In this document: positions 1-64,000 of the stretch, one piece after another | Numbering within the stretch: position 1 is the stretch's first letter | How the letters are laid out: every line of letters begins with the position of its first letter | Source: a virus | Direction: 5' to 3' (one strand) | DNA length: 64,000 nt | Virus genome (UHGV): UHGV-1352914 | Made by a program: the position numbers and the translations under genes | The notes under the pieces: generated by a model | What the model saw: the letters and a program-made list of their open reading frames with translations, nothing else | Told to the model about the DNA's origin: nothing | The model's database searches: none

Positions 1-442
1 CCGTCTAACTTATTAGTCTGGACTAACTTTTTAAGCCTAGCCTAACATTGTAAGTTTTAAGGGATTTTAGATACCTATACCCTATGGGTATATATTAGTT
101 AAAGAATCGAAACTATTAAGGATTCTTAACAATTTGAGGGCAAGACCCTCGCCCCTTTTCTGCCTTCTCCAACCCTTCAATATCCGTTCCCTATCGGAAT
201 AGTAGGATTACCAAGGCACGATTTTGCATTATATGTATTATGCAAAGTATGGAAGCGGATTGCTTAGAGTATCAATGAGTTACGCATATCAGGGTGCCAG
301 TAGGAAACAGGTATTGCACCCCCGGATTCCCCGGAGACCAAGGCATCCCATGTTCCTTATAATCAAAGGGTTGCAATAGATTCCGGGGGTTCAATGGGGT
401 TAGAGACTGTACCATTCCCGTGGGGGGCGGGGGTGTCATCAT

Positions 443-600
443 GCGGATTCCGGTGTGGGAGATATACCGTTTCCGTTGCGGGACGGGGGCATATTGTACT
501 GATTCCGTTGCTGGTGGAGGGGTCTGGCCGTCCGAAATATACCGATTCCGGTGCGGAAAGGGGTGAAAAGGTGTACATTGTGTACCGATTCCGTGAGGGG
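443..600 (+). repeat. Iteron-like direct repeats, 5 copies of ~16 nt 'ACCGATTCCGkTGCGG' spaced 25-45 bp apart
   Basis: Copies seen at ~443, 465, 497, 539, 583 (cggattccggtgtggg / taccgtttccgttgcgg / tactgattccgttgctgg / taccgattccggtgcgg / taccgattccgtgagggg). Confidence 0.55.
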
Positions 601-766
601 GTGGGAATCATGAATCCAAAGGAATCCAGATACCACCACGGTTTCCCAGGCTCCGGGGTTGCACGCGGCCCATAGTAAATAGTCGGGTCAAATTTTTTCC
701 GTGGGGTACGGGGGAGGGGAGGGGCTTCTGGGCATGTCGCTCCAACTGACGTGCGTCGTTGTCGGT

Positions 767-880
767 TGTCAAGCAAAATCGACACGGGGCCATTCCACGG
801 GTGGGATATACTTCTGGTCTGTTTTGGCCCTGTCTGGTCTACCTTCCATTTCTGCCAAGTCAAGCAAAATCGACACGGGG
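767..880 (+). repeat. 24-nt direct repeat 'GTCAAGCAAAATCGACACGGGGCC' x2 (767-790 and 856-880)
   Basis: Exact repeat seen in sequence. Confidence 0.6.
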
Positions 881-899
881 CCGTTTCGCGGGGGACGTA

Positions 900-1470
900 T
901 CGACCTAGAAGGCGGGGATAGGCTCTGGGTGGGTAGTTGTAGCGGAGGGAAGCTTGCGGCGCGTTCTAGGGCAGGACCCTCTATTAAATTTGGGCAAATT
1001 TACGAGAGTGTGACGGGGTATGTGTGGCGAGATGGTACATTGGTCATGAAACAGGAGATAGGGCACTACCCTCGACCAAATTTGCGCACGGCGGGCATAA
1101 TGCGATGGAGTATACTCCGCGCGGATTTGGTGGTAAAGAAAAAGCCCGCAGGTAGCTTGACGAGACTACCCACGGGCGTAACTATGGAAAATGCCTGTAG
1201 AAAAGAGAGTGTTTGCCCGCTCCTGTGGCATGCGGATTCCCCGCTTAGGATAGTCAGAAGCATTAGGCTTGGCTGGCTCGGTTGCCGTTCGGAGCGAACA
1301 GGTGTAACTTACCACATCAGACGAGAAAGTCAAGAGGAAATCGGCACGGACTGCGCTTTTACGAATTTAATCCAGTGTGGCGGGGTAGAAGGCGGGGATA
1401 GGCTCTGGGTGGGTAGTTGTAGCGGAGAGGGGATTGCGGCGCGTTCTAGGGCAGGACCCTCTACTAAATT
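900..1470 (+). repeat. Pair of ~90-nt GC-rich direct repeats (~900-990 and ~1383-1470: 'GAAGGCGGGGATAGGCTCTGGGTGGGTAGTTGTAGCGGAG...GCGGCGCGTTCTAGGGCAGGACCCTCTAyTAAATT')
   Basis: Near-identical segments with a few substitutions ~480 nt apart; spanned by a 280-aa ORF that is not protein-like (G/R/S-rich). Confidence 0.6.
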
Positions 1471-1622
1471 CATGGGATTTAGGATGGGTGCATACATCCG
1501 CGCGAGCACGTGCGGGAGAAGGCATAACAAAATAACACAATAACAGAGGATTGTCTTGACTTTTCGAGGGAGGCTGATAGTATACGGCCATCATCTCCTA
1601 GGTTGATGTTCCCAAGGCGTAG

Positions 1623-1666
1623 CCCTTCGGAGGTAGGCTTGTCCTGCTTCCGAAGGGTTTTTCTTT
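1623..1666 (+). terminator. Hairpin (9-bp stem cccttcgga/tccgaaggg, 17-nt loop GGTAGGCTTGTCCTGCT) followed by T-run
   Basis: Stem-loop plus tttttcttt seen in sequence; loop identical (1 nt difference) to loop of hairpin at 1756-1795. Confidence 0.55.
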
Positions 1667-1688
1667 GGCGAGGGGGTGTACAAAGTTC

Positions 1689-1716
1689 TTGACATTGGTA
1701 TAGGATTTGGTATAGT
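1689..1716 (+). promoter_or_regulatory. sigma70-like promoter TTGACA-N16-TATAGT
   Basis: Hexamers and spacing seen in sequence; drives short unit ending at terminator 1756-1795. Confidence 0.5.
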
Positions 1717-1722
1717 GGCTGT

Positions 1723-1795
1723 GGTTATTTGATAGGTGTGATGTATTCGTCATCGCCCCGGAGGTAGGCTCGTCCTGCTTCCGGGGTTTTCTTTT
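1723..1795 (+). ncRNA. Candidate small RNA (~70 nt) between promoter at 1689 and intrinsic terminator at 1756-1795
   Basis: Promoter, short non-coding transcript, terminator hairpin (ccccgga/tccgggg stem, loop GGTAGGCTCGTCCTGCT) + TTTTCTTTT; no ORF. Confidence 0.4.
1756..1795 (+). terminator. Intrinsic terminator hairpin + U-tract (3' end of candidate sRNA)
   Basis: 7-bp GC stem, 17-nt conserved loop, T-run. Confidence 0.55.
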
Positions 1796-1879
1796 ACCCA
1801 ATAGTCTCAAAATCGAAGTAAGAGATTGAGTGTTAAAACATAGGTAGGAAGGCTTTGAGGCTGTGGTGATTGCTCTCAA

Positions 1880-2450
1880 ATAATTAAGCCTAATGGTTTT
1901 ACCAATTTTAACACAGGTTCAGTTCTTCATAAGTCATTGAGAATCAGTAAAACTGTTTTCGCTAACACAGTTTAACAGAGGCTTAACAAGGGCAAAGTTA
2001 GGGTTAAGTGATTTAGACTAAACCGATTCTGAAATCCTAACGTTTAACAGCGATAACGTCCAAATATATATACGTATAGGGAGAACCCCTAAGCCCTTTT
2101 CTATAGAAAAAATGATTATAATATATATATATTATGTTATGTTATTTTAGAAAAAAGGAAGCTACTACCGTTTCACTATCAATCACTTATGACCTAACAA
2201 TAACTTTTTGACACCTCTGTTAGGCCGAACCCCCCGGAACCCCCGGATTCCACGGATTAACAGAAGCAAGTTCCTCATAATCAACGGACTTCTCCAATCC
2301 TAACATCCCTGTCAAAAACTTATCGACCGAGCAAAAACTCTGTTAGGGACTGTGTTAAAATGAGCAACCCCAATGGGTTACGACTACCACCAAATCGCGC
2401 CCAAACCATCCATTCTGCCAATCCTAACACAATAACAGACCACTATGACA
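1880..2450. repeat. Cluster of ~14 short 'yTAACAsAG' / 'CTGTTAG' repeats in both orientations, flanking an AT-rich tract
   Basis: taacacagg, taacacagt, ttaacagagg, ttaacaaggg, ctaacgtttaacagcgataacg, cctaacaataac, ctgttaggcc, ggattaacagaag, ctaacatccctgtc, ctctgttagggactgtgttaaaatg, cctaacacaataacagacc. Confidence 0.5.
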
Positions 2451-3311
2451 CAGTTTTTCGATTTTCACTTGACAACCGCGATTCGTGGTGCTATCGTGAC
2501 GGCGATGACAACCTCAAATATAAACCAGACCGTCGAAGACCATGTGAACCAGTTTGTGCTGGAGTACATGCTCTATCTCCATAGCTTCGAAGACGAGTAC
2601 CCTGTCGTAGGAGTATCCTCCCAGAACAGCCATTGTTGCGACACCCTCTACCTCGAAAACGATTCCCTCCCATTATATATACAGGGACCGGATAGTCGCC
2701 AGCTATCATCTACGCCATTGGTGGCTTTGCTTCAATATTTGGCAGAGCGGCCCTTCATCAGATTTACGCTTCCGACATTCTATCAACTCCTGACTACCGT
2801 ATATGGTTCCCCGGTAACCGAGACGCCGTTCAACCGATTGCTCCACGCAAGCGCGGTAGCCCTTGACATCGCGGATTCCGTGGATTCCGCGGGAGCCGTA
2901 TTCACCCTCGCACCCCGTGTCATGGACTTTGTACGGAACCTTCCCAAGAGCAAGGATATGGAGACCCTTAATCTGCTGGAGGAAAACTTCTCCATTCCCT
3001 CCCCCGTACCTCAAGGTCCTGCTTCCAACTCCTACTTCATCTATTGGGAACTCGTGCGGCAACTGACCACCGACACCGCGAGGCGGTTCCTGAAGGTGCT
3101 CCACTTCTCACAGGAAGGGAGACGTAGTCCCATAGGTATTCTCGCCCTCCATCGCCATGAGTTCAATTCTCACGAGGACCTCCTGTCCACCTTGCGCGAG
3201 ATGAACGAGAGGACACTTATTCAGTGGCCTAAAGAGGGCGAGAAGGAGAGCATGGAAGCCCGTATTGAAGAATTTGAACCCGTCTTCGCAACTATCGAAC
3301 CCAAGAAGTAA
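2445..3311 (+). CDS. Hypothetical protein (first gene after control region)
   Basis: 288-aa ORF, coding-like composition; no recognisable motif. Confidence 0.5.
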   Translation: MTQFFDFHLTTAIRGAIVTAMTTSNINQTVEDHVNQFVLEYMLYLHSFEDEYPVVGVSSQNSHCCDTLYLENDSLPLYIQGPDSRQLSSTPLVALLQYLAERPFIRFTLPTFYQLLTTVYGSPVTETPFNRLLHASAVALDIADSVDSAGAVFTLAPRVMDFVRNLPKSKDMETLNLLEENFSIPSPVPQGPASNSYFIYWELVRQLTTDTARRFLKVLHFSQEGRRSPIGILALHRHEFNSHEDLLSTLREMNERTLIQWPKEGEKESMEARIEEFEPVFATIEPKK

Positions 3312-3316
3312 ACCCT

Positions 3317-6208
3317 GTGTCAATACCAGAAACCAAACTAACCGTCGTCGGATTAACTAACGGACAGCTCACCTATGATAAGGATAAATTCCCCAATGCA
3401 GGGGGATGCAACCATCCGAATCAGGTGAACCTCGCGGACGTGGAGAGCTTTTTCTCCGCGCCCGCGAGGGCTAAAATTCAGCCCCAACTACGGCGTTGGA
3501 GGTTCTTTTCCACCATGTACGACATGAAGGAAGGCAGGGAGCCGCGGGTTTCTCTCCCCTCTCTCTTCACCCGTACCTATGAGAAGTGGGAAGGCCGGGG
3601 GTGGCTACCTTTGGTGAAGCGTGCCCTCCCTGCCTTCGTCCCCTCCGTCAAGTTCTTTGGTGCGCCCAAAGAGTTGGACGGCATGTACTTCTCCAATAAG
3701 AAGCAAGTCATGACCGATTTCTATTCATGGGAACATACTGGAATATTCGGGATAGATATTGACCGAGGCCATGACGGGAATACGGAGGATGCGGATGTCC
3801 TTCTCTCCACTGCCCAGTCCATTCTTCCCACTATTCCCGGATTCCTCTTCGCATATACCAGCCCCAGCGGCGGGATTAAGGCGTTGTTCCGTATTTCTGC
3901 TTCCTATACTCAAAGGCTCAACAACCCCAGTGCATCCACGGATTCCACGGATTCCGGGGATAAAACGGCGGCCGAGGTTGCCGAGGAACTGCTGGACAAG
4001 CGTATCCTTCTCCATAGTGCCATCTACCATTATATCGCGGAGACCGTGGAATCCCGCACGGGCCTTTTTACGGACCCTCGATGCGATGACCCCGCCCGTC
4101 TCCAATACATCTACTGGGGACAGTACATTGCGCCGCTGGGGGATGAATCTCCGTACTTTACTCTGCCTTCGGACACGGAGGAACTGATTGCCAAGTATGG
4201 TAAGAAGAAAGCCCCGCGAACTCGCTCCTGCAACCGTGAACTGCGCGAAGGCGAAGCGTTGCCGCAAATATTCCGTGACTTCGCTAACTGGCTGGAGAAT
4301 AAGGGGCATGAGCAGGAGGCCACCACAGTGCGCGAGATGATTAAGACCAGACCCGACAGGAATAACCGTCTCTACAACTACTGCCCGTGTTGCAAGGACG
4401 TGTGCTCCAATGGCCGTCAGAATACGGACCTCATGTTGGAAATCAACTTGGACTTCCCTCTTCAATCTTTCTTCTTCTGCCTCCACGGCTCTTGTCAGGA
4501 CCGAAAGAAAGTGAAGCTCCCCATGCAGAAGTTGTGGAAGATATATACCACGGACCTCGAAGCCACGGAGAACTACGAAAGCGAATGCGATGATAAGAAC
4601 AGGTTGGTAGAGTATCCGTGGGCCAATTCCCTCCCGTTAATGGAGTGTGCCCAGCGAGGTCTTGACGTTAATAACCGAGGGACCGAGGGACTGCCCGAAC
4701 GTAGTGAAATTGACTACAATGGGTTGGCCTATCTCCAAGTGAAGAAGGACGGAACTCCTCGTGTTACGATTGATAACCTCCGCACCATGTTGCAGGGCCT
4801 CGGCTACCTCCCGGTGCGCAACTTGTTGCGTGATTCCAATGAGTTGCTCGACCTCAATACGGGCAAGTTCTATAACACGGACAAGGACACACTATCCACT
4901 CTCGCCACATGGTGGGAGAGACTTACAGATGGTACGCACACTCCGCTCAAGTATTTCTCCGACGCGTTCTACTCTCTATGCCCTCGTGCCTCCTATCACC
5001 CGCTGGCTACTCTCGTTTGTTGTAACGAATGGGATGGACAGGACAGGTTGTCCGAGTACTTGAGCCTTCTCCCCATGAATCAGGAGCACCCGGTTCCTCA
5101 AGCCCCGGAAGGCATGGAGCCGTTTACTCCCGACACATGGAGGAATGCAGTTCTTACTACGTGGCTCGTTACCGTATGGCGACGTCTTATCCTTCACATC
5201 ACGGGACGCGATTCCGAGATTCCGCAGAACTACATGCCCATCTTTGTTGGCCCTCCCGCTACGGGTAAGGACCAGTGGGTAGATAACCTCTTCGGGAATA
5301 TCAAGGGACTGATGACAGATATACAGGGCATGTCCTCCCAAGGCGTTGACCTCTCCATGCTTCTCTCCCAGTTGGTGGTGCTCAAGTGGTCCGAAGTGGA
5401 CCACATCCTCCAAGACCGCAAAATGAGTTCCCGTATTAAAAGGCTCATTACTTCCCATGCTTCTACGGACCGCAGGAAGTATGCGGAGAACTTGTCGGAC
5501 TTCCAACACATCGCCAGCTTCATTGGTTCCACTAACGATGACCAGCCGCTCATTGACCCCACAGGTAATCGTCGATTCATCCTCCTATACACGGGCTACC
5601 CTGAAACGCCGGAACGGGCTTTCGACGCTACGTGGGAACGAGTAGACCGTATGATGGCTATTGACAAGGTACAGCTTTGGGCACAGATTAAATACATCTC
5701 GGACCATGCCGGTCCCGGTGAATTTACGTGGAGGAAGCTTACCGACGTGTCGGAAGACTTCAACAAGGAGTATGGCGTTGACCTCGGTAGTGAAGAATAC
5801 CTCGCCAGCATGGTTCGTCCAGTCGATTACAAGGTGGATAAGACGAAAGATGGCTCGGACATTGTGAGGGCCTTCTATGAGCAGGTATCTACGCCCAAGG
5901 CTCTTCTCCGGTATATTAAGGCACAGCAACAGGACAAGGCCTTCCTCGACATCAAGGAACCCACGACATCCGAGACTAAATCGTTTACGAATGCTCTTGG
6001 AAGCGTTTACGCTAACTGCAATGTGAAAGTCAAGTTCACGGATTCGACGCAGATTGTGCGTAAGAACACCTCCTTCCGGCGCATGACCTACTTAATGGTA
6101 GATGACTGGTTGAGGGTTTTGGATGCGGAATCTAAGGAACGATGGTATGCAAGATTCCCTGACTGGGAAGAACAGGACAAACAACGCCGAGAAGTAATGG
6201 TAGGATAG
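3317..6208 (+). CDS. Primase-helicase: AEP-family PrimPol N-terminal domain fused to SF3/D5-like helicase
   Basis: AEP motifs 'IFGIDIDRGHD' and 'SPSGGIKALF'; Cys cluster CPCCKDVCSNG...CLHGSC; Walker A 'VGPPATGKDQW'; apparent GTG start. Confidence 0.75.
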   Translation: MSIPETKLTVVGLTNGQLTYDKDKFPNAGGCNHPNQVNLADVESFFSAPARAKIQPQLRRWRFFSTMYDMKEGREPRVSLPSLFTRTYEKWEGRGWLPLVKRALPAFVPSVKFFGAPKELDGMYFSNKKQVMTDFYSWEHTGIFGIDIDRGHDGNTEDADVLLSTAQSILPTIPGFLFAYTSPSGGIKALFRISASYTQRLNNPSASTDSTDSGDKTAAEVAEELLDKRILLHSAIYHYIAETVESRTGLFTDPRCDDPARLQYIYWGQYIAPLGDESPYFTLPSDTEELIAKYGKKKAPRTRSCNRELREGEALPQIFRDFANWLENKGHEQEATTVREMIKTRPDRNNRLYNYCPCCKDVCSNGRQNTDLMLEINLDFPLQSFFFCLHGSCQDRKKVKLPMQKLWKIYTTDLEATENYESECDDKNRLVEYPWANSLPLMECAQRGLDVNNRGTEGLPERSEIDYNGLAYLQVKKDGTPRVTIDNLRTMLQGLGYLPVRNLLRDSNELLDLNTGKFYNTDKDTLSTLATWWERLTDGTHTPLKYFSDAFYSLCPRASYHPLATLVCCNEWDGQDRLSEYLSLLPMNQEHPVPQAPEGMEPFTPDTWRNAVLTTWLVTVWRRLILHITGRDSEIPQNYMPIFVGPPATGKDQWVDNLFGNIKGLMTDIQGMSSQGVDLSMLLSQLVVLKWSEVDHILQDRKMSSRIKRLITSHASTDRRKYAENLSDFQHIASFIGSTNDDQPLIDPTGNRRFILLYTGYPETPERAFDATWERVDRMMAIDKVQLWAQIKYISDHAGPGEFTWRKLTDVSEDFNKEYGVDLGSEEYLASMVRPVDYKVDKTKDGSDIVRAFYEQVSTPKALLRYIKAQQQDKAFLDIKEPTTSETKSFTNALGSVYANCNVKVKFTDSTQIVRKNTSFRRMTYLMVDDWLRVLDAESKERWYARFPDWEEQDKQRREVMVG

Positions 6209-6251
6209 TAAGCGAGTTACAACTTCCTCAAAAATTTCTTCCAAAAACTTC

Positions 6252-6279
6252 TTGACAAAAATCTAATGCCTGCTATATT
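6252..6279 (+). promoter_or_regulatory. sigma70-like promoter TTGACA-N16-TATATT
   Basis: Seen in sequence (aacttcTTGACAaaaatctaatgcctgcTATATT). Confidence 0.5.
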
Positions 6280-6364
6280 GGCCCTGTCACCGGGATTCCG
6301 GGGCAGGGCCAATTCCCTTCCCGCCAATCCCTCCAGAATACAAACAAGCAAACCCGCAACAAAC

Positions 6365-6676
6365 ATGACAGCAAAAGAAGAATGGAAATCGTGGTTCACC
6401 GGCTTGGTGAAGGATGGGAAGGACAAACTAGCACTTATCACTTTGGCGACATTGCAATCTGGATTGTTTCTATATGTCCAGTACCGTGCCCTCATCTTCC
6501 TGAAAGATAATTCTCTTTTGGACAAGTTCTACGCTATGGTCATATTTATACCTGCGGTGCTCGTCCCATTCATGCTACACAAAGGCTCTTTGTTTCTCTT
6601 GCACTATATTCAACAACTTTTCCACATGGTAATCGTGCGTCCTGTGGTATGGGTAATCTATAAACTTGTTCGTTAA
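6365..6676 (+). CDS. Small membrane protein
   Basis: ORF-track start 6266 lies inside promoter 6252-6279; first ATG downstream of predicted TSS is 6365; two hydrophobic segments. Confidence 0.4.
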   Translation: MTAKEEWKSWFTGLVKDGKDKLALITLATLQSGLFLYVQYRALIFLKDNSLLDKFYAMVIFIPAVLVPFMLHKGSLFLLHYIQQLFHMVIVRPVVWVIYKLVR

Positions 6677-6677
6677 T

Positions 6678-6827
6678 ATGTTTGAAGATATTTTAGTTTT
6701 ATCTACAGTATCTGCTATAATAGGGCTTCTGCTCATCCCGATTTGCGACGGGGCTTCCATATACGCAAAAGACCTGTGGAGCTATTACAAAGAAACGGAC
6801 AATAAATCTAAACACATTGACAAGTAA
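6678..6827 (+). CDS. Small hydrophobic peptide (49 aa, below ORF-track cutoff)
   Basis: ATG 6678, in-frame stop 6825-6827, one TM-like segment; fills gap between flanking genes, next ATG at 6830. Confidence 0.25.
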   Translation: MFEDILVLSTVSAIIGLLLIPICDGASIYAKDLWSYYKETDNKSKHIDK

Positions 6828-6829
6828 CC

Positions 6830-7117
6830 ATGACCTATTCTCAAAGATTTAGGGACTACCTTGATACCACGCTGGATGCTCTTCCATCTCTCTCAATCTT
6901 CCCCATTGCCTTTACTTTCGTGTTTAAGGTGCATCTCCCTGAATATCCGATGATGGCGTGCTTCTTAGCAGTTCTCGGCATGCACGTGCTTCAGATTCTC
7001 TTTAGTGTAGCGGTGGTATCCATTCCGAAGAAGGATTCTTTATTCTTTGCGATGGTCACCTACGTAAGTTCCGTATTCGTAATCCCCGCACTTTGCTTCC
7101 ACTGGATGAAGAATTAA
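6830..7117 (+). CDS. Small membrane protein
   Basis: 95 aa, 2-3 hydrophobic helices. Confidence 0.45.
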   Translation: MTYSQRFRDYLDTTLDALPSLSIFPIAFTFVFKVHLPEYPMMACFLAVLGMHVLQILFSVAVVSIPKKDSLFFAMVTYVSSVFVIPALCFHWMKN

Positions 7118-7119
7118 GT

Positions 7120-7380
7120 ATGAAAGACCTAGCAGAGTTATCCCCTTACATGGGCGTCTATTACCTCGCCATATTCGTGGGCTTTCTGGGCATTGGCATG
7201 CCCCTGCTGAACTCCCTCATCTTCTCGCTCATTCTCGTCCTCATCGTTCTGGGGATGTGGTCCTTCCTCTACATCACCATCACACATCTATTGAAACGGA
7301 GTAGCCGAGACATGAACGTCAATATATTTGGCCTCTCCGCAACCTTGGTCACTCTCTTCTTCATAATTATATCGCACTAA
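7120..7380 (+). CDS. Small membrane protein
   Basis: Internal Met (MKDLAEL) taken as start to avoid overlap; strongly hydrophobic. Confidence 0.4.
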   Translation: MKDLAELSPYMGVYYLAIFVGFLGIGMPLLNSLIFSLILVLIVLGMWSFLYITITHLLKRSSRDMNVNIFGLSATLVTLFFIIISH

Positions 7381-7383
7381 ACC

Positions 7384-7767
7384 ATGTACACCGAAATTGC
7401 CATTGCCGCCCAAACAGTAGATTCCTACTTCTCCTATATGGGATTGGAGGAATCAGCCTCTGACCTCCAGTCCCATCTTCTGTGGGAGATTAAAGAATAT
7501 CAGGAAGCCGACGCGGAGGACCGCGTCAAGGAAGCCTTCGACATTGCCCTTCTCGCCCTGCGGCTGGTAGAGGCGACGGGACGAGACGAGGGCTTCTCCT
7601 TCGAGGACAGGGTTCACCTCGTAACCGAAAAATATCGGGAAGTCGCGGCCCGTATGAACCTCGCCGTTAAACTGTACAAGAAGGACAGAAACGCGGGAAC
7701 TTCTATGAGTACTCCCCAAGAATATTATGCGCAAGCCAAGGAACAGTTAAATACTCCCAAACACTAA
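7384..7767 (+). CDS. MazG/HisE-like nucleoside-triphosphate pyrophosphohydrolase-like protein
   Basis: Helical 127-aa protein with E-rich motif 'WEIKEYQEADAEDRVKEAFDIALLALRLVEATG' resembling MazG EExxE...D signature. Confidence 0.4.
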   Translation: MYTEIAIAAQTVDSYFSYMGLEESASDLQSHLLWEIKEYQEADAEDRVKEAFDIALLALRLVEATGRDEGFSFEDRVHLVTEKYREVAARMNLAVKLYKKDRNAGTSMSTPQEYYAQAKEQLNTPKH

Positions 7768-9686
7768 TGCACGAAGAAATAGACCACCCCCCTGTATCAT
7801 TTTCACTGCCTCACATTCCGGGGTATGAAATGGAGATTACAGACGACCAGACCAAGCTGACAGGCGATACCCTTGCCGTTGACTTTGAAACGTACTACGA
7901 GGGCAAATACTCCCTTAAGTTCATGGACCCGCATTCCTACTGTCTGGACCCACGGTTCGACGCATACATCATGTCCGTCTATGACGGGAAGTATTGCTGG
8001 GTAGGACATCCGAAGGATTTTGACTGGGAGAAAACTACGAAGGACAAAACCCTCGTCGCGTTTAACGCCAGCTTCGACTATGCCGTTTACCTCTTCGGGC
8101 TTCACGCGCCGGGGGCCAAGGGCATCCCATGCACTCCCGGTTTCCGGCCACCATTCCGGGAGTGGCTCTGTTCCCGTGCCGCTTCCAACTATCTTGCCAT
8201 CTATGGTTCTCTTGACAAGATTGTCGCAAAGCTTTGGGGAGTAGAGATTAGCAAGGAAGTCCGAGCCAAAGCCGAAGGCGTTGATTTCCGCAAGATGGAG
8301 GTCATCCCCGACGACATGAAGGAATACGTGGCGGGTGATAGTTACTACTGTCTCGCCTTGTGGGACAAGATGAAGAACTTTTGGCCGGAAGATGAACGTG
8401 AATGCTGGCTCAATACCTGCATCATGGGATGGCGTGGGGTTCCGACTTCCCGCCAGTATCTTCTTGATGGATTGGAGAAACTCCATCAAGCACAAGAAGA
8501 ATACAAGGAAGCCATTCCTCTCGAAAAGAAACTCTCCATCCCCCAGCTACGCAAGGCGTGCGAGAGATTGGATATTCCCCCGCCGGAGACAACAAGTAAG
8601 GCCAGCGAAGATTTTACGGACTGGCTGGAAGAGTACGGCCATCTCGTTCCGTGGGTAACTCTTATCGGGAAGTACCGGAGCGTGAACCGCATGATTAGCA
8701 TTACCGAGCGTATGCTTTCCCGCGTCTATACGGACCACGAAGGTGTTGAACGGCTTCCCTATACGCTGACCTATTGTGGAGCAAGTACGGGCCGTTGGTC
8801 TGCCGGAGGGGATAAGCTCAACCTGCAACAGCTTAACCGTGAAGATGTTCTGGGCTTTAACCAGCGCAATGCCATTCAAGCACCCGAAGGGTTTAAGCTT
8901 GTAGTATGTGACTGGGCCGGGATTGAAGCACGTCTGACCGCATGGCTCTGCGGGCAGGAGAAAATTCTTAACTCCCTCCGTGGGGGCGAGAAGGACATCT
9001 ATGCCGCTAACGCGAAAGGCTGGGGCCTCATTCCTGATGACGTTGAGGACTTCAAGCAGTACTGTAAGGAAACTCCGGGAAAAGCGGACCTTCGTCAGCA
9101 CGTGAAGGCTGGGGTACTTGCCTGTGGCTATAGTGCGGGCTGGTCTGCAATTCAACGCGCAAACCCCGGAATGGACAGGAACCAGTGCCAAGCGATTGTG
9201 GATATGTATCGCAGTCGTAGCCCGGAAGTAGTTGCATGGTGGAAAGAGTTGAACGCATTAGCGGCTCGTGGCTATCGTACCCCCTCCCATAGCTTCGCGC
9301 TCTCCCTCCCCTCTGGCCGGAAGCTCTATTATCGTAACTGTTACAAGAAGCTCGTTCAACCTAAAGATGGTCGTCGCCCCTATATCGCAACCTGCGTCGA
9401 TTTAGGATACAAGACCTCTATTGTCAACACCAACCTCCTTAGCAACAATAACATACAGGCAATCGCACGTGACCTCATGGTCACCACGTTCAACCGCTTG
9501 TGCAGGGAGTTAGAGGGTGCGCAACCTATCCTTCTCGTACATGACGAAGCCGTAGTGATGGTCCCGGCTGACCGTGCCGAGGAATACGCCCAGCACATTG
9601 AACAGATAATGGAAGAAACTCCGCAGTGGGCTTCCTCCCTTCCGCTCCTTGCTGAACCTGAAATCATGGACCGGTATCACAAATAA
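7767..9686 (+). CDS. Family-A DNA polymerase (Pol I-like, with 3'-5' exo motif)
   Basis: Exo I 'LAVDFETYY'; motif A 'VVCDWAGIEARLTA'; motif B 'RQHVKAGVLACGYSAG'; motif C 'LLVHDEAVV'. Confidence 0.9.
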   Translation: MHEEIDHPPVSFSLPHIPGYEMEITDDQTKLTGDTLAVDFETYYEGKYSLKFMDPHSYCLDPRFDAYIMSVYDGKYCWVGHPKDFDWEKTTKDKTLVAFNASFDYAVYLFGLHAPGAKGIPCTPGFRPPFREWLCSRAASNYLAIYGSLDKIVAKLWGVEISKEVRAKAEGVDFRKMEVIPDDMKEYVAGDSYYCLALWDKMKNFWPEDERECWLNTCIMGWRGVPTSRQYLLDGLEKLHQAQEEYKEAIPLEKKLSIPQLRKACERLDIPPPETTSKASEDFTDWLEEYGHLVPWVTLIGKYRSVNRMISITERMLSRVYTDHEGVERLPYTLTYCGASTGRWSAGGDKLNLQQLNREDVLGFNQRNAIQAPEGFKLVVCDWAGIEARLTAWLCGQEKILNSLRGGEKDIYAANAKGWGLIPDDVEDFKQYCKETPGKADLRQHVKAGVLACGYSAGWSAIQRANPGMDRNQCQAIVDMYRSRSPEVVAWWKELNALAARGYRTPSHSFALSLPSGRKLYYRNCYKKLVQPKDGRRPYIATCVDLGYKTSIVNTNLLSNNNIQAIARDLMVTTFNRLCRELEGAQPILLVHDEAVVMVPADRAEEYAQHIEQIMEETPQWASSLPLLAEPEIMDRYHK

Positions 9687-11041
9687 TGAGTGCGCTCACT
9701 CCATTCCCGCCCCAAGAAGATTGCATCCATAATATGGTGGACGCAATTACCCGGCACGGCTATGTAATAAATAAATCCTGCACGGGTACGGGGAAGACGC
9801 TGGTCACCATTGAAACCGCGAAGGCTATGGGTAAGAAACTTCTTGTTATCTGCCCGGCCATTGTTGTCACCCAATGGAAGCGAGCGATTGAACAGCAAGG
9901 AGCGGATGTGGTGGACGTCCTCTCATGGGAGAAGGTGCGCAGGGGGAGTACCCCCTACTACAAACGCCCGACAAAGATTCCCAAGTCCCGGATAGTCTTC
10001 GGGGCTTGGACCCTCCCTGACAACTCGTTGCTTGTATTCGATGAAAGCCACAAGGCCAAAACGTATGGCAGTCAGAGCAACATCATGGCATTAACCGCGG
10101 CCCATCAAGGGCTTCCGACGATTATGCTCTCTGCCACTCCGTTTATGTCTCCCCTCGACATGAGCGTTCCCGCAACGTATGCCAAGTGGATTCGAGACCC
10201 AAGGCGAGGGTTCTGGCTCTGGGCACGTATGCACGGATGCACCGATAGCTTCTGGGGAGGTATCGAGTTTAAGCTCAACCCACGCAACCTCGCCAAGATG
10301 GAGAGCCTGAAACAAAAGCTCTTCACCACCGGGGTTATGACAGAGATTGACAAGGATAGACTTGACACTTTCTTCCCGGAGAATAGAATCGAATACCTAA
10401 CCGTGGACGTGGACATGAAAGGCATGAGAGAGATTAAACAGTTGCAGAAAGCACTTGACAAGCTGGACAAATCTTGGAGCCAGTCCATCCAATGGGCTAA
10501 CGAGAAGGGAACCGAACTTTCTGCTATCGTTGAACTCCTTCGGCTTCGCCAGCAATCTGAACTGGCTAAGCTCCCCACGATGGCAGAGAAGGCAGTTGAA
10601 CTTCTGGACAGCGGATATAGCGTCGCCATCTTCGTGTCCTTCCTCGACAGTCTCGCTACACTCTCGGAACTCATTAACAATAAATCGGGAAGAACCATTC
10701 CCTACTCCGAGATTAGTGGAGCGGTGATTGGAGATAGCCGACAAGAAGAGGTGGACAAGTTCCAACGGAATGAAGTTCCGCTTGCTCTCGTGCAGATTAG
10801 CGCAGGAGGAACGGGGGTATCGCTTCACGACACCGAGGGTGGCCACCCACGCGCCGCACTCATTTCACCTGATTTTTCCCTTTGCTCGCTATTGCAAGCC
10901 CAAGGACGTATCGCCCGCCTCGGCGCAAAGTCACACACACTGCAATATATCGTGACTGCCTCCGGTACGGTGGAAGAACGAATCATACAATCACTCAACA
11001 CAAAAGAAATTTGTCTTAACGCATTAACATCAAATGGCTAA
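9686..11041 (+). CDS. SF2 helicase (DEAD/SNF2-like)
   Basis: Walker A 'SCTGTGKT', DExH 'VFDESHKAK', motif VI 'QAQGRIARLG'. Confidence 0.85.
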   Translation: MSALTPFPPQEDCIHNMVDAITRHGYVINKSCTGTGKTLVTIETAKAMGKKLLVICPAIVVTQWKRAIEQQGADVVDVLSWEKVRRGSTPYYKRPTKIPKSRIVFGAWTLPDNSLLVFDESHKAKTYGSQSNIMALTAAHQGLPTIMLSATPFMSPLDMSVPATYAKWIRDPRRGFWLWARMHGCTDSFWGGIEFKLNPRNLAKMESLKQKLFTTGVMTEIDKDRLDTFFPENRIEYLTVDVDMKGMREIKQLQKALDKLDKSWSQSIQWANEKGTELSAIVELLRLRQQSELAKLPTMAEKAVELLDSGYSVAIFVSFLDSLATLSELINNKSGRTIPYSEISGAVIGDSRQEEVDKFQRNEVPLALVQISAGGTGVSLHDTEGGHPRAALISPDFSLCSLLQAQGRIARLGAKSHTLQYIVTASGTVEERIIQSLNTKEICLNALTSNG

Positions 11042-12248
11042 TAACGAAACCAACACTCACAGCAAGTACAGTCCGAGTAAGATGGCGTTGCTCGCTACCT
11101 GTCCCGGATATGTTCCACGCCCCATGACCCAAGAGGAAGAAGAGGATGACTTCTCCCCGGCGGCCATTGGCACTCGTGTTCACGCGGCCCTCGAAACCAA
11201 GAATCCAGATTCCCTTTTGACCAAGCATGAGCACATCCTCTACACCGCGGCCTCCAACATGGTCGAACGGCTCATGTCTATCTTTATGACCGAGGTACAA
11301 ACGGACAAGGTAGAAGTTCTTCCGGAGCATAAGTTTGAGGGAATTGTCTTCAATCCCGACGACGATGCACAGACAGGAACGGCTGACGTTCTTGTCCGGC
11401 ATGGTGATACCTCCATGATTATTGACTACAAGATGGGGATGGTCCCCGTATCCGACCCTGCCGAGAATACCCAGTTCATCTACTACGGTATGCTGGAAAT
11501 GGCAGAACGCCCTGAATGTAAGCGCATTATCCTCGCGGTGGTACAGCCCAGCCAGACAGAGAGCATGAAGATGGCGGCGTTCTACCGTGATGGTAAGGGG
11601 CCGAAGTTCACCACCGACATGCCCGCAGTCCCAATGGACGAGGCTACCGCAAGGGGAAACATGAGCGCAGTCATTGCCCGCCATTGCCGTGATGCGGAGA
11701 ATCCCTATGCCTACTCCTCCTCTCCACACGTCTGCCCCTACTGTTCCCGTCTCGCCCGGTGCAAGAAGGTGACTAGCATGGCCCGTAACTTCTCACTTAA
11801 AGTATTGAAGGACAAGGACCTAGCGGAGGGAATGATTGACAATGTCGGTACGGCGATGGACAACCCGGAAACCCTTGGCTCCCTGCTTTCCTTTGCAAAC
11901 ATTATCGCGGAGGCCAACAAGGTACACAAGGACTATGCCAAGACCCTCTTCGCTTGTGGCATTGATGTTCCCGGCTGGAAGTATGCAAGGCGAGGCAATA
12001 CTGTGAAGGTGGACAACGATGCCTTCCGTGCCTACGTCGAGCAGTACATCTCCCCAGAGGAAATTCTGGACAACATCTCCCGCCTTCCTGTGTCGAAGCT
12101 TCTTGACATAGTCGTGGATAAACATAAAGTTGAAGGAGCCACACGCGCCGAGATTAAGGAAGCCAAGGAATCCTTACTCGAAGAGCTTCAAGAACTTGGA
12201 GTAGTGAAGGAAGTGACGAGCGCAATGGCATTACTCAAAATTAAATAA
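11034..12248 (+). CDS. Cas4/RecB-like PD-(D/E)XK nuclease with Fe-S cluster
   Basis: 'TADVLV...IIDYKMG' PD-(D/E)XK core; N-terminal Cys (ATCPG) plus C-terminal C-x2-C-x5-C ('CPYCSRLARC'). Confidence 0.65.
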   Translation: MANNETNTHSKYSPSKMALLATCPGYVPRPMTQEEEEDDFSPAAIGTRVHAALETKNPDSLLTKHEHILYTAASNMVERLMSIFMTEVQTDKVEVLPEHKFEGIVFNPDDDAQTGTADVLVRHGDTSMIIDYKMGMVPVSDPAENTQFIYYGMLEMAERPECKRIILAVVQPSQTESMKMAAFYRDGKGPKFTTDMPAVPMDEATARGNMSAVIARHCRDAENPYAYSSSPHVCPYCSRLARCKKVTSMARNFSLKVLKDKDLAEGMIDNVGTAMDNPETLGSLLSFANIIAEANKVHKDYAKTLFACGIDVPGWKYARRGNTVKVDNDAFRAYVEQYISPEEILDNISRLPVSKLLDIVVDKHKVEGATRAEIKEAKESLLEELQELGVVKEVTSAMALLKIK

Positions 12249-12253
12249 ACCTC

Positions 12254-12281
12254 TTGACATTTCACGAACTTGTGATATGTT
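12254..12281 (+). promoter_or_regulatory. sigma70-like promoter TTGACA-N16-TATGTT
   Basis: Seen in sequence. Confidence 0.45.
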
Positions 12282-12356
12282 CTGTTACGGAAATTGCCGC
12301 GAGTAATTCACCGAGTAAAGAAGCTCGCAAACACAAACCAAGAACAAACGAATACT

Positions 12357-13106
12357 ATGGCTACTAAGAATACTGAACCCAAAGATGACGCATTGGAACT
12401 GGGAACCCCGGAACCCAATCAACTCGCGCTTGCCACGGAATACCATTCCTTCGAGGGCGAGACCGACGCTTCGGACATCCAGATTCCTTACCTCAAACTT
12501 TGGCAAGCCTCCTGCGACGAGGCTAAACTGGAAGAACCAGTGGGTAGTTTGGGTGCGTTCCTTCTCAACGGTCTGGTCGTTGCCGAGCGCAACAATCCTC
12601 TGGAATGTATTGTATTGAAGGCTCGTAAGTTCTTCCGCGAATATATTCCGTACAACGAACGTCAGCCGGGCGTATATGCTAAAACGTGGCTTACGAAGGA
12701 ACAGTACGAAGCAGAAGGCTACGACAAGTCGCAGGTCAACCGCGCCCTCGCCATGTGGCTACTGGTTAAAAAGCCGCAGGGTATTAAGGACGCAAGCACC
12801 ACGGAGGAAGACCTTGATGCTCTCTTCACTATTGACTTCATGGGCGACCAGTGGACGCTGGCACGATACACGCCGGAAGGTAATCAGTATACGGGCGTTG
12901 GTGCTCCCTTCATTCAGTTCATGATGTTGAAGGGGAACAAGCTCGGCTCCCTGCCCTTCCGTGTCCAGATTGGAGCACAGCGAGCGGTCTCCCGTGACGG
13001 TAAGAACAGCTACGCCAAAGCGTATCTCAAGTTCAAACCGCACCCGGTGGAAGGACAGGTTGAAGCTATCCAAGAGATGGGCCTCCTTTCCGCGGTCACC
13101 AAGTAA
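12357..13106 (+). CDS. Hypothetical protein (possible ssDNA-binding/annealing partner of the nuclease)
   Basis: ORF-track start 12294 is a TTG inside the promoter/TSS region; first ATG (MATKNTEP) at 12357; function inferred from position only. Confidence 0.4.
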   Translation: MATKNTEPKDDALELGTPEPNQLALATEYHSFEGETDASDIQIPYLKLWQASCDEAKLEEPVGSLGAFLLNGLVVAERNNPLECIVLKARKFFREYIPYNERQPGVYAKTWLTKEQYEAEGYDKSQVNRALAMWLLVKKPQGIKDASTTEEDLDALFTIDFMGDQWTLARYTPEGNQYTGVGAPFIQFMMLKGNKLGSLPFRVQIGAQRAVSRDGKNSYAKAYLKFKPHPVEGQVEAIQEMGLLSAVTK

Positions 13107-13176
13107 ACCACTCCCGGCTCTGACGGGTTTATCCCGTAGCACCGCATTGCGGGTAAAAAAGGAGCACGTTCTATTC

Positions 13177-13213
13177 GGCCATCATAGTACACTATGGTGG
13201 CCGTCTTATTTTT
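13177..13213 (+). terminator. Hairpin (ggccatcatagt/actatggtggcc) + T-run
   Basis: 12-bp stem with 1 mismatch followed by gtcttattttt. Confidence 0.45.
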
Positions 13214-13218
13214 CCGAC

Positions 13219-13247
13219 TTGACTAGTAGGGGTTTATCCAGTATAGT
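13219..13247 (+). promoter_or_regulatory. sigma70-like promoter TTGACT-N17-TATAGT, -10 ends ~6 nt before the ATG (leaderless)
   Basis: Seen in sequence; ATG of next gene at 13253. Confidence 0.5.
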
Positions 13248-13252
13248 CTGTC

Positions 13253-13765
13253 ATGCAGATATTAGGTTGTGACCCCGGAACCCACGGAGCACTCGTACTC
13301 GCGGACACCCGGACTAAAAAAATCTGGATAAAACACATGCCAGAGGACGAAAGGGAATTGGAGGTAATCCTCAACAAACTGCCGAGTAGCCGTCGTATCA
13401 TGTACATTGAGAAGATGTCCTATGCCATGAGTGGCGGCGGCAAGGTGTCCAATCCGAGAAGTAGCGGCATCCTTGGCGAAGCCACCGGGAAGGTCCTCGG
13501 CTATGCCGCGGCGGCGGGGTACAATATTACACGAGTCCCCCCTGTCGTATGGATGCGGGCTATGGGTGCGTATGATACGGGACTAACCGCAAGGGACCGC
13601 ACGCGGTGGAAGAATAACTTGAAGCGCATCGCAATGGAGAACTTCCCCAATGCGAAGGTGACATTGCAGAACGCTGACGCTCTTCTCATACTACTGTATG
13701 CCTACCGGGAACTGAACAACGACCACACATTAACTCTCGATAGCTGGGACATAGAAAGACTATAA
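13253..13765 (+). CDS. RuvC-like Holliday junction resolvase
   Basis: N-terminal 'ILGCDPGTHGALVLAD' and C-terminal 'NADALLILLYAY' match RuvC catalytic signatures. Confidence 0.7.
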   Translation: MQILGCDPGTHGALVLADTRTKKIWIKHMPEDERELEVILNKLPSSRRIMYIEKMSYAMSGGGKVSNPRSSGILGEATGKVLGYAAAAGYNITRVPPVVWMRAMGAYDTGLTARDRTRWKNNLKRIAMENFPNAKVTLQNADALLILLYAYRELNNDHTLTLDSWDIERL

Positions 13766-13771
13766 CCTATT

Positions 13772-15607
13772 ATGGCACGCCATTTCACGAGATACGGACG
13801 ACAGTGGGAGTACGGGGTATCAGAGCTTGACATTGAACTCTGGTGCTTCAAATACGCATGGCCGGAAGAGAAGGGAGGGCTGGGCAGATACGGCCACGCC
13901 AAGAACGCCATCAACCTCCTGTGGAACTACAAGGGCAGTCCCACCCCCATCGTCTGGACCCCGTGGCTTGAACGCATGATAGAAACGGCGTGCAAGTATG
14001 ATGTGGTCATCATGGGAGGCGGCTCCTCGTCTGGGAAGTCCTTCTCTATGGCTATCATGGCGACGCTCTTCTATCTGGCCGACCCGGTCGATACCCTTTG
14101 CCTCGTCACGTCGACTACCATCGAGGGTGCGAAGAAACGTATCTTCAAGGACATTAAACGACTGTGGCGCAAGGAGTTCCCCGGCAAGCTCGTTGACGGT
14201 AAGGGACAGATTAAAGGCGTGAACGAGAACGGAGGCATTGACGATTCCCGCGGCATCTCTATTATCCCCTGCGCGAACGTCGGCGACCCCAGCAGTCGCT
14301 TTATCGGTATTAAGGCAAAGAACATGCACGTCTTTTACGATGAACTTTCCGAACTGCCAATGGAACTCGTCGAGGTGTGGCGCACCAACCTTATTACCAA
14401 CAGAGCGGACACCCCTCCGACCTTGATGGCCGCGTCCAACCCCAAGAGCCGTACCGATGCCTTCGGTGTGATGGCTATGCCCAAGAATGGGTGGAACAGC
14501 GTTGACATCTTTGAGGAACACGAATGGGAGACCAAGGACGGGATTTACATCCGCTTCGACAACCTCCAAAACCCTCGCATCAAATATGGTCGCGAAGACT
14601 GGAGCTTCTATACGCCGTTGGACATTGTTCAGCAAACGGTTGAACAGTACGGGGAGAATAGCCCGTTCGTGATGCGATTCCACCGGGCCACCTTTTCAGA
14701 TGATGCGGAAGAAGGTTCGCTAATGTCGGAAGCTGAAATTTACGGCAGTGGCGCAGATGCCATGCCCGTCTGGGGAGACGGCGAGTTGATTACCATCGCG
14801 GGATTGGACCCGGCCTATACCAACGGCGGCGACCAGTCATGCTTGAAGCTCGCCAAAGTTGGAAGGACTGTCGAGGGCCTCTGGGCTTGTGCAGTCTTCC
14901 GTACCTATCTGTTGAAGTCTACGTCCGACAAGGAACGGATGAAGCAAAGGAACTTCGACATCGCCCAGCAAGTCGGAGAGATTCTCCGCGCGAACAATGT
15001 CGATAGCAAGTACCTTGCGGTTGACGTAACCGGGGGTACTGGTTTCATCGACATCCTCGCCCAACATGTCGGTACGGACTTCCAGACGGTCAGCTTCGCG
15101 GGTATGGCGAGCAAAGTGCCTATCGGTCTGTTGCAGAATCAGGAGGCATGCCAGCAGTATAGCAACAAGGTCTCCGAGCTTTGGGGTTGTATGAAACTGG
15201 CCATCAACGCTCGCCAACTCTACGGCCTTGACCCGACAACTATCGTCGAGCTTAAATCCCGGCTCTACACCATGAACGGAACCCGAATTGCCGTGGAACC
15301 CAAGGTAGCCATGAAGAAACGGATTCATAAATCCCCGGACAACGCGGACGCCCTAGCTCTACTGGTTCACGTATGCCGGGGAATCATGGGACCAGAGTTC
15401 GGTAAGATTAGGCTTGACATTCAGAATCATAAGGTGGTAGAACATCAAGAGGTAATCAAATATCGCGAAGATGGAACCGCATATATTGAATCCGCGGACA
15501 TTGGCAGATACCTCGGAGGGTTTACCCATGACGGCAACGCCTCCGCTCCTGCTCGCGACACCTTTGCTTCCGATGTATCCACCGCAATGCAAACTCTTTG
15601 GAACTAA
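13772..15607 (+). CDS. Terminase large subunit
   Basis: Walker A 'GGGSSSGKSF', Walker B 'VFYDE', nuclease-domain Asp motifs 'IAGLDPAY' and 'SPDNADALAL'. Confidence 0.85.
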   Translation: MARHFTRYGRQWEYGVSELDIELWCFKYAWPEEKGGLGRYGHAKNAINLLWNYKGSPTPIVWTPWLERMIETACKYDVVIMGGGSSSGKSFSMAIMATLFYLADPVDTLCLVTSTTIEGAKKRIFKDIKRLWRKEFPGKLVDGKGQIKGVNENGGIDDSRGISIIPCANVGDPSSRFIGIKAKNMHVFYDELSELPMELVEVWRTNLITNRADTPPTLMAASNPKSRTDAFGVMAMPKNGWNSVDIFEEHEWETKDGIYIRFDNLQNPRIKYGREDWSFYTPLDIVQQTVEQYGENSPFVMRFHRATFSDDAEEGSLMSEAEIYGSGADAMPVWGDGELITIAGLDPAYTNGGDQSCLKLAKVGRTVEGLWACAVFRTYLLKSTSDKERMKQRNFDIAQQVGEILRANNVDSKYLAVDVTGGTGFIDILAQHVGTDFQTVSFAGMASKVPIGLLQNQEACQQYSNKVSELWGCMKLAINARQLYGLDPTTIVELKSRLYTMNGTRIAVEPKVAMKKRIHKSPDNADALALLVHVCRGIMGPEFGKIRLDIQNHKVVEHQEVIKYREDGTAYIESADIGRYLGGFTHDGNASAPARDTFASDVSTAMQTLWN

Positions 15608-16260
15608 TGCAATTACGAGCCGCCGCAAAGATAGCCGCCCCCAAACCAGTCACGAATGAAAACACTGTCATTAGGAAGGCCATTGAGATGTATAAGGCAG
15701 GGACACCCGTGCCTGTCATCTCCGAGGTAACTGGCCTCCCCCGTGAACGGGTTGATAAGATTGTCGATAGCGTCCAACTCTCGAAGGAGGAACTGGCTAT
15801 CCGCAATGAACTTCTCAATACGTACACGCAGAACACACAGGCCCGCATCCTCCAACGCCAAGAGGCGAGGACGAAGATAGAGCTTGACATTGTCGAATCC
15901 ATGAGCAATCAGTACAAAGAACTGATGAACAAAGGGTTCTCCCGTGTCGCTTCCTTTATGGCTGATGCAGAGATACAATCGATAAAGGATGTCCCTCTCT
16001 TCCTCTCTATCATGGAGCGAAGCCACGGCCTGTGGGAGAGGTTTAACGAAGCGATTGCGAAGCGTGACATGGACCTCTTGTCACAGGTTATCCAGCAGTT
16101 CGAATTGGAACAAACCGAGCTAGTGACGCAGATGGGATTGCAGGGAGGTCCTATTACGCTGAATAAGGATGGCACTCGCCCCGAACTGGAAGAGGGAAGT
16201 GCGGCCAGAACCATCACCTTGAAGCTCAAGAAGAAGGGCGAAAAGCCTGAAGCTGACTAA
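15598..16260 (+). CDS. HTH-domain protein (possible terminase small subunit or regulator)
   Basis: N-terminal helix-turn-helix 'VISEVTGLPRERVDKIV', rest coiled-coil; overlaps TerL stop by 10 nt. Confidence 0.4.
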   Translation: MELMQLRAAAKIAAPKPVTNENTVIRKAIEMYKAGTPVPVISEVTGLPRERVDKIVDSVQLSKEELAIRNELLNTYTQNTQARILQRQEARTKIELDIVESMSNQYKELMNKGFSRVASFMADAEIQSIKDVPLFLSIMERSHGLWERFNEAIAKRDMDLLSQVIQQFELEQTELVTQMGLQGGPITLNKDGTRPELEEGSAARTITLKLKKKGEKPEAD

Positions 16261-16268
16261 AAATAACA

Positions 16269-16296
16269 TTGACAACGTCGTCCATTTGCGTATATT
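16269..16296 (+). promoter_or_regulatory. sigma70-like promoter TTGACA-N16-TATATT, leaderless geometry (ATG at 16303)
   Basis: Seen in sequence. Confidence 0.5.
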
Positions 16297-16302
16297 GAGG
16301 GC

Positions 16303-17061
16303 ATGGCTCAACCCGAATCAATCCAAGAGATATTCCGTCGTTGGACCCCGATAGCTCTCATGAATCTGCCGGAGGAAGTGAAGACCCCCGACACGTTCCC
16401 GGACTATATGGGGACGGACGATGACCCGCTACCTATTGGCTATAGTCGGGGGATTCTGACAGTCATTGGGTACTCTCATGATGTCCGATACCCCTATGTC
16501 GCACAATGCGCCTGTGGAAATGTGGTCACGATGAACTACAACCATTTAACGTGCAAGCAATACCATTGCGGATGCCTGACCCAAATCATGCGTTCGGCTT
16601 ATCTCATTCGCTTGCGCGTCGAGGCTATGCGCTCATGGTGGCAACAGGTTCCTATGTGGCTCGACGACCTTGACAAGCTTCGTGAACATGCGAAGAAGTA
16701 TAGGAAGAGACTCAAGAAAACGAGTAAGTACGACGCCAAACTCACACATGTCGAATACGCGGATGACCCGCTGACGTTTGACCGGGAGGTAGAGGCTTCG
16801 GTCCTTCCCGATAATCCGGACGTTTTCCTCTCCCTCGTGGCACCGTCAGAAGAATATAGCCAATTCCTGCGCGACATTGCCGAGAAGCTGACCAATGTGC
16901 ATAAACCGTGGTCCGCAATTCCTATGGCAAATGCGAGCGCGTATGCCAGTTACAAAAACGAACTGCCCGAATTTGACGCGGCTACCTTCATTAACTTCGT
17001 CAACTACCTTGCGGACGCGCAGGAGGACAAAAACCTGAAACCTACGGACTATGGCAATTAG
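16303..17061 (+). CDS. Hypothetical protein with Cys/His cluster
   Basis: 252 aa; 'CACGN...CKQYHCGC'. Confidence 0.5.
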   Translation: MAQPESIQEIFRRWTPIALMNLPEEVKTPDTFPDYMGTDDDPLPIGYSRGILTVIGYSHDVRYPYVAQCACGNVVTMNYNHLTCKQYHCGCLTQIMRSAYLIRLRVEAMRSWWQQVPMWLDDLDKLREHAKKYRKRLKKTSKYDAKLTHVEYADDPLTFDREVEASVLPDNPDVFLSLVAPSEEYSQFLRDIAEKLTNVHKPWSAIPMANASAYASYKNELPEFDAATFINFVNYLADAQEDKNLKPTDYGN

Positions 17062-17545
17062 CGAAAATGCTACCATCTTCCACGAGGCCGCACGGGATAA
17101 GGAGGTGTGGGGAAAAGCGTGGAGATACCGTGCCTACTACCTTGCATGGGTAAATGGAAGTTCCGCAAGGCTCGCGCCCACAAGGAATGAGGTCATGCAC
17201 CCCTACCCAGACAGAGCGAATCCAACCCATGTGATGACGTTCAAAGATGTCGACCCCGTACATGGGGTGCGTCCTAAATACTTTCGGACAAAGATATTCT
17301 CGAATAGTTCGGAAGCCCCATGCACCGAGCCTTACAGATTAAATCTGGGCAGTCCTCGAAAGTACCCCTTCTTCTCCTACTTGATGTATGAGCCTCTCGT
17401 TGAATCCCAATTTTACTTCCGCTGGTATCTCTTCCAGCAGTTGGTAACTGAAGGGTCATTCAATATCCTGCCGCCTCAAGCGGACACAACCTTGGGCATA
17501 AGGGCTGAACGCCGTGCCCTCAAAGCAACCAAAACAAACAAATAA
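17051..17545 (+). CDS. Hypothetical protein
   Basis: 164-aa ORF, 11-nt overlap with upstream gene. Confidence 0.45.
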   Translation: MAISENATIFHEAARDKEVWGKAWRYRAYYLAWVNGSSARLAPTRNEVMHPYPDRANPTHVMTFKDVDPVHGVRPKYFRTKIFSNSSEAPCTEPYRLNLGSPRKYPFFSYLMYEPLVESQFYFRWYLFQQLVTEGSFNILPPQADTTLGIRAERRALKATKTNK

Positions 17546-17550
17546 ATAAC

Positions 17551-18636
17551 ATGGCCACCATTGCTATTCCTTGTGAACCTCGCGTCCTTATCAACGGCGC
17601 GAACATTGCACAGAACCTCCTTGACAGCGTTGCGGCTTCCAGCCGTGACGACCATGATGTTTGGCTCCTTCTCCCTTACCGGGCCAAGGCCGCCGCGGAA
17701 CCCATGATTAAAATCTTGAAGAATCAGTTCAGGGACCTTCGCACGATAGAACTACTTACCCCTGTCGCGGATAATTACGCACTCGTTACCCATCTTTTTG
17801 CTCGTCTGCAACAGGCTCTGGCTTGTGAGAACGCTCCGGATGAACGAGCTATCATTTGGGTTTCCGAACGTGGTAATGAAAAGTTTAAGCCCGGCGCGAT
17901 TGATACGATGGATGCAACGTTCTATCGTAAGAAAGCTCCGGTCATTGCAGGCAAGTATTTTACCATCCCTGCCACCGAGACCTCTTATGAATCTCATACC
18001 GTGGATGGAACTTTCGTCATGTCCAGTCAGCTGGCGAAACTCTATCCCCAGCGAGTTCCCTACGTCACCATCTCCCAGCATTTCCGTCTCTTCCTCGATA
18101 AGGTGCTGACCGAGAAGTGTTTCAACGTGGAGAACTGGGACGACCTCATTACTGTTGGTGAAATCCCCGACGCGGACAACTTTAAGCTTCCCCAAGTTCT
18201 CGGCGAGGCGGCGGTAACTACTCCTGCGGAAGTTTCTATCGCCAGCTTCCAAGCTAAGCCCGTTGACATGATGGGATGCTCTGAACAAGTCGGTGGAGCT
18301 ACGAAGGCTCGTGAAGACTTGAAGGATGCCGAGGACTTGAAACCGAGCGTGAAAGTTGTTACACCTTCTCCTATGGCTACCGACCCCGAAGAATCCGTGA
18401 AGATGGGCTTGACACCGAGCGTGACCGAGGATGAAATTGAGGGTGAGGACCGGGCACCGGGTGCGGAAGTTGTTTCACCTCTTTTCGCGAATTCCGAAAC
18501 CGAGGAAACTCCGAAGCCTGACATGGATGTTAAGGACTTGACACCAAGCGCGAAAGTTGTTACACCTTCTCCAGTGAAGCCCAAGACCAAGAGAGCCATG
18601 AAGGCTGACGCGGTCAAGGATGAAATTGACAAATAA
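17551..18636 (+). CDS. Hypothetical protein with C-terminal repeats ('DLKPSVKVVTPSP' x2)
   Basis: 361 aa; globular N-terminal part, acidic repeat-containing tail. Confidence 0.5.
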   Translation: MATIAIPCEPRVLINGANIAQNLLDSVAASSRDDHDVWLLLPYRAKAAAEPMIKILKNQFRDLRTIELLTPVADNYALVTHLFARLQQALACENAPDERAIIWVSERGNEKFKPGAIDTMDATFYRKKAPVIAGKYFTIPATETSYESHTVDGTFVMSSQLAKLYPQRVPYVTISQHFRLFLDKVLTEKCFNVENWDDLITVGEIPDADNFKLPQVLGEAAVTTPAEVSIASFQAKPVDMMGCSEQVGGATKAREDLKDAEDLKPSVKVVTPSPMATDPEESVKMGLTPSVTEDEIEGEDRAPGAEVVSPLFANSETEETPKPDMDVKDLTPSAKVVTPSPVKPKTKRAMKADAVKDEIDK

Positions 18637-18641
18637 GCCCT

Positions 18642-20912
18642 ATGCCGAAACCAGACGCAAATGCTCCTGTAGGTCCGGGGGTTATTGGCGTGGTTGACGA
18701 GAACGGAACTCTTCTCAAGCGAAGGGTTCCGACCGCCGACCAAGCCCGCGCTTTGCTCTACTTCTGCCTCACCGCTGACCAGCTATCCATGCAAGCGAGG
18801 ACCGAGGCACAGGCAGAGCTGGACGGACAACGCCCGTATGACCCGATGGCCCTTTCCGCAGTTGGTCAGAATTATCGAACCAACTACAATTTCCGCACAA
18901 TGCGGATTGTTCGTGAAAAAGTAGCGGCGAGCCTCCGCGAAGTGTGGGACAACCCTGAACTTGTTTCGGTGCAAACCACCTTTGGCGATAATGCTCGTCG
19001 CCCCATCTATTCTGACATTCTTTCCTCCGAAGTAACGAAGATGGTTAAGTCCATGCCGGGATTCACTTCCATCATGACAGACCTTCTTCACAACTTCTCT
19101 TTCCACGGATTTGGTCTTGCCTACTTCGAGGACCCCGACACTTGGTACTTTAAGGCAGGTAGCCTGAACGAGTTCGCGTTCGAGCGCAAGGTCAAACCGG
19201 ACAGCAGTACTCTTGAAGTAGTATTCGCTACCCGTACCCTTCGTGCCCATGAACTCTATGACTTCATTCGAGACCCGCAGACTGCTAGGGAAGCTGGCTG
19301 GGATGTGGAAGAGGTCATGAAAGTATTGAAGACCTGTAGCTACAATCAGACGGTACAGCCCCAGCGTATCTCTTGGGAGACCGAGAAGATGCTTAAAAAC
19401 GGGGACTACACTTTGACCGACGTAATCGGTACTAGCATTCCGATTGCCCACATGTGGATTCGAGAATTCAACGGCACTGTTACTCATTCCATTTTCTTCG
19501 TCAACGGAAGTGGCGGCAATGGTCAGGATGTTAAGCGGGAACAAAACCGTGATGTAGACGACACCAAGTTCCTCTACACGAAGGAAGGAGCCTACAACTC
19601 TATGGAAGAAGCGTTTGTCCTCTTCCCTCTGGGTAGTAGCACCAATGGAGACATTCATGCCCTTCGTGGATATGGGAATGACCTTCTGCCTCACACCCGT
19701 GTTATTGACAAGTTGATGAACCAAGCGACGGACGCGGCGTTCCTCGGCATGGCGTTAAACGTCTCTGCCACCAATGAAACCTCCCGTCTCTCCGCAATGG
19801 TGAACCCGATGGGTGCCTATACCATTTTGGACCCGTCAACGCAAGTGGTTCCTAATCCGGTGCCGAACCTGCAACAGGTCGCTGGAACTCCCCTTGCATT
19901 CCTCCAAAACCAAATCCGGGAACGTTTGGGTGAGATTGACGTGAATGCTGATGGCGGCATGGGCCGTACCCAGCTGGAAGCTGAAATCCGTATGGGCAAT
20001 GCGAGCAAGGTCAGCAATAACATCATGGACATGCTCTTGGAGCACATGACCATCCTTCTCCGTGAAATCGTTCGCCGTGTCATCCGCAAGGACTACGATG
20101 AAGGGATTGCCGGGTTTAAGGAACGCGAACGCATGCTCCAACGTTTGGACGAAGCCGGAGTACCAAGGGAAGCCTTCTTCGCTATCGACCTTGACAGCGT
20201 TACCGCTCTTCCTCCCATTGGGGCAGGTAGTAAGGTTCGCCGCACAATGGCTCTCCGTCAGTGTCTCAACTACATGCAGTTCATGCCCCGCGCTGGGCAG
20301 GAACGTCTTATCCGTATGGCCATTGCCAACGAAACGAATGGACGCACCGCGCAGTTGTTCATGCCGTTGAAGGATGACCCCAACCCGTCCGAAACCGTGG
20401 CCGCTTCTATCGCATCCATCCAGAACAACCAGCTCATGGCAGGACAGGAAGTTCCGGTTATGCCGAACGAGGACCACAGGACGCACGCGGAAGTGCATGC
20501 CAACTTCATCATGTCCATGCTTCCTGACACCCAGCTGGAACCCGAAGAGATGGCCCAGCTTGCCCAGCCGCTACAGCTTCTGGTCGCCCAGTTGGCCGGA
20601 CACATGGATTATTTGCAGGCCGCCAAGGAAAACGTACCTGAATTTGAACAGTACGAGAAACTGGTTAAGAGGTGCAACGAGGTGATTACCAACGGTATGC
20701 GAGCCTTGGAAGCCATGCAACAGAAGGAAGAAGAGGCTCCCCAAGAAGGACCTACGCCGGAACAAATGAAAGCAGAAGCCGAAATTGAATTGAAGCGTAT
20801 GAAGACGGAAGCTGAAATCCAACTGGCTAAGGAAAAACAAGATGCCGAGATTACTCGCAACGCCGTAGAAGCTAACGCCAAAGCGGTGCAATCGCTAGGA
20901 GGTGGACGATGA
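18642..20912 (+). CDS. Portal protein (putative)
   Basis: 756 aa; position portal-(small ORF)-scaffold-MCP; acidic coiled C-terminus; no motif check possible by eye. Confidence 0.55.
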   Translation: MPKPDANAPVGPGVIGVVDENGTLLKRRVPTADQARALLYFCLTADQLSMQARTEAQAELDGQRPYDPMALSAVGQNYRTNYNFRTMRIVREKVAASLREVWDNPELVSVQTTFGDNARRPIYSDILSSEVTKMVKSMPGFTSIMTDLLHNFSFHGFGLAYFEDPDTWYFKAGSLNEFAFERKVKPDSSTLEVVFATRTLRAHELYDFIRDPQTAREAGWDVEEVMKVLKTCSYNQTVQPQRISWETEKMLKNGDYTLTDVIGTSIPIAHMWIREFNGTVTHSIFFVNGSGGNGQDVKREQNRDVDDTKFLYTKEGAYNSMEEAFVLFPLGSSTNGDIHALRGYGNDLLPHTRVIDKLMNQATDAAFLGMALNVSATNETSRLSAMVNPMGAYTILDPSTQVVPNPVPNLQQVAGTPLAFLQNQIRERLGEIDVNADGGMGRTQLEAEIRMGNASKVSNNIMDMLLEHMTILLREIVRRVIRKDYDEGIAGFKERERMLQRLDEAGVPREAFFAIDLDSVTALPPIGAGSKVRRTMALRQCLNYMQFMPRAGQERLIRMAIANETNGRTAQLFMPLKDDPNPSETVAASIASIQNNQLMAGQEVPVMPNEDHRTHAEVHANFIMSMLPDTQLEPEEMAQLAQPLQLLVAQLAGHMDYLQAAKENVPEFEQYEKLVKRCNEVITNGMRALEAMQQKEEEAPQEGPTPEQMKAEAEIELKRMKTEAEIQLAKEKQDAEITRNAVEANAKAVQSLGGGR

Positions 20913-21226
20913 AACCCGTTCCAACGTACACCGTCGAAGGGTTCAAATCTAACAAGGCGGCGACTGGCCGCCTTGCTGAACTCCTTCATGACCCGGTAAT
21001 GGAAGAAGCTCTCTGCATTGTTCAGTCAAAACTTAATGCGACGTTACAGCCTACACTGGAAGCCGCCGCATTGAATGGAGCTTTCGCGGCTGGAGCCAAA
21101 TCCGTCATTGCCGCTCTCTTCAATCTGGCCGAAGAAAATGAAGAAACCGAATCCCCGGTAACTATGATGAATCACCCCATGACCGAGCGTAATGCTTGGA
21201 TTAACTCACTTTCACCCAACAAGTAA
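20909..21226 (+). CDS. Hypothetical small protein
   Basis: 105 aa, start overlaps portal stop. Confidence 0.4.
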   Translation: MKPVPTYTVEGFKSNKAATGRLAELLHDPVMEEALCIVQSKLNATLQPTLEAAALNGAFAAGAKSVIAALFNLAEENEETESPVTMMNHPMTERNAWINSLSPNK

Positions 21227-21238
21227 TACATAATTCTA

Positions 21239-22468
21239 ATGGACAATGTAACTATTCCCGCAGTAGCGGAGGGCATCGTTAGCGGTGCTATTCACAACGA
21301 CGTGCACAACATTTTCGAACAGACCCTGTTTGCCCCGGACCCCGCGGATTCCGCTAATCCCACGCAACCCAATGCTCCCATCGAATCCCCGGATGGTACG
21401 GTAGTCATGCCCAGTGCTGGTCCCCGCATCGCTGACGATGAAGTAGTCAATACCACGGGAACCGTCGTTGACGATACCCAGAACAATGATGACGATGATA
21501 CCCAGGTATCCGGGGATGACGAAACCCAGAACGACGACGAAAACCAGAACGACGACGAAAACCAGAACGACGAGGAAGAACAGAAGAAGGAGAAGAAAAA
21601 ACAGGACGAGGGTCCTGCGGAACAGAAGGCGAGCAAAGCCGCGAGCAAGGCATTCGCCGAGATGCGTGTCCAGTTGAGGGGCGCGAAGAAAGAAATCGAG
21701 GAACTGAAAGCCCAGCTGAAAGAAGCGGGCAACTCTTCCCCTGACCATGAAGAGCTTGAATCCCTGCGGGAAATTGTACGCGGCTACGCCTTCACCGCTA
21801 CCGACGAGTACAAAGCCCATGTAACTGACCCGTACAATAAGGCTAACGCCAAACTCGCGGAGATTGCCCGTGCCGCCGGGGCCTCTCTCGATATGGACAA
21901 GCTGAACGAAGTTGCCCTTAACCCCAGCCTCGACGAGTACGACCGGGAAGAAGCCTACGAAGCAATCGGGAAGGAGTTGGGCATCAGTGATTCTGCCGTG
22001 TTCAAGTTTGTCCGCATGGCCAAGGTTCGTGACGCGGCCATCGTTGCCCACGGAAATTATCAGGCAGAAGCCGACAAGTATGTAGAAGAGTTGAAGGCCA
22101 GTCGCGGTGCCAAGTCGGATTCCGGGACCTACACCGTCAACCTCGACAACTACACCTTGGAAGCGATGAAGGAACGTGCCAAGGAACTGGGCATGACGAC
22201 GGAAATCACCGAAGAGAATGTGAAGCACGCCCGCCATCTCGCTCATAAAATAAATAATGGTTCCTTCATGGACGGCGCACTTGCGGAACTCATGGTTAAA
22301 GAACTGGCAGACGCGCGCGCGACTATCGAGGCTCTCAACGTGAAGGTGGCCAAACTTCGCAAGGCTCGCCCCTCCGCTAATGGTGGTAGCCCCGAAGCTC
22401 CAGAGACCCAGACGCCCGCCGGACCCACTTCTGTGGGTGATATTATTGGCAGTGCTTTTGAATTATAA
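21239..22468 (+). CDS. Scaffolding-like protein (acidic, coiled-coil)
   Basis: Runs of DDENQNDDENQNDEEEQKKEKKKQ, helical, immediately upstream of MCP. Confidence 0.5.
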   Translation: MDNVTIPAVAEGIVSGAIHNDVHNIFEQTLFAPDPADSANPTQPNAPIESPDGTVVMPSAGPRIADDEVVNTTGTVVDDTQNNDDDDTQVSGDDETQNDDENQNDDENQNDEEEQKKEKKKQDEGPAEQKASKAASKAFAEMRVQLRGAKKEIEELKAQLKEAGNSSPDHEELESLREIVRGYAFTATDEYKAHVTDPYNKANAKLAEIARAAGASLDMDKLNEVALNPSLDEYDREEAYEAIGKELGISDSAVFKFVRMAKVRDAAIVAHGNYQAEADKYVEELKASRGAKSDSGTYTVNLDNYTLEAMKERAKELGMTTEITEENVKHARHLAHKINNGSFMDGALAELMVKELADARATIEALNVKVAKLRKARPSANGGSPEAPETQTPAGPTSVGDIIGSAFEL

Positions 22469-22478
22469 TAAATAATTC

Positions 22479-22507
22479 TTGACATACACGTAATTATATG
22501 ACAATAA
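22479..22507 (+). promoter_or_regulatory. TTCTTGACA -35-like element upstream of MCP (weak -10)
   Basis: -35 matches family consensus; -10 poorly matched; long (~170 nt) leader to MCP ATG. Confidence 0.3.
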
Positions 22508-22680
22508 TGAGGCATCCGAAGCGGTGCTCCATTATTGCTTTCCCGCGAGCAAACCAAAACAAACCTTTATGCAGGCGTGAAAATTCTTGGTCCTGACCCT
22601 GCCATGACCGCGTAAGACCCCAAAACAAATTCGTCCAAAGAGTACTAGGCGTTGCAAATTAAACCAAATTTAATTTACAA

Positions 22681-23937
22681 ATGGCTACTACTCCTAACGA
22701 AATTCAGGCCCAAGAATTGAAGCTGGTCACGATGACCAACCTTCTTAACGCCAACATGTACAGCACCTTTGCTCGTACTTCTCCGTGGAACTCCCAGATG
22801 ATTATGACTGGTGAATGGACCGACGGCGTTGGTGATTCCGGGCGTATCGCAACCTTCGGTGCTACGGACCCCCGTCCCGAATGGATGAACATTAACCTTG
22901 ATTCCACCTCTGACCAGATTCCGATTACGGTCAATGATACTGGTGCGACGGAATACTCCTACAGCCGCTTCATCACGAGGCTTGCCTCCCAGAAGCTGGA
23001 CGTACTCCGCATGCGTCAGTCTTGGCAGGCTAAGCAACAGGCCGAGAATGTGGTGAAGCAGTTGGTCCGTGCCGTCGGTAATACTTGGTCCCGCTTCTAT
23101 CGTCAGAGCTACATCAACATTGCCAGCTACAAACTTATCCCCACGAAGGCGGGTGTTGTCGGTCTTGATGTCGTGAACAACGATATTAACTCCATGCCGG
23201 AAGTTAAGCCCGAAGCCGCGCTGAACGACGACCTGATGAACCAAGCTTGGCAGTTGCTCATTAACGAGGGTGCTGGCGAATCTGCCGCTCTGATGGACCA
23301 AGGTTCTCCTGTCTTCTTGGCTTACACCTCGAAGGACACCGTGGACTTCATCCTGCGTCACAACGAAGTTATCCGCAAGGACTGGAACTTCGCGGAGGCC
23401 GCGGAAGGTAAGGATGCTACCCTCCTGCGTCAGCTGGGCGTGAAGTGGACTTACAAGGGCTTTACCTACATCGTGGACAACATGAACCCCCGCTACACCT
23501 TCGACGACAGCAAGCCGACTGGCCAGAAGTGGGTGGAAGTTCCCCAGTACATCAAGGTGGAAACGACTGTTGGTTCCCGCTATGTGCCGAACCCCGCGTA
23601 CATGAATGCCCCGTATGAAGATACGATTATCTTTGTGAAGGACGTGTACAAGTCCCTCGTTCCCCGTCCGGTGTCTGCCTATGGTCAGGCCAAGTGGGAC
23701 CCCGTGACCTACGCTGGTGAGCTGACTTGGGTGAACAACAAGGATAACGGTGGTAACTATATGGGCCAGCAGGGTCTGTTCATCGCGACGCTTTCTGCCG
23801 CTCCGATGCCTGTCTTCCCGCGTCACGGTGTGGTCATCCGTCACATCCGCACGACCGCTGGCCGTGAACTCGTCGGTGCTGACGGCAAGCCCGTTGGCTC
23901 TCTGGTAAGCACCCCCGCAGTAGTGTCTGGCCTCTAA
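22681..23937 (+). CDS. Major capsid protein (putative, HK97-fold size class)
   Basis: 418 aa, after scaffold, followed by strongest terminator in window. Confidence 0.65.
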   Translation: MATTPNEIQAQELKLVTMTNLLNANMYSTFARTSPWNSQMIMTGEWTDGVGDSGRIATFGATDPRPEWMNINLDSTSDQIPITVNDTGATEYSYSRFITRLASQKLDVLRMRQSWQAKQQAENVVKQLVRAVGNTWSRFYRQSYINIASYKLIPTKAGVVGLDVVNNDINSMPEVKPEAALNDDLMNQAWQLLINEGAGESAALMDQGSPVFLAYTSKDTVDFILRHNEVIRKDWNFAEAAEGKDATLLRQLGVKWTYKGFTYIVDNMNPRYTFDDSKPTGQKWVEVPQYIKVETTVGSRYVPNPAYMNAPYEDTIIFVKDVYKSLVPRPVSAYGQAKWDPVTYAGELTWVNNKDNGGNYMGQQGLFIATLSAAPMPVFPRHGVVIRHIRTTAGRELVGADGKPVGSLVSTPAVVSGL

Positions 23938-23961
23938 GCCTAAACCTCTAACTCTTAAACC

Positions 23962-23997
23962 GAGGCGGGCGGGATGAACCCGCTCGCCTCAATTTTT
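23962..23997 (+). terminator. Intrinsic terminator after MCP
   Basis: 11-bp GC-rich stem (gaggcgggcgg/ccgctcgcctc) + AATTTTT. Confidence 0.7.
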
Positions 23998-24003
23998 ACC
24001 TGC

Positions 24004-24276
24004 ATGAAGATTACGTATGACCCTGAAAAATTTGGAGACCTTAAACCGGGGGATGATGTTCAGCTCATGGGAGTTGGCGTTGTTTCAGATGACGGCAAGT
24101 CTATTGAGATTGTTTCTATCGAGGACCAAGAAATAGGTGACGATGATAGCGACGACGAGGACGAGACCGAAGGAGAAACTGAATCCCCTAAACAGGAAAC
24201 CGAAACCGAAGAAGCCGAAGAACTGGCAGAAGGAGCCGACATTGGTGCCATTATCGCCTCTGGCTTTGGAGCATAA
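24004..24276 (+). CDS. Small acidic protein (possible head/decoration)
   Basis: ORF-track start 23974 lies in terminator stem; ATG 24004 (MKITYDPEKF) preferred; C-terminus D/E-rich. Confidence 0.4.
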   Translation: MKITYDPEKFGDLKPGDDVQLMGVGVVSDDGKSIEIVSIEDQEIGDDDSDDEDETEGETESPKQETETEEAEELAEGADIGAIIASGFGA

Positions 24277-24290
24277 CCTTTTTAACTAGT

Positions 24291-24806
24291 ATGGAAATCG
24301 ACGTTCCCACTACAGAACCAGTTGTCCTCGAATCAGGAGTTGAGAATACGCTCATTCCCAGCGAGGAAGGAGACTTTCTTATTACTATCACCAGTGATAG
24401 GGGAGTTCCTGTCGTCAAACTGACGGAGGACGAGAAGACCCTTGCCGAAGGTTCTTCCCTCGTAAACCGGGAGTTCAAAGCACATCTCAAAGCCGCCGGG
24501 GATTTAACTGTTACGGAATCTCTTTCGGGGACCGTATTAACCCTAGAAGTCTGTGCCGCAACACCTCTGGCGGTGCAGGAAGTACCCGTAGCTATGGGGG
24601 TTAAGCACTTGGTGTCTATTCCCACTAACCAACCCGAAGTTTTTTACTTCGGCATTGATGTTGAAAATAGTGTTCAAAGTGTATTAGTGAATGATGGAGA
24701 TATTATTATCCCTGCGGCTGATACTGCGCACGTCCCCCTGAATAGGGCAATCACTCTAACCCCTGTTATTCAGCAAACTAAAACAGTAGCAACTCTTAAC
24801 GAATAA
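24291..24806 (+). CDS. Putative virion structural protein
   Basis: 171 aa, beta-rich composition, in structural block. Confidence 0.4.
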   Translation: MEIDVPTTEPVVLESGVENTLIPSEEGDFLITITSDRGVPVVKLTEDEKTLAEGSSLVNREFKAHLKAAGDLTVTESLSGTVLTLEVCAATPLAVQEVPVAMGVKHLVSIPTNQPEVFYFGIDVENSVQSVLVNDGDIIIPAADTAHVPLNRAITLTPVIQQTKTVATLNE

Positions 24807-24811
24807 TAATT

Positions 24812-25783
24812 ATGGCAGTAGTAAATCTTCCAGTTCCCGCAGAGAATGCAACCATCGCTCGCGGGCAAATCTATCAGCTTACCGGACTGACCGAGGCTAC
24901 TCGGTATAAGTTTATTGTCACGTCTACCAAGTGCCCGCATGTGGTCATCGCGAAAGATGAGGCGTTGGAGCAGTTGGAAGCCGAAGGGTATCTTTCTGGT
25001 CGTGCTTTCTACTTCGCGACGGAAGGTGGTCAGACTAACGCTTACCTCCGCATTGATGCCCTTGAGGGCGCGGAGATTACCTTGACTATGGTGGCTGACC
25101 AAATTCCGGCCCCCGAAGAAGCAACTCTTCCCGCAGACTTATCACCTGACAAGTGGTATAGTATCGGTGATTTAGTCGCAGATACGGGGTATGAATTGAA
25201 AGTAAGTGCGGAAGTCCCTGTAACCGTATTTGTCAAGACAGGAGATACCATTGCAGACGCAATAGAAGAACCTCCGTTTGTAACTGCCGCAGGGACCACT
25301 CGTTTCACTTCCACTGGCACGAAAGCGTGGGTATACGTAGATGGAGCAGTAAAGGCTAACGTTGACATCGTAGCCGCGCAGGGGATTGAGGGTTTTACCG
25401 CTCCCCAGCTTACGACCCTTTCGGACACCGTTTCCGACGTAGCTCTTGTAGGTCCTACCCCTGCCGGATATTACCGCGTGGACTTCGTGACCGAAGCCGC
25501 CGCACCTGAATTCCAATACGATGGCAACATCACTATCCAGAACCAGAACGTAGTCCTTACCAACGTAGTTGGGGAAGCAGGGGCGCAAGGTCTTCTTCCT
25601 CTCACGGCCGCGCAGGGTATTGTGACTGGTAAGAACCTTCGAGGAACTCTTATCTTTTCACAGGGGACTGCTCTTGGTAAGGGACAGCGAGCCGCCGTTG
25701 CCTCGTTCCAGATTCCTACGGGTGGTGATGCCGGGACCTTTAAAGGGACTGCGGTGATTACCTTCGTTGGAAATATTGCATAA
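24812..25783 (+). CDS. Putative virion structural protein
   Basis: 323 aa, beta-rich; followed by terminator. Confidence 0.45.
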   Translation: MAVVNLPVPAENATIARGQIYQLTGLTEATRYKFIVTSTKCPHVVIAKDEALEQLEAEGYLSGRAFYFATEGGQTNAYLRIDALEGAEITLTMVADQIPAPEEATLPADLSPDKWYSIGDLVADTGYELKVSAEVPVTVFVKTGDTIADAIEEPPFVTAAGTTRFTSTGTKAWVYVDGAVKANVDIVAAQGIEGFTAPQLTTLSDTVSDVALVGPTPAGYYRVDFVTEAAAPEFQYDGNITIQNQNVVLTNVVGEAGAQGLLPLTAAQGIVTGKNLRGTLIFSQGTALGKGQRAAVASFQIPTGGDAGTFKGTAVITFVGNIA

Positions 25784-25802
25784 CCAATAATTAAACCTTG
25801 AC

Positions 25803-25851
25803 GGGGCTGAACTCATGAGCTAAACTTCTATGGGTTCAGCCCCAAATTTTT
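25803..25851 (+). terminator. Hairpin (ggggctgaac/gttcagcccc) + AAATTTTT
   Basis: Seen in sequence. Confidence 0.55.
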
Positions 25852-25857
25852 ACCATT

Positions 25858-27990
25858 ATGGCACCTCAACGTTCTTCTGAAATCCAAATTGAAAATTACG
25901 TCAATGGCTCTCCTATTACGCCGGGCGTAACCTATAAGCTGGGCGATGCCTCTGCGAATACCGCGTGGCTTCTTGCTTCCAGTTCTCCCTGTCTCTTTAA
26001 ACTTTCCGCTACCGCTCCTACCGACGAACAGTGGTCCAACGTTACGCCGGAAGAGTTCATCATCAATGGTTCGGTCGCGGGGCAGGTGATTGAGATTGAA
26101 TCCCCCAATGGTAAGTACTTCGTCGTCCCCACTAACGCGCAAGATAAGAATGCTTCGGTGGAGAGCGCACACGCGACGATTGCACTTCACCCGCTGGGGT
26201 TTGACTACGACCAAGAGTATGAGGCTCTCCCGCTGGAAGGTGACGGTCCTGTCTCCGAAGGTTTCTACAAAATCTCCAACCTCGAAAGCGGTAAGCTCTA
26301 CTCCATCAATGTACACCCCGACTTGGGTGGCTTGATGGAAACGAAGCCTAATCCGGAATTCAGCTATGCGCTCTTTAGCGTAGGAGCCGATGACAATCCT
26401 AAGGCTTTCCTCGCTGGTGGCAAGACTACTGCCCAGCTGGTCTTTGTGGCGACTGAAACTTCCGCGATTCTTTCTATCGGCAGTACGATTGAAGAAGCGG
26501 TCTACTTCGTCTCCATCAGAAATTTTAGTTTAGGCTCCGGTGAGGGCGCGGGGTTTGACCCCTCCCTAGACCAGAATATCACCGGGGCTTGGAATTTCAC
26601 CAACACGGCAGGAGTAGTTCTCGGTAACGAAGTTCCTTTAGTTCTTGGACAGGGAGCGGACGCGGTGAAACTCCACGGGGACGGTAATGGAGCCGCAGTC
26701 ATTGAAGGGACGAACGCTTCCCACATTGATGTTGCGATTCCTGCCAAGTTCCAAAACACTGCCACTTTTGATGACAGTGTTAGCTTCGTTGCCACCTCTG
26801 GCGAGAAGATGAAGTGCATCCTTTTTGGTAAGGAAAGCGGACCTACGCGTGCCATACTTTATGAGGAAGCCAATGGGTTCCTCTCCGTTGTTGACCCCAA
26901 TAACGTCAACAGTAAGTCAATGACCTTCGATGGTGCTGGGGACTTGTGGATTTACCGAAATGAACAGCATAACGGGGTGGTTTCACTCAATAGCGAAACC
27001 CGCATGTACGGCACTATTACCGTGGGCGGGGTTCTGACAGTCAGCAAAACCCTCAATGCCAACAGCGGCATCAACATCCCGCTGGCCGTGGGTGCACCGA
27101 CGGATACGGGCGCGGTTAATCGCTTGTACGCCGCAGGTTTGGCTGGCGAGACGAACATCCTGACCACTAATGCTTTCCTCAATACGGCGACCATTACCAA
27201 GACAGGGACTTCGACGGTGACCCAGACAGTTCCCTACCATGTGGCTACGATTAAGATTCCACCGAGTACTCATTCGACCATTCAGGCGAGCTTTGTGGAG
27301 GTTAAGGCCTGCTGGAATTATTCCAGTTTCTCCGGGTTCTCTTTCGTTTGGCGTGCTACTGGTGCCGCAAAGCTGACCTTTGGTATCGGTCGTGGCGGGA
27401 AGACGGTTCGTTCCGACCTTTCCATAGATTCTTACAGTATTATCCCGGCAAACGATTTAGCCTACAATCACGGTGAAATTCTGGATATTACTTTTGATGC
27501 TGTCAGAGATACCCAGCGCAACGGTTATACGGTGCGGGTGCGTGAGATTTACGCACTCGATTCCACGGCGGGCTGGCAGGTGAAAACCACCACCAGCTTC
27601 ATCCCCGCCAGTCAAAACGAACCCGTCCCTCGGACGATTGCCAAGGTTATTTACCAGCAGAAATCTCCGGCCAATATTGCCCAGTATGAGAATCTAGGTG
27701 CACTCTGGCTCATGCTCACTGGAGGCCAGGCGAATAATCTGTATAAAATTGCCACATGCCGGGGCGTCTCCAATTTTGAGACAAACTCCGGCATTGTCAG
27801 CTGGGTAACTGATGTGGTGAATAATTCGACTGGCGACACTTACATCAAAGCAGGTGACGGAGAGCACACCTATTACCAGCCGGGAGGCACGAACCCGGTC
27901 TTTTACGGACTGGAAGCAATGGCCGTCAGTGCCATTGAATCCGAGGAAACCACGGATTTTGTGGATATTAACAACCCCATTGAAGCATGA
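25858..27990 (+). CDS. Tail fibre / receptor-binding protein (putative)
   Basis: 710 aa; 'DQNITGAWNFTNTAGV' resembles tail-fibre repeat motif; beta-rich, G/T/N/S-rich. Confidence 0.5.
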   Translation: MAPQRSSEIQIENYVNGSPITPGVTYKLGDASANTAWLLASSSPCLFKLSATAPTDEQWSNVTPEEFIINGSVAGQVIEIESPNGKYFVVPTNAQDKNASVESAHATIALHPLGFDYDQEYEALPLEGDGPVSEGFYKISNLESGKLYSINVHPDLGGLMETKPNPEFSYALFSVGADDNPKAFLAGGKTTAQLVFVATETSAILSIGSTIEEAVYFVSIRNFSLGSGEGAGFDPSLDQNITGAWNFTNTAGVVLGNEVPLVLGQGADAVKLHGDGNGAAVIEGTNASHIDVAIPAKFQNTATFDDSVSFVATSGEKMKCILFGKESGPTRAILYEEANGFLSVVDPNNVNSKSMTFDGAGDLWIYRNEQHNGVVSLNSETRMYGTITVGGVLTVSKTLNANSGINIPLAVGAPTDTGAVNRLYAAGLAGETNILTTNAFLNTATITKTGTSTVTQTVPYHVATIKIPPSTHSTIQASFVEVKACWNYSSFSGFSFVWRATGAAKLTFGIGRGGKTVRSDLSIDSYSIIPANDLAYNHGEILDITFDAVRDTQRNGYTVRVREIYALDSTAGWQVKTTTSFIPASQNEPVPRTIAKVIYQQKSPANIAQYENLGALWLMLTGGQANNLYKIATCRGVSNFETNSGIVSWVTDVVNNSTGDTYIKAGDGEHTYYQPGGTNPVFYGLEAMAVSAIESEETTDFVDINNPIEA

Positions 27991-28379
27991 ACAACGCAGA
28001 AATACAAATCCTATTCCCTACACCCGGCGACTGGACCAAGCTCATTATGAGCGTAATCTACGTAGACACACTGGGCTTTACGCACATCGACCAATACGAT
28101 GAGACCACGATGCCGAAGGAGCAGATACCCGCAATGGTCAAGGCTATCGAGGCCATTGCCGCTCTCGATGAACAGTGGCAAGCATGCCAAGTCTGGGCAC
28201 GAATGGGATGGGTTCCTTCCCCTTCCGACCCTGCTGACAAGGCCCCCGCAATCCTTCTGACTGTCGAGGCTACCGGGGATTCCGGGGGTACAAAAATATT
28301 TACTCCTGACCAATATCCCCAGTTCGTACTGACCGATAGCGGCACGCTATCCTTCTTCAACTTCTTCACCAAAGGATGA
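27987..28379 (+). CDS. Hypothetical protein
   Basis: 130 aa, overlaps upstream stop (ATGA). Confidence 0.4.
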   Translation: MNNAEIQILFPTPGDWTKLIMSVIYVDTLGFTHIDQYDETTMPKEQIPAMVKAIEAIAALDEQWQACQVWARMGWVPSPSDPADKAPAILLTVEATGDSGGTKIFTPDQYPQFVLTDSGTLSFFNFFTKG

Positions 28380-28439
28380 TAATCATGAGTTTACTCGAAC
28401 TTCTCGACCTACTTGGCTGGAAGCGCAAGTAGCACATTT

Positions 28440-28472
28440 CCCCGGAGGGGTTATCCTCCGGGGATTTTTATT
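28440..28472 (+). terminator. Intrinsic terminator (ccccggagg/cctccgggg + ATTTTTATT)
   Basis: Seen in sequence. Confidence 0.6.
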
Positions 28473-28483
28473 AAAATAATTTC

Positions 28484-28511
28484 TTGACAAGTAATAAAAT
28501 TCTGATAAGGT
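28484..28511 (+). promoter_or_regulatory. sigma70-like promoter TTGACA-N16-(TG)n-TAAGGT
   Basis: Seen in sequence. Confidence 0.4.
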
Positions 28512-28517
28512 GGTGGC

Positions 28518-29144
28518 ATGTCAGAGACATCAAACACCAAACAGAAGGACGGCCATAATGTTATTATGGTCGATAAGCAGAATGGATTAACCCTCGTTCT
28601 GGCCAGCCATAGGGTTCGCATTCCCAACGAGGAAATTAAAGGAAGGGTTGAAGACCTTGCGGTTATCGAGAACCCGTGCACCGTTACGACGAACCTTCCG
28701 GCTAAGAACGAATTCAGTTTTCGTGATGAATCCGTAGAAACATCGGAAGCAGTTGAGAAGGCATTCGACGACGCATGCCTAGAAGAAAACCAACTGTTCT
28801 GCCCTATCTGTGGAGGCCTACTAAGAGAAGAACATCGCGGCAACTACGTGTTCGTAGAGTGCATGAGTTGCTCGCTGGCCGTGCAGGGGAGTGATGACGA
28901 TGACCCGGAGACAGCCTGTGAAGAGGCATGGAGAGAGGCTCGATTCTTCCTCGACAGTTGTCCTCCGGTTCTGCGTCTTCAACCCGGCGATAAGTTGCAT
29001 TTTATCGACAGGCCTCTTAAATATCAGTATTACGCCGTAGTTACGGACGTTGATGTGAAGGATAGCTGGATAAGGACCGACAAGGGTTCATGTCGCCCTG
29101 ACGACGTGCTTAAATGGCCGTGGGAAATTAAACAAGCAGAATAA
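28518..29144 (+). CDS. Zinc-ribbon protein with Lar-like (restriction-alleviation family) domain
   Basis: 'CPICGGLLREEHRGNYVFVECMSCSLAV...DDDDPETACEEAWREAR' matches Lar-family pattern CPxCGG...y.VxC..C...eA..W..R. Confidence 0.5.
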   Translation: MSETSNTKQKDGHNVIMVDKQNGLTLVLASHRVRIPNEEIKGRVEDLAVIENPCTVTTNLPAKNEFSFRDESVETSEAVEKAFDDACLEENQLFCPICGGLLREEHRGNYVFVECMSCSLAVQGSDDDDPETACEEAWREARFFLDSCPPVLRLQPGDKLHFIDRPLKYQYYAVVTDVDVKDSWIRTDKGSCRPDDVLKWPWEIKQAE

Positions 29145-29146
29145 CC

Positions 29147-29608
29147 ATGAACACGTTGCATCTATCTATCGCGCAATACTTCGCGCTTGCGGCTCTTTTC
29201 GTGCTTGCGGGCGTAGCTTTCCGCGCCTTGGGAGGGAGTGCCTCCACCGCAATGGCCAACAGGCTGAAAGCTCACTGGAAGCTCATTAGCATTGAGACCA
29301 ATAGCTACCGGACAAGAGGAAGCGAGTACACTCTATATGAGCGCAATGAAATGAATGATATGTACAACCGCCTCTTTGATGCCGCTACCCTGTGGATTAT
29401 TGTTGGACTAGTCGGACTGACGGTAAGTATTATTGTTGAGTGCCTCTTCACGCTTCCCGCGCCTCCGCTCTATGTCCTCTCCCTCCTCACTGCATGGATT
29501 GCCGCATGGTATCTCTTTGTGGTCATAGCTTACTACATAAGCATGGCGGTGATTATGCAGATGACCCAATATAACCTCTATCGTCAATACCCAAAAATTA
29601 AATTCTAA
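29147..29608 (+). CDS. Membrane protein (3 TM helices)
   Basis: Hydrophobic segments at residues ~10-30, 70-95, 100-130. Confidence 0.5.
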   Translation: MNTLHLSIAQYFALAALFVLAGVAFRALGGSASTAMANRLKAHWKLISIETNSYRTRGSEYTLYERNEMNDMYNRLFDAATLWIIVGLVGLTVSIIVECLFTLPAPPLYVLSLLTAWIAAWYLFVVIAYYISMAVIMQMTQYNLYRQYPKIKF

Positions 29609-30018
29609 TGAAGAAGTACGAAGTAAAACTTGGAATGATTGTCCGCGTCAATCATGGTCCCTGTGGCCGCGTCGTGGAAATCGACAACGAACGGGCTACC
29701 TACCCGTACAAGGTACGCTATTCGGGAGAATTAGTGGAGTGGGCCTCCGCTGACCAGATGGAAGAAGTGTTAGATGCACCGGAGGAATCTGTCCGTGCCG
29801 TTTGCAATAACACCACTAAACCTCGGCAACCATTCAAGAGAGGCGATAGGGTACAATACGTTCCTCGTGGCTGGGTAAGCTACGAAGAAGAACCTATCCC
29901 CTTTCAGGAGTACGCGGTTTACAACGATGAAGACAACGACGGCTGGGTATGTATTGACGGAGTGACCACCAGCTACTTCAACAGTGTTAAGTACTTTGAC
30001 CTTAAACTAATCGACTAG
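29608..30018 (+). CDS. Hypothetical protein (two small beta-barrel-like repeats)
   Basis: 136 aa; repeated 'G..V.....G.G.V.EID' pattern. Confidence 0.45.
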   Translation: MKKYEVKLGMIVRVNHGPCGRVVEIDNERATYPYKVRYSGELVEWASADQMEEVLDAPEESVRAVCNNTTKPRQPFKRGDRVQYVPRGWVSYEEEPIPFQEYAVYNDEDNDGWVCIDGVTTSYFNSVKYFDLKLID

Positions 30019-30020
30019 CC

Positions 30021-30137
30021 ATGAGCACAACTCTATTTATTAGTATCTCGGACATCATCGCATGGGCGGCTATTGTTCTGTGCGTACTCGTCCTTCTCGC
30101 CCTGTGGGCCGTTGAAACCATCAATAAAAAAAATTAA
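30021..30137 (+). CDS. Small hydrophobic peptide (38 aa)
   Basis: ATG 30021 to TAA 30135-30137; single TM; below ORF-track cutoff. Confidence 0.25.
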   Translation: MSTTLFISISDIIAWAAIVLCVLVLLALWAVETINKKN

Positions 30138-30141
30138 AAAA

Positions 30142-31191
30142 ATGAAAGCCGAAGATTTAGGTTGTCCTTTCTGCAAACACCATAACCTCCCGGAATCCAC
30201 GGAACCCTGTGCATCCTGTGACATGTATTTCAGTAACTATGAACCAATGGATACCGTGGATACCGTGGATACCGTGGATACCGTGGATACCGGGTTTCAC
30301 CGGAGTTGCTCCCACTGCATCTACCGTAAAACCCCGCTGACGCAATTCCCCTGCATGAAATGTGCCGTCACTCCCGGACTTCCCTGCTACGCCACGGATT
30401 ACCCGTGGGTAGAAGAGGAAAAGGAAGGTGAGCAGTTGCCGGAATCCATGACCCCTTGTACGAGTTGCAAGCACGCGAAAGAGGCCAAGGAAGGAGAGCA
30501 GTTGCCGGAATCCGTGGATGAACCCGTAAGCTATGTTCTCCCCTCCTGTGATGATTGCAGGTATTTGACGAGACGGCTGGAAGAGGAACCCTGCCTCTCC
30601 TGCTACAAAGCTTCGAACTTCACTATCATCAAGGAACCCGTGGATGGCACGGATGAGAATGATGATGTCATTGAACCTTGCAATAGTTGTGTCCATAGGG
30701 ATAACCTCCGTTGCAATCCTCCATGCTCTCATTGCCGACAGGAGCGGGGAATTGAGTACCCGGAATATGAAGAGGATGAGCAGGGAATAGATTGCCCGGA
30801 ATATGAAGAGGCTGAACCGGGAATAGATTGCCCAGAATATGAAGAGGATGAACCGGGAATAGATTGCCCGGAATATGAGGACAAGGCTTCTGGGTACAAA
30901 GGAATCGTGCCAAAGCATATTACCGATATGTTTATTGAACGAATGAGGGAAAATGTACTACGGCTCGCCGACGAATATAACTCCTGCCCCCGCCCCCGTT
31001 ACTGCCCGTATTGTGGAGAAGTGCCGGAGGTCGTAGAGGAAACCATCTACCCCGGAGAAAAGCATTGCTACGTTGTCTGCAATGGAGCCAATCTCCTTCC
31101 TCATAGCATCAGCGTTCATGGCAGGAGCCGGGAAGAAGCGGTCGCCAACTGGAATAGCTTCGCCTTATCTCTGGCCAATAAAGGAAAATGA
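30142..31191 (+). CDS. Cys-rich multi-zinc-ribbon protein with C-terminal Lar-like domain and internal tandem repeats
   Basis: ORF-track start 30073 is non-ATG; ATG 30142 (MKAEDLGCPFC). >=7 CxxC pairs; (DTV)4; 3x 'IDCPEYEE[DA]EPG'; C-terminus 'CPYCGEVPEV...HCYVVCNGANL...SREEAVANWNSFA' Lar-like. Confidence 0.5.
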   Translation: MKAEDLGCPFCKHHNLPESTEPCASCDMYFSNYEPMDTVDTVDTVDTVDTGFHRSCSHCIYRKTPLTQFPCMKCAVTPGLPCYATDYPWVEEEKEGEQLPESMTPCTSCKHAKEAKEGEQLPESVDEPVSYVLPSCDDCRYLTRRLEEEPCLSCYKASNFTIIKEPVDGTDENDDVIEPCNSCVHRDNLRCNPPCSHCRQERGIEYPEYEEDEQGIDCPEYEEAEPGIDCPEYEEDEPGIDCPEYEDKASGYKGIVPKHITDMFIERMRENVLRLADEYNSCPRPRYCPYCGEVPEVVEETIYPGEKHCYVVCNGANLLPHSISVHGRSREEAVANWNSFALSLANKGK

Positions 31192-31292
31192 GCAACCACT
31201 GGATAACCATTAGCGGGGGAGGATTCGTCCTCCCCATTAACTCCATTCTAGTCATGGATGAAGAACTCGCCGCATAACTTACAATCAAAGAC

Positions 31293-31382
31293 ATGTACAC
31301 ATTAACTGGATTCCTTCTCGGCCTTTTATTCTACTACCTCGTCGAGAACAACGATAACGACAACGACCCTATCCCTGCATGA
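31293..31382 (+). CDS. Small hydrophobic peptide (29 aa), stop overlaps next ATG (ATGA)
   Basis: MYTLTGFLLGLLFYYLVENNDNDNDPIPA; coupling geometry supports reality. Confidence 0.3.
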   Translation: MYTLTGFLLGLLFYYLVENNDNDNDPIPA

Positions 31383-31855
31383 AAATAAATAGAAGAGGAC
31401 TAATCGTTCATCCCGGCCTGAAGCATCCGAGACGGCCTCGGCATAGTACTCCCCCGGTAAAGAACATCCCGAAGGGCTACATTGCCACCGGGGAGATTGC
31501 CAATAAAATCGGACGCAGTTCCGTATGGGTAATCCACGCCCTGAACCGATTGAAGGTTGAACACGTGCGTTGCGGGCATACCATCTATTGGGAAGGGAAA
31601 GGAGCCGAGGAATATATCGGCACACAAGTGCGGGGATTATATGACAGTATCCCGGAGGGGTATGTTGATGTAGCCACCGCATTGGAGACTACGGGCTTGA
31701 AGTCGCCGGGATACCTAACTACCCTGTTTAAGCGGGGCAAAGTTCAGCGTGTGCGGTATCGTGATGAAAGCGACCCCCGTGGCCGTAGGACACGATTCGC
31801 GTACAAACTGGTTGACTTGTTGTCCCATTTAGGATTAAATGGGGAAGTCCTATGA
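31379..31855 (+). CDS. DNA-binding protein with two HTH (MerR/excisionase-like) repeats
   Basis: 'YIATGEIANKIGRSSVWVIHAL' and 'YVDVATALETTGLKSPGYLTTLFKRGKV'. Confidence 0.45.
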   Translation: MKINRRGLIVHPGLKHPRRPRHSTPPVKNIPKGYIATGEIANKIGRSSVWVIHALNRLKVEHVRCGHTIYWEGKGAEEYIGTQVRGLYDSIPEGYVDVATALETTGLKSPGYLTTLFKRGKVQRVRYRDESDPRGRRTRFAYKLVDLLSHLGLNGEVL

Positions 31856-32205
31856 GAACCACGTATTCTACAACTAGAACCGTACAGAAGGGCCAGAGCA
31901 ATCAACAGGCATTGCTCGGTCTCCTTCTGAACATTGACCTCCTTGACTCCTCCCTTACCGCGGATGGCGTCCGTGTCCTTCTGTACATGCACGCCAACGG
32001 ATTTGAGAAGGAGTACGACAGTCCCTCAATTAGCGAGGGAACTCGCATCCATATATCTTCTCTTTACTACGTCCTGCGCAAGCTGGAAGAGAAAGAATAT
32101 ATCACGTATTCCGGGGTTAGGGGTTCGAGGAAACAAAGCAAGAGCCAATTAACCTCGAAGGGTATCACCTTCTGCCGGGACGTCTTCCGGCCACAAACAA
32201 TCTAA
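31852..32205 (+). CDS. Winged-helix (MarR/PadR-like) transcription regulator
   Basis: 'LLGLLLN...LTADGVRVLLYMHANG...ISSLYYVLRKLEEKEYI'. Confidence 0.45.
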   Translation: MRTTYSTTRTVQKGQSNQQALLGLLLNIDLLDSSLTADGVRVLLYMHANGFEKEYDSPSISEGTRIHISSLYYVLRKLEEKEYITYSGVRGSRKQSKSQLTSKGITFCRDVFRPQTI

Positions 32206-32213
32206 TCAACAGC

Positions 32214-32648
32214 ATGGAAACAAATAATCTCAATGAACAGACGGAAGTCGCGGTCAAGCTCTACAACATGGCCGAACTTTCCACCCCGTGGGACCAGCTC
32301 ACGGCTGACAAGAAGAAGCCCTACATGAATATGGCGGGCAAACTAATCAAGGGAGAGGCTGACATTTTTGCCCAGCTGACGGCGAAGTACTGTGTCCAGC
32401 TTGGCGTACCTAGCAAGTACAAGACCATCATCTCCGGGATTATCAGTGCCGCCCTTGGTGCTTTAGCTATGTTTGGAGCGTTGGGGCAGAGCAGTTGTAC
32501 CTACGCGGATGTGAGTAAGGACCGCGCAGTTATCTGCAATGGCGATGGTTGTGTAATCGTTAGCCCCGGAAGGTTGACGTTTACGCAGGAACAACCTAAG
32601 AGCGAAGTTGCTCCCGTCGTTATCCCCAGCAAGGAATTCTGCAAATAG
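32214..32648 (+). CDS. Hypothetical protein with one TM segment
   Basis: 'IISGIISAALGALAMFGALG'. Confidence 0.45.
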   Translation: METNNLNEQTEVAVKLYNMAELSTPWDQLTADKKKPYMNMAGKLIKGEADIFAQLTAKYCVQLGVPSKYKTIISGIISAALGALAMFGALGQSSCTYADVSKDRAVICNGDGCVIVSPGRLTFTQEQPKSEVAPVVIPSKEFCK

Positions 32649-32650
32649 CT

Positions 32651-33211
32651 ATGGCTCAAGAGTACAGTGAGATTCCACAAGCTCCTGACCTCTTTAATCA
32701 TCCCGTACCCTCGGTTCCCGTGGGTACGGAGATGCTTAATGAGGCCCCGCCGTTTGATTCAATGCCGGACCCGATTGCCCCGGTTTATGGAGAGAGCGAC
32801 ATCGGGGTGTTCCATACCCCTGTGTATAATGACGACCCCCTCATGCGCAACCGGGAAGAGAGCATGTTCTCCGTCGTGTATGACCCCACGGATTCCGGAC
32901 CTAACGCGGCGGTCATGTTTGTGGCTGGGGTTATTGTATCTGGAAGCGCAGTTTTTAACATAGGTGGTGCTCCCGGAAATTTACACCCCGTAGCCAGCGG
33001 AGAAAGGGCACCCCTTGATGATGATATTATATGGTATCTTAACGTCAATAGAGATGATTATGGTCTGTCTATGGTAAGTAGTGTGCCATCGCCGGATGCC
33101 TTCTTTTCTCTTCCCGTAGCTCGAACTCGAAAAGGAACCAACGGGTACATTCAGCAATTACACAGAGGGGCCGTATTCATTGGTTCTGAATTTGTCTTTG
33201 GTCCTGCTTAA
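32651..33211 (+). CDS. Hypothetical protein
   Basis: 186-aa ORF. Confidence 0.45.
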   Translation: MAQEYSEIPQAPDLFNHPVPSVPVGTEMLNEAPPFDSMPDPIAPVYGESDIGVFHTPVYNDDPLMRNREESMFSVVYDPTDSGPNAAVMFVAGVIVSGSAVFNIGGAPGNLHPVASGERAPLDDDIIWYLNVNRDDYGLSMVSSVPSPDAFFSLPVARTRKGTNGYIQQLHRGAVFIGSEFVFGPA

Positions 33212-33223
33212 CCTCCCAAACCC

Positions 33224-33976
33224 ATGACCTACATCTATATATTCACTTACAGAAGAGACCAGCCAGATGCGCTGGAATGTGTACGTTGCACGAGAAAAAC
33301 TCTCCCCCATGCAGTTATTACTGTAGTCGACGATGGAAATTCCCCATGTACGGAAGGCGCAGAAACCCAGTTCCTACAGGCTGGAGCCACACATTATGAG
33401 CAAAGCCAATTTAATCGAAGGGGAAATCTTAACGGTCCCGAATGTGTGCGAGGCATCCTCTCCTACCTAGCACAAAAGGCCGAAGACGAAGACATTGTGA
33501 TAAAGCTAGATTCCGATACTTGTCTCCTTTCTACTGACTGGATTGAAGACATGCTAGCGCAGGGGAAGAGCATGGCTGGATGTAGCTCACGCTATACTAC
33601 ATGGAAGAACATTTACTATATACACGGAACATGTTATGCCATGACGGGGAAGCTGGCAAAGCAAGCATTTCAGAAATCTTTGTCTTGGACAGATTGGTCA
33701 GAAACGGCTCCGGAAGATTTAGAGATATATCGACTGGCTTCCACTATCGTGGGAGAGGAAAACATTCTTAAAGAGTTCCCTTGGACGCCATCGACCCCTT
33801 CGGCAAGATGGACGGCATGGAACTGGGTGAGCTTCACCGTAACTCCGGAAAAGTATAAACACTTTTCGGTGGTCACCTTCGGTATGTTTATGCCCTCCTA
33901 CAAGCCGAGAAGCCTTAGGGCATTAGCCATGAAGGAGTTACGTGAATGTGTCTATCCTTCTGACAATTCAATGTAG
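33224..33976 (+). CDS. Glycosyltransferase family 2-like protein
   Basis: N-terminal 'IYIFTYRR...L..C...VITVVDDGNS' and DxD 'IKLDSDT'. Confidence 0.55.
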   Translation: MTYIYIFTYRRDQPDALECVRCTRKTLPHAVITVVDDGNSPCTEGAETQFLQAGATHYEQSQFNRRGNLNGPECVRGILSYLAQKAEDEDIVIKLDSDTCLLSTDWIEDMLAQGKSMAGCSSRYTTWKNIYYIHGTCYAMTGKLAKQAFQKSLSWTDWSETAPEDLEIYRLASTIVGEENILKEFPWTPSTPSARWTAWNWVSFTVTPEKYKHFSVVTFGMFMPSYKPRSLRALAMKELRECVYPSDNSM

Positions 33977-34026
33977 CAGGACAACTGGCTTATCGATTCC
34001 GTACATCGAAATGTCAGGACGTTAAA

Positions 34027-34083
34027 TCCCACGGAACCCACGGAACCCACGGCCAAATGGCCACAATGGGTTCCGTGGGTTCC
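34027..34083. repeat. Intergenic palindromic array: (CCCACGGAAC)x2.5 ... 17-nt spacer ... GGGTTCCGTGGGTTCCC
   Basis: Seen in sequence; ~50 nt upstream of promoter at 34137. Confidence 0.65.
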
Positions 34084-34136
34084 CTTGTGTCTCGCCCACA
34101 GGCGTGTGCGGCTGTGTCATACCAGTTAAAAATTTC

Positions 34137-34164
34137 TTGACCAGAAGCTTTTCCTGTGTATGAT
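34137..34164 (+). promoter_or_regulatory. sigma70-like promoter TTGACC-N16-TATGAT, leaderless geometry (ATG at 34172)
   Basis: Seen in sequence; ORF-track start 34160 lies inside the -10 hexamer. Confidence 0.55.
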
Positions 34165-34171
34165 AGCGGGC

Positions 34172-34837
34172 ATGGACAACAACTTCCATTATATTATTAG
34201 CGCGTATAACCCTTCCCTCCATTGGCCGGAGAGGGAATCAAACCTAATCCACTACACGGTCAATTATCTTAAATCCCTGAACATTTCCGGCGAGAACGTT
34301 ACCGTCATGTCCGAGGACCTCGGCGTTCTCTCATGGGCCAGAGCGGAGGGGCTGAACGTGGCCCGTGTCCCTGACGCGCCTGACGAGGCTATCCTCTCCA
34401 TCGCCGCAGAGCATGCGGGAAAGAATATCATGGTGCTCGACACCCAATGCCCGGTACGCGAAGCGGACCTCCTTGACGTTATGGCCAGCCAAATTGTCAC
34501 CGAGAAGGATGTCATCTTCATCTCTGCCTACATGGGATTGAAGCGGACGAACGTCGAAGACTACCCAGAATGGACTGGCATCGTTGATGGTAGCGTGTGG
34601 GGGTTCCGGCACGATAGCGACCTTAAGGTCATTAAGAGGATGTGCAATACCTACCTCGTCTATCATGACGCGTTCGCTGGTCACTTCGGGGTGAGCCTCG
34701 ATTACCAGTACGATAAAGATGTACTGGACGTCGCCGTGAAACGCGGCTGGGAAAAGAACGCGAGCACCGCCCCCTGTTCTGCGGATTATCCCCGGCGCGT
34801 ACAAGTTATGGTTGACAAACCTAAACAAAATGTCTAA
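34172..34837 (+). CDS. Hypothetical protein (possibly nucleotidyl-/glycosyl-transferase-like)
   Basis: Start moved to ATG 34172 (MDNNFHY); alpha/beta composition; adjacent to GT2 gene. Confidence 0.4.
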   Translation: MDNNFHYIISAYNPSLHWPERESNLIHYTVNYLKSLNISGENVTVMSEDLGVLSWARAEGLNVARVPDAPDEAILSIAAEHAGKNIMVLDTQCPVREADLLDVMASQIVTEKDVIFISAYMGLKRTNVEDYPEWTGIVDGSVWGFRHDSDLKVIKRMCNTYLVYHDAFAGHFGVSLDYQYDKDVLDVAVKRGWEKNASTAPCSADYPRRVQVMVDKPKQNV

Positions 34838-34851
34838 GCTTTATTCACCAC

Positions 34852-35304
34852 ATGAACACAAATCAATTGTATTTTGACGGGAGCCTTGGTCAGTTCATTC
34901 GCAAGGCTCGATATGAACAGGTAAGCGTAGATGCCTCATTGGAAGTCCAGCATGGAATATCCTCACTTGTCCTCCAGTTTGGCGCAGGATTTAAGGGAGA
35001 CCTCCGATTTAATATCTCCCATGCCTCTGCCCTTCTTGGCAACGTCTCCACGTCAAGCCCCTTTACATGGAAGTTTCAGTTAGCCCAGCTCAATGCCGGG
35101 GGAATACCTGTATGGAAGACGGTCGCGTCTGGCATGACGGCCCCGGAGAAACCCGGAGGCACTGCCGATACCGTTATCCTCCCCACCGACTTCTTTGAAT
35201 TAGACCCTGCCGAATATCCTGCCGGGACCTACTGGATGACTGTTGAGTTCTCTGATACAGTTGACTGGACCCGCACCTTCCCCCTCACACTTCAAATTAT
35301 CTAG
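34852..35304 (+). CDS. Hypothetical beta-rich protein
   Basis: 150 aa. Confidence 0.45.
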   Translation: MNTNQLYFDGSLGQFIRKARYEQVSVDASLEVQHGISSLVLQFGAGFKGDLRFNISHASALLGNVSTSSPFTWKFQLAQLNAGGIPVWKTVASGMTAPEKPGGTADTVILPTDFFELDPAEYPAGTYWMTVEFSDTVDWTRTFPLTLQII

Positions 35305-35306
35305 CC

Positions 35307-35681
35307 ATGAAATTGGATTTATCCCACATCCTGCAACTCTACCCCGTCCTGAAAATCCTTCATTACCAGACAAGGGAGGGATTCCACCATGAACGGTATG
35401 ACGACGCAGTAGAAGAATTGGGCGGCATTGCCGACAGTTTCATTGAAACCTATCTCGGACTACATGGCCGCGACTGGACGGCGAAGCCCGTGTTGGTGCG
35501 CCCCGTAATGCCAGATACTACTGCCGCGTGCATTGGCTTGTACGAAACCGTCATCCTGCGGGACCTCGTTCCCTACCTCTACACCGTTGCCGGGAATGAA
35601 CCCACGCTAAGGAAACTGGCAGAAGACTTTGAGCAGAGTGCTCGAAAGATTTACGGACTACTGAACAATTACAGCAACTAG
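35307..35681 (+). CDS. Hypothetical protein
   Basis: 124 aa. Confidence 0.45.
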   Translation: MKLDLSHILQLYPVLKILHYQTREGFHHERYDDAVEELGGIADSFIETYLGLHGRDWTAKPVLVRPVMPDTTAACIGLYETVILRDLVPYLYTVAGNEPTLRKLAEDFEQSARKIYGLLNNYSN

Positions 35682-35686
35682 AACCC

Positions 35687-36196
35687 ATGCCCACAACAAC
35701 TCGCGTCCGAGAATTTTTTCTTTGTTCCGACGGCCCGGAGAGCAACCCCGAAGTAATAGCCACGGTACTTCCTCGGCTTGACGGGGTTTGCTCCCGCGCC
35801 CGGTCCTTGACGTGGGGCGTTATTGCCTATTCCCTCTCTCACTTCAACCTGCCCTTCGGGGTTGCCTTGGAGAACATGAGGAACGGTTATTGTGCCCGCG
35901 TCGTAGGAACGCCCATTGGGGAGGAAACCGAGGATGGGGATGAAGTCGCCGACGTTACCCCTTGGTTCATCCTGCAATCCTTTAAGACGGAAAACAACGA
36001 ATGGGACTACCGTTTCATGGCGTTGGAACCGATAGAGGCAGGAGCCGCCATTGATATGAAGAGAGATTATCTACTTCCCGATGGGTGGTATAAAGTCGGA
36101 GAAGAGGTAACTCTTCGCAACGATTTCATCGTCTCCTTCTGTTGGGAGATTGCCATTCCTGGGGACCCCACGAAAACAGAAACCGCCTCCGTTTAA
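35687..36196 (+). CDS. Hypothetical protein
   Basis: 169 aa. Confidence 0.45.
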   Translation: MPTTTRVREFFLCSDGPESNPEVIATVLPRLDGVCSRARSLTWGVIAYSLSHFNLPFGVALENMRNGYCARVVGTPIGEETEDGDEVADVTPWFILQSFKTENNEWDYRFMALEPIEAGAAIDMKRDYLLPDGWYKVGEEVTLRNDFIVSFCWEIAIPGDPTKTETASV

Positions 36197-36217
36197 CCCA
36201 AACAATCCAAACCACTT

Positions 36218-36457
36218 ATGTATAAGCTAGTCGTAAGAGACTACATTGATGTAGGAATTATTCAGGTGAAGTATGAGGGAATCATCTTTGCGGAAGTCTT
36301 CTACCGCAATGATGAAGAAGATACCCAATACCTTACCAAGGACAGTGCTCTGAAAATGGCTAAAGAATTTGCTCGTAGCCTTTTTGCCTATGAGGCCTTC
36401 CCAACCACGAAGGGCATTAGCCTACTTCCTAAACACATTGCAATCCACGAGGAATAA
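36218..36457 (+). CDS. Paralog 1 of 7-member small-protein tandem family
   Basis: 79 aa; shares beta-strand + 'T.K.A.K.A...AR' helix pattern with the next six genes. Confidence 0.55.
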   Translation: MYKLVVRDYIDVGIIQVKYEGIIFAEVFYRNDEEDTQYLTKDSALKMAKEFARSLFAYEAFPTTKGISLLPKHIAIHEE

Positions 36458-36460
36458 ACC

Positions 36461-36709
36461 ATGACTAACGAAATTAGCATTATTGAGAATAAGAGAGTGG
36501 GAATCCTCAAGGTGAAACACAAGGGTAATCTCATTGCTAGCCTTAACTATTGTCGGGAAGGGCATGAAGATGAAAGATGTTATCCCACGCGCGAACAGGC
36601 CATAGAGTTGGCAAGGACAATTACCCGCCGTCTCGTCGCCTCGAATCCTGTTATGACAGACAGGGGCATTGACTTTTGCCCAAAGGACTGTATCTTCCAA
36701 GACGAATAA
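36461..36709 (+). CDS. Paralog 2 of tandem family
   Basis: 82 aa; 'LNYCREGHEDERCYPTREQAIELARTITRRL'. Confidence 0.55.
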   Translation: MTNEISIIENKRVGILKVKHKGNLIASLNYCREGHEDERCYPTREQAIELARTITRRLVASNPVMTDRGIDFCPKDCIFQDE

Positions 36710-36718
36710 ACCAAATCC

Positions 36719-36958
36719 ATGAACGACAAAGTAAGAATTTTCGAGGATGTAGTGGGTGGCAGATTCGAAGTAGTCCATGACGGAGCTGGTGTTGCCAGTT
36801 TCTACTACTGCACCAATGAGAACGAACAGTGCTACCTAAGCAGGAAAGCGGCAAAGAAACTGGCCACGAAAGTTGCCCGCTACATGGTTAGCAGGGGGAC
36901 CTCCCCCACAACTAAGGGAATAGGACTAAACCAAATCTATTTTAACATCGATGTCTGA
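36719..36958 (+). CDS. Paralog 3 of tandem family
   Basis: 79 aa; 'FYYCTNENEQCYLSRKAAKKLATKVARYM'. Confidence 0.55.
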   Translation: MNDKVRIFEDVVGGRFEVVHDGAGVASFYYCTNENEQCYLSRKAAKKLATKVARYMVSRGTSPTTKGIGLNQIYFNIDV

Positions 36959-37199
36959 TACTCTAAATATTACCGTCGTAGATGACCCCATTATCGGATA
37001 TTTCTGGGTCCTGCTTGAAAACCGTTGCGTTGCCACTTTTTACTATTGCACGAGAGGTGAGGAAGGACTTTTCACTAAGAAGCAAGCAAAGAAGCTGACC
37101 GAGAAGCTTGTCCGCAAAATTGAGAAGAGTACGACTATCAAAACCAAAAAAGGATTTAAGCTCGTCAAACAGGAAAGGGACAACACCAATGAACAATAA
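36951..37199 (+). CDS. Paralog 4 of tandem family
   Basis: 82 aa; 'FYYCTRGEEGLFTKKQAKKLTEKLVRKIEKST'. Confidence 0.55.
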   Translation: MSDTLNITVVDDPIIGYFWVLLENRCVATFYYCTRGEEGLFTKKQAKKLTEKLVRKIEKSTTIKTKKGFKLVKQERDNTNEQ

Positions 37200-37425
37200 T
37201 TCAGATACCTGTATTTGTGACGACACCTCTGCCGGATTTTTCCGTGTTATGCACGGAAAACGTTGTGTTGCCATTTTCAACTATTGCACGGAAAATGAGA
37301 GAGGCTTCTTCACCAAGAAGCAAGCCGAGAAACTGGCAAACAAGCTCGCCCGTAAAATGGAGAAGAGCACGGTCGTAGAAACAATAACTGGCCTTGAGCT
37401 GAAAAGGAACAACATCAATGACTAA
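37189..37425 (+). CDS. Paralog 5 of tandem family
   Basis: Internal Met of ORF 37108 taken as start (MNNNSDTCICDD); 'FNYCTENERGFFTKKQAEKLANKLARKMEKST'. Confidence 0.5.
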   Translation: MNNNSDTCICDDTSAGFFRVMHGKRCVAIFNYCTENERGFFTKKQAEKLANKLARKMEKSTVVETITGLELKRNNIND

Positions 37426-37675
37426 CGAAAAATATTTACTGGAAACCTTCTTAATGGAATATCCGCGAGCAGGAATCCTTGCGGTGATTCATCGAAACTA
37501 CCGTATCGCCCTGTTCCCCTATTGCAAGAATGTGGACGAGAAGGGAGTTCCGACAAGAGACTGCGCCCTCAAAATGGCAATCGAACTTCGTGACAAGATT
37601 AAGAAGTTAACGACGGAAGAATCTGACACGGGAATTACCTTCGTCGAAAGGAACAACACCAATGACCAACGATAA
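37418..37675 (+). CDS. Paralog 6 of tandem family
   Basis: 85 aa; 'FPYCKNVDEKGVPTRDCALKMAIELRDKIKKLT'; start overlaps previous stop. Confidence 0.55.
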   Translation: MTNEKYLLETFLMEYPRAGILAVIHRNYRIALFPYCKNVDEKGVPTRDCALKMAIELRDKIKKLTTEESDTGITFVERNNTNDQR

Positions 37676-37898
37676 AGTCTTCGTCCGATACACGCGGGAT
37701 GAGGCTATCATCCTCTTCAACTATCAGCCCGTTCTCCGCATACCTACCAAGTACCAGCTGGGCGACCAAGAGGTCGATATGTGTGAGGAATTAGTGGACT
37801 GGGCTAATCAAATCGTTGAGGACCTTAACGAGCATGTCATATTACCAGATATAAACAAAACCAAAAACGAAAATGAAAGTAGGACCCGGAAAAGTTAA
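37662..37898 (+). CDS. Paralog 7 (most divergent) of tandem family
   Basis: 78 aa; same length/N-terminal 'MTNDK'; overlapping start. Confidence 0.45.
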   Translation: MTNDKVFVRYTRDEAIILFNYQPVLRIPTKYQLGDQEVDMCEELVDWANQIVEDLNEHVILPDINKTKNENESRTRKS

Positions 37899-38319
37899 GA
37901 CCAGATTTAAGTGCGGCGACGTTGTTCTTCGGATAGATACGGGGAGATGTGGCATGTGTGGGGATAGCATCCCAACAGGGTCTATCCTTCGGGTAGTGTC
38001 CGACGAGGATGTTGCTGGTGTCGTTCGTGTCCAATATCCCCAAGCGGATGATGAAGACGAAGAGATACAGGATGTTATGTGGTACGAAATCGACCACTTA
38101 CCCGCGAAAGCCAAGGTAGAAGAATTCTCGGATGCCGTGAGGGTGTCCATGAATGGGGACGCTATTGCCACCATTCTCACGGACATTGCCACCCCATTGG
38201 GCACTCTTCACTTCGAAAGCTGGGCCAGAGAAATTGCCCAGTCGATGGCGAACATTATTAACCTTCAAATCTCATTGGGGAAGCTAACCTCGGACGGAAT
38301 CAAAGTAGAAAAAAACTAA
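37873..38319 (+). CDS. Hypothetical protein
   Basis: 148 aa; 'G..VV.RID.GRCGMCG'. Confidence 0.45.
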   Translation: MKVGPGKVKTRFKCGDVVLRIDTGRCGMCGDSIPTGSILRVVSDEDVAGVVRVQYPQADDEDEEIQDVMWYEIDHLPAKAKVEEFSDAVRVSMNGDAIATILTDIATPLGTLHFESWAREIAQSMANIINLQISLGKLTSDGIKVEKN

Positions 38320-39083
38320 TGACAAGCAAAAACAAAATTAAGGAAATACAGAAGTGGGCGGGAACTACGCCCGACGGTATCCTTGGTGATAAGACCATTG
38401 ATGCTATATGGAAGAAGATACAACCGGAACCCACGGTTTCCGTGGGACCTATGGACGTCCCGGAAACCACGGGTTCCGTGGGTCCCGTGGAATCCCCGGC
38501 AGAGATTATCCGCAAAGGAATGGCCAAGAAGATTCTCAACATGGAGGACTACAAGATTACAGGTCCCGATTCTCTGCGCGTAACTCGCCTCCCCTCTGGT
38601 GACGGCGGTGGCAAGTGGGAGATTGCAGGTATCTGTGATGGGATTGAACCCAAGGAATTCAATCTAATCAAATCCATGATGGACCGGGGCGACAGGGATG
38701 CGGCATGGGAGGAATGCCTCCGCTATGTTCTCGCCAATACGGAACCGTTGGTTGCCAAGGGAGTTGCAGGATGCTACGCCATTGAGTTCATGCTTCGCGA
38801 CATGACCTTCAACATGGGTGTGGCGGGAACGACTAAGGTTGTCCAGCGCATGCTCGACATTGATATTGACGGCAAGTGGGGGAAAAATACCCAAGCCAAA
38901 TGGACGGACGCCATTCAATCATGGGAGGAAAGCGAAGTCCTCGATATGCTGGACCGCGCTTGTCGTGCCCGCTATTGCTCCATTGTAAGAGCCAATCCGG
39001 TGAAGGCGAAGTTTCTCTCCGGCTGGTCCAACCGATGCAATGCGCGACATGCTTACGCTCTTACTCTGTTGTCAAGGAAATAA
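38319..39083 (+). CDS. Endolysin-like protein with peptidoglycan-binding repeats
   Basis: 'WAGTTPDGILGDKTIDAIWK' and 'IDGKWGKNTQAKW' PG_binding-like repeats; linker 38420-38500 carries CCACGG palindromes. Confidence 0.5.
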   Translation: MTSKNKIKEIQKWAGTTPDGILGDKTIDAIWKKIQPEPTVSVGPMDVPETTGSVGPVESPAEIIRKGMAKKILNMEDYKITGPDSLRVTRLPSGDGGGKWEIAGICDGIEPKEFNLIKSMMDRGDRDAAWEECLRYVLANTEPLVAKGVAGCYAIEFMLRDMTFNMGVAGTTKVVQRMLDIDIDGKWGKNTQAKWTDAIQSWEESEVLDMLDRACRARYCSIVRANPVKAKFLSGWSNRCNARHAYALTLLSRK

Positions 39084-39096
39084 ACAGGGAATTTTC

Positions 39097-39125
39097 TTGA
39101 CCCGTTAAACCCCAAATGATAACAT
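39097..39125 (+). promoter_or_regulatory. sigma70-like promoter TTGACC-N17-TAACAT followed by 14-bp palindrome that includes the ATG
   Basis: Seen in sequence; palindrome aacatggcggcaagg/ccctgccgccatgtt 39121-39155. Confidence 0.5.
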
Positions 39126-39150
39126 GGCGGCAAGGTAATTCCCTGCCGCC

Positions 39151-39573
39151 ATGTTTAGATTCGTCGCACAGCTAAACACCATTGACGGTAACGTATGGAC
39201 TTTGTTTCTCACCCGTATCGTCGAGGAAATGTCTCCCGCATATCTCGTATTTGTGGGAGTTATTTACGTGGCAGTAAAGCTGGCGTATAAGTATCTCTCA
39301 AAAAAGATAGAGTTTAGTCTTGACAAGGAGAAGTCATTTCTCATACTATTGCAAGAGGCTCTAAGAGTTATATCCGAGTTGGATGAATCTCTAGACCAAT
39401 TACATGGAAAAATAGACAACCTACGAAGCGACCATGAAGAGATAATCGACCGCGCCTTCTGCGCTATCTCGCAACAAGATACACACCCCTCCGACAGAAA
39501 TGAAAATATTCAATCTGTTCCGAAAAAGCCACGAGCAGGAACAACTCGAAAACGAGTTGACCCAGAATCTTAA
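39151..39573 (+). CDS. TM + coiled-coil protein (holin/spanin-like)
   Basis: TM segment 'AYLVFVGVIYVAVKLAYKYL' then helical charged region; downstream of endolysin. Confidence 0.4.
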   Translation: MFRFVAQLNTIDGNVWTLFLTRIVEEMSPAYLVFVGVIYVAVKLAYKYLSKKIEFSLDKEKSFLILLQEALRVISELDESLDQLHGKIDNLRSDHEEIIDRAFCAISQQDTHPSDRNENIQSVPKKPRAGTTRKRVDPES

Positions 39574-40012
39574 TCAATTACAGGAAAGCATCCGTGCGTG
39601 TACTGAAAAAATCCGCTCAAGGAATCGGTTCTATGCCTCCCTTCCTCTTGGTCGCGAGGGTGAGCTGAAACTGCCCAGAAACCAATGGGCCTATTTTTTA
39701 CGGGGGAAAGTAGGAATTCGTTATGACGGAGAAACCCTTACCTCTTCGGTCACACAGGTTAAAACTCGTGAAGAAGTTCAACTGCCAAGAATTATTGATG
39801 CGGAGAGAAGCCATAAATTACTTGTCATACAAGGATATGTTATTGACAGGCGAACGAACCGAACATATTATCGGGGCGAGACAGTAAGTTTTCCGCGGGG
39901 AGAACCAATGCAATTAACGTTGAACGGGCATATTAGCATGATGTGGACACCCCCGCTCCCCGGTGCAATTATGCCGTTCTTTCAATCCAATATACATGGC
40001 TCTGATTCCTAA
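39500..40012 (+). CDS. Hypothetical protein (74-nt overlap with previous ORF)
   Basis: 170-aa ORF; overlap unusual, start uncertain. Confidence 0.35.
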   Translation: MKIFNLFRKSHEQEQLENELTQNLNQLQESIRACTEKIRSRNRFYASLPLGREGELKLPRNQWAYFLRGKVGIRYDGETLTSSVTQVKTREEVQLPRIIDAERSHKLLVIQGYVIDRRTNRTYYRGETVSFPRGEPMQLTLNGHISMMWTPPLPGAIMPFFQSNIHGSDS

Positions 40013-42887
40013 TACCACGGCCTCCACTCCACAGCCTCCGACAATACCCATTGGAACCACGGATTCCTCGTGGCGCAATGGGTTCAGTCCTGACAGGCCA
40101 ATGGGTGAGCCGATAATTAACTTTCCCACTCCGGTGGTAAAAAACGTGATGTTCTTCGTTGAGAGGATTGCCAAGAATCCCAGCGAGATTACCACTGAAT
40201 TGGGAACACCGTTCGTACCTACTGCGGGTACGACCTTCCTCCCGTTCATGCGGGATGCAGTTCTCGTGCATGTCGAACCCGTCAATGAGGCGGCGAGACA
40301 GCACGTTTATCGTTTCTACTACATGGTCCCGCCGGAACAGCAGTTCCGATATAACATTCAGGACATGAAGAAAATCCGTGACGGCTATACCTTAAAGGAC
40401 ACCGTCGCTACGGGTAAGTTCATGGGGCCGGATGCAGACACGGAAGAGTTGAAGGACTTCTACGAGATTACACGGGAATGGGTGGAACCCTTGGATTCCG
40501 CGTATGCCCCGCTTCCCCTTGGCTCGTTTGACCCCAGCAACGAAAAGCTGGACCCTGACTTCTATGACCAGCACTTCTACACGGCCTACGATGCCCAGCT
40601 GGTATTTGAAGAAGTAGTCCAGTTTGAAGAAGAACACCTACGCAAGTATTTTCGTAAGGTGGTACGCGTGTACAAGACCCTGCCCGGCCCGGTGGTTAAA
40701 GAGTTCGTCCCTTATAACATTTGGCAGAAGGGAGATACGGTGTGGGATGAAGGTGGTCCGGGAACGAACCAGCCCGAATCTGAATGGGTGGCACAGACTG
40801 CAATTAAGTTATCGAGAGAGGTCTGGGCCGCGCCGCTTTGGCCCGTCGATGGTGGAGGGAAGGAACCGGGTCAGGCCCGCATTCCTCACATGCCCCTCCT
40901 TGAACTGGACAATAAGCCCGTTAGTGCTGGCTGGGACAAGGGCAGTTATCCGAGTACGCAGATGTACACCCTTGTATCTATGTACAAACGGAACAGTAAC
41001 ATTGCGGAGAAAGAGGAACAGAACAGCCTCTCCGGTAATTGTTGTAACCCGGATTCCCGTTTTGTCCGGTGCATCAATACAACCGTGACGACTAGCCAGT
41101 CCGTCGACTGGACAGCGAACGGCGATGTCCCTGCGATTGACCCTCCTGACCCCGGCGAGAACTGTAGCCAATGGCGTGTAGATTCCTCTGTGGTAGTACA
41201 TGAAGGATATAGCCACAAGGAAACGCGAAAGAGTTGCACCACCTACGACCAGATTGATGAATTCTGGGAATCCTCATTCGATAGGATAACCAATCAGGTC
41301 TATCCTGTACTGCGGAAGATTGTACATAATCCGAGCACTGACTTCGACACCGATTGGCAGAAGGAAGGATTCACCAAATACACGGACGCAGTTGGCAATA
41401 CCTACTATGGCCGGAAGTTGGAGAAGCCTGTTACGCTGGTTCCCGTCACCGTCCCTGACATGAGGTGGACCACTATTGAAAATGTGGAATCTTGGGACCT
41501 GACGGTTCAAGAAGATTCCGTAACTCCTACCGAGATACTGGGCATTCCCTATTTGAACTACGGAATAAGTGACCCTAACTACCCAGAGTACCAAGGTTTT
41601 ATGGGCGTTAGCGGGATTCTTAGTGCTCAACCCAACGGTTCTAACTCTGACAGGGGAGGAAACTTCGGCATCTATTTCCGTGATAAACGATTGTGGAACC
41701 TGTATATTCAGAACAGCTATCCTACAACTTATTCGCCGGGGACCTTCTGGCTTGACTACGCATACTTCTCCGTCAATCCGCAAGGCCCGTGGTACACCGA
41801 AGACGGACAGGTTAAGATAGATATGGAGATGGTTATTCAGTCCACCCTGTATGCCAAAATTGTTACGAACGAAACTTGGACCTTCCCCGTAGGAAACGCC
41901 CAAGGGATTAGCTTCGTTCAACGAGATGCTTCGTATACTTCTGAAATGATGTTCTCCGTAGGGTCGCTTCCTTCCGGGATACAGGGGGCATATCTGGACA
42001 TCCAATATGGGCGGCTTAACCTAGTAGTCATAGCTAATCCCAGAGGGTCTGCAATCAATGGCACTATTCCCATTCTGATTAACGGTGAGAAGGCGTTCGA
42101 CATTGACGTAGAAACCGTGGACCTAGATACGCAAAAGGTTCTTACGGTTCAGAACACCACTGCCGCTAAGCAGGAATACCATGCTGGGGATTATGTTCTC
42201 AATGCGGAGGTAGTCAATAAACTGACGCTATCCTACAGTGGGCAAAAGTTTCCCTATTTCCAATTTAATCTTACCCTGTGCGCACTTACGGGGTCTACCT
42301 TTAAGAAGGTCGCGACAAGTGATAAGATTCAACGCGTCGTCCTGCGCCAATGGGTGAACCCCTGTTACGCCGTAGATAGTTACATGCAGATTCCGGGAAT
42401 CGGGTACTACAAAAAATATACCACGACGATGAACTACAGTTTCCCTGCCGTGTTCGGTTCGGTTAGTTGGGTTCCGTGGGATACGAGGCCCGACCTCTCT
42501 GGCAGACAGGAAGGCAAGTACTTCCCGCAGACCAAGATGATGCGGGACAGTTACTCCGGCCCCTGCACCGCCGTGGTAGAGGAAGCCTTCTCCCCCGATG
42601 GCACATGGCCTAAAGGCTGGGGCCTTGGGACGTCGGTACAGTTCACGACGAACAGCGGGTATTTCTCTTCGCCGCTTTGCGATTACCGTCTGCCCGCATG
42701 CCTCCACGGCCCGCTGACTATATCCGTAACCATTGGCAGTCAGGACGCCAAGTGGCTTCCCGGCGGGTTTAATACAAACTTTCCGGGAACTACCCACACA
42801 GATTGGAAACCCGTGACCTCCTATTACGCATCCCCGTGGAACGGAGGCATGATGTGCAAGAAAGTAACCATTTATCCACCCAGTTAA
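39963..42887 (+). CDS. Large tail protein (nozzle/spike/fibre class, putative)
   Basis: 974 aa, W/Y/G/N-rich beta composition. Confidence 0.5.
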   Translation: MQLCRSFNPIYMALIPNTTASTPQPPTIPIGTTDSSWRNGFSPDRPMGEPIINFPTPVVKNVMFFVERIAKNPSEITTELGTPFVPTAGTTFLPFMRDAVLVHVEPVNEAARQHVYRFYYMVPPEQQFRYNIQDMKKIRDGYTLKDTVATGKFMGPDADTEELKDFYEITREWVEPLDSAYAPLPLGSFDPSNEKLDPDFYDQHFYTAYDAQLVFEEVVQFEEEHLRKYFRKVVRVYKTLPGPVVKEFVPYNIWQKGDTVWDEGGPGTNQPESEWVAQTAIKLSREVWAAPLWPVDGGGKEPGQARIPHMPLLELDNKPVSAGWDKGSYPSTQMYTLVSMYKRNSNIAEKEEQNSLSGNCCNPDSRFVRCINTTVTTSQSVDWTANGDVPAIDPPDPGENCSQWRVDSSVVVHEGYSHKETRKSCTTYDQIDEFWESSFDRITNQVYPVLRKIVHNPSTDFDTDWQKEGFTKYTDAVGNTYYGRKLEKPVTLVPVTVPDMRWTTIENVESWDLTVQEDSVTPTEILGIPYLNYGISDPNYPEYQGFMGVSGILSAQPNGSNSDRGGNFGIYFRDKRLWNLYIQNSYPTTYSPGTFWLDYAYFSVNPQGPWYTEDGQVKIDMEMVIQSTLYAKIVTNETWTFPVGNAQGISFVQRDASYTSEMMFSVGSLPSGIQGAYLDIQYGRLNLVVIANPRGSAINGTIPILINGEKAFDIDVETVDLDTQKVLTVQNTTAAKQEYHAGDYVLNAEVVNKLTLSYSGQKFPYFQFNLTLCALTGSTFKKVATSDKIQRVVLRQWVNPCYAVDSYMQIPGIGYYKKYTTTMNYSFPAVFGSVSWVPWDTRPDLSGRQEGKYFPQTKMMRDSYSGPCTAVVEEAFSPDGTWPKGWGLGTSVQFTTNSGYFSSPLCDYRLPACLHGPLTISVTIGSQDAKWLPGGFNTNFPGTTHTDWKPVTSYYASPWNGGMMCKKVTIYPPS

Positions 42888-42891
42888 TCTC

Positions 42892-43635
42892 ATGGCATTC
42901 ATTACCAAATCCTATTTAACCTATCGCAATGTTTGTGACGAGCTTTGCATGCTCATTACAAACCAGCCGCCGTCCAAGTCCAACGTTGACTTCCGTCGCA
43001 TATTGAAGGAAGCGCAGAACCTCCTGCTGAATGAGGCCACGGTATCCCCGGATTCCGTGGAAACCTTGGACTTTGAAGGAATCCCTCACGGGGGTTCTAT
43101 CTCCCTGCCCGAAGAATATGACAGTATCGTTGAGGCATGGTCGCCCAGCGGCAAGAAATACCACATCATTGACCGGGCCATGTTCGAAAGCAACACGTGG
43201 TTCCGTTCCGAATACCCGAAGCATGACAGTGGCTATCACGCCATCATGCTGGACATGGGACTGAACGAGCAGAACCTCCGCACCTATTCCGTCCTGTCTG
43301 GCAGTAGCGGCATCAACGACAACCCCGCGAGCAACGTCATGACGGTTTCGGCACGGTGCGCATTGCGCGGCCTATCCCTCAACATTTATGATGACGCGGC
43401 ATGGGAAGACAAGGAGGTTCGTATCTACCCCGGATGTCTTCCCGCATTGAAGGCAATGATGCTGGCCGTGGTCTATAATGAGCAGGGCAACACTCAAATG
43501 GGGACGGACAGCTATGGTCTTGCCGTCAAATACCTGAACGACCACCTGCGCAAATATCGTCAGGGTACGTATCAGGCTCCGAATATTATTCAGAACGGCG
43601 GCATCATGCAGTGCCCCGGACTTAACCTCATGTAA
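42892..43635 (+). CDS. Putative virion protein
   Basis: 247 aa. Confidence 0.45.
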   Translation: MAFITKSYLTYRNVCDELCMLITNQPPSKSNVDFRRILKEAQNLLLNEATVSPDSVETLDFEGIPHGGSISLPEEYDSIVEAWSPSGKKYHIIDRAMFESNTWFRSEYPKHDSGYHAIMLDMGLNEQNLRTYSVLSGSSGINDNPASNVMTVSARCALRGLSLNIYDDAAWEDKEVRIYPGCLPALKAMMLAVVYNEQGNTQMGTDSYGLAVKYLNDHLRKYRQGTYQAPNIIQNGGIMQCPGLNLM

Positions 43636-43637
43636 TT

Positions 43638-44765
43638 ATGCCGACCAAAAAGACTGACATATCGAGTGAGACGAGCGCGAGCGGGGGTATCCCCGCCGCC
43701 AAGTCTCTCAAACAGAAGACGATGGACGAGGTGCTTCCGAAGTCGAATCCCAACATCCCTCTCCGTCCCATGAATAACAACGACCCGAACAAGCCTGTCG
43801 ACGCGAAGGAGATGAACACCATCGCCGCGGCCAATAGCAACCACGGGATTAAGAATCCTCCCGCCAGTCCCTACGGGCGGGGGATTACGGAACCAGCAGT
43901 GCCGGGCGCAGTTGACCCTAATAGCGCAAGCTACGCCGCGCGGCAACAAGCGGCATACCAAGCTGGCATGCAACAAGCCGCGGCGGGGAAACTCTCTGCC
44001 GAGGATAGGCTCATGCTTCGGGGAGTTGACCAGAATGTGAGCAGGGGAATGATGCCCACCATTTCTCCTGCGGCATCCACGGTTCCCATGGCAACCGGAC
44101 GTCCCACGGCATCCACGGGAACGACGGCATCCACGGGAACGACGGCATCCACGGGAACGACGGAAGCGGCTCAAAAATATCTGCAAGATAAACTTGGTCC
44201 GGAAGGGTACAAGGTATTCCAGTCTATGCCGAAGGAACAGCAGGAAGCCATATATAGCAAGTACGCCGAGATGGTGACCAAGAATGCGCCAGCCGCTACC
44301 ACGGCGGCATTACCGAAAGGTTCTGCTCCGTCTCCCTCCGCAAACGCACTGCCCTCTGGCAATACTCCCATTCCCACGAGAAGTTCAACCACAAGTGCGC
44401 CCGCCGTGGATACTTCCAACAGTTCCGGTGGCGGGACTGCCGAGTACATGCTTCGAACCCTACAAGATAACACGGCCAGCCCGGAAGCTAGAGCACAGGC
44501 AGGAACATACCTCAAGGTCCGAACCATGTACGCCCAGCCGGAAAAGTATAGCAAGGAAATTAAACTCCTTGAAAAGCTGGAACGGGCTAAAAAAGAGGAA
44601 CTGCGCAACATGTTCAGGAATCGGCTCAACATCCGAGACCCCCGCTTTGCGCGGCAGTACGCGCAGTATCAAGCCCTACAGAAGAAAGACCCGCAAGCAA
44701 GGCTCGCGCTATATTCCGAACTGATGCAAGGTCCGGAGTTCGCCCATTTGGAATTCCGAAAATAA
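43638..44765 (+). CDS. Low-complexity A/Q/P-rich protein with (ASTGTT)3 repeat
   Basis: 375 aa; likely internal/ejection or assembly protein. Confidence 0.45.
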   Translation: MPTKKTDISSETSASGGIPAAKSLKQKTMDEVLPKSNPNIPLRPMNNNDPNKPVDAKEMNTIAAANSNHGIKNPPASPYGRGITEPAVPGAVDPNSASYAARQQAAYQAGMQQAAAGKLSAEDRLMLRGVDQNVSRGMMPTISPAASTVPMATGRPTASTGTTASTGTTASTGTTEAAQKYLQDKLGPEGYKVFQSMPKEQQEAIYSKYAEMVTKNAPAATTAALPKGSAPSPSANALPSGNTPIPTRSSTTSAPAVDTSNSSGGGTAEYMLRTLQDNTASPEARAQAGTYLKVRTMYAQPEKYSKEIKLLEKLERAKKEELRNMFRNRLNIRDPRFARQYAQYQALQKKDPQARLALYSELMQGPEFAHLEFRK

Positions 44766-44788
44766 ATTTGTCATAGTTGATATTTCAC

Positions 44789-44816
44789 TTGACCCTCGCC
44801 CCACTCATGATAGGAT
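44789..44816 (+). promoter_or_regulatory. sigma70-like promoter TTGACC-N16-TAGGAT nested in inverted repeat CCCCACTCATG...CATGAGTGGGG (44798-44842)
   Basis: Seen in sequence. Confidence 0.45.
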
Positions 44817-44868
44817 GTTGAAGACCCACATGAGTGGGGCAAACTTATTAGACTAACACTCAACAAAC

Positions 44869-47800
44869 ATGGCTATCGACTTTAGTACCGCCAATATGTC
44901 CGACTTCGCTCCGACGTCGGCAAGCAGTATCGCGCGTGAACAGCGAGCCGCAGAACGGCACGCCACGTGGCAAGAGACGCAAAAACAGAAACAGGAAGAC
45001 AGAGCACAGAAAGCACTGGACCGCGAGCAAAGGTTAGCGGAAAAGAAACAGACCCGCGCGGAGAAAGCCGCAGGAGCTACCGCGGAGTTTGATGACTATG
45101 TCTTTAAGTCCATTGATGACTTTCAGAAGAAACAGACTGAACAGGCAGACCGCGCACGTAACGTAGAATGGGAAACAAAAAGCCGCGCCCATACGGAACA
45201 AGGATGGAAAACCACCGCGGAAAAGGCTGACATTGATGTCTTGAACAAAGGAAACCGTGGGTTCACCTTTGAGGGAATCGACTACATGAAGGACTATGTA
45301 GACCGCGGAGAAGATGCGCTGGTTGATTTGAAGGCCGCCGCTCGTGGTGATAGTGACGCCATTAAAAAGCTTACGAATAACACGGGCATCGTCGCAGTCT
45401 CTTCCTCCGAACTTTCTCCCCAGCATCCCGCATTCTTATCCCGCTTTGGCTTCGGCATGGGAGAGGACGGGAACCCCGTCGTAACGGAAAAGTTCCTCGC
45501 CATTGCCGCAGACAGAAACCGTAACGCAAAGGCGGTGGCCAAATCCATCGCCAACACAATGGAGAAGGCCCGGAAGGATTACCTCAACTCGCATCTAGAT
45601 GTTGGTACAGGTAAACCTAAAGCAGAAGCCATCGAGACTGCACCCATTGCTTACACTGCGGAGGAAATAGAAAGCATCATCAATACGATTAGGCGCGAAG
45701 ACATTGACAACTATCGTGCCGCTAAGTCTCTCTATACTAAGCACCGAGCCGCTTCGACGGAGAACGTGCAGAAGAAAACCCCCAGCCAGACGAACGTGGG
45801 GGAGCTTGGCGTTGGCGAATTCTCTGATTCAGCACCTTCATTTACTGGGAATGTTTTTGCTGAACTCGCCAACCTCTCTAAGTCTCCCAGCAAAATGTTC
45901 CGGCTTGTCCGCGACTACGGGGATTACCTTTCCCGGAACGGTGATATCTATATCCCCGGGCATCAAACTTCAAAGAAAGAAAAACCTGTTGAGGATAGGA
46001 TTCGTGAACAGATAGAGGCGGCAGACAAAATCGTAAGACGGCTCGAAGAAGACTACACTGGCCTTCCCTACCTCGAACTTCGCGACGCGATTCTCAATCC
46101 GGAAGCCGCGGCCTCTACCCTTCTGTCTTTAGTCCCCAATGCTGACATGGACGCAATACGTGCAAGGGCCGAAGTTCTTGCCAAGGACCTTCGTCGCAAG
46201 AAGGACCGCCCCCTGACCTTCGAGACCGATGAACAGATTGGCATGAGTGAGGCTATACTGGAAGCCGTGGCTACAAGGTTTCCGGGGGTTCCCAAATCCA
46301 CCCTGTACCAAGCGGGAGTAACCAATCTGATTCAGGGTTATGTCGCCAAGGCTACGCCGAGAGGCACTCTCATGGATGCGGTCAATGGTGCAATGGCTAA
46401 CTACCGAAGCACGGCGGGACAAATTGCGGATGTGCTTACCTTCCAACCGGGAGATAGTGTGGGCAAGACCTCTGACCCATTGAGTACGATGGAATGGAGA
46501 AAGGGAACGAGGCGTGGCACATGGGAGTATGGCGTACCGGGGGGTCCCTCTTTTGATGTAGGTCCCGAACGGTTGAAGGAATACATGGCCCAGTACCATA
46601 TCGAAAGTACCCGCGACGCTCTCAACTCCCTCTCCCATGCCGCACGTATGGGTGACTTGGGCGTAGGCCGTGGCAGTCTCTTTGCGTACAATCCGCACAC
46701 CAAGGAAGTAGATACGAATGCCACTCTCGAACTGAACCCCAATGCTCTCTACGACAATAAGCTGATGGACAAGAGCATTGAGGCTCTCCGTGCTAGTGGC
46801 GCGGACGAAGGTCTCATCAATCGCACCATTGAGAAGTTCCAGAACCTCCGCACGAAATCCGCACAGGAACTTGTGAAGGACAACATTGCATTGGATGAAA
46901 CGCTGGGAACGCTCCGTGATACGTGGCTTGGTTCCGGTATGCGGTTCAACCCTGTCTGGACCGAAACCATGAAGCATCTGGACAAGTACCTTTCCTTCAA
47001 GAATTTTTACAACGAACAGAAGGAAGCGGGCAAGAGCGACGAGGACATTCTCTCCGCATGGCAGGAGAAAGGACAGGCTCACATCAATCCTATTCTCCGT
47101 GGGTTCCAGATAGGCACGCACAAGGCCATTGACCTTGGGACAGGGGCCGCCTATGGTGCTCTTCTCTTTGCGCAGAATGCAGTCGGCAGTCGTGCGGCGA
47201 TGGAACATACCCGCACCCTCTGGGACCAGCTGAACAAAAAACAGGAAGCGGAAGCTGAACTTGTTCGAGGCAATATCATTGCAGACTATACTGCGGAAAT
47301 CGCTAACCTCGGCTACCAAATGGTAGCAACCGCGGGGGCTGGTAAAATCGGTGGCCTTGCTGGCCGTGCATTGGAACGTACCGCTCTGACCAAGTTCGCG
47401 AGGGCAATGGCTAACGTCGCGGCGAGGCGGGCAGAAGCTCTTGTCCCTGCCGCCCGTCCGGGATTGGCGGGACGTTTGAGTGGAACTATTCAGCGCAACC
47501 TCAACAACCTTGCGGCGTTGAGCCTCGAACGGGCAGGAGCTGGTGCTGGGGTAAACCTTACCATCATCTCGCAGGTTGCACCGAATGCTTACTCCGACAT
47601 CTTCTATACCATTTATGACAGGGAGATGGAAGGGAAGGAAGCGACTGCCGAGAACACGAACCGGGCACAGAGCATTGCCAGCAGGCATGCCCTCTTTGGT
47701 GCGGCTCTGGTCTCCACTGGCAGTACGCTTATCAACAACCGCGCAGGTATGGATTCCTTCATGCGTAAGGTTGTTGGGGCTAAAAACCTTCGCGGCCAAT

Positions 47801-50800
47801 CTCCAGTCCAAACTCTTGAACAGAAGATGGCCAGATGGAGAAGCAAGCCGTGGGCTGAAATGAATACCAAGGAGAAGACGTTTGCCGTTGCTTCCTATTT
47901 GTACAGCACGAGCATGGCCGCAGTGGAAGGAGCCACCGAAGAACTGGCAGACGAATTCCAAGAGTGGGCATTTACTGAACTGGTGAAGAACGGAGAAATC
48001 TCCGAATCCTCTATTGCCACTACTGACCAAGTGATTAGCGGTGCTATAAAGACTGCTTTCCTTGGGGGTATCGGCGGCTACGTTGGTAGCCAGTTAGCTG
48101 GTGAAGGGAACATACGTTTCCAAACCGAAGCCGCTCCCACCCTTGATGTAAAGGATGCTACTTCCATACTACCGGATATTACGAAAGATGCGAGCAACAT
48201 CATCGAGGAAACGGGCAAAGCCATTACCAAGGATAATGTACCGGAAAGCTTGGTAGAAACCGGAAAGAGGGTTATCGAGATTGCCGGGGAGAAGGGGGAT
48301 GCCGCGGAAGTTGCCCGCGAATGGGTGGACAAATCCATTGCCCATGAAAGTCTGGCAGTCTCCGATGAAACCCGCAAGGCATGGGTGGAAGGCGCAACCC
48401 GTATGGGCATCAGCAATTTCACCCAGTTCCGCAACCTAGTTGAACGGGCCTCCGAAATATATACCTACGAGGGTAGTGCCGCGGCAAGCTCATTCATGGC
48501 AGAAGCCATTAACGACCTGCCCAATACCCTGTCATTCCCAAATAAGGAAAACCTCGACACCATGCGCACCATGCTTTCGGAGGCCCTTGATGCTATGGGA
48601 GACAGGGTTCAGGTTATCGAAGTAGACGACGACCTGTCCATCATTACTACAGGGGACGAGGACCTCGATGCCGCTCTTCACGTCATTAACGGATTGACGG
48701 AACCCACGGCTACCACGGAACCCAAGGAATCCCCGACTACCGCGGAACCCACGGCTACCGCGGAACCCACGGCTACCGCGGAACTCACGGCGCGGAAGGA
48801 GAGGGACCAAGCCATTGCCCCCGTCACTAACATGGTAGATACGGGAGTAGTTACCCCCGAAGCCGTGGAAACCGTGGATACCTTGGATGCCGCCATTACT
48901 TCGTTCGACCCCAACACTGGGGCATGGCTTTCATCCGGTTCACCTCTTGACCGCGGAACCAAGCTCGTCTCCTTGAACGAGATGACCGGGATTAACGCCC
49001 CGCTGGTTACGAGCAACACGGGAGAAACCATTGTCGTCTCTCCGCACGCAAGCATGTACAACATGGGTGAGGGAGGGACACCCAGCACCAAGTGGGGGGA
49101 TAGGGTCTCCGCTCTCAATCTCCCCTCTGACGGGACGGGCGTAAATGCCTACGGCATCCTTTCGGACCTTCGCGTCAAGGCATCTCCTGCACAGGCCGCG
49201 GCCATTGACGGAGTGCTCCGCGCATTGCATGCCGCTGGTTTGGACGTGGCTATCCGAGCCACCAATGCTCCTGCCAATATAGCCTCCCCCGCCAGTATCA
49301 CGTATAAGAACGGAACAGACGGGAAGCTCGTCGGCGGCGTCATTGACCTGTACATGGACCGGGACAATGTGATTGAGAGCGTAACGGGAACAGTACTGCA
49401 TGAGGCCATCCACCTCATTGACCGTCATCTTCGTGCCACTAACGCGGACTACTCCCAGCGGATGGACAAGATTAGAAGCGCAGTTGCGGAGAACTATAAT
49501 CAAATCATTGATAGCCTCACTGCTATGTATGAAGCTAGCGTGGACATCAATGAGATGAATGCCATCGCCGCGCTTGCCTCCGACCTCAACTATGGTCTCC
49601 GTGGCCCGGACGAATTTGCCAGTGTTGCGTTCTCCAATCCTGTCATGAACTTCATGATTGCGGAGGTGAGCGGAGACAATGTAACCCTCACGGATTTGGC
49701 TCGCTATGCCGAAGCGGCTGGGGGCAGGAGACCCGTTCATGTGCGCCTCATTGAATGGCTTAAGGATTTGATTAGGGATGTGCGGCAAACTGCGGACGAC
49801 ATGGATGGAACCACCGCCGCCAAGAATGCGGCTGAATGGGATTCCTATGTGGACCGCGTCGCGGACATAACCCCCGGCAAGTGGTTCGACATGCCTCGCA
49901 CTCCGTCATGGAAAGTAGACGATACGGACTACACCATGAGCCGTGAGGTAGATTATTTTAACCCGTTGGCCTATGAGACCGACATGACCCAAAGACTGTC
50001 CTTCGGTCTGGGCGCAGAGATTATCGGTACGAATGCCGGGAACTGGGTAACCAGTGTTAAGAACGTATGGCAAGGCGTGTCTAAGGGCTGGGACAAAGCT
50101 GGCATCAATGTTAAGTCCGAGGAACAGAAGCTGATTGTGCTGGAACAAATGACCAACGTGAATGCGGCGTATGAACGCAGTATTAAACGCATTGGCAAAA
50201 TCGGCGATATGCTTCAACGCCGTGCGGATAGTCTGGGCTGGGATGCCACGACGCGAAAGAAATGGAGCAAATCCATTCTCGATATGTCGGGGAATATGGA
50301 CAACGATATTGACCCTGAAACTGTTGCACGCATTAACGCAGAGGCCCAAGCAGAAGTTCGCCAGCACGAACAGACCCGCGACTTCCGTATCGCGTTGGCT
50401 AAGAAGACCGTTACCGATGCCGTCAATAGGCACGCGGAAGCGGTGCGTCTGGCCAACTCCCTTGCGCTTAATAGTGAAGGGCGATTGGAAATCAATGAGA
50501 TGATGCGCCGGATTAAAGACATGAGCGTCAAGGGATATGGTGCTATGCTGGACAAGACGGTGGCTCTCCCCATGCTCTCCCAGCAGATTCACAATGTGCT
50601 CTCTGACCTTGGCTCTCGTATCTCCGCGACGGGGGATGCCAATCTGGAAACCACCTACTTTGGCCTCGCCCGTGATACGCAGAACTACCTTGCGGATATG
50701 ATTAACGAGGTGGACAGTCCCTTCTCTATGGATGAACTTCTGGACAGGTGGTCCAACCTTCGCAACGACTACCTCTATGCGGAGAGTACAAACCACCCCG

Positions 50801-53800
50801 CCATCGCTCCTATGATTCAGGACATCTCTAGGGCACGGGCCGAAGCTAAACAAATCATCCGGGAAGCCAACGATGATTTCCATGCCGCAACAAAGAGGGC
50901 AGGTGTAACTCGTGCTGGCGTAACTACCCCTGCTGGTTCCGTGTGGCTGAAACGGGACAACGCTATCCTCGATGCACGCCGTCAGAAACAGGCAGAGTAT
51001 ATGGCTAAGCGGGATGCCGCGGAACAATGGCTTCTGTCACAGGGAGTTGTAGGCCAGCTGGTCCACAATGTCATCGCCGATTCCCGTAAAGAAATTGCCG
51101 CAACGCAAATCTCTATTGCCAAGCTCATTGGAGATAGCCGTATGGCTAACAACGCCGCGGAGATGAATTATCTTCATCGCACCTACATGGCCGTAGGTCG
51201 TCATGCCGGAGACTTCACCCGGACGATGAAGGACATCATTGCACACCCCAACGGAGAACTGGCGCAGAAATACGATGGCCTGACGAAGTTGTTGCAGGAA
51301 GCCGCAATCGCTCATGCCGAAGCGCACCAGACAGAGTTGTCCGAAAACATAAGCCAAGTGCTGGACAACATGCAGGCATTGGCCGCGCTCCATGACGAGT
51401 TGAAACTTCCGCTGGTGTCAGCTCCCACGGGAGCCTCTTCGAATTATAAACTCCTGTTCGAAGGTGTAGCCAAGAACTACAGGACCAGAGAAATTCTTGA
51501 CTTCATTCAGAACAACTTCGGCAGGGTTCAAATGCTTGCGGACCTGCGGGATGGCCACAACATCAGTGCCATGTATAATAAGGCCATGAGCATGATAGCA
51601 CAGGCTGACTATCGCACGAAGTCAAAGATGGCAGAGATGAAAGAAACTCTGGACATGAAAGCCAGAGATAGTTTCCTCGCCGATGTCTTCTCCAGCCTTC
51701 CGGGAAACACGATTGCCGACAAAATCGGCGGCCTTGAATCCCCGGCATCCGTGGCTTCCGAAGTGAACAAGGCCATCCCCACTATCCCGACTTCGGCCAT
51801 TGACCAGATATGGAACGCTCCGAATATGAATGCCGCAGAACGACTGGACAAGACGCTCAATCTTCTCCGTGGTCAGGCGGGCATTCTCATGGGGGCGAAC
51901 AATATGGGCAACGTCATCTCCGCTACCGACTTGAAAGTGTTGCAATATCCGGAACTCTCCCGTCTTGCGGTGAACGATGCCATGAAGGCCATTGACGAAG
52001 TGCTGACCAAGAAGAGGACGAATGAAGATGCGCTGGCCCAGCGGAAACGCTTGCCCGAATGGCAGAGGAAAGCTATGTATGAACTTAGTGACCTCACCAT
52101 TGGGGATGCCATTGGGACATTGCAGAATACCATATCCATGCAGTCGAAGATTGCCGTGAACCAGTTGCTTGCTGACGAGTACGCCACCGTGCTCAAGGCA
52201 CAGGGTGTAGTCGTACCCCCGGATTCCGCGAGCCGTACCCCTGATATGGTGGAAATCTCCTTGAAGAATACGAAGAATGCGTTGAACGGATTGTATGCCG
52301 ACAAGGATGTAGCCGATGCACTCTATCACATCTACAGGCCAAGCGACGACATCATGAACAGTCGGACGGACGACTATAAGAAGGTGCGCAAGTACTGGCA
52401 GAAGTCCGGCAAGGGTCAAGAATGGTGGAGTAAGGCGGGTGGCTTGGCTAACCTTTCTGTCTTAATAGCTAGTCCTAATTCCACGTTACGTAACTTATAT
52501 GGTACAGTAGCTCAAATGACCCATGCGGGTGCACTTCCATTCACGGGGAGTAAAGACATCGCAAACCTTGTCGGGGACTGGGTCCAGTTGCGTAAGTTGT
52601 GGTGGCTATCACAGGGCAAGGACCTTGGTTCACAGGCTTCCGCAGATAGACTGCTGGCCGCGGAAGACAGGTACAACGAGAAGATTCGCTACTGGCAAGA
52701 GCTTGGTCTGCTGGACGCAGGTCAAGGGGAGTTCCTGCGCAACGTCTGGAAGTCTGACGAGTTCAGTAAGATGGCAGGAGAATTTGAAGAAGTGAATGAA
52801 GATTCCTTCTTCAAACTCGCCGAAGCTCTGAACGAGAAACAGGAACGGACGAAGGGCGAGGTGGCTAAGGATGCCGCCAAGATGGCGGGCAAAGTCGTAG
52901 CATGGCCCGTCAAAACGATGGCCTTCGCCTATGGCTTGCCGGACGCGGCGGCCAAGATTGTTCTCTTCACTAACCAGAGAGCGATTGCCGATACCCAATT
53001 AAAGGTACAACTGGCACGGGCGAAAGGCAAGGCCAACCCCAATGCGCGGGACCAGATACTCCTTGACGCGAGCCAGACTGACCAGAGTTGGAATGCGTAT
53101 GTGGATAGGTATACTGCCCACATGGTGAAGAGCTTGCTCCCCACGGGTTCGCGTACTCCTTCGTGGGTGAAAACCCTGAATATAGTTGCGGCTCCGTTCT
53201 TCATGTTCCAGTACCATACCGCCCAGTCCGTAGTCTACAACCTTGGCCACGCCATAGGCGAAGGGGTAGACGGTGTGTGGGCTATCAATAACGGCATGAA
53301 GAAGGAGGGGGCTTACCTCTTGGGACGCGCTTTCGTTCGCATCGCTGGTTCCGTAGGAACTATTTCTGCAACCTCTGCGGTCTCTTCCTGGGTTGCCCGA
53401 CAGATTATCACCAGTGTCTTGGGAGATGACGATGACCGTAAAATCATTGACGACGCGGAAGTCATGAGGAAGCTGGCAGACAGTGGGCTAATTCCCGACT
53501 ATGATAAGTTCGGGGACTTGATTGGCATCATAGATATGAAGCGGCATGAGTTCGAGTATTTGAACCTTGAATACATGAACCCGTTCAAGACCATCAAGGT
53601 GTTAGCCAAAACCCTGCCCAGCCTCTTCATGGATATGGATGTGGACAAGTGGGGGATGAACAAGGTCGCCGAACTGAAAAACCTGCTGGAAAATACGGTG
53701 CTCGAAGAATCCCTCCTTCTGAACGCCGCTTCTGAATTGTTTAATGAGGAAGACTTCAATTACAAGCATAGCCTCTCAGGTGATGAAAGTGTCAACGTTC

Positions 53801-54534
53801 TCCCGGCAGTAGGCAACGCAATCCTGTTGGCCGCAGGACTGAACCCCTCGTTCGGCAGTGGACATACATGGCAAGTCCTTGAACGATTCGCGACGGTTGC
53901 CAATAAAAAGATTCCCTTCTACGGCTGGGCAGTCAAGTCAGGTAAACAAGCGTTTAGCGATACACCTGACATGAGTGGCGCGGCATACGGGTTACAGTCC
54001 TTGGGTGCGGGCCTCCGTCGTCCGAAGGATTTGACCGAAGCCCTTGCCGCCGGGTTAAAGAATGCCAACGCGGCGGTCACTAAGTCGAAGCGAATGAGCA
54101 TTCTGCGTCCGGACTTCTACAAGAGAATGGAATCCGGGATGGATGTGGAACTCATGGAAGCCGTGGAAACCGCGGATGCCGTGAAGAATTTCACCAAGCT
54201 AGTCAATAGTGTCCGGTTCGTTACGGAAATTACAAACATGCTTGACCCGTCCATCCGTTCGGAAGTTCTGGCCTCCGTGATTGAGAGTTCCGGTATGAGT
54301 GCCAAGACCTACGGCGCGGCCATGCAGGGCATCATGCCCTACGTCATTAGCCCGCAAGCAGGACGTGAAGCTATCGCGAAGCTCAACCGTGAATTGCAGA
54401 AGTCTAATACCACGGACGAGGGCAAACGCCTAATCGAAGAGCAGAAGCAACTCATTATCAACCTCATGCGGAAGGGTAGCATTCCGATTGATGGGGCATT
54501 GAGTACAGAGGAAATTCATAATCGGATGAAGTAG
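44869..54534 (+). CDS. Giant virion/ejection ('polyvalent'-type) protein, 3221 aa, with zincin-like HExxH motif
   Basis: Single uninterrupted ORF; mostly helical/low-complexity; 'GTVLHEAIHLIDRH' HExxH; linker repeats 'EPTATAEPTATAE'; no DxDGD RNAP motif seen. Confidence 0.75.
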   Translation: MAIDFSTANMSDFAPTSASSIAREQRAAERHATWQETQKQKQEDRAQKALDREQRLAEKKQTRAEKAAGATAEFDDYVFKSIDDFQKKQTEQADRARNVEWETKSRAHTEQGWKTTAEKADIDVLNKGNRGFTFEGIDYMKDYVDRGEDALVDLKAAARGDSDAIKKLTNNTGIVAVSSSELSPQHPAFLSRFGFGMGEDGNPVVTEKFLAIAADRNRNAKAVAKSIANTMEKARKDYLNSHLDVGTGKPKAEAIETAPIAYTAEEIESIINTIRREDIDNYRAAKSLYTKHRAASTENVQKKTPSQTNVGELGVGEFSDSAPSFTGNVFAELANLSKSPSKMFRLVRDYGDYLSRNGDIYIPGHQTSKKEKPVEDRIREQIEAADKIVRRLEEDYTGLPYLELRDAILNPEAAASTLLSLVPNADMDAIRARAEVLAKDLRRKKDRPLTFETDEQIGMSEAILEAVATRFPGVPKSTLYQAGVTNLIQGYVAKATPRGTLMDAVNGAMANYRSTAGQIADVLTFQPGDSVGKTSDPLSTMEWRKGTRRGTWEYGVPGGPSFDVGPERLKEYMAQYHIESTRDALNSLSHAARMGDLGVGRGSLFAYNPHTKEVDTNATLELNPNALYDNKLMDKSIEALRASGADEGLINRTIEKFQNLRTKSAQELVKDNIALDETLGTLRDTWLGSGMRFNPVWTETMKHLDKYLSFKNFYNEQKEAGKSDEDILSAWQEKGQAHINPILRGFQIGTHKAIDLGTGAAYGALLFAQNAVGSRAAMEHTRTLWDQLNKKQEAEAELVRGNIIADYTAEIANLGYQMVATAGAGKIGGLAGRALERTALTKFARAMANVAARRAEALVPAARPGLAGRLSGTIQRNLNNLAALSLERAGAGAGVNLTIISQVAPNAYSDIFYTIYDREMEGKEATAENTNRAQSIASRHALFGAALVSTGSTLINNRAGMDSFMRKVVGAKNLRGQSPVQTLEQKMARWRSKPWAEMNTKEKTFAVASYLYSTSMAAVEGATEELADEFQEWAFTELVKNGEISESSIATTDQVISGAIKTAFLGGIGGYVGSQLAGEGNIRFQTEAAPTLDVKDATSILPDITKDASNIIEETGKAITKDNVPESLVETGKRVIEIAGEKGDAAEVAREWVDKSIAHESLAVSDETRKAWVEGATRMGISNFTQFRNLVERASEIYTYEGSAAASSFMAEAINDLPNTLSFPNKENLDTMRTMLSEALDAMGDRVQVIEVDDDLSIITTGDEDLDAALHVINGLTEPTATTEPKESPTTAEPTATAEPTATAELTARKERDQAIAPVTNMVDTGVVTPEAVETVDTLDAAITSFDPNTGAWLSSGSPLDRGTKLVSLNEMTGINAPLVTSNTGETIVVSPHASMYNMGEGGTPSTKWGDRVSALNLPSDGTGVNAYGILSDLRVKASPAQAAAIDGVLRALHAAGLDVAIRATNAPANIASPASITYKNGTDGKLVGGVIDLYMDRDNVIESVTGTVLHEAIHLIDRHLRATNADYSQRMDKIRSAVAENYNQIIDSLTAMYEASVDINEMNAIAALASDLNYGLRGPDEFASVAFSNPVMNFMIAEVSGDNVTLTDLARYAEAAGGRRPVHVRLIEWLKDLIRDVRQTADDMDGTTAAKNAAEWDSYVDRVADITPGKWFDMPRTPSWKVDDTDYTMSREVDYFNPLAYETDMTQRLSFGLGAEIIGTNAGNWVTSVKNVWQGVSKGWDKAGINVKSEEQKLIVLEQMTNVNAAYERSIKRIGKIGDMLQRRADSLGWDATTRKKWSKSILDMSGNMDNDIDPETVARINAEAQAEVRQHEQTRDFRIALAKKTVTDAVNRHAEAVRLANSLALNSEGRLEINEMMRRIKDMSVKGYGAMLDKTVALPMLSQQIHNVLSDLGSRISATGDANLETTYFGLARDTQNYLADMINEVDSPFSMDELLDRWSNLRNDYLYAESTNHPAIAPMIQDISRARAEAKQIIREANDDFHAATKRAGVTRAGVTTPAGSVWLKRDNAILDARRQKQAEYMAKRDAAEQWLLSQGVVGQLVHNVIADSRKEIAATQISIAKLIGDSRMANNAAEMNYLHRTYMAVGRHAGDFTRTMKDIIAHPNGELAQKYDGLTKLLQEAAIAHAEAHQTELSENISQVLDNMQALAALHDELKLPLVSAPTGASSNYKLLFEGVAKNYRTREILDFIQNNFGRVQMLADLRDGHNISAMYNKAMSMIAQADYRTKSKMAEMKETLDMKARDSFLADVFSSLPGNTIADKIGGLESPASVASEVNKAIPTIPTSAIDQIWNAPNMNAAERLDKTLNLLRGQAGILMGANNMGNVISATDLKVLQYPELSRLAVNDAMKAIDEVLTKKRTNEDALAQRKRLPEWQRKAMYELSDLTIGDAIGTLQNTISMQSKIAVNQLLADEYATVLKAQGVVVPPDSASRTPDMVEISLKNTKNALNGLYADKDVADALYHIYRPSDDIMNSRTDDYKKVRKYWQKSGKGQEWWSKAGGLANLSVLIASPNSTLRNLYGTVAQMTHAGALPFTGSKDIANLVGDWVQLRKLWWLSQGKDLGSQASADRLLAAEDRYNEKIRYWQELGLLDAGQGEFLRNVWKSDEFSKMAGEFEEVNEDSFFKLAEALNEKQERTKGEVAKDAAKMAGKVVAWPVKTMAFAYGLPDAAAKIVLFTNQRAIADTQLKVQLARAKGKANPNARDQILLDASQTDQSWNAYVDRYTAHMVKSLLPTGSRTPSWVKTLNIVAAPFFMFQYHTAQSVVYNLGHAIGEGVDGVWAINNGMKKEGAYLLGRAFVRIAGSVGTISATSAVSSWVARQIITSVLGDDDDRKIIDDAEVMRKLADSGLIPDYDKFGDLIGIIDMKRHEFEYLNLEYMNPFKTIKVLAKTLPSLFMDMDVDKWGMNKVAELKNLLENTVLEESLLLNAASELFNEEDFNYKHSLSGDESVNVLPAVGNAILLAAGLNPSFGSGHTWQVLERFATVANKKIPFYGWAVKSGKQAFSDTPDMSGAAYGLQSLGAGLRRPKDLTEALAAGLKNANAAVTKSKRMSILRPDFYKRMESGMDVELMEAVETADAVKNFTKLVNSVRFVTEITNMLDPSIRSEVLASVIESSGMSAKTYGAAMQGIMPYVISPQAGREAIAKLNRELQKSNTTDEGKRLIEEQKQLIINLMRKGSIPIDGALSTEEIHNRMK

Positions 54535-54549
54535 CAAGGATTTATATCC

Positions 54550-54578
54550 TTGACCTTCGGGGGCATGGGAGATATACT
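54550..54578 (+). promoter_or_regulatory. sigma70-like promoter TTGACC-N17-TATACT flanked by inverted repeat gggcatgggaga/tctcctatgccc; leaderless geometry (ATG 54585)
   Basis: Seen in sequence. Confidence 0.5.
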
Positions 54579-54584
54579 TCTCCT

Positions 54585-55190
54585 ATGCCCTCTTTTCGTA
54601 TAGTCCCCAATCATGTTATGGTCACCCCTCCGGGTGGCTGGAAGTTTGTTGTCCCTGAATCCATGAGTGTCAGGCTCAAGGGAACCAAGGTTTCCGCGGG
54701 TTCACTGGAACAACTTCGCAAATCCGTTGCCCGTCTCTTCATGAATAATGGAGAACCCTTTCAGGTTGCGCTCTTTGAATCAGAACTCTGTTCCTCTCTT
54801 CCTCCCCAATACTGTACTACCTGCGGGGATAAGGGGATTGAATGGAGGGAGTATGAACCCATGAGTGCCAAGAAGATACTGGCCTTCTTTAGTACTATGG
54901 TTCTCTGGTATCGACGGGGGCACAGATTTGTAGACGAGGCAGAAGCCCGCCGCCGCTATGCTATCTGTTCCTCCTGTCCTTATGCTACCTCTACGCCCCC
55001 CCCGGATTTAGAGAAGCAAGGGTGCGCCACATGTGGAGCCGAAGGAGCTGGCCGCAAATTCCTCAAGGAAAAAATTTCCGGGCAAGCTGACCTGACCAAC
55101 GGGGAGGCTCCTCTCTATTGTACCTTATGCGGTTGCGACCTATCAGTAAAGGCTCACTTCGATATTGAATCTGACTGCTGGCTAAAATAG
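54585..55190 (+). CDS. Cys-rich putative zinc-binding protein
   Basis: 'CTTCGD...CSSC...CATCG...CTLCGC'. Confidence 0.5.
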   Translation: MPSFRIVPNHVMVTPPGGWKFVVPESMSVRLKGTKVSAGSLEQLRKSVARLFMNNGEPFQVALFESELCSSLPPQYCTTCGDKGIEWREYEPMSAKKILAFFSTMVLWYRRGHRFVDEAEARRRYAICSSCPYATSTPPPDLEKQGCATCGAEGAGRKFLKEKISGQADLTNGEAPLYCTLCGCDLSVKAHFDIESDCWLK

Positions 55191-55194
55191 CTCT

Positions 55195-55223
55195 TGACAT
55201 TATTTCAAGTTGGTACATACTTC
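55195..55223 (+). promoter_or_regulatory. sigma70-like promoter TTGACA-N17-ATACTT, ATG ~8 nt downstream
   Basis: Seen in sequence; my nt count is off by 1 relative to the ORF track here. Confidence 0.45.
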
Positions 55224-55230
55224 CCTCCGT

Positions 55231-55593
55231 ATGAAGAACCAAACCTTCACCGCAGAAGAAGCCAACAAGCTCCCCCTCCACCGGGGTTGCTCCGCATATA
55301 TTATCATACACAGTGGCGGCATGCCGACTGTCAGGTGCGTTGAGGTAAACAATGTCATCTACGAGGTCTTTACCCAGACTGTGCGGGTGGAATATATAAA
55401 CCACCATTTCCGTATCATGGATTCCGGTCTCCTTAATTTTGAGGTCTTCCTCACCTACAAGGATGCGGCCAAGCGTGCATGCAGGGATTACGAGCGGGCT
55501 ATTGAAGAAGCCGAAAGGGAACTCGCTAAGCGCAAGAAAAAGTTGGAAGAGCTACGCGCTGGTTTCAATACTGATGTTATCCCTGTCAAATAA
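55231..55593 (+). CDS. Hypothetical protein
   Basis: ORF-track start 55210 is non-ATG within promoter; internal Met (MKNQTF) preferred. Confidence 0.4.
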   Translation: MKNQTFTAEEANKLPLHRGCSAYIIIHSGGMPTVRCVEVNNVIYEVFTQTVRVEYINHHFRIMDSGLLNFEVFLTYKDAAKRACRDYERAIEEAERELAKRKKKLEELRAGFNTDVIPVK

Positions 55594-55596
55594 GTA

Positions 55597-55626
55597 TTGA
55601 CAAGGGTACTGGTCTCATGGTATAAA
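55597..55626 (+). promoter_or_regulatory. TTGACA-N18-TATAAA promoter-like element ahead of bidirectional terminator
   Basis: Seen in sequence; could drive ~80-nt non-coding transcript. Confidence 0.3.
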
Positions 55627-55682
55627 GAACCCGCAACGACATCATTCTGTTTGGACTGTAAGTTGTTTGGGTTCTAAGCGAA

Positions 55683-55715
55683 AACCCCGGAAGAGAATTC
55701 CTTCCGGGGTTTTTG
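55683..55715. terminator. Bidirectional intrinsic terminator at strand-switch point
   Basis: aaaaccccggaag-agaatt-cttccggggttttt; U/A tracts on both sides; convergent gene blocks meet here. Confidence 0.7.
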
Positions 55716-55717
55716 TA

Positions 55718-56224
55718 TTACTTCTGTTTCGCTTCAAGAGATTCTATTAGCAGGGTAATCTCGCCGATACATCGTTGCAATTCCGATGCCGGGTTTACCT
55801 CCACCAGCTTATCATGTGCCCAGATATAGAAGAGCCGTACCAGAATGGAATCTTCGGGGCTACGTTGGTAGCTATGGCTCATGACTGTACGCCTGAACTG
55901 TTCAAGGATAAGGTAAAGGTCAAACGTTTCGAACACCTTGGACCAGTGTTTGGCGTGGTATTCGAGATACCACCTCGCCTTCTTGAGGTCTTCAATACGG
56001 TTCTTCTTGTACTGTGACCGCATCAAATACTTGACGGCGTTCCCTAACGCGAAGGGAAGCTTGCCAGTAATTTCTATGGTCTCGATTCCGCTGGGGTGGG
56101 AGGTGTAATGCTTCGGGTGGTTGACGGCATCGTTCATGGATTCCTTTCCTTCCGGCAGGTCGGGGAAAGCCTGTGAGTTTACCTTGGTTGAAACGATTGC
56201 GTTGATTGCTTCGTGAGCGTGCAT
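55718..56224 (-). CDS. DUF3310-like phage protein (nucleotide-metabolism associated)
   Basis: 'HPKHYTSHPSGIETIEI...LGNAVKYLMRSQYKKNRIEDLKKARWYL' resembles DUF3310 signature. Confidence 0.45.
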   Translation of the reverse strand: MHAHEAINAIVSTKVNSQAFPDLPEGKESMNDAVNHPKHYTSHPSGIETIEITGKLPFALGNAVKYLMRSQYKKNRIEDLKKARWYLEYHAKHWSKVFETFDLYLILEQFRRTVMSHSYQRSPEDSILVRLFYIWAHDKLVEVNPASELQRCIGEITLLIESLEAKQK

Positions 56225-56225
56225 G

Positions 56226-56831
56226 TTATTTGGTGAGGTGCTTGTAAATTTGTTTGTTGATATATTTGCGAATAGACATCTTGGCTATGACGAAGAGGTG
56301 GGGAGAGGGTAGAGTTAAACATCCTTCTTTGACTGTCCACTTCCTTGTAATTCTCCGTGCGAACTTGTACGCCTTCCTGCATATTTCCAGAGCCGCAGAG
56401 GAACTTCCAACAAGAGCCACAGGAACTCTACTGTTGATGAAATAGCCATGAAATTTGAACTGGAAGAAAAAGGAGTTGTCCCCCTTAATCCAGCTAGGGG
56501 TTTCATTTGGGGTAGTTTCTCCAACTGAACGTGTGGATATTTTACTGGACGCAAGGATGCGACCATAGGTTAGTTGTTCCTCGGTCAGTTGTTTATTCGA
56601 CCGGAGAGAGGCATGGATAAGTTGCTTATGTTCAGGCATGAAGCGAGACCGAAACTTGTTAGCTCTTACCTCCATCAAGAACTTCCTTTGCTTCGCGGGG
56701 CTATCTCGATACCAGTAAAATTTGTCTCCGTATTTCTTGCACTTGAACTTTCCTCTTCGACGCTTCCCATGAGGGTGTTTCATGTTGGCCGCCATCTGTT
56801 CCCGATACTTCTTGAGACTTATTTTTCCCAT
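56226..56831 (-). CDS. Basic Lys/Arg-rich protein (possible DNA-binding / endonuclease-like)
   Basis: 201 aa, pI clearly high; inserted between nucleotide-metabolism genes. Confidence 0.4.
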   Translation of the reverse strand: MGKISLKKYREQMAANMKHPHGKRRRGKFKCKKYGDKFYWYRDSPAKQRKFLMEVRANKFRSRFMPEHKQLIHASLRSNKQLTEEQLTYGRILASSKISTRSVGETTPNETPSWIKGDNSFFFQFKFHGYFINSRVPVALVGSSSAALEICRKAYKFARRITRKWTVKEGCLTLPSPHLFVIAKMSIRKYINKQIYKHLTK

Positions 56832-57490
56832 AGTTCTGGAACGAAATGGATTCGGTTAGTATCAACTGGGATGTCCTTGAATGCCCATGCGAGGCCATAC
56901 TTCAATTCCATCCTCTGGCGCAGGGCCAGAAGGAGCGCACGGATTTGCGGCTGGGCCGCGCCGTCCAATCGCATACGGAAGATGTGCCTCCACTCGCGGA
57001 GGTTAGCAGTCACTCCAATGCATGTGGCCGTGCAGTTCGGAAGCAACCCCCGCGCCTCTTCGGGAGGCAGTCCTCCTTGGATAAGTTCCACGTACTTCTC
57101 CGCAAGGTTCTGGCAGGTATCCTTATACTCTTCAATGGTCTTCGGGTCAACCTTCTCGTCGCTAAAGAACTGCGGACGGATGAAGCAAATGGTTCCCTTC
57201 CGGGAGTAGTTGACGTACCGCTGGCTCTCCATGCTGACGCTCATGTGTCTGTGTCGGACAAGCTGATGCGTCACCGCTCTATCCGTCGAGAAGACTGCTG
57301 GGATGTTGATGTGCTCGATGACACTCTCATGCCCGCGATTAATGATACGGGAGAGAAACGCAATGGGGTCACCCTTCGGTTCGCTTTTATAGCAGATACG
57401 ACCCATTATCTCTGCGGCCTCCACCTGCTTATCTATTTCCGATTTAGTTAGCGGAAGAATGACTTCTTGATTTGTCCAAAGAACGTTCAT
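56819..57490 (-). CDS. thyX: Flavin-dependent thymidylate synthase ThyX
   Basis: 'HESVIEHI', 'RHRHMSVSMESQRY' (RHRx7S), 'ARGLLPN'. Confidence 0.9.
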   Translation of the reverse strand: MNVLWTNQEVILPLTKSEIDKQVEAAEIMGRICYKSEPKGDPIAFLSRIINRGHESVIEHINIPAVFSTDRAVTHQLVRHRHMSVSMESQRYVNYSRKGTICFIRPQFFSDEKVDPKTIEEYKDTCQNLAEKYVELIQGGLPPEEARGLLPNCTATCIGVTANLREWRHIFRMRLDGAAQPQIRALLLALRQRMELKYGLAWAFKDIPVDTNRIHFVPELWEK

Positions 57491-57764
57491 GAATTAAATG
57501 TTTGGCTTCGTAGTTTGCAAGTTCAAGAGTGGGGAAGGTCCATCCATACTGGCCCCACTCACTGGTGCTGGGGAGGTATTCGTCTCCGGCTTTTACTTTG
57601 ATAAAATCATTGTCCGCTTTGTGCTGACGGATGATGACGACCTCATAATTGTTTACCTTCCCGCTTCCTTTGTGGGTTAGTTCGTATATGGCTACTCCCG
57701 CTTCACGGAAAATGAGCCTACATAAGAAGGGGTTGCGAGTAAATTCAGTCGGAATCTTTTTCAT
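57444..57764 (-). CDS. Hypothetical protein
   Basis: 106 aa. Confidence 0.4.
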   Translation of the reverse strand: MKKIPTEFTRNPFLCRLIFREAGVAIYELTHKGSGKVNNYEVVIIRQHKADNDFIKVKAGDEYLPSTSEWGQYGWTFPTLELANYEAKHLIHERSLDKSRSHSSAN

Positions 57765-59742
57765 TTGTGATTGATGGATTAAGCATTTGCATGAATTCTT
57801 CTTCTGTGATTGAAGGAATCTTGTGGAGCTTCGCTATCTTTTGCTTATGTTCTCCGGGTTCCTTACCGACAACTAGATAGTTGGTCTTCCTTGACACGTT
57901 CTCCTTGACCGTGCCTCCCATGTCCTGAACGAGCAGGTTATATACATGGCGAGGCTGGGACAGGATTCCCGTGATGACGAAGTTCACACCCTTTAAGGCC
58001 GTGCTCTTTGGTACATTGCCTTCGACATTAGGGATGTCTCCCGTCATAACCATTGTCGTCATCTCATTCCACGTAGGCACGGTCTCCATGTAGTTCAGAA
58101 TTGCCTCGGTCATCAGGGGGCCGAACTCCGCATGACGCTTGCTCCTTAAATCTTCGGGGAAGAGAGTAAGGAACGTGTAGAGATTGGGGTACATGCGGGA
58201 GAGATTTTCCGCACGGGTACTACCGACATGAGGAATCTCCATTGCAGTAATCCATTGAGCAAGAGACGCATGGTGCTTCCGTTCCTCCACGATTTCAAGG
58301 AATCCCCGGTATCCTTGGGTTCCGGGGATTCCGTTAATGAGATTGTCCATCATGCCGGACATGAGAAGCAGGAACGGGTGATGGAGGTAAGCAGTCTGCG
58401 CCGTCGGCGGTTCCACATCAGCCTCTCCCTTGATTAGTTTGTCCGCAATCATGCGAGAGAATACGAGGCCCATGCCGTCAATATCCAGTGCGTTCTTTCC
58501 GCATGCGTATTCCAGCTTGGCCGCTACCTTATCCCTGCACAACGGATTGATGCAGAAGGTGTCGAGGCCACAAGAGTATAGAGTGGAGCCGCAACATGGA
58601 CAGGTCAGAGGGACAACGGAATCCGTATTGCCACAGCCGCGAACCTTGCGGACATAGGGGATAATCTCTCCTGCCTTAACCACCTCCACGGTATCCCCGA
58701 TATGGAAGGACGCCGCATTGGATGCGTTGGAGAGGGAGGCACGGGATACATTGGTTCCACCAATCTTCACCGTATCAAATACCGCAACCGGGGTAAGAAC
58801 TCCGGTTCTGCCTACTTGCCAAATGACATCCCGGAGGGTAGTCTCTACGCCCTGCGGGTTGAACTTAAAGGCTACCGCGTCCTTCGGGTGATGGGCAGTA
58901 GCCTCCCCTGCCGCGGCAATGGCGTTCTTCTGGTTCAACTTAAACACAATACCATCAGTAGGATAGGCGATGTCGTCACGCAGGTACTTGGCCATGTCCC
59001 GGATGCATTCATCCGTCAGGGCTTCGCCTTCTGGCCATTCATTGGGAAGGGTTACGAGGTCAAACATTTCCATCAGCCATCCATGCAGTTCCATGCGGGA
59101 TTCAATCCCATCCGGCATGGGGCTTGCATCAAACGGGATGAAGGTAATGAGCCAGTCAGACCACTTGAGATTATTATTTCGGAGTTGACCAACGGCACAG
59201 GCGCGGAGGTTGGAGTACCCCATGCTTTCCACCCGCCCCTCTTCACTCTTAGCTACAACCACTTCCCCACGGATAGCTCCCGTATAGTTCCCATAACTTG
59301 GTGGGACCATATAGAGAACCTTATCAAGGGGAATGACCTCCCCCTCGGTTCCGTTGCCACGAGTAACGGCACGAACGAGCCGCCCATTTTCGATGTACAG
59401 AACGAGGGTAAGGCCATCATACTTCGGTTCAACCACGACATCCCTCCCCGCAACCCAGCCTCGAAGCTGGTCCATGCCAATCCCATCCTTGCCCTCATGA
59501 ATCTTGGCGAGAGACAGGACGGGATTGGGATGCCGGAAGGTCTTGGCTCCGCATTGTACGTCGTCCCCTAGGCTATCGAGTTCCTTGGATTCCGGGGAAC
59601 GGGAACGCAGTTCTTCAACCAGCGTATCGTAAACCGTGTCGGGGAGAAGGGTTTTCCCTTCGTGGTAGTAGGAGCTATTGAAGATAGCAATCACTTCTTC
59701 CAACTCCATCACGCTCGTGTTTTTAGGATTGCCTATTTCCAT
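57745..59742 (-). CDS. ligA: NAD-dependent DNA ligase
   Basis: 'EPKYDGLTLVL...RGNGTEGE' adenylation site, Zn finger 'CPCCGSTLYSCG...CINPLC', C-terminal BRCT-like 'YLVVGKEPG'. Confidence 0.9.
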   Translation of the reverse strand: MEIGNPKNTSVMELEEVIAIFNSSYYHEGKTLLPDTVYDTLVEELRSRSPESKELDSLGDDVQCGAKTFRHPNPVLSLAKIHEGKDGIGMDQLRGWVAGRDVVVEPKYDGLTLVLYIENGRLVRAVTRGNGTEGEVIPLDKVLYMVPPSYGNYTGAIRGEVVVAKSEEGRVESMGYSNLRACAVGQLRNNNLKWSDWLITFIPFDASPMPDGIESRMELHGWLMEMFDLVTLPNEWPEGEALTDECIRDMAKYLRDDIAYPTDGIVFKLNQKNAIAAAGEATAHHPKDAVAFKFNPQGVETTLRDVIWQVGRTGVLTPVAVFDTVKIGGTNVSRASLSNASNAASFHIGDTVEVVKAGEIIPYVRKVRGCGNTDSVVPLTCPCCGSTLYSCGLDTFCINPLCRDKVAAKLEYACGKNALDIDGMGLVFSRMIADKLIKGEADVEPPTAQTAYLHHPFLLLMSGMMDNLINGIPGTQGYRGFLEIVEERKHHASLAQWITAMEIPHVGSTRAENLSRMYPNLYTFLTLFPEDLRSKRHAEFGPLMTEAILNYMETVPTWNEMTTMVMTGDIPNVEGNVPKSTALKGVNFVITGILSQPRHVYNLLVQDMGGTVKENVSRKTNYLVVGKEPGEHKQKIAKLHKIPSITEEEFMQMLNPSITNEKDSD

Positions 59743-59980
59743 TGTCGTCTTCCTTTCTTACTGGAAGAATACCTTCGCTAATCAAATTGTCAAGTTCTTT
59801 CTCTACTATCTTGTGACATTCCGAAGGGGGCCTCAGTACAAATTCCAATATGGTAACATACTCCATCCTTAAGGGAACCGTGTTATGCTCCTGTGCTTTC
59901 TTCACTAGGTTCTTACTGATTGTCCGAATAATTTTCTGTACAAGTTTACGATATGTTTCCAGTTCGCTAGTCGTTTCCAT
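59723..59980 (-). CDS. Hypothetical protein
   Basis: 85 aa. Confidence 0.4.
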   Translation of the reverse strand: METTSELETYRKLVQKIIRTISKNLVKKAQEHNTVPLRMEYVTILEFVLRPPSECHKIVEKELDNLISEGILPVRKEDDNGNRQS

Positions 59981-59994
59981 AATTCAAATGTGGT

Positions 59995-60594
59995 TTATGC
60001 TTCGTGGGGCAGGATAATTTTACGGGTGTTGGCTTCCTTTTCTGCGAGTTCGGATTTGTCCACGAAGGTGAGGGTGGAATGTTCCATTAGGCTCATGGAT
60101 ATTACGTTACTTGCCACGGAGAAGAGACGGAATGCGGAGATGCCTCCCTTCTCTTCATCGAGGCGGTCCGGGTCATTCTTACTGGCATACGCTACCAAGA
60201 TGTGAATGGCCATGAAGAGGACGAGGGCCTTAATCATGACATGGGAATCGGTAAAGATATTGCATGCCTTGCCGGGGTTCTCAAGCTCCTGCATAAAGGC
60301 AATGTATTCCTTTACAGTGACGAGGTTCTTGGCGACTTCTCCCATGATGAACTGAACACCAGCCAGCGGCGGGGGTTCAATATCAAAGATGTTGGAGGCG
60401 TAGTCTCCTAGTTCAATAGCCTTCTCGGCAACCGCGTCCGCGGACGCATCAATGGGCAGGTTGAAGGCAGGGACTGCATCCCACTCCCGTTGCAGTCTTT
60501 CCTTCAACATGACAGACTTCGGTTCGGCGAGAATGCGGGCTACCTCTTCCTGAATAGAATCGAGGCTCAATTTGTTTGGTTCTGTAGTGTCCAT
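59995..60594 (-). CDS. Hypothetical protein
   Basis: 199 aa. Confidence 0.45.
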   Translation of the reverse strand: MDTTEPNKLSLDSIQEEVARILAEPKSVMLKERLQREWDAVPAFNLPIDASADAVAEKAIELGDYASNIFDIEPPPLAGVQFIMGEVAKNLVTVKEYIAFMQELENPGKACNIFTDSHVMIKALVLFMAIHILVAYASKNDPDRLDEEKGGISAFRLFSVASNVISMSLMEHSTLTFVDKSELAEKEANTRKIILPHEA

Positions 60595-60616
60595 GTGCGT
60601 ATAATAGTATTTGGGT

Positions 60617-60841
60617 TTAATTATTTGTCCACGAAGATTGTTGCGAAAATTGTGACAGCAGAGAAAGGAGTTCGTCCTTTGCGTCCTCTTCGCTATATTG
60701 GGGAGAGGTGGCGAGGTGACAGCTTATGCATTCCCAATAAGGGGCGGGTCTCCATTCCCGTTCATAGTCGTCATAGTAATAGACGTCATTGCTTAGCCTC
60801 ATGAGGCTTCCGCACAGAGGGCATTCATATTCTGGGTCCAT
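60617..60841 (-). CDS. Small zinc-ribbon protein
   Basis: 'CPLCGS...CISCH'. Confidence 0.45.
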   Translation of the reverse strand: MDPEYECPLCGSLMRLSNDVYYYDDYEREWRPAPYWECISCHLATSPQYSEEDAKDELLSLLSQFSQQSSWTNN

Positions 60842-60858
60842 ACTTCTTTCTGGATTTA

Positions 60859-61395
60859 TTACTTGTCAAGCTCTGTTTCTTCGTCTCTGTCTATCTCGTT
60901 CAGGAGATTGCAGAGGCGTCCCATTTTGATTGTTCCCTCCCATGAAGGAACGATGTGTAGGGGCTGGTTCTCCTTGAAGTCCCAAAGAACTCCGTCGATA
61001 ACTTTGAACCGATGATGCAGGTCTATCGGCCTAATGAGAAGGAGGGAGGAAGTGTTGACTACTTTCGATGCTCCTGTTCTTTCATCCTTAACGCTGATAA
61101 GACTGGAATCTGTCTCGTCTTCCGTTACAATCCATGTACCTTTTCGGTCTTTACAAATCACCACGTCCCCCGTCTTAAACTCCCGAAGAGGTGCGGGGTA
61201 ACATTTGATTGCCTCTTCATGACGGACAACTCCCTCACCCGGAGGGAAAGAATTTATGACCTTGTATCTGTAGTGGTGCGGGGAAAGTTCGATTACCTGC
61301 CCCACGTAATACTGTTTGTCCAGTTCTCTGACAATGTAGTCACCGGGGTCGATAGCCTCGTCGATAAATTTTTGCAAGTCTTTGGGTTCTAACAT
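60859..61395 (-). CDS. Hypothetical protein
   Basis: 178 aa. Confidence 0.45.
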   Translation of the reverse strand: MLEPKDLQKFIDEAIDPGDYIVRELDKQYYVGQVIELSPHHYRYKVINSFPPGEGVVRHEEAIKCYPAPLREFKTGDVVICKDRKGTWIVTEDETDSSLISVKDERTGASKVVNTSSLLLIRPIDLHHRFKVIDGVLWDFKENQPLHIVPSWEGTIKMGRLCNLLNEIDRDEETELDK

Positions 61396-61438
61396 ATTCT
61401 TGATAGAAGTGGTTATAACTTTTAGGATTTCGTTTGGG

Positions 61439-62011
61439 TTAAACTCTCAAATTGCATTGGAAGGAACCTTTGTGGAGCGAGAGGATTTCCTCATTGGACA
61501 GGGTCCCCATGTTCAGCCGCATGGCGTCGGGAGCCATCGTCAAAATGGGAGTGCCTTCAATGGACCGGGGGAAGGACATCTTGGTGGCGAGAGCTAGCGA
61601 GGGGCGGGCCTTAAACATAGCGTCGTAAAGTGTTTCGCTATACCTGACGGCAGAATGTCCTCCGAGATAAATTTCGGTAGCATACATGCAATCCTTGCCG
61701 CGCTTCTCTTTAGGGTAGTCGAGCCGGAGGATGCGCACCGAGTGTTCCACGTATGCCTTCAGGTCATAAAGTGTGCGGATGATGAAGTGGGTGTCGGTCA
61801 TAGTTACCTTCCCGATTCCAAAGGCTTCAATCAGGGACTTGGTCCGGGCAGACTGGAGACTATTATCCTCCGGATTCCGTGGAATATAGAGTTCAGCGGG
61901 TGTCTTGGAGGGAAGGATAATAGTATCCCAAAGTTCCCCGGTGCTTCCTCCGTTATTTCTGGTCCAAGAATGAAGGAGCATGAGTTGTTGAGCGAGTGCG
62001 AGGGGTTTCAT
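61439..62011 (-). CDS. Hypothetical protein
   Basis: 190 aa; preceded by conserved upstream element. Confidence 0.45.
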   Translation of the reverse strand: MKPLALAQQLMLLHSWTRNNGGSTGELWDTIILPSKTPAELYIPRNPEDNSLQSARTKSLIEAFGIGKVTMTDTHFIIRTLYDLKAYVEHSVRILRLDYPKEKRGKDCMYATEIYLGGHSAVRYSETLYDAMFKARPSLALATKMSFPRSIEGTPILTMAPDAMRLNMGTLSNEEILSLHKGSFQCNLRV

Positions 62012-62045
62012 AATCGTTTGGTTTTTGTAGGGCTAGGTGTGGATT

Positions 62046-62396
62046 CTAGATGTTAAGTTTCCAGCGGAGAGTTTGATACCCGGCTTCCGTGGGTTCCGTG
62101 GGTGGCTCAAGGTATAAGAAGATTCCTTTACGATTGACGACAACGGTTGCGCTATCCGGACTAAAGGCAAGTAGATAGACATGAAGGTATCGGAGGACAT
62201 CCTCATGGGGGAGCCTATAGGTACGAAGCGGATAGTTCTGTTCAATCATCCTTCTAAGCTTAGTAAGCTTCTTTAGTGCCGACTTCCTAAGGACCGCAGT
62301 CACCGCAAGGCCTCCAGCACTTCCAGCAAGTTTTGACAGAGCAAAGTCCGAATCATTATCGGTATCAATTTGTGAGGTGAATAGAGTAATTTCCAT
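62046..62396 (-). CDS. Small protein, paralog A (C-terminus ...LRWKLNI)
   Basis: Shares 'RTYRLP...GIFLYLE...L(H/R)WKLNI*' with 62425-62763. Confidence 0.5.
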   Translation of the reverse strand: MEITLFTSQIDTDNDSDFALSKLAGSAGGLAVTAVLRKSALKKLTKLRRMIEQNYPLRTYRLPHEDVLRYLHVYLLAFSPDSATVVVNRKGIFLYLEPPTEPTEAGYQTLRWKLNI

Positions 62397-62424
62397 AATA
62401 ATTTTGTAGGGCTATGTGAGGTTT

Positions 62425-62763
62425 CTAGATGTTAAGTTTCCAATGGAGAGTTGGGTACCCGTCCTCACTGGATTCAAGGTAAAGGAAGATGCCATCACGA
62501 GAGATTACAAAGGTCACGTTATCTGGGTCATACCTGCACAGATAAATGTATATATCCTTGACAACCGTAAAATAGGGCAACCTATAGGTTCGTACTGGGA
62601 AGATGTTTTCTATTGTTTGTTGAAGACAGAGTAGCATCCGCTTTTTCCGACTGGATATTTTGAAGCTGATTGCAAGGGGGTCCTGCTCTTTTGGCTTATC
62701 AGGGTACGGCTTCCCTCCAGTATTGGTTTCTGCTTGGCTAAGTATTAGGTCAAAATTCTCCAT
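62425..62763 (-). CDS. Small protein, paralog B (C-terminus ...LHWKLNI)
   Basis: See paralog A. Confidence 0.5.
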   Translation of the reverse strand: MENFDLILSQAETNTGGKPYPDKPKEQDPLAISFKISSRKKRMLLCLQQTIENIFPVRTYRLPYFTVVKDIYIYLCRYDPDNVTFVISRDGIFLYLESSEDGYPTLHWKLNI

Positions 62764-62795
62764 AATAATTTTGTAGGGCTATGTGTGGATTCTAA

Positions 62796-63149
62796 TTAGA
62801 AGAGGGGGCGATTGAATCCCATGTCTTCAAGGCAACGGGCGAGGCGATTTGCTTCCAGCTGATGCCGCTTCAAGCGGCGGCGTATGATATCAATACCCCA
62901 CTCTACCAGCAACTGGAAGACAAACCAGCCCACGATAATGACACACCATGTAAGGTAAGATATGAGGAACTCTCCAGTGGTAAGGAGGTAGCCGAGACAT
63001 ACGAGTGCACTCACGAGGGCGACAATGTCCACTACCGAATGAAGATGTTCCACGAGGCTCCACAGGGTGTGAAGCCTATCGGCTCGTCCGATGTGGTGGA
63101 GACATTGCTTGCGGAAGATGACGACGTTGGATTCTTTTTCGGAGGTCAT
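62796..63149 (-). CDS. Small membrane protein
   Basis: Two hydrophobic helices; preferred over antisense 319-aa ORF. Confidence 0.45.
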   Translation of the reverse strand: MTSEKESNVVIFRKQCLHHIGRADRLHTLWSLVEHLHSVVDIVALVSALVCLGYLLTTGEFLISYLTWCVIIVGWFVFQLLVEWGIDIIRRRLKRHQLEANRLARCLEDMGFNRPLF

Positions 63150-63179
63150 ACTATAGAGCTATGTGAGAGTTCTAGGGGT

Positions 63180-63785
63180 TCAACGGAGTACGAGCTTCAC
63201 GGTTTCCAGATTCAAATCCTCCTGCCATTTGTTGCTAGTGAACTTCACCATGCAGGGAAGGAAGAAACGTTCTGCCAGCTTGCGAATCTTTATGGAATTG
63301 AGATTGTTCATGGCTTCCTTATTAGGTGTGAGGAATCGGAAGCGCATATAGGTGAGGCTACCGTCAACCATGAAGTCCACCGCCCCCGCTTCTTGTGCGA
63401 TACGAAGACCTACTTCCTGCCAGTTCTGATTAACCACCGCCGTAAAGTGCTTTGCCAGTTCTATGGCATCACCTACAGTCAGAGCCGCCATTTCCGCAAG
63501 GTGCCACACCGAACCGTTCCACTTCAACTTGTGGAGCCGGACAATGCACGCACCATTGTGTGTGCGTTCCAATTCGATTGCGTAGGGCCGCATGTACGGC
63601 TTAACATACACCGTTCCTTCTCCGTCCCACTCGGAGGGCTTATCTATCCTGTGGGATACTTCCCCCTCCCTAAAGGAAAAGATTGCAGGCTGAAGTTTGT
63701 TGATTCGGTTTGTGAGTTTGAGCCATTCCGTGCGGGAAAGTTCATCACGTTTCTTGCCAGTAATATCGATGTCAAATGCGGTCAT
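63180..63785 (-). CDS. Hypothetical protein
   Basis: 201 aa; conserved upstream element at 63786-63825. Confidence 0.45.
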   Translation of the reverse strand: MTAFDIDITGKKRDELSRTEWLKLTNRINKLQPAIFSFREGEVSHRIDKPSEWDGEGTVYVKPYMRPYAIELERTHNGACIVRLHKLKWNGSVWHLAEMAALTVGDAIELAKHFTAVVNQNWQEVGLRIAQEAGAVDFMVDGSLTYMRFRFLTPNKEAMNNLNSIKIRKLAERFFLPCMVKFTSNKWQEDLNLETVKLVLR

Positions 63786-64000
63786 AATTTTGTAGTGTTC
63801 TTTGAGTGTTCTAATGGGTAGGGTAGCTGGGGCCGGGGGTTAGGCCCTGTAGCTGGGGAGGGTGGAAACGGTTGTGTGGTTATAGTCGAAGCGAGGGTAT
63901 TGTACACCAGTCAGGGCTTTAAGGTCTTGCTTCAATGTCTTCACTTGCTCTTCCACTTTAATGGCATGTGCAAAATAGCAACGCATATAATAGGAATCGC

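Follow-up and report, generated by a model that had tools for sequence, protein, structure and literature searches.

A single short word recurs along the genome of an uncultured phage, within genes as well as between them. What is this word, and what, if anything, reads it? The window analysed here, meaning the whole stretch of 64 kb, comes from a novel metagenomic phage that has no cultured relative and belongs to an uncultured lineage of ~70 kb.

A DNA word in 9-bp phase

The initial annotation had reported 25-30 copies of an 8-mer. The exact word TTCCGTGG/CCACGGAA occurs 17 times in the window, against 2.87 +/- 1.61 expected, a number reached in 0/100 dinucleotide shuffles; allowing up to one mismatch, there are 145 copies (60.5 +/- 7.7 expected). 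While the reported enrichment held under all null models, the counts and some positions did not. Exact copies do lie at 2876, 30197, 34029/34038/34071, 38438/38474, 43053, 61875 and 62085/62094, whereas those placed at ~2244, 3938 and 27948 are variants, and the five repeats at 443-600 lack the exact 8-mer, carrying variants with one or two mismatches instead (ATTCCGGTG, TTTCCGTTG and similar). The motif is better described by a fuller site, GGRTTCCGNGG, with 23 copies (13 on the plus strand and 10 on the minus strand, without strand bias) compared to 0.4, 1.0 and 2.5 under Markov models of orders 1, 3 and 5. A second dispersed octamer, CCTTGCGG, is also present in the window (17 copies, 4.2 expected).

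Under a codon-preserving shuffle, which keeps every protein and the codon usage, ~5 copies of the fuller site were expected, including the four intergenic copies held fixed, and 0/600 shuffles reached the observed 23. This was the check that the annotation had called for, and the enrichment survived it. About one coding copy was expected where 19 were found, bearing out the suggestion that annotated genes do not explain the motif, and when all words of the window are ranked under the same null, the leading 6-, 7- and 8-mers are without exception pieces of it. The DNA-level signal is therefore genuine, and neither amino-acid sequence nor codon usage accounts for it. An artefact of repeated Pro/Thr/Glu/Asp/Ser linker peptides and biased codon usage could appeal to the low-complexity, linker-like peptides encoded by most coding copies, and to the long (PEP)n/(PGT)n coding arrays built from this DNA unit in other organisms. 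The shuffle refutes this explanation, as do copies in different frames and on both strands that encode unrelated peptides; moreover, the densest arrays lie outside genes, as do at least five copies. We give it almost no credence.

Neighbouring GGRWYCC cores were spaced by 9, 18 and 27 bp in 11, 5 and 3 pairs (3.1, 0.19 and 0.17 expected) and by no other distance, and the position matrix is GG/CC-periodic across about 5 units. Each copy of the motif represents a single unit of a pseudo-palindromic tract phased at 9 bp, (GG-NNN-CC-NN)n, in which a heptamer GG-(A/G)(A/T)(T/C)-CC is followed by a 2-nt spacer; equivalently, the unit is CCNNGG plus an A/T-rich triplet. This strict phasing, missed by the initial annotation, is the motif's defining feature.

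Tracts in genes, relatives and hairpins

About 18 intragenic tracts are dispersed over the window (Table 1), in several frames and on both strands, and always encode linker-like peptides. Because coding copies use three frames and both strands and encode different peptides (DSV/DST, TEP/AEP, GSV), the entity that they share is DNA rather than peptide. No orientation bias was seen (8 sense, 11 antisense), and no fixed distance of copies from promoters was found. Many coding copies are tandem tracts of unstable 9-bp units. Relatives differ by one 9-bp unit at 3934-3960, the alternative, 30%-identical primase allele carries (GGATTCCAC)x3 in the corresponding loop, and the five-unit array of gene 30073-31191, encoding (DTV)n, varies in both length and sequence. 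One copy, at 13273-13283, is explained by its protein sequence.

Table 1. Motif tracts and candidate binding proteins in the window
Position	Strand	Feature	Remarks
313..395		Inverted pair ATTGCACCCCCGGATTC / GATTCCGGGGGTTCAAT, control region	17-nt arms, 88% complementary
410..607	+	Five same-orientation repeats TACCGATTCCGKTGCGG..GGGG, initially annotated as iterons; variant motif copies	Spacings 55, 32, 43, 43
697..724	+	Exact TTCCGTGG, then G-run GGGGTACGGGGGAGGGGAGGGG	Intact in 5/5 relatives
2228..2258	-	Intergenic tract of four 9-bp units, AACCCCCCGGAACCCCCGGATTCCACGGATT	About 190 nt upstream of gene 2445
2445..3311	+	gp2445, initially proposed binder	Weak winged-helix-like fold
2873..2892	+	Tandem GGATTCCGTGGATTCCGCGG, midpoint of gene 2445-3311	Encodes DSVDSA, predicted loop
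3934..3960	+	(TCCACGGAT)x2.3, primase-helicase gene	Encodes STDSTDSGD
6280..6310	+	Hairpin with GGATTCCGGGG apically	About +1 of promoter P6252
12406..12416	-	Single coding copy (TPEPN), gene 12294-13106	Intact in 10/27 relatives; 18-bp indel nearby
13273..13283	-	Coding copy encoding RuvC-type 'DPGTHG' motif	
17693..17703	-	Coding copy from one synonymous change	Absent in 52/52 relatives
28277..28287	+	Coding copy GGATTCCGGGG, gene 27987-28379	Invariant in 21/21 relatives, third codon positions included
30188..30292		Copy CCGGAATCCACGGAACCC (30188-30207) and perfect (TGGATACCG)x5 (30248-30292)	Gene 30073-31191
31852..32205	+	gp31852, sole phage-encoded candidate reader left	Weak winged-helix / lambda-O-like signal
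34027..34083		Intergenic inverted array: three units, GGCCAAATGGCC centre, two units	Hairpin, 17-bp stem
38424..38499	+	Endolysin-linker tract (PEPTVSVGPMDVPETTGSVGPVESP)	Hypervariable among relatives
42469..42479	+	Single coding copy, gene 39963-42887	
43035..43063	+	Three-unit tract, near-palindrome GGATTCCGTGGAA, gene 42892-43635	
44071..44163	+	Period 9/18 tract (ACGGCATCCACGGGAACG)x3.2, gene 43638-44765	
48698..48892		Period 9/18/27 tract cluster (AEPTATAEPTAT...), 3221-aa gene	Copy number varies among relatives
54155..54183	+	(TGGAAGCCG)x3.2, near end of 3221-aa gene	
58298..58333	+	Four-unit tract, NAD-ligase gene, antisense to gene	Intact in 23/24 relatives
59581..59597	+	Copy TTCCTTGGATTCCGGGG, ligase gene	Intact in 25/25 relatives
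61872..61882	+	Near-palindrome CCGGATTCCGTGGAAT, gene 61439-62011	11-mer intact in 17/24 relatives, exact 8-mer in 0/24
62082..62103	+	GGCTTCCGTGGGTTCCGTGGG, 3' end of gene 62046-62396	Homology breakpoint in 23/24 relatives

The word was found in relatives at ~90% and ~74% nucleotide identity. In clades with TerL 57-60% identical, neither the word nor any analogous word was found in the 22 kb flanking TerL; on this comparison the word is clade-restricted. Tract positions turn over among relatives, yet density is kept: the copy at 17693 has been lost from all relatives compared, whereas gains comprise sites at ~21345 (14/48) and ~30885 (11/11) and 145 copies in unalignable linkers. Tracts of the 74% clade lie in other genes, where they have arisen in place with protein length equal. 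Coding copies at 28277, 30197, 58317 and 59587 are invariant, third codon positions included, between variable flanks; for coding copies pooled, third-position conservation was not significantly above that of controls (0.825 vs 0.752, p = 0.10-0.16). Most tracts are inside uniformly conserved genes, and the least conserved segments include the coding tracts at 38430, 48.7 kb and 62091.

The best-conserved non-coding copies are parts of hairpins. At 6280-6310 (dG -27.6 kcal/mol, z -5.9), 20/20 relatives have an intact motif, and a compensatory T-A to C-G change preserves the stem. The inverted array at 34027-34083 (z -5.2), invariant in 17-22 of 22 relatives, sits at a mosaic junction 55-110 nt upstream of P34137 and downstream of the variable gene 33224-33976, which is present in only 2/25 relatives. 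Conservation of these copies thus does not require a protein, and structure rather than protein binding may be behind it.

The control region and candidate binders

A ~2.8-kb region dominated by the word is flanked by the divergently transcribed early (ThyX, ligase) and replication/structural modules, and is probably the word's home. It is truly non-coding, with indels among relatives. In the window, GGATTCCGGGG occurs there three times, alongside a (CCCCGGTATCCGGTT)x2 array, the palindrome GTTCCATGTGGAAC and (TA)7; left of this TA tract the units are of the CCCCGG type, right of it of the CCGGGG type. The palindrome beside the arrays is conserved. Relatives have hypervariable tandem arrays adjoining (TA)n tracts, among them perfect (GGGGGAACC)x5, (GGATTCC)x5 and (GGGGAATCATGGATACC)x3 arrays that precede the leftward early promoter by about 70 nt. 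Even near-identical strains differ in copy number and in the length of the unit (7, 9 or 16-17 bp), which argues against strict architectural constraint, and array types did not co-vary with the replication-module allele. Short repeats adjoining AT-rich tracts suggest an origin-like or control-like anatomy, in support of the link to an ori-like region that had been proposed.

The initial annotation had named the 2445-3311 product as a candidate binder. In relatives whose TerL is 96% identical, gp2445 has no homolog and the primase allele shares only 30% identity, yet the motif persists both in the control region and within the replacement primase gene; gp2445 is therefore disfavoured. Of the two HTH proteins proposed at 31379-32205, gp31852 alone yielded a weak winged-helix / lambda-O-like signal, which at E ~1e-4 to 4e-3 fell short of the Pfam cut-off, and its structure model is unusable (pLDDT 47). 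This protein is clade-restricted, ~80% identical among relatives and present in both replication-module groups. When about 60 of the roughly 70 proteins were compared with Pfam and PHROG, no RHH, HTH or Rep family scored above threshold. Nor did the proteins scanned include a methyltransferase or a restriction function; the modification or restriction-avoidance motif suggested initially gained no support among them.

What might read the word

The single most plausible reading remains the one first proposed, a site-specific DNA-binding protein with many targets; the DNA-level signal and the control-region link support it. Our tentative model is that the word serves as the recognition unit for a putative cooperatively binding protein at an origin or early-control region, and was dispersed through the genome by slippage with short-patch conversion. 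The control-region arrays would be bound by a dimeric protein, cooperatively at adjacent units, at the replication origin and/or early promoters; among phage proteins gp31852 alone is left as a candidate, and the binder may instead be a host factor. The arrays are highly slippage-prone, and slippage, combined with template switching or short-patch conversion from tract to tract, could seed copies elsewhere in the genome. Such copies would persist only where tolerated (linker-like protein segments, any frame, either strand) or where useful as RNA/DNA hairpin arms, as at 6280-6310 (a 5' stem-loop) and 34033-34083 (a hairpin of terminator-like or processing-like type). In favour of this model are the enrichment independent of protein sequence and codon usage, the strict phasing, the use of several frames and both strands, the origin-like control region, the clade restriction, the density kept despite turnover and the invariant subset of coding copies. 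Against a binder stand the protein scans, the lack of replication-module co-variation, the variable array units, conservation explained by hairpins, the pooled third-position result, and the mostly intragenic copies without orientation bias.

Nearly as likely, though slightly less so, is a minisatellite-like 'dialect' with no dedicated protein reader, in which slippage expands and contracts the 9-bp units, short-patch gene conversion or template switching spreads and homogenises them, and copies survive where neutral (protein linkers, non-coding DNA), a few being co-opted as hairpin arms. This possibility accommodates close relatives that differ by indels of unit size (9 bp at 3938, 18 bp near 12406, 9/18 bp in the 30249 array), the extreme polymorphism of control-region arrays, the poorly conserved coding tracts and tracts that can arise in place via clustered, conversion-like substitutions, as well as the hairpin structure of conserved non-coding copies, the missing binder and the independence from replication-module allele. 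However, slippage alone cannot explain the same word at 18 or more unlinked loci on both strands, isolated single units included, and comparison of the tracts revealed neither common flanks nor longer identical patches as evidence of conversion. Synonymous positions are invariant in several isolated coding copies, selection in a recombination-proficient phage should remove dispersed direct repeats of 17-23 nt unless they are useful, and the arrays' setting beside (TA)n and a conserved palindrome is origin-like. Two further explanations are improbable. A host machine might read the word as an uptake-signal-like, Chi-like, nucleoid-protein or defence-evasion self-marker sequence, consistent with its independence of replication-module alleles, with a clade restriction that could reflect host range, and with the second dispersed octamer. 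Nevertheless, no relative of the phage was found among GTDB species representatives, strict 9-bp tandem phasing and hypervariable arrays are foreign to Chi or uptake sequences, and strand bias is lacking. A genome-collection scan, a weak test since two tandem units were required, listed mainly long coding (GGGTTCCGG)n arrays from unrelated high-GC taxa, and none of the 120 matches listed was a candidate host with many dispersed copies. Less probable still, the word could mark recombination joints: where domains or genes meet, its microhomology would allow modules and domains to be shuffled. Homology breaks at two tracts (34026-34081 in 20/22 relatives, 62088-62104 in 23/24), the rarely shared gp33224 adjoins one array, and inter-domain linkers house tracts; in general, however, identity jumps are not associated with tracts (median |dID| 0.043 vs 0.036 in controls, p = 0.40), alignment breaks are marginal (p = 0.052), the uniformly conserved genes house most tracts, and the control-region arrays are left unexplained.

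Known systems offer parallels to some of these readings. Collagen-like repeats flank variable regions in the receptor-binding genes of Streptococcus thermophilus phages, to which the recombination joints may be likened. DUS/USS pile up in tolerant coding positions and as inverted terminator pairs, and the Neisseria/Haemophilus signature comprises inverted terminator-like hairpin pairs, multi-frame intragenic copies in poorly conserved segments and density kept despite turnover; the phage word matches it in its hairpin pairs, multi-frame intragenic copies and maintained density. With regard to protein recognition, a classical iteron/initiator pair co-varies with the replication module, whereas this phage's motif does not. 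Published precedents for a cooperative reader are the omega/ParB heptads of pSM19035, contiguous short repeats in any orientation (PMC9499535), and SaPI origins, where 5-6-nt iterons lie on both sides of an AT-rich centre (PMC9371898).

A 9-bp-phased word enriched at the DNA level

The exact 8-mer occurs 17 times in the window versus 2.9 expected, and 145 times versus 60.5 expected when one mismatch is allowed. The enrichment described in the initial annotation is real, although its estimate of 25-30 copies falls between these two counts, and the copies that it placed at several positions, including all five 'iterons' at 443-600, are variants with one or two mismatches. The 8-mer forms the core of a longer word, GGRTTCCGNGG, present in 23 copies (13 on the + strand, 10 on the - strand) compared to 0.4, 1.0 and 2.5 expected under Markov models of order 1, 3 and 5, respectively. 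When synonymous codons were shuffled such that every protein sequence and the codon usage were kept, about 5 copies were recovered, 4 of them being the fixed intergenic copies, and none of 600 shuffles matched the observed count; for coding copies, 19 were observed versus ~1 expected. The initial annotation had proposed such shuffles as a check, and the enrichment survived them. When the window's 6-, 7- and 8-mers were ranked by excess over this null, those at the top were all pieces of the word (for example CCACGG, 104 versus 54; GGATTCC, 44 versus 19.5; GGATTCCG, 20 versus 5.1). A literature search for the motif string returned only primers and unrelated matches.

Eighteen of the 23 copies of the 11-mer are intragenic, counting the copy at 6293 as 5′-UTR. 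The coding copies occupy three frames and both strands (8 sense, 11 antisense), and the low-complexity peptides that they encode vary accordingly (DSV/DST/DSA, TEP/AEP, GSV and others); their common element is DNA, not peptide. Two primase alleles only 30% identical carry the word in the same loop, and a tandem copy of just two units lies in a predicted loop at the midpoint of gene 2445-3311. The copy at 13273 is explained by protein, since it encodes the RuvC 'DPGxxG' motif. As a general account, an artefact of protein or codon choice is refuted by the codon-preserving shuffle, the spread over frames and strands and the non-coding copies; the shuffle and the spread likewise uphold the earlier claim that annotated genes do not explain the motif. 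Two in-frame coding repeats fall outside the word family: a 36-bp unit repeated 3.7 times (30747-30878) in gene 30073-31191, whose product has a Lar-like zinc-ribbon C-terminus, and, in gene 21239-22468, an 18-bp unit repeated 3.8 times (21518-21585; GACGAAAACCAGAACGAC, read as DENQND).

In a position matrix of the 23 sites, GG and CC return every 9 bp across ~5 units. The orientation-free core GGRWYCC is present in 84 copies versus 52.5 +/- 5.8 expected, and neighbouring cores are spaced 9, 18 or 27 bp, with no other spacing. This makes the unit GG-NNN-CC-NN or, equally, CCNNGG followed by an A/T-rich triplet. Because the unit is pseudo-palindromic, the occurrence of copies on both strands is partly inherent. 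At least 34 copies are in register and have nothing in common beyond the word; copy-paste of larger segments is out, since nothing but the periodic word is common to the repeat families. A resemblance to DnaA boxes was also rejected: by eye, 7/9 positions of TGTGGATAA agree with the (CGTGGATAC)n units, but the majority of units (CCCCGG and CCGCGG types) do not fit. Taken together, the enrichment is genuine, specific to the lineage and seated in the DNA, and its phasing is strictly 9 bp.

Other repeats were noticed alongside. A second, unrelated word, CCTTGCGG/CCGCAAGG, is present in 17 copies versus 4.2 expected under the codon-preserving shuffle, and words related to it are enriched too (TGCGGAG, 26 versus 8.9; ATGCGGAG, 13 versus 2.2). 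All 17 copies are intragenic and isolated, on both strands and without conserved flanks, and the word resembles an octamer of the Chi, uptake or modification type more than it does an array of binding sites. Gene 32214-32648 (32331-32362) and the ligase gene (58418-58449), 26 kb away, share a 32-nt inverted repeat, 94% complementary, which has the same sense orientation in both. A ~36-nt box (ATAATTTTGTAGGGCTATGTGAGGTTTCTA-like, + strand) recurs five times, ~370-640 nt apart, directly upstream of each small leftward gene, and may serve a family of paralogous early genes as a recurring promoter or translation-initiation element. In unrelated, high-GC soil Gammaproteobacteria MAGs (L151 1158-1556, L152 4827-5060, L155 2796-7300), dispersed repeats contain CTTCCGTGGATTCCGTGGGTTCCGTGGC, the phage's two-to-three-unit word, within a larger, apparently non-coding repeated element ~190 nt apart.

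Coordinates of genes, control-region elements and repeat sites (control-region elements in order)
Feature	Position	Remarks
VapE/D5-type primase-helicase	3317-6208	
Family-A DNA polymerase	7767-9686	
Helicase and PDDEXK exonuclease		encoded in the window
RuvC-like resolvase		encoded in the window
Large terminase (TerL)	13772-15607	
HNH protein		encoded in the window
Endolysin	38319-39083	
3221-aa protein		encoded in the window
ThyX	56819-57490	leftward module
NAD-dependent ligase	57745-59742	leftward module
DUF3310		leftward module; encoded in the window
Control region, 1		leftward early promoter
Control region, 2		(CCCCGGTATCCGGTT)x2 array
Control region, 3		(TA)7
Control region, 4		palindrome GTTCCATGTGGAAC
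Control region, 5		three GGATTCCGGGG copies fused to a GGTGCAAT word
Control region, 6	313-395	inverted pair
Control region, 7	410-607	five spaced repeats
Control region, 8		G-rich runs
Tracts of the word family, period 9/18/27/36	3935; 30248; 34028; 38424-38499; 44104-44163; 48699-48892; 54155; 62085	Tandem Repeats Finder and a repeat finder; five perfect units at 30248
Sites intact in essentially all relatives despite variable flanks	6293; 28277; 30197; 34029/34038/34068 array; 58317; 59587	20/20; 21/21; 21/21; 17-22/22; 23/24; 25/25
Sites turning over	17693; 12406; 48.7-kb cluster; 62091; 3949	0/52; 10/27; 7-10/18; 0/6; 0/3
Second word, CCTTGCGG/CCGCAAGG	11647, 13587, 15013, 17007, 17163, 20084, 23373, 28655, 37477, 41778, 47508, 48372, 50688, 57100, 58644, 62303, 63494	
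~36-nt boxes	62013-62048, 62392-62427, 62759-62794, 63139-63174, 63778-63813	

Control region, hairpins and turnover among relatives

The window belongs to a metagenomic contig of ~70 kb (ENA ERZ27229845 k119_266606) and is circularly permuted, the leftward genes running on upstream of position 1 (L001). No nucleotide-level relative was found among deposited phages (megablast), the best TerL tblastn match is 27% identical, and there is no cultured relative; IMG/VR holds dozens of relatives of 60-70 kb, in TerL identity bands of ~96%, 85-89% and 57-60%. Apart from the products tabulated, the window's proteins mostly lack any Pfam or PHROG family match, and no known RNA families or tRNAs were detected in it. 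Nearly all gene starts are devoid of a Shine-Dalgarno sequence and have A/C-rich leaders (e.g. 13253, 34160-34172, 16303). Promoters are sigma-70-like, and several consensus ones stop just 5-10 nt short of the ATG, suggesting that the mRNAs are leaderless; these two features together are a possible clue to the host.

The early and the replication/structural gene modules diverge from an unusually long control region of ~2.8 kb, spanning L001 ~1860 to window 2444 (L001 1860-2234 and window 1-2444). It is truly non-coding, because ORFs 394-675 and 701-1543 show no codon-position pattern of substitution and many indels; these ORFs, which also lack a Pfam match, were thus rejected as a hidden reader protein. 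The units change polarity around the TA tract, with CCCCGG-type units to its left and CCGGGG-type units to its right. Arrays adjoin (TA)7-9 tracts and a conserved palindrome both here (L001 1880-2140) and in relatives. At the same locus, the relatives carry a patchwork of perfect tandem arrays, such as (GGGGGAACC)5-7, (GGATTCC)5, (GGGGAATCATGGATACC)3, (GTTGAACCC)n, (CCGATTGC)n and (CCACAA)n, with units of 7, 8, 9, 10, 16-17 or 27 bp and a type and copy number that differ in nearly every strain. The (GGGGGAACC)n arrays are not exact matches to GGRTTCCGNGG and belong solely to the broader GG-N3-CC-N2 period-9 family. Many of the relatives' contigs terminate within these arrays; the hypervariability of the arrays explains why assemblies of the lineage break at one locus.

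Several further elements of the control region were observed. The G-run GGGGTACGGGGGAGGGGAGGGG (699-724, + strand) would be prone to form a G-quadruplex, as would the (GGGGGAACC)n arrays of relatives. Two paralogous promoter-terminator mini-cassettes (promoter P1556 with terminator 1621-1659; promoter P1689 with terminator 1755-1787) could be small RNAs, and no Rfam family matches them. An 85-nt direct repeat (906-990 and 1386-1470) is 94% identical, and blocks 1051-1100 and 1151-1200 are highly conserved.

Comparison of sites across relatives collected without bias resolved two classes, one intact in essentially all genomes and one turning over. Indels between relatives comprise whole 9-bp units. 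Relatives also carry copies that are absent from the window genome (~21345 in 14/48, ~30885 in 11/11, and 145 in unalignable linkers). In a clade of ~74% identity, tracts lie in other genes (exonuclease, polymerase, a portal-sized gene) with equal protein length, so they formed in place by clustered substitution or conversion, not insertion. No copy, period-9 tract or analogous word was found in the 22 kb examined from clades with a TerL 57-60% identical; the candidates GGAAGTTC and CCTTGCTC proved to be ordinary coding words, explained by sub-words. Conservation at the third codon position of coding copies was bimodal, and when pooled was not significantly above that of GC-matched controls (0.825 versus 0.752, p = 0.10-0.16). 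By type, TTCCGGGG copies were retained in 78%, TTCCGTGG in 52% and TTCCGCGG in 45%, some TTCCGGGG copies being merely terminator arms.

Structure by itself can account for the strongest conservation seen among non-coding copies, since these copies are parts of hairpins. One hairpin, with a 17-bp stem (z = -5.2), is formed by the intergenic array at 34033-34083 and is located at a mosaic junction beside a gene found in only 2/25 relatives. The copy at 6293 occupies the apical part of a hairpin starting at ~+1 of the promoter at 6252 (P6252; dG -27.6 kcal/mol, z = -5.9); in relatives, a double change from T-A to C-G, by way of a T·G intermediate, keeps the stem of this hairpin paired. The variable cassette bounded by the invariant inverted array 34027-34083 is gene 33224-33976 (250 aa).

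Candidate readers and competing explanations

The initial annotation had put forward gp2445, the product of gene 2445-3311, as the binder, yet relatives without gp2445 keep the motif. Across the relatives in general, the primase-helicase comes in two alleles, 93% or ~30% identical to that of the window, and gp2445 is missing wherever the alternative allele occurs; genomes with that allele nevertheless share the words, and even array types, of the others. The replication module as a whole (window 1590-6826; relatives L275-L277) is mosaic among genomes otherwise ~90% identical. The primase-helicase C-terminal domain was rejected as a SaPI-like reader: the alleles are evenly diverged throughout except for the last ~20 residues, which are nearly identical, no conserved DNA-reading domain was seen between them, and array types ignore the allele. 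The product of gene 31852-32205, gp31852, remains a candidate. It gave sub-threshold winged-helix and 'lambda O-like' matches (a weak PHROG match to 'replication initiation O-like'), is clade-restricted and occurs in both allele groups; its structure model (pLDDT 47) is unusable. A Pfam/PHROG search of ~60 proteins, most of which lack any family match, detected no RHH, Rep, ParB, repressor, transposase, methyltransferase, integrase or partition ATPase family; for repressors and integrases, the window searched falls ~6 kb short of the whole genome.

We tentatively favour reading the word as a recognition unit at an origin or early-control region, bound cooperatively by a protein; its copies would have spread through slippage and short-patch conversion and would persist as hairpin arms or in linkers that tolerate them. 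By analogy, such units would act like the contiguous-repeat operators of pSM19035 (PMC9499535) or SaPI iterons (PMC9371898). Nearly as likely as this best explanation, and itself a possibility to be entertained with some doubt, is a repeat family that propagates itself and has no binder. Unlikely, by our estimate, is a virus-specific 'genomic dialect' maintained by a genome-wide, sequence-specific DNA transaction, such that the word is everywhere on the chromosome and proteins fit it as linkers, in any frame that allows it. This would need a lineage-specific machine acting at many DNA sites, for example a phage-versus-host self-marker, loading at multiple sites during replication restart or recombination-dependent replication, or chromosome condensation before packaging.

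Selection of the word through the host appears improbable: a scan with a motif of two tandem units, a weak test, yielded among the matches listed mostly unrelated coding arrays in high-GC taxa, and a search of GTDB species representatives recovered no relative of the phage. That the copies mark recombination joints is more improbable still, with local support only and no general association.

A protein reading the word would, if it exists, set the logic of origin or early control in a widespread, uncharacterised ~70-kb lineage, comprising dozens of near-complete metagenome genomes with almost no annotatable genes, and would add a 9-bp-phased member to the few contiguous-short-repeat systems. 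If the repeats only propagate themselves, they caution that strong k-mer enrichment in a phage need not imply a binding protein. The genome offers a clean natural case of DNA-level constraint moulding protein sequence, and the hypervariable arrays could serve as strain markers.

Comparison with known repeat systems

The Pri-Rep origins of SaPIs contain short iterons that are read by self-loading primase-helicases; they lie directly downstream of rep and are specific to the winged-helix C-terminal domain of Rep (PMC9371898). Like these origins, the phage has very short repeats of opposite polarity on either side of an AT-rich centre and encodes a VapE/D5-type primase-helicase. Unlike them, its arrays lie ~2.5-3.3 kb upstream of the primase-helicase gene and do not co-vary with the two primase alleles, unit length and number are hypervariable, composition is far less constrained, and the word is dispersed genome-wide. 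Direct repeats thus stand beside an AT-rich unwinding element as expected of an iteron origin, but membership of the classical iteron class fails, because the repeats do not co-vary with a cognate initiator gene and their number and spacing are not constant within the lineage.

The pSM19035 omega/ParB protein (RHH) binds cooperatively to head-to-tail heptads, direct or inverted, each site having from 2 to 7 or more of them (PMC9499535). The phage tracts similarly consist of contiguous short units, direct or inverted and at least two per site (2-5 units at 9 bp; inverted at 34027-34083), and relative L277 has a contiguous 7-bp array, (GGATTCC)x5. The metboxes of MetJ are 8 bp. The phage differs in its period of 9 bp versus 7-8 bp and in that most copies are intragenic; Pfam/PHROG searches revealed no RHH-family binder encoded nearby, the region beside the arrays being non-coding.

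The stoperators of Cluster A mycobacteriophages occur in tens of copies genome-wide, some away from promoters, and are lineage-specific; each is a single asymmetric site that follows the direction of transcription and is the target of a known immunity repressor (PMC6550527, PMC9283540). The absence of an orientation bias among the phage copies excludes membership of this class (PMC6550527). The likeness lies in the many dispersed copies of one short lineage-specific site, some of them not associated with promoters; the phage word is pseudo-palindromic, tandemly phased and mostly within genes.

In lambda, the ori iterons are 19 bp long and lie within the linker of the O gene. The tandem motif in gene 2445-3311 and the O-like match of gp31852 recall this arrangement, from which the phage differs in having two units only, a 9-bp unit, genome-wide dispersal and a gp2445 that is dispensable for the motif. 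Chi is an isolated word of 5-8 nt with strand bias, REP/BIME elements are intergenic and accompanied by a RAYT transposase, and coding low-complexity repeats hold to one frame and one peptide; the phage word matches none of these descriptions, being tandem and without strand bias, largely intragenic with no transposase family detected, and read in different frames as different peptides.

The DUS/USS of Neisseria and Pasteurellaceae are written in tolerated coding frames and poorly conserved segments, their inverted pairs form terminator-like hairpins, and their density is kept despite turnover. The phage word has each of these properties, including inverted terminator-like pairs and a density kept despite positional turnover; it differs in its 9-bp tandem phasing and hypervariable arrays, and in residing in a virus. 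Uptake sequences are dense throughout the chromosome of a competent host. If the 'dialect' reading were true, the word would represent the viral counterpart to uptake-sequence or Chi-type drive, as opposed to a conventional origin or operator.

Follow-up and report, generated by a model that had tools for sequence, protein, structure and literature searches.

The stretch analysed here, referred to below as the window (64,000 nucleotides), covers most of the approximately 70-kb genome of an uncultured human-gut phage and carries a family of conserved bacterial-type promoters, about half of which are positioned to place the RNA 5' end on an ATG. The pattern TTGAC-N16/17-TAnnnT is matched 23 times in the window, where about 3 matches would be expected, and 20 of the 23 are on the plus strand. 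A 16-nt spacer accounts for 15 of them (1.63 ± 1.31 in dinucleotide-preserving shuffles) and a 17-nt spacer for 8 (1.38 ± 1.14), and none of 100 shuffles equalled the observed count at either length. On the plus strand, spacers of 16 and 17 nt give 12 and 8 matches, respectively, and no other length from 10 to 24 nt gives more than 2; the minus strand has no more than 3 at any spacer length. Within the 53-kb block of plus-strand genes, 10 of the 18 plus-strand matches begin in the 3.7% of sequence that is intergenic (binomial P = 1.5e-10). Eight matches fall within genes, so that some need not be promoters. An extended -10 (TGn) is present at 8 of 15 sites. A 14-nt segment that ends 6 nt before the -35 hexamer has an A+T content of 69%, compared with about 49% for the genome. 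All twelve promoter sites listed in the initial annotation are present in the sequence, and its sigma70-type reading holds: the strand and intergenic bias, the sharp spacer optimum, and the retention of the hexamers while the spacers are replaced in diverged relatives support the sites as real sigma70-type promoters. Sites at 25798, 22479 and 1556, as well as a candidate at 2469, had been overlooked.

Five genes, all on the plus strand, have true leaderless geometry, with 5 to 7 nt separating the -10 from the A of the ATG (this interval is called the gap below). The Holliday-junction resolvase gene at ATG 13253, first in a resolvase/terminase operon, is preceded by TTGACT-17-TATAGT and 5 nt (CTGTC; 13219-13255), and directly 5' of this promoter, on the same strand, lies a terminator-like hairpin of 12 pairs with a T-run (13176-13213), its stem followed by TCTTATTTTT. 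The other four are ATG 16303, behind TTGACA-16-TATATT and 6 nt (GAGGGC; 16269-16305); ATG 28518, behind TTGACA-16-(TGa)TAAGGT and 6 nt (GGTGGC; 28484-28520), with a terminator close upstream of the promoter at 28439-28464; ATG 34172, behind TTGACC-16-TATGAT and 7 nt (AGCGGGC; 34137-34174); and ATG 54585, behind TTGACC-17-TATACT and 6 nt (54550-54587). The initial annotation had named five genes with the -10 ending 5-8 nt before the ATG, which is correct for 13253, 16303, 34172 and 54585; the 6-nt gap at 28518 had escaped it, and its fifth example needs amendment. There the promoter is present, but its -35 starts at 55194 rather than 55195, the ATG lies at 55231 rather than 55232, and the -10 of TTGACA-16-CATACT ends 9 nt before it (55194-55233, plus strand). 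The weak CATACT hexamer and the 9-nt gap (7 nt in one relative) count against a strictly leaderless reading of 55231, which is predicted to be near-leaderless with a leader of 2-3 nt. A candidate promoter, TTGACA-17-TATCGT, stands 7 nt before an in-frame ATG at 2505 (2469-2507, plus strand) inside an ORF starting at 2445; it is conserved in relatives L029, L138 and L147, where its spacer has been replaced, but so is the upstream ATG, and 2505 is possibly a further leaderless start.

Conservation was assessed by phylogenetic footprints in IMG/VR relatives, with 29-63 related loci per gene (19 at 28484). In the five genes and 55231, the spacers are fully replaced in relatives, which retain the hexamers, their spacing, a gap of 5-7 nt and the ATG; neither GTG nor TTG takes the place of the ATG at any related locus, in contrast to the leadered gene at 39151, which alternates between ATG and GTG. 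The 29 loci related to the 13219 promoter fall into 5 distinct architectures with unrelated spacers, all of the form 17 + 5 + ATG, and the 51 loci related to 16269 into 12, all with a 16-nt spacer, a gap of 6 or 7 nt and an ATG behind replaced spacers. Every architecture among the 19 loci for 28484 is 16 + 6 + ATG, and 11 of the 13 among the 63 loci for 34137 keep the 16-nt spacer, a gap of 6 or 7 nt and the ATG, among them clades in which both the spacer and the -35/-10 variant are new. At 54550 the -10 is TATAAT in most relatives, and a diverged clade combines an 18-nt spacer with a 5-nt gap, so that the -35-to-ATG distance is unchanged. Relatives at about 47% amino-acid identity show this geometry again, as does one whose DNA polymerase is 33% identical. 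Relatives also back the displacement of start codons proposed earlier: ATG 6266 is missing in relative L136, and both ATG 34160, the longest-ORF start for the 34172 gene, which lies within the -10, and TTG 55210, an alternative start for 55231, are out of frame in relatives with another discriminator length. Alignment of the resolvase to PHROG 1770 begins at residue 1 of the protein, whose start therefore cannot lie further downstream.

No gene using a Shine-Dalgarno (SD) sequence was found in the window, where 10 of 62 genes have an SD-like 4-mer upstream (background 12.9 ± 3.2). The phage genes instead carry an upstream signature of G depletion with A peaks at -3, -6/-7 and -13/-14, and this A-rich, G-poor signature of the other 58 genes is absent from the six leaderless-geometry genes: their G fraction over -7 to -1 is 0.36 versus 0.10 (P = 0.005), A is found at -3 in 0 of 6 versus 31 of 58 (P = 0.015), and all six have a pyrimidine at -1. 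The conserved gap and ATG, the resolvase profile start and the missing upstream signature support selection on the leaderless geometry itself, in agreement with the reading first proposed. Since the ATG at five promoters begins on the 6th to 8th base past the -10, the expected position of initiation, their RNAs would start at or near the AUG; against this, 13219 places the A at the 6th base, a minority start position in E. coli.

The remaining protein-gene promoters, likewise on the plus strand, have leaders. TTGACA-16-(TGc)TATATT (6252-6279) is followed by a hairpin at 6280-6311 and likely serves ATG 6365 rather than ATG 6266, and TTGACA-16-(TGa)TATGTT (12254-12281) likely serves ATG 12357 rather than TTG 12294, both ATGs being in frame with a typical upstream context. 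TTGACA-18-AATAAT (22479-22508) stands before a 418-aa gene at 22681 with a leader of about 165 nt, and TTGACG-17-TAAACT (25798-25851) lies inside a hairpin with about 25 nt of leader to ATG 25858. TTGACC-17-(TGa)TAACAT (39097-39153) precedes ATG 39151 by a leader of about 19 nt, and TTGACC-16-(TGa)TAGGAT (44789-44871) precedes a 3221-aa gene by about 46 nt.

A worthwhile side finding is that four promoters sit inside conserved hairpins, which are supported by compensatory changes. At 25798, read straight from the sequence, 25803-25812 pairs with 25834-25843, followed by AAATTTTT; the hairpin at 39123-39153 overlaps the -10 and the predicted start site and ends in ATG 39151; and a 12-bp hairpin at 44798-44840 encloses the 44789 promoter, with compensatory double changes in 5 of 12 pairs. 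The fourth, a conserved 13-bp hairpin after the 3221-aa gene (54559-54600, plus strand), has compensatory changes in 2 of 13 pairs; the -10 hexamer forms its loop, ATG 54585 lies in the 3' arm, and TTTT follows, such that it may act as a terminator and would conceal the AUG on read-through RNA only.

Three further plus-strand units appear to be non-coding. TTGACT-16-(TGa)TAGTAT with a terminator after it at 1621-1659 (1556-1668) marks a candidate small RNA, about 75 nt long, the body of which (1593-1670) is 97% identical even in a clade where DNA polymerase identity is only about 80%. TTGACA-16-(TGg)TATAGT with a terminator at 1755-1787 (1689-1795) marks a second candidate, whose 3' hairpin is related to that of the first (repeat family D6). 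The site listed at 55597 is present; its spacer is 18 nt long and its -10 reads TATAAA. This promoter-like TTGACA-18-(TGg)TATAAA and the terminator at 55678-55716, which separates two convergent gene blocks, form a candidate non-coding unit (55597-55716).

The host is most likely Akkermansia, since the endolysin belongs to a family found almost only in Akkermansia genomes and one Akkermansia phage; this assignment is based on one protein family together with sequence signatures. Akkermansia phage Chantilly, most genes of which likewise lack an SD, gives the best phage match (43% identity, E = 4e-37), and 7 of the 8 genomic loci of the family, in a search of 185,579 species genomes, are in Akkermansia. 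A Bacteroidota host was first suggested by the TIR signature, but the TTGACA/TATAAT promoters do not fit it and the endolysin points to Akkermansia. ORFs of at least about 95 aa, including those in about 6.5 kb outside the window, were scanned with Pfam and yielded no domain of a sigma factor or an RNA polymerase; for most of the phage proteins neither Pfam nor PHROG gives a match. Akkermansia muciniphila has been described as SD-scarce (PMC10783764), and the Cappable-seq study of Ettwiller et al. 2016 detected -35/-10 motifs in this species and classed about 10% of its start sites as leaderless, versus 0.4% in E. coli (PMC4782308).

Alongside the motif statistics, conservation, geometry, SD absence and host link established here by computation, we consider it probable that this phage of about 70 kb uses a promoter family of the host sigma70 type, with several leaderless first genes, in an Akkermansia host. 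From the geometry of the DNA, on which all RNA-level claims for the phage draw, we infer where transcription starts, that the host sigma factor is used, that translation is leaderless and what the hairpins do. The genes would be transcribed by host RNA polymerase with the host primary sigma factor from promoters of the form AAAAA..tTC-TTGACa-N16/17-(TGn)TAtanT, and RNAs with a 5' end at, or a few bases from, the AUG would be translated as leaderless mRNAs. Later cistrons are tightly packed behind A-rich, G-poor initiation regions, and the first cistrons of several modules have no initiation region whatever. Terminators directly 5' of some promoters and hairpins straddling others, the latter with a 5' arm in the untranscribed spacer and a 3' arm in the transcript, would insulate the modules, with expression of the first gene driven by its own promoter.

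It is fairly unlikely, in our estimate, that, although the promoters are genuine, the genes are expressed chiefly from read-through polycistronic RNA, by termination-reinitiation or SD-independent internal initiation, with leaderless RNAs minor or poorly translated. SD-independent initiation at tight junctions appears genome-wide, and 16303 and 55231 begin 43 and 41 nt past the upstream stop with no terminator between; as 34172 is preceded only by a hairpin without a U-tract, all three genes could be translated from read-through RNA too. However, terminators or hairpins lie 5' of or around 13219, 28484 and 54550, read-through RNA would lock AUG 54585 into a 13-bp stem, the A-rich, G-poor region apparently needed for internal initiation elsewhere is missing from the six genes, and the strict conservation of gap and ATG would otherwise be hard to account for. 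Leaders of 1-5 nt, made by a host polymerase with a shorter -10-to-start distance than that of E. coli, would accommodate gaps that vary from 5 to 9 nt (9 nt at 55231); yet the A lies at position 6-8 past the -10 at five promoters and follows a pyrimidine in all six genes, the canonical context for a start site, and we regard such leaders as quite improbable. They would refine the leaderless reading rather than contradict it, since very short leaders behave functionally as leaderless mRNAs.

Recognition by a phage sigma factor or polymerase too diverged to be identified, instead of the host primary sigma factor, could hide among the many proteins lacking a Pfam or PHROG match, and the TIR signature at first pointed to Bacteroidota, whose sigma factor would not read TTGACA/TATAAT. 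This is nevertheless very improbable: the sites have all group-1 sigma70 hallmarks (-35, 16-17 nt spacer, extended TGn, -10 and upstream A-tract), the same motif in the early region implies a pre-existing host enzyme, and the inferred host, Akkermansia, has -35/-10 promoters. A phage factor would be expected to have recognisable sigma70 regions 2 and 4, of which none was found in the Pfam-scanned ORFs, and the giant protein has no DxDGD motif. Scarcely credible is the view of the matches as chance occurrences or palindromic operator sites, despite the 8 that fall within coding sequence and the several that overlap inverted repeats, in light of the excess over shuffles, the spacer optimum and the strand and intergenic bias; moreover, the inverted repeats change sequence but keep pairing, which indicates RNA structure rather than a protein-binding site, and hexamer conservation is independent of the repeats.

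Leaderless expression from host-type promoters has precedents in other phages and hosts. The present phage differs from Thermus phage phiYS40, whose middle and late promoters reportedly lack a -35, in host phylum and in its full TTGACA. According to later accounts, the middle and late phiYS40 transcripts are mostly leaderless and the phage shifts IF2/IF3 levels (Sevostyanova et al. 2007 via PMC3594737, PMC12340547); both are lytic-type phages with many leaderless mRNAs and host-polymerase promoters abutting the ATG, the last two being predictions for the present phage. [quoted passage not shown] Lambda PRM-cI, cited as a leaderless mRNA (Shean and Gottesman 1992 via PMC12340547), likewise has a sigma70 promoter with the start site on the A of a phage gene AUG, as predicted here. 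On that account, PRM-cI concerns one regulatory gene in an SD-using host, whereas the phage described here would apply a genome-wide design in a non-SD host. Bacteroidota promoters are of the form TTTG / TAnnTTTG and their transcripts are mostly leadered, unlike the TTGACA/TATAAT promoters of this phage, whose endolysin is linked to Akkermansia. Its leadered genes do share the upstream pattern of the SD-less Bacteroidota initiation regions, with A at -3/-6, an A-tract near -13 and G depletion (Baez et al. 2019, PMC6847099).

The closest likeness is with A. muciniphila itself, which has in common with the phage -35/-10 motifs, a pyrimidine-purine start context, almost no SD (PMC4782308, PMC10783764) and a sizeable share of start sites that coincide with the start codon, as predicted for the phage. 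The phage promoters are far nearer to consensus than those of A. muciniphila, and about 5-6 of 13 protein-gene promoters are predicted to be leaderless, versus about 10% of A. muciniphila start sites (PMC4782308). Leaderless mRNAs would suit a host and a phage that do without SD pairing, and since the phage pattern agrees with known host features, its leaderless-promoter set is a clean new example rather than a new principle.

The phage-like window (G+C about 51%) comprises a repeat-rich non-coding region (1-2445), a long + strand gene block (from about 2445 to 55593) and a - strand gene block convergent to it (55718 to 63785). Identifiable genes encode a VapE-like primase/helicase, a family A DNA polymerase, a helicase, a PD-(D/E)XK nuclease, a Holliday-junction resolvase, a large terminase, ThyX, an NAD-dependent ligase and an endolysin with peptidoglycan-binding domains. 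There is no near cultured phage: the closest matches of the DNA polymerase, terminase and ligase are less than 30% identical, and a 7-kb megablast query had no match in the phage collection. Literature searches found no account of this phage clade. Dozens of relatives of 64-72 kb (for example UViG 3300045988_109501 and _117896) are nonetheless present in IMG/VR, the majority from one large dataset, which we take to be a human-gut virus catalogue, and others from HMP-numbered samples; they fall into clades of roughly 65-99%, 45-82% and 47% protein identity to the window, depending on the gene, and their sizes indicate that the window is a genome of about 70 kb minus about 6.5 kb.

All 12 of the sigma70-type promoter sites proposed in the initial annotation are found in the sequence, with amendments at two of them: the site placed at 55195 exists, with its -35 element at 55194, a CATACT -10 hexamer and an ATG at 55231 instead of 55232, and the site at 55597 has an 18-nt spacer and a TATAAA -10 hexamer, outside the claimed spacer range of 16 or 17 nt. 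Three more sites, at 25798, 22479 and 1556 (-35 starts), had been overlooked. The pattern TTGAC-N-N16-TAnnnT matches 15 times, against 1.63 ± 1.31 in dinucleotide-preserving shuffles, and its 17-nt-spacer version 8 times, against 1.38 ± 1.14, counts that no shuffle reached at either length. When the spacer was scanned from 10 to 24 nt, the + strand gave 12 matches at 16 nt and 8 at 17 nt, with two or fewer at each remaining length, and the - strand never more than 3 at any length. Within the + gene block, 10 of 18 matches begin in the 3.7% of sequence that is intergenic (P = 1.5e-10), all ten in the same orientation as the genes, and nearly all intergenic gaps of at least 40 nt contain a promoter match. 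Sigma70-type promoters are defined by a -35 element near TTGACA and a -10 element near TATAAT, with A2 and T6 invariant, separated by 17 ± 1 bp. TTGAC is exact in 15 of 15 sites, the -10 hexamer reads TAnnnT in 12 and AATAAT, CATACT or TATAAA in the remaining three, and the hexamer consensus is TTGACA/TATAaT. Alignment extends this to AAAAA.tTC-TTGACA ... TGaTATAaT-G, with an extended -10 (TGn) in 8 of 15 sites and an A-tract (AAAAA.tTC) ahead of the -35, where the 14 nt ending 6 nt upstream of the hexamer are 69% A+T against about 49% for the genome. Hexamers, spacer, auxiliary TGn and A/T-rich UP-like region, as well as placement and conservation, all agree with the sigma70 type; a strict search of the window for TTGACA-N16-18-TATAAT returned zero matches because no site is perfect at 12 of 12 positions.

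To follow the sites through the relatives, the promoter-proximal protein was used as anchor in related loci and the DNA upstream of it was read. Hexamers and spacer length are kept and spacer sequences are replaced, which, at the level of sequence comparison, is a classic promoter footprint. Ahead of the gene at 13253 the window reads TTGACT-17-TATAGT-CTGTC-ATG, and all 29 related loci preserve the 17-nt spacer, the 5-nt gap between -10 and start codon and the ATG, with unrelated spacers (for instance TTGACC-TTCTGGACTTTGTGGGA-TATATT-CTCCT-ATG and TTGACC-CCCTCCTGTTTCTTCGG-TATATT-CCCGA-ATG). The 51 loci related to gene 16303 (spacer 16, gap 6) comprise 12 architectures, all with a spacer of 16, a gap of 6 or 7 and an ATG; the 19 related to gene 28518 (spacer 16, gap 6) all repeat 16, 6 and ATG; and among the 63 related to gene 34172 (spacer 16, gap 7) a spacer of 16, a gap of 6 or 7 and the ATG are kept in 11 of 13 architectures, one clade carrying the novel hexamer variants TTGATA ... 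AATAAT. At gene 54585 (spacer 17, gap 6; 31 related loci) most relatives have a perfect TATAAT as the -10 of the 54550 promoter, and a diverged clade combines a spacer of 18 with a gap of 5, so that the distance from -35 to ATG is the same as in the window. The arrangement of promoter plus ATG recurs both in the 47% clade and in a relative with just 33% identity in the DNA polymerase. All six genes with leaderless geometry (the five just described and 55231) begin with ATG, which is also the start codon in every related architecture; the leadered gene 39151 alternates between ATG and GTG, with GTG in several relatives. Non-AUG starts at the 5' end of a leaderless mRNA are poorly tolerated.

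The initial annotation had the -10 hexamer ending 5-8 nt before the ATG in five genes, which holds for 13253, 16303, 34172 and 54585 and fails for 55231, where the gap is 9 nt. With 28518 included, five genes place the A of their ATG at base 6 to 8 past the -10, and 55231 places it at base 10, from which we infer that the transcripts of these six genes have their 5' ends at or a few nucleotides from the AUG. Similarity of the relatives' proteins starts at these ATGs, and alternative upstream starts are unconserved or out of frame. The 13253 protein, which has no in-frame start further upstream, matches the Holliday-junction resolvase profile PHROG 1770 from residue 1 (E = 2.9e-16); a PDB sequence search with it gave no match. 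The relocation of longest-ORF starts that overlap promoters is likewise supported, since these starts fail on relatives or upstream context: ATG 6266 is absent in a relative, and an in-frame ATG with the genome's typical upstream context lies further on at 6365, TTG 12294 has an in-frame ATG with such a context downstream at 12357, and both ATG 34160 (within the -10) and TTG 55210 (within the spacer) are out of frame in relatives with another discriminator length. Separately, the first + strand gene, with an ORF start at 2445, contains within 2445-2507 a TTGACA-17-TATCGT element 7 nt before an ATG at 2505; three relatives keep this promoter with its spacer replaced, and keep the upstream ATG as well, so the gene may start at 2505 instead of 2445 and be an additional leaderless gene.

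No gene of the window has a Shine-Dalgarno (SD) sequence: SD-like 4-mers precede 10 of 62 genes, and the background level is 12.9 ± 3.2. Because this applies to all genes, the absence of SD alone does not discriminate. Upstream regions have G reduced to 5-18% and A maxima at -3, -6/-7 and -13/-14, resembling the Kozak-like pattern of SD-less bacteria (PMC6847099). The six leaderless-geometry genes depart from it: the G fraction at -7 to -1 is 0.36 against 0.10 in the other 58 genes (P = 0.005), A at -3 occurs in 0 of 6 against 31 of 58 (P = 0.015), and the A fraction at -15 to -1 is 0.20 against 0.42 (P = 0.0003), a deficit partly built in by the -10 hexamer that fills those positions. A pyrimidine occupies -1 in 6 of 6 and in 42 of 58, respectively. 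Sequence that precedes these ATGs but forms no part of the mRNA would be expected to lack an initiation signature. AUG starts, no upstream ribosome-binding signal and an ATG that marks the true N-terminus are thus found together, as looked for in leaderless mRNAs; the initial observation is confirmed, and its interpretation as a set of leaderless promoters is supported by the sequence evidence. In the - strand block, a 36-nt motif of another type than TTGACA/TATAAT, TAGAAnC..CACATAGCCCTACAAAATTATT, stands with an ATG immediately after it ahead of five consecutive small genes (62013-63813).

Which polymerase and which host would read these promoters can be addressed from gene content. The endolysin (38319-39083) has an N-terminal PG_binding_1 match, a central region without assignment and then PG_binding_3, and among phages it strongly matches only Akkermansia phage Chantilly (E = 4e-37; 43% identity across 73% of the protein), most genes of which likewise have no SD. 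An alignment-based scan of one genome per species (185,579 species) with this endolysin returned 8 loci, 7 of them on large contigs of Akkermansia muciniphila, A. glycaniphila or Akkermansia sp. and the eighth on a 1.3-kb contig in a Bacteroides bin; a bacterial genome scan with the phage DNA polymerase found no relative. The endolysin family (loci L156-L162) appears nearly confined to Akkermansia genomes and phages, and could act as a host marker for gut virome contigs. A. muciniphila is among the SD-scarce organisms (PMC10783764), and in mouse-gut Cappable-seq it showed -35 and -10 motifs and leaderless start sites at about 10%, against 0.4% in E. coli (PMC4782308). Akkermansia is the most likely host judging from these similarities, an assignment compatible with the SD-scarce signature and with a GC of about 51%. 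A Bacteroidota host had first been suggested by the absence of SD and by upstream A at -3/-6. Bacteroidota promoters have the form TTTG(-33)/TAnnTTTG(-7); TAnnTTTG occurs at none of the promoter sites, which keep the full TTGACA, and on account of this mismatch and of the endolysin family's association with Akkermansia, a Bacteroidota host was rejected.

A phage-encoded sigma factor or RNA polymerase was also considered and rejected, as Pfam scans of ORFs of at least about 95 aa, including eight genes outside the window in the related locus L138, yielded none. The 3221-aa protein encoded at 44869-54534 was weighed as an N4-/crAss-type virion RNA polymerase and likewise rejected: it has no Pfam or PHROG match, the DxDGD motif is absent, and a HEAIH zincin-like motif lies near residue 1511, with a PT-rich linker near residue 1285. 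Its probable role is that of a giant virion or ejection protein rather than a polymerase. Five or six near-identical sites of the form AAAAA-TTGACA-16-TGnTAAACT lie in the early region, beyond the window, which argues that the pre-existing host holoenzyme reads the motif. In relatives, the missing stretch of about 6.5 kb (L138:5896-9210, L136:6529-11100) consists of small - strand genes, each with a near-identical, strong AAAAAcnat-TTGACA-agataagaaaatcTGc-TAAACT promoter and a leader hairpin; these are probably the early promoter set.

We propose a model where host RNA polymerase with the primary sigma factor starts transcription at these promoters, a start 6-9 bp past the -10 being typical of the sigma70 type. 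At 13219, 16269, 28484, 34137 and 54550 the expected start position is the A of the ATG, so that the RNA would be leaderless; at 55194 the predicted leader is 2-3 nt, and at 6252, 12254, 22479, 25798, 39097 and 44789 leaders would be about 19-165 nt. Only a few nucleotides separate the downstream cistrons from the genes before them, and these junctions are A-rich. Insulation of module boundaries would come about in two ways, by a terminator directly upstream of the -35 (13176-13203 and 28439-28464) or by a hairpin around the promoter at four promoters. These conserved hairpins (25803-25843, 39123-39153, 44798-44840 and 54559-54592, around the promoters at 25798, 39097, 44789 and 54550) have their 5' arm in the spacer or -10 region and their 3' arm in the transcript, and two of the four contain or end in the downstream ATG (39151 and 54585). 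The 44798 stem shows compensatory double changes in 5 of 12 pairs, and the 54559 stem, of 13 pairs including 2 compensatory ones, has the -10 as its loop and a 3' arm that includes the ATG and is followed by TTTT. As RNA from the embedded promoter has no 5' arm, only upstream-initiated RNA can form the stems, which look like terminators or AUG masks limited to read-through RNA. That the four hairpins form a compact insulation device is a tentative and somewhat doubtful proposal. It predicts that in upstream-derived RNA the full stem would fold, leading to termination and burying the AUGs of 39151 and 54585, and that RNA from the embedded promoter would be translated, at 54585 as leaderless mRNA; the first gene of each module would then be expressed solely from its own promoter.

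Several non-coding features accompany these promoters. At 1556-1668 and 1689-1795 lie tandem promoter-to-terminator units of about 70-75 nt with related 3' hairpins, no ORF and no Rfam match, and the first keeps 97% identity over its body (1593-1670) even in the related locus L023, where DNA polymerase identity is down to 82%; both are candidate phage small RNAs. Scans of the window for tRNAs and Rfam families were empty. The surrounding region, 1-2445, is large, and the gene blocks on its two sides diverge from it. Within it are five 25-nt repeats of the TACCGATTCCG type (410-607), a direct repeat of 85 nt (906-990 and 1386-1470) and a further repeat of 34 nt (768-801 and 859-892). The region has a counterpart in relatives with several differing short tandem arrays (L138:5300-5990), and is likely an origin or control region. 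Between the convergent + and - blocks, 55597-55716 carries the promoter-like site with the 18-nt spacer (TGgTATAAA) and then a strong hairpin, and may be a short non-coding transcript or a bidirectional terminator only. Finally, upstream of the 34137 promoter, a stretch rearranged among relatives (33977-34136) holds a 17-bp hairpin of GGAACCCAC repeats with a fold z-score of -4.55 and no U-tract.

There is good documentation of leaderless expression with an ORF-abutting -10 in Deinococcus-Thermus (PMC12340547), in Thermus phage phiYS40, in lambda cI and in the inferred host, so the principle is not new. This phage has an unusually large share of leaderless promoters and full -35/-10 consensus elements, and our literature search found no earlier leaderless-promoter case for an Akkermansia-linked phage clade. 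Akkermansia is a much-studied gut bacterium, yet to our knowledge few of its phages and little of its gene-expression grammar have been described. What the present work adds most usefully is the host assignment and the hairpins embedded in promoters. It also gives start-site predictions at single-nucleotide resolution and corrects the start codons of a poorly annotated group of phages whose longest-ORF calls run into promoters, and genetic parts for an SD-scarce organism could be drawn from the clade, with its compact near-consensus promoters and natural leaderless cassettes. Overall, the phage offers an example of expression without SD pairing, in which first cistrons would be leaderless and downstream cistrons are tightly packed with A-rich junctions. 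A phage-induced host shift towards leaderless translation has been reported for phiYS40; if the hairpin device is real, together with a possible shift of this kind it would constitute a timing mechanism fitting an SD-independent host.

Follow-up and report, generated by a model that had tools for sequence, protein, structure and literature searches.

The omega repressor of pSM19035 and MetJ act on heptad and met-box arrays, respectively, in which short operator units stand in tandem and the small repressors bind cooperatively. The type I repeats of the P4 ori and crr are bound by the alpha primase-helicase, the iterons of the lambda origin lie within the linker-coding part of gene O, and collagen-like Gly-X-Y repeats are found in phage tail and fibre genes. 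The repeats described here also resemble the VNTR minisatellites of Pro/Thr/Ser-rich interdomain linkers, with which they share identical head-to-tail units, a length that is a multiple of three and a location in disordered spacers, as well as the turnover of copy number and unit among close relatives. They differ from these in that one 9-bp family spans unrelated genes, non-coding DNA and another reading frame, and in that the shared unit is not accounted for by protein composition and codon usage. No relevant literature was found on this phage group. The repeats were analyzed in a stretch of 64,000 nucleotides of the virus genome UHGV-1352914 (the window), and the explanation we favor, with a probability of about 0.55, is that they are slippage-driven, in-frame 9-nt minisatellites in protein spacers, built from one lineage-specific CC-NN-GG-NNN family that is shared with non-coding arrays. 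The arrays and the elements next to them are the following:

320–343, no strand: non-coding array CCCCGGATT CCCCGGAGA CCAAGG, just upstream of a promoter-like element, GTTCCTTATAATCAA (352–366)
2232–2258, no strand: non-coding array CCCCGGAAC CCCCGGATT CCACGGATT, upstream of GTTCCTCATAATCAA (2270–2284)
3935–3959, plus strand: TCCACGGAT x2.3 and CCGGGG (STDSTDSG), N-terminal part of the primase-helicase ORF 3317–6208
30248–30292, plus strand: TGGATACCG x5.0, CCGTGG core, 100% identical, encoding M-DTV-DTV-DTV-DTV-DT
34028–34084, no strand: non-coding hairpin, left arm (CCCACGGAA) x2.8, right arm two inverted copies, 17-bp stem GGAACCCACGGAACCCA
34137–34164, plus strand: sigma-70-type promoter-like site, TTGACC and TATGAT separated by 16 nt, with the hairpin 52 nt upstream
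38424–38499, plus strand: 36-nt array, x2.1 and imperfect, in which CCACGG/CCGTGG 9-mers stand both direct and inverted, spacer of the endolysin-like ORF 38319–39083 (QPEPTVSVGPMDVPETTGSVGPVESPAE)
43037–43069, plus strand: four CCNNGGNNN units (CCACGGTAT CCCCGGATT CCGTGGAAA CCTTGG) in ORF 42892–43635
44077–44163, plus strand: 9/18-nt array ACGGCATCCACGGGAACG x3.2 (ASTGTT x3), low-complexity middle of the 375-aa ORF 43638–44765
48699–48791, plus strand: mosaic of 9-nt modules [ACG/CCG/GCG/AAG][GAA/GCT][CCC/ACC/TCC], with 27-nt and 18-nt units (TEPTATTEPKESPTTAEPTATAEPTATA), around residue 1277 of the 3221-aa (giant) ORF 44869–54534
48859–48892, plus strand: GAAACCGTG/CCGTGGATA x3.3 (EAVETVDTLD), giant ORF
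54155–54183, plus strand: TGGAAGCCG x3.2 (EAVETADAV), giant ORF, near the C-terminus
58304–58332, minus strand: GGAATCCCC GGAACCCAA GGATACCGG GG, read G-I-P-G-T-Q-G-Y-R-G, NAD-dependent DNA ligase, different frame
62085–62103, minus strand: CCCACGGAA x2.1 (PTEPTEA), ORF 62046–62396

The 9-bp unit has the form CC-NN-GG-NNN, most commonly CCACGG or CCGTGG with A/G-rich triplets, and within genes it is usually read xCC-NNG-Gxx. Runs of (CCNNGGNNN)x3 or longer were matched 16 times in the window, at 11 loci, where 0.03 would be expected. Three of the 11 runs are non-coding (320, 2232, and 34029), and the run inside the ligase gene has a reading frame that differs from that of the other coding arrays. 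CCACGG and CCGTGG were 2.9-fold enriched with respect to dinucleotide shuffles (104 vs. 35.5, a count reached by 0 of 100 shuffles), a figure to be read with the units inside one array being copies and hence few independent observations. According to TRF the units stand head-to-tail with high identity, 100% at 30248 (x5), at 34028 (x2.8) and for the 18-nt ASTGTT unit at 44106–44163 (x3.2), and 91% at 48726. The initial annotation had reported four arrays in four genes, all of which are real and where it had placed them; at 30245–30292, however, it took for a 10-nt period (GGATACCGTG x4) what is a 9-nt unit repeated 5.0 times, and its list was incomplete, the core being present also at 3935, 43037, 48859, 54155, 58304, and 62085 and at the three non-coding places. 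Its description of the encoded segments as linkers is supported for the endolysin-like ORF, whose array lies between matches to PG_binding_1 (residues 4–30) and PG_binding_3/endolysin (residues 154–248), and for the 30248 array, a spacer that conserved CxxC motifs flank in the Cys-rich 372-aa ORF 30073–31191, while the 375-aa and giant proteins offer low complexity only. When the endolysin-like ORF was modeled with AlphaFold from its single sequence, the result was too poor for use (pLDDT 42), a PDB sequence search with the giant ORF and the primase-helicase gave no useful match, and no tRNA or Rfam family was found. On the minus strand the DTV array reads GTATCCACG, which by eye matches the DnaA box TTATCCACA at 7 of 9 positions.

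Like collagen-like repeats, the arrays are 9-nt periodic, coding and unstable in length, and the one at 58304–58332, in a ligase segment that is longer than in a distant homologue, is read as G-x-x; most of them are instead x-[E/D/A/G]-[P/T/S/A] and short (2–7 units). The direct coding arrays gave no fold signal (z ≥ 0), on which ground instability driven by hairpins was rejected, and the DNA fold of the 38424–38499 array had z = −2.2.

The arrays are hypervariable and recur across the lineage. CCACGG/CCGTGG enrichment was about 3-fold in 31 of 31 close relatives, where the core was present in 77 of the 119 period-9 and 27 of the 29 period-18 rows returned by TRF. It was kept in distant relatives whose ligase is 50% identical (33 vs. 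11 and 22 vs. 8), as were the arrays, and L176, of a third sub-lineage with a GC content of 46%, showed five runs in 13 kb. Close relatives differed in copy number and unit at one and the same locus, as VNTRs do, and 9-nt indels were concentrated at arrays. The repeats had been suspected of being slippage-prone, and their length does vary: the linker of the 375-aa protein measures 34–49 aa among relatives, with hypervariable unit and copy number and with the in-register array absent in many of them, the giant-protein linker 20–32 aa, the position of the DTV tract is occupied by a variable TEP/TES/TQA tract, and the endolysin linker carries direct GGAATCCGT arrays (x2.2–3.8) and indels. The palindromes CCCACGGTTTCCGTGGG (38430–38446) and CCACGGGTTCCGTGG (38467–38481) of this last linker were present in our genome only, among the relatives compared. 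Two independent assemblies of one distant relative (L153 and L154) both end inside an array, a hint of length heterogeneity. About 40% of the in-frame tandem arrays of the window are without the core (e.g., 21518 and 30747), and slippage is therefore not motif-specific. Since units of 9, 18, 27, or 36 nt stay in frame, the coding arrays were rejected as contingency (phase-variable) loci; next to promoters, at 320 and 2232, repeat number could alter promoter spacing.

It might be argued that the core is a coincidence at the protein level, acidic Pro/Thr/Ser-rich linkers being expanded by slippage and their similar peptides being written with preferred codons (NCC, and ACG before G). One frame indeed holds most of the coding copies (35 of 46 for CCACGG and 31 of 52 for CCGTGG), ACG is commoner before G (0.35 vs. 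0.22), and identical (GAACCCACG)n arrays encode EPT in Streptomyces and other unrelated bacteria; matches of (CCACGGNNN)3 in genome contigs were, among those listed, mostly from high-GC Actinobacteria and uninformative on the host. The enrichment outside arrays, about 2-fold, is also near the 1.7-fold of the temperate and unrelated Akkermansia phage Chantilly, an imperfect host-like proxy, which has nonetheless zero runs in 36.9 kb. The initial annotation had looked for a cause beyond amino-acid composition, and the counts agree with it: shuffling synonymous codons, with amino acids and codon usage preserved, gave 20 CCACGG and 25 CCGTGG against 46 and 52 observed, and 40 against 71 when arrays were removed, with the excess in all three frames. 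Amino-acid sequence and codon usage thus account for only about half of the motif count and are ruled out as a full explanation. No general preference for the xCC-and-NNG context was present (0.126 observed vs. a product of 0.148), a preference for the codon junctions NNG-G and NCC-N was ruled out, being absent outside arrays, and by our own calculation from codon usage the chance of xCC with ACG or GTG, given the peptide, is roughly 0.1 per array.

The codons of the arrays themselves speak against the protein-level coincidence. The first position of the unit is occupied by chemically diverse residues (T, P, A, K, V, L, and M in the window and close relatives, E in the distant L156) that are nearly always encoded by NNG, and the second and third positions stay GNN and NCC. 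Both the position of the giant-protein linker and its NNG-GNN-NCC pattern are kept in distant relatives, in which same-residue codon identity is at saturation (0.39–0.44 for T, 0.32 for P), and at 54155 these relatives keep the CCNNGG phase with a different NN. The existence of non-coding arrays weakens the coincidence further, and we consider it quite unlikely; together with the other-frame array and the codon pattern that outlasts saturated synonymous divergence, they support a cause at the DNA level for the shared core.

Phages often show restriction-site (palindrome) avoidance, and the window is likewise almost without many such words: GATC is absent (0 vs. 304 expected), CCWGG, GAGTC, CTCAG, GCWGC, CCATGG, and CYCGRG are, like it, near-absent, and so are RGCGCY, GRGCYC, RCCGGY, GGCGGA, CTGCAG, and CATATG. 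The core could then be a by-product, with CCATGG, CCWGG, and CCCGGG forbidden and their allowed neighbors (CCACGG/CCGTGG, CCCCGG, CCGCGG) accumulating, an account that we hold to be extremely improbable. It agrees with the observed and expected counts of CCATGG (1 vs. 31), CCAGGG (0 vs. 35), CCCAGG (4 vs. 35), and CCCGGG (1 vs. 22) and with the enrichment of CCACGG (2.8-fold), CCCCGG (1.7-fold), and CCGCGG (1.7-fold), and forbidding these words in the shuffle lifted the expectation of frame-0 CCG-TGG (Pro-Trp) from 5.1 to 9.1, with 13 observed. Avoidance, however, depletes words and does not produce periodic arrays and a CCACGG excess; the constrained shuffle reached 44.5 outside arrays against 71 observed and left the main frame unchanged (10.6 vs. 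18 and 12 vs. 21 observed), and distant relatives that avoid none of CCATGG (13 vs. 8), CCWGG (58 vs. 52), GAGTC, and CTCAG keep both a 3-fold CCACGG enrichment and period-9 arrays. The non-avoiding relatives and the constrained shuffle refute avoidance as the main cause; what is left to it is a small contribution at the codon pairs for Pro-Trp and His-Gly. The avoidance profile differs among sub-lineages and could reveal the host restriction systems that each of them faces. The core is thus explained neither by the composition of the proteins nor by codon usage or context nor by restriction avoidance, and is a DNA-level trait.

Recombination hotspots at module boundaries, where shared short repeats would promote the exchange of domains or gene blocks among related phages, are a very unlikely origin of such a trait. 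To the left of the 34-kb hairpin the flank does come in two unrelated alleles, the change from one to the other falling precisely at the array, an identity step (92nd percentile) coincides with the array of the 375-aa gene, and the phage family is mosaic elsewhere, e.g., at 41.4–42.2 kb (53 vs. 98% identity). Five of the six coding arrays are nevertheless without a step (38th to 76th percentile), on which ground this explanation was rejected, and the strongest mosaic boundaries lie away from arrays. A Chi-like oriented signal was ruled out as well, the two strands being equal (about 51 and 53).

The non-coding arrays look like candidate cis-acting sites for some factor, judging from their layout and from the conserved hairpin. 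Across about 23 distinct relatives the arms of the 34-kb hairpin (RNA fold −44 kcal/mol, z = −4.8) are invariant and its loop and left flank vary, and both hexamers of the downstream promoter-like site are kept in nearly all relatives (TTGACT in L019). The hairpin was rejected as a Rho-independent terminator, as its 17-bp stem is followed by the tail CUUGUGUCUCG, with no U-run, and it was absent from the terminator scan; canonical T-run terminators are found elsewhere in the window, e.g., at 28439 and 1621. Units one and two of the array at 320 are kept in relatives; at 2232 the array is less conserved than its invariant flanks and differs in relatives (CCCCGGAAC CCACGGAAC CCAGAAT CCACGGAAT). 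Direct and inverted arrays of the same unit family occur in the iteron-rich control region of relatives, just outside the window: L176 has at 2840–3000 an inverted repeat of about 36 bp, in which (TCCACGGTT)x3 and (AAACCGTGG)x4 enclose (CCCACGGAA)x3 at the center and which has iterons next to it, and L159 has at 1040–1108 (CCCCGGTTC)x7 adjoining a TATAAT element, in the company of further families of iterons. Short repeated sites, direct and/or inverted, in control DNA near a promoter or AT-rich region are thus found in the window, L176, and L159, and these layouts, together with the invariant hairpin arms around a varying loop, make the non-coding arrays look functional.

Like the omega and MetJ operators, these arrays comprise units of 7–9 bp repeated two to seven times, head-to-tail or inverted, and adjacent to promoters (320, 2232, 34029, L159, and L176); they differ in having a 9-bp unit with a degenerate center and many intragenic copies, and in that a scan of about 40 ORFs turned up no cognate DNA-binding protein, of the ribbon-helix-helix or any other kind. 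With origin iterons they share short direct and inverted repeats in an iteron-rich, AT-rich non-coding region. As in P4, the phage encodes a primase-helicase, of VapE/D5 type, although the PDB sequence search returned no similarity to P4 alpha, and lambda provides a precedent for cis sites tolerated within linker-coding DNA, with the difference that the arrays here are spread over at least eight genes rather than one initiator gene.

Whether the coding arrays, too, are selected DNA elements, i.e., tandem candidate binding sites of a phage or host protein for replication, transcription or DNA organization hosted by weakly constrained linkers, is a separate question; it was the main idea of the initial annotation, and we regard it as unlikely. 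The operator- or iteron-like layout of non-coding arrays made of the same units would suit such a role, as would an invariant CC..GG amid changing NN and encoded residues, giant-protein arrays that hold their position in distant relatives, and the equal enrichment of the motif and its reverse complement over the synonymous shuffle, as expected of a duplex-DNA site. Orthologous linkers of many relatives nevertheless lack arrays, unit number is not maintained, the endolysin-linker palindromes are confined to one genome, and the stretch from 4.6 to 30 kb holds no core-bearing array. Isolated motif sites are not conserved synonymously (the site at 47097 is shared by 9 of 26 relatives, that at 49599 by 2 of 24 and that at 51867 by 0 of 22), and dispersed binding sites were rejected for this reason. 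No binder was found either, Pfam and PHROGs giving no DNA-binding domain in about 40 ORFs, most of which had no match at all, so that this is not a true negative. The DNA-level cause proposed in the initial annotation is supported, but its candidate functions fare less well: isolated sites drift, coding arrays are lost or replaced, one array in six lies at an identity step, and in-frame units cannot switch genes.

In the minisatellite explanation that we favor, slipped-strand mispairing or unequal recombination would create and continually remodel in-frame 9-nt (three-codon) units in unconstrained spacers. The coding repeats would not be independent inventions, but members of one lineage-specific 9-bp unit family that also builds the conserved hairpin upstream of the sigma-70-type promoter, the two arrays beside early promoter-like elements and, in relatives, those of the control region. 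The non-coding arrays would be putative cis sites at which a factor of the lineage acts, either as iterons of operator or origin type or as a structural hairpin, and the coding arrays would be the same expansion-prone 9-bp unit, which persists only in places where a change in length does the protein no harm. A more tentative and rather doubtful proposal is that the 9-bp CC-NN-GG-NNN unit is a genome-wide cis element. Early promoters, the 34-kb hairpin and the early control region or origin would each carry tandem arrays, direct and inverted, to which a phage protein binds cooperatively, with binding-induced fork stalling or direct selection seeding and re-expanding the unit in the linkers of many genes; the host of the phage lineage would probably be Akkermansia or another member of the Verrucomicrobiota.

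If the unit is a mutational habit only, it would offer a clean case of one expansion-prone DNA word shaping many linkers and their rapid variation in length. If the genome-wide cis element were true, a family of regulatory or replication sites would live partly within coding sequence. Bound arrays would show that a family of cis elements can be lodged in the genes of a phage throughout its genome, and would give a handle on the control of replication and transcription in uncultured gut phages of about 70 kb with a 3200-residue protein.

The window covers most of a phage genome of ~70 kb, with a helicase and an exonuclease among its genes in addition to:

3317-6208, VapE-type primase-helicase
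7767-9686, family-A DNA polymerase
13772-15607, large terminase
38319-39083, endolysin-like ORF
44869-54534, ORF of 3221 residues (the giant protein)
57745-59742, minus strand, NAD-dependent ligase
minus strand, ThyX

The sole match to an isolate was a short endolysin stretch shared with the Akkermansia phage Chantilly, and the cellular ligase matches bearing organism names came mostly from Opitutaceae, with an identity of ~30%; these matches make Akkermansia, or some other bacterium of the Verrucomicrobiota, the probable host. Close relatives were recovered as 31 IMG/VR contigs (amino-acid identity ~87% over 33-55 kb), together with distant relatives having the same gene order and a ligase ~50% identical. 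In the endolysin-like ORF the match to PG_binding_1 (window 38319-38420) begins at residue 4 and at profile position 31, therefore the first half of the domain is missing or diverged; the ORF lying upstream with a 1-nt overlap (37873-38319) had no Pfam match. Within the 974-aa protein encoded at 39963-42887, relatives were either ~98% or ~50-55% identical over a sharp mosaic segment (41400-42200), a pattern that suggests an exchanged, possibly receptor-binding, module.

The initial annotation had reported four arrays with a CCACGG core in linker-coding DNA and suggested selection at the DNA level. All four are present and three were correctly described, while the first, for which a 10-nt unit had been claimed, consists of a 9-nt unit, TGGATACCG x5. 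The observation is real and wider than stated, as further arrays of the same 9-nt unit family carry the core:

3935, 43037, 48859, 54155, 58304 and 62085, further core-bearing arrays
320, 2232 and 34029, non-coding core-bearing arrays (n = 3)

CCACGG/CCGTGG occurred 104 times in the window against 35.5 expected, successive copies being spaced by 9 nt (13 times), 18 nt (4 times) or 27 nt (twice), and (CCNNGGNNN)x3 gave 16 matches at 11 loci where 0.03 were expected. Every one of the commonest 7- to 11-mers was a piece of GGAACCCACGG, an 11-mer found 10 times at 6 independent loci. Repeats lacking the core were also seen in frame: a 36-nt unit x3.7 (30747-30878), encoding GIDCPEYEEDEP modules in a Cys-rich ORF (30073-31191) with many CxxC pairs and a weakly Lar-like zinc-ribbon C-terminus, and an 18-nt unit x3.8 (21518-21585), encoding DENQND in the ORF at 21239-22468.

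The enrichment of the core, ~3-fold, was found in 31/31 close relatives, whose tandem repeats were dominated by period 9; the core was contained in 77/119 period-9 rows and 27/29 period-18 rows. The 20-mer GGAACCCACGGAACCCACGG was retrieved from 42 IMG/VR stretches, ~32 of them belonging to this lineage. In Chantilly CCACGG was enriched 1.7-fold, with neither 9-spaced core pairs nor runs; provided that the host is correctly assigned, the ~2-fold excess outside arrays in the window thus lies close to what a host-like background would give. The arrays proper are a lineage-specific feature of these phages.

On the sense strand most copies read xCC-ACG-Gxx or xCC-GTG-Gxx, and a core imposed by the encoded peptides or by codon usage was evaluated by shuffling synonymous codons within genes, a null model preserving both. 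The shuffle predicted 20.4 and 24.8 copies of the two core words against 46 and 52 observed, ranking them third and fourth of 4096 hexamers; with arrays removed the values were 16.9 and 22.9 against 29 and 42, with an excess in all frames. Outside arrays, xCC was not generally favored ahead of an NNG codon that precedes G (0.126 observed vs. 0.148 from the marginals). Given peptide and codon usage, we calculated a chance of ~0.1 per array for xCC plus ACG/GTG, to be read over perhaps only 3 to 8 independent cases, because the units of any one array are copied from one another and a common origin of some arrays is possible. The top word of the same shuffle was sense-strand GATTCC (61 vs. 26); under a third-order Markov model with arrays masked, the top hexamers were GCTGGG/CCCAGC (72 vs. 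26) and CCAGCT/AGCTGG (62 vs. 27).

Several restriction-type words were almost absent from the window:

GATC, 0 observed, 304 expected
CCWGG, 5 observed, 152 expected
GAGTC, 3 observed, 127 expected
CTCAG, 2 observed, 122 expected
GCWGC, 0 observed, 104 expected

CCATGG, CCCGGG, CYCGRG, RGCGCY, GRGCYC, RCCGGY, GGCGGA, CTGCAG and CATATG were also near zero. Since the only enriched CCNNGG words were CCACGG/CCGTGG, CCCCGG and CCGCGG, the core could be regarded as an "escape" word left over by restriction avoidance, but this is excluded by a constrained shuffle and by the distant relatives. When the avoided words were forbidden, only the Pro-Trp class rose (CCG-TGG from 5.1 to 9.1, vs. 13 observed), and with arrays removed 44.5 core copies were expected against 71 observed. 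In the distant relatives CCATGG, CCWGG, GAGTC, CTCAG and GGCGGA were not avoided, and still CCACGG stood at 33 vs. 11 and 22 vs. 8, with core-bearing period-9 arrays present; avoidance is therefore real, but not the cause of the core. In the distant relatives compared (L153, L154, L156 and L152) avoidance was limited to GATC, GCWGC and a few further words; sub-lineages therefore differ in what they avoid. Overall, we favor, with a probability of about 0.6, the reading of the shared core as a DNA-level property of the lineage, arising neither from peptide composition, codon usage or codon context nor from restriction avoidance.

The coding arrays varied widely among relatives. In the linker of the 375-aa gene the unit differed (ASTGTT, ATPRQA, GSKGSTAS, ASTGSKGS) and was present in one to three copies, the linker of the giant protein extended over 20-32 residues built of 9-nt modules of the type [ACG/CCG/GCG/AAG][GAA/GCT][CCC/ACC/TCC], variable-length TEP/TES/TQA tracts stood in place of the DTV tract, and some relatives carried direct GGAATCCGT arrays in the endolysin spacer. 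The 9-nt indels were concentrated at arrays, and with confidence we regard the repeats as in-frame minisatellites driven by slippage.

Across alleles and lineages CC and GG were constant, and the central two bases and the encoded residues varied. Unit position 1 encoded T, P, A, K, V, L or M in the window and close relatives, and also E in the distant relative L156, nearly always through an NNG codon, while positions 2 and 3 were constantly GNN and NCC. Codon identity at conserved residues of distant relatives was at saturation (T 0.39-0.44, P 0.32); despite this, the equivalent position of their giant-protein linker was again of the NCC-ACG-GAA type. The ligase array, a 9-nt unit series read as G-x-x, was absent from the distant homologue, the in-register array of the 375-aa linker was absent from many relatives, and isolated core sites drifted at synonymous positions. 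Direct arrays showed no folding, an identity step coincided with an array only at the 375-aa gene, and no DNA-binding domain was detected among the ORFs scanned. That the coding arrays would themselves be functional sites is conceivable, although we consider it unlikely.

Outside genes, the following elements were noted:

34028-34084, hairpin of three direct and two inverted CCCACGGAA units, stem of 17 bp
352-366 and 2270-2284, early region, promoter-like element GTTCCTYATAATCAA in two identical copies
L159 880-1480 and L176 2700-3060 (related contigs, the latter of a third sub-lineage), non-coding control region immediately to the left of the window start

The 34-kb hairpin (-44 kcal/mol, z = -4.8) has invariant arms and a variable loop among ~23 distinct relatives, a left flank with two unrelated alleles, and a conserved promoter-like site (TTGACC, 16 nt, TATGAT) 52 nt downstream of the stem; it is not a canonical terminator, because no U-run follows the stem. 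Directly after it, a 27-nt unit, GTTGTGTCATACCCACTAGCGTGTGCG, varies from ~0.5 to 2.5 copies, with ~1.5 diverged copies in the window (34086-34125) and x2.5 perfect copies in four related contigs:

L003, 16-82
L022, 1205-1271
L027, 946-1012
L029, 1203-1269

The arrays at 320 and 2232, of two to three units, lie just upstream of the two GTTCCTYATAATCAA copies, each of which is preceded by CCNNGG 9-mers and has no -35 hexamer. The second copy was invariant in three relatives. The 2232 array itself is altered among relatives, between flanks that stay unchanged. Two tandem small-RNA-like units occur at 1556-1668 and 1689-1795, each with a sigma-70-type promoter (TTGACT-16-TAGTAT; TTGACA-16-TATAGT with TG) followed ~40 nt downstream by a near-identical 14-17-bp hairpin and T-run; a third similar hairpin is on the minus strand (1177-1144). 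The ORFs called at 701-1543 and 1598-1879 may be spurious.

The control region, of which window 1-230 is the edge, is iteron-rich in relatives: repeat families with units of 8, 9, 14, 17 and 37 nt occur there beside AT-rich stretches and a long inverted repeat. L176 carries (TTAAGAAACCTTAACTA)x4, and inverted arms, (TCCACGGTT)x3 and (AAACCGTGG)x4, flank a central (CCCACGGAA)x3 with an AT-rich stretch; in L159 a TATAAT element stands beside (CCCCGGTTC)x7, followed by (GCAATCGG)x4 and two (GGGTTCAAC) arrays. A distant relative has an intergenic (CCGTGGGAA)x3.3 upstream of its leftward operon; two independent assemblies (L153 1-30, L154 1-30) both terminate exactly inside this array, so that it forms the contig end in each. 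Either heterogeneous copy number or an inverted repeat that breaks assembly may be the reason. By its architecture the control region appears origin- or operator-like, and the non-coding arrays have the layout of cis-acting arrays.
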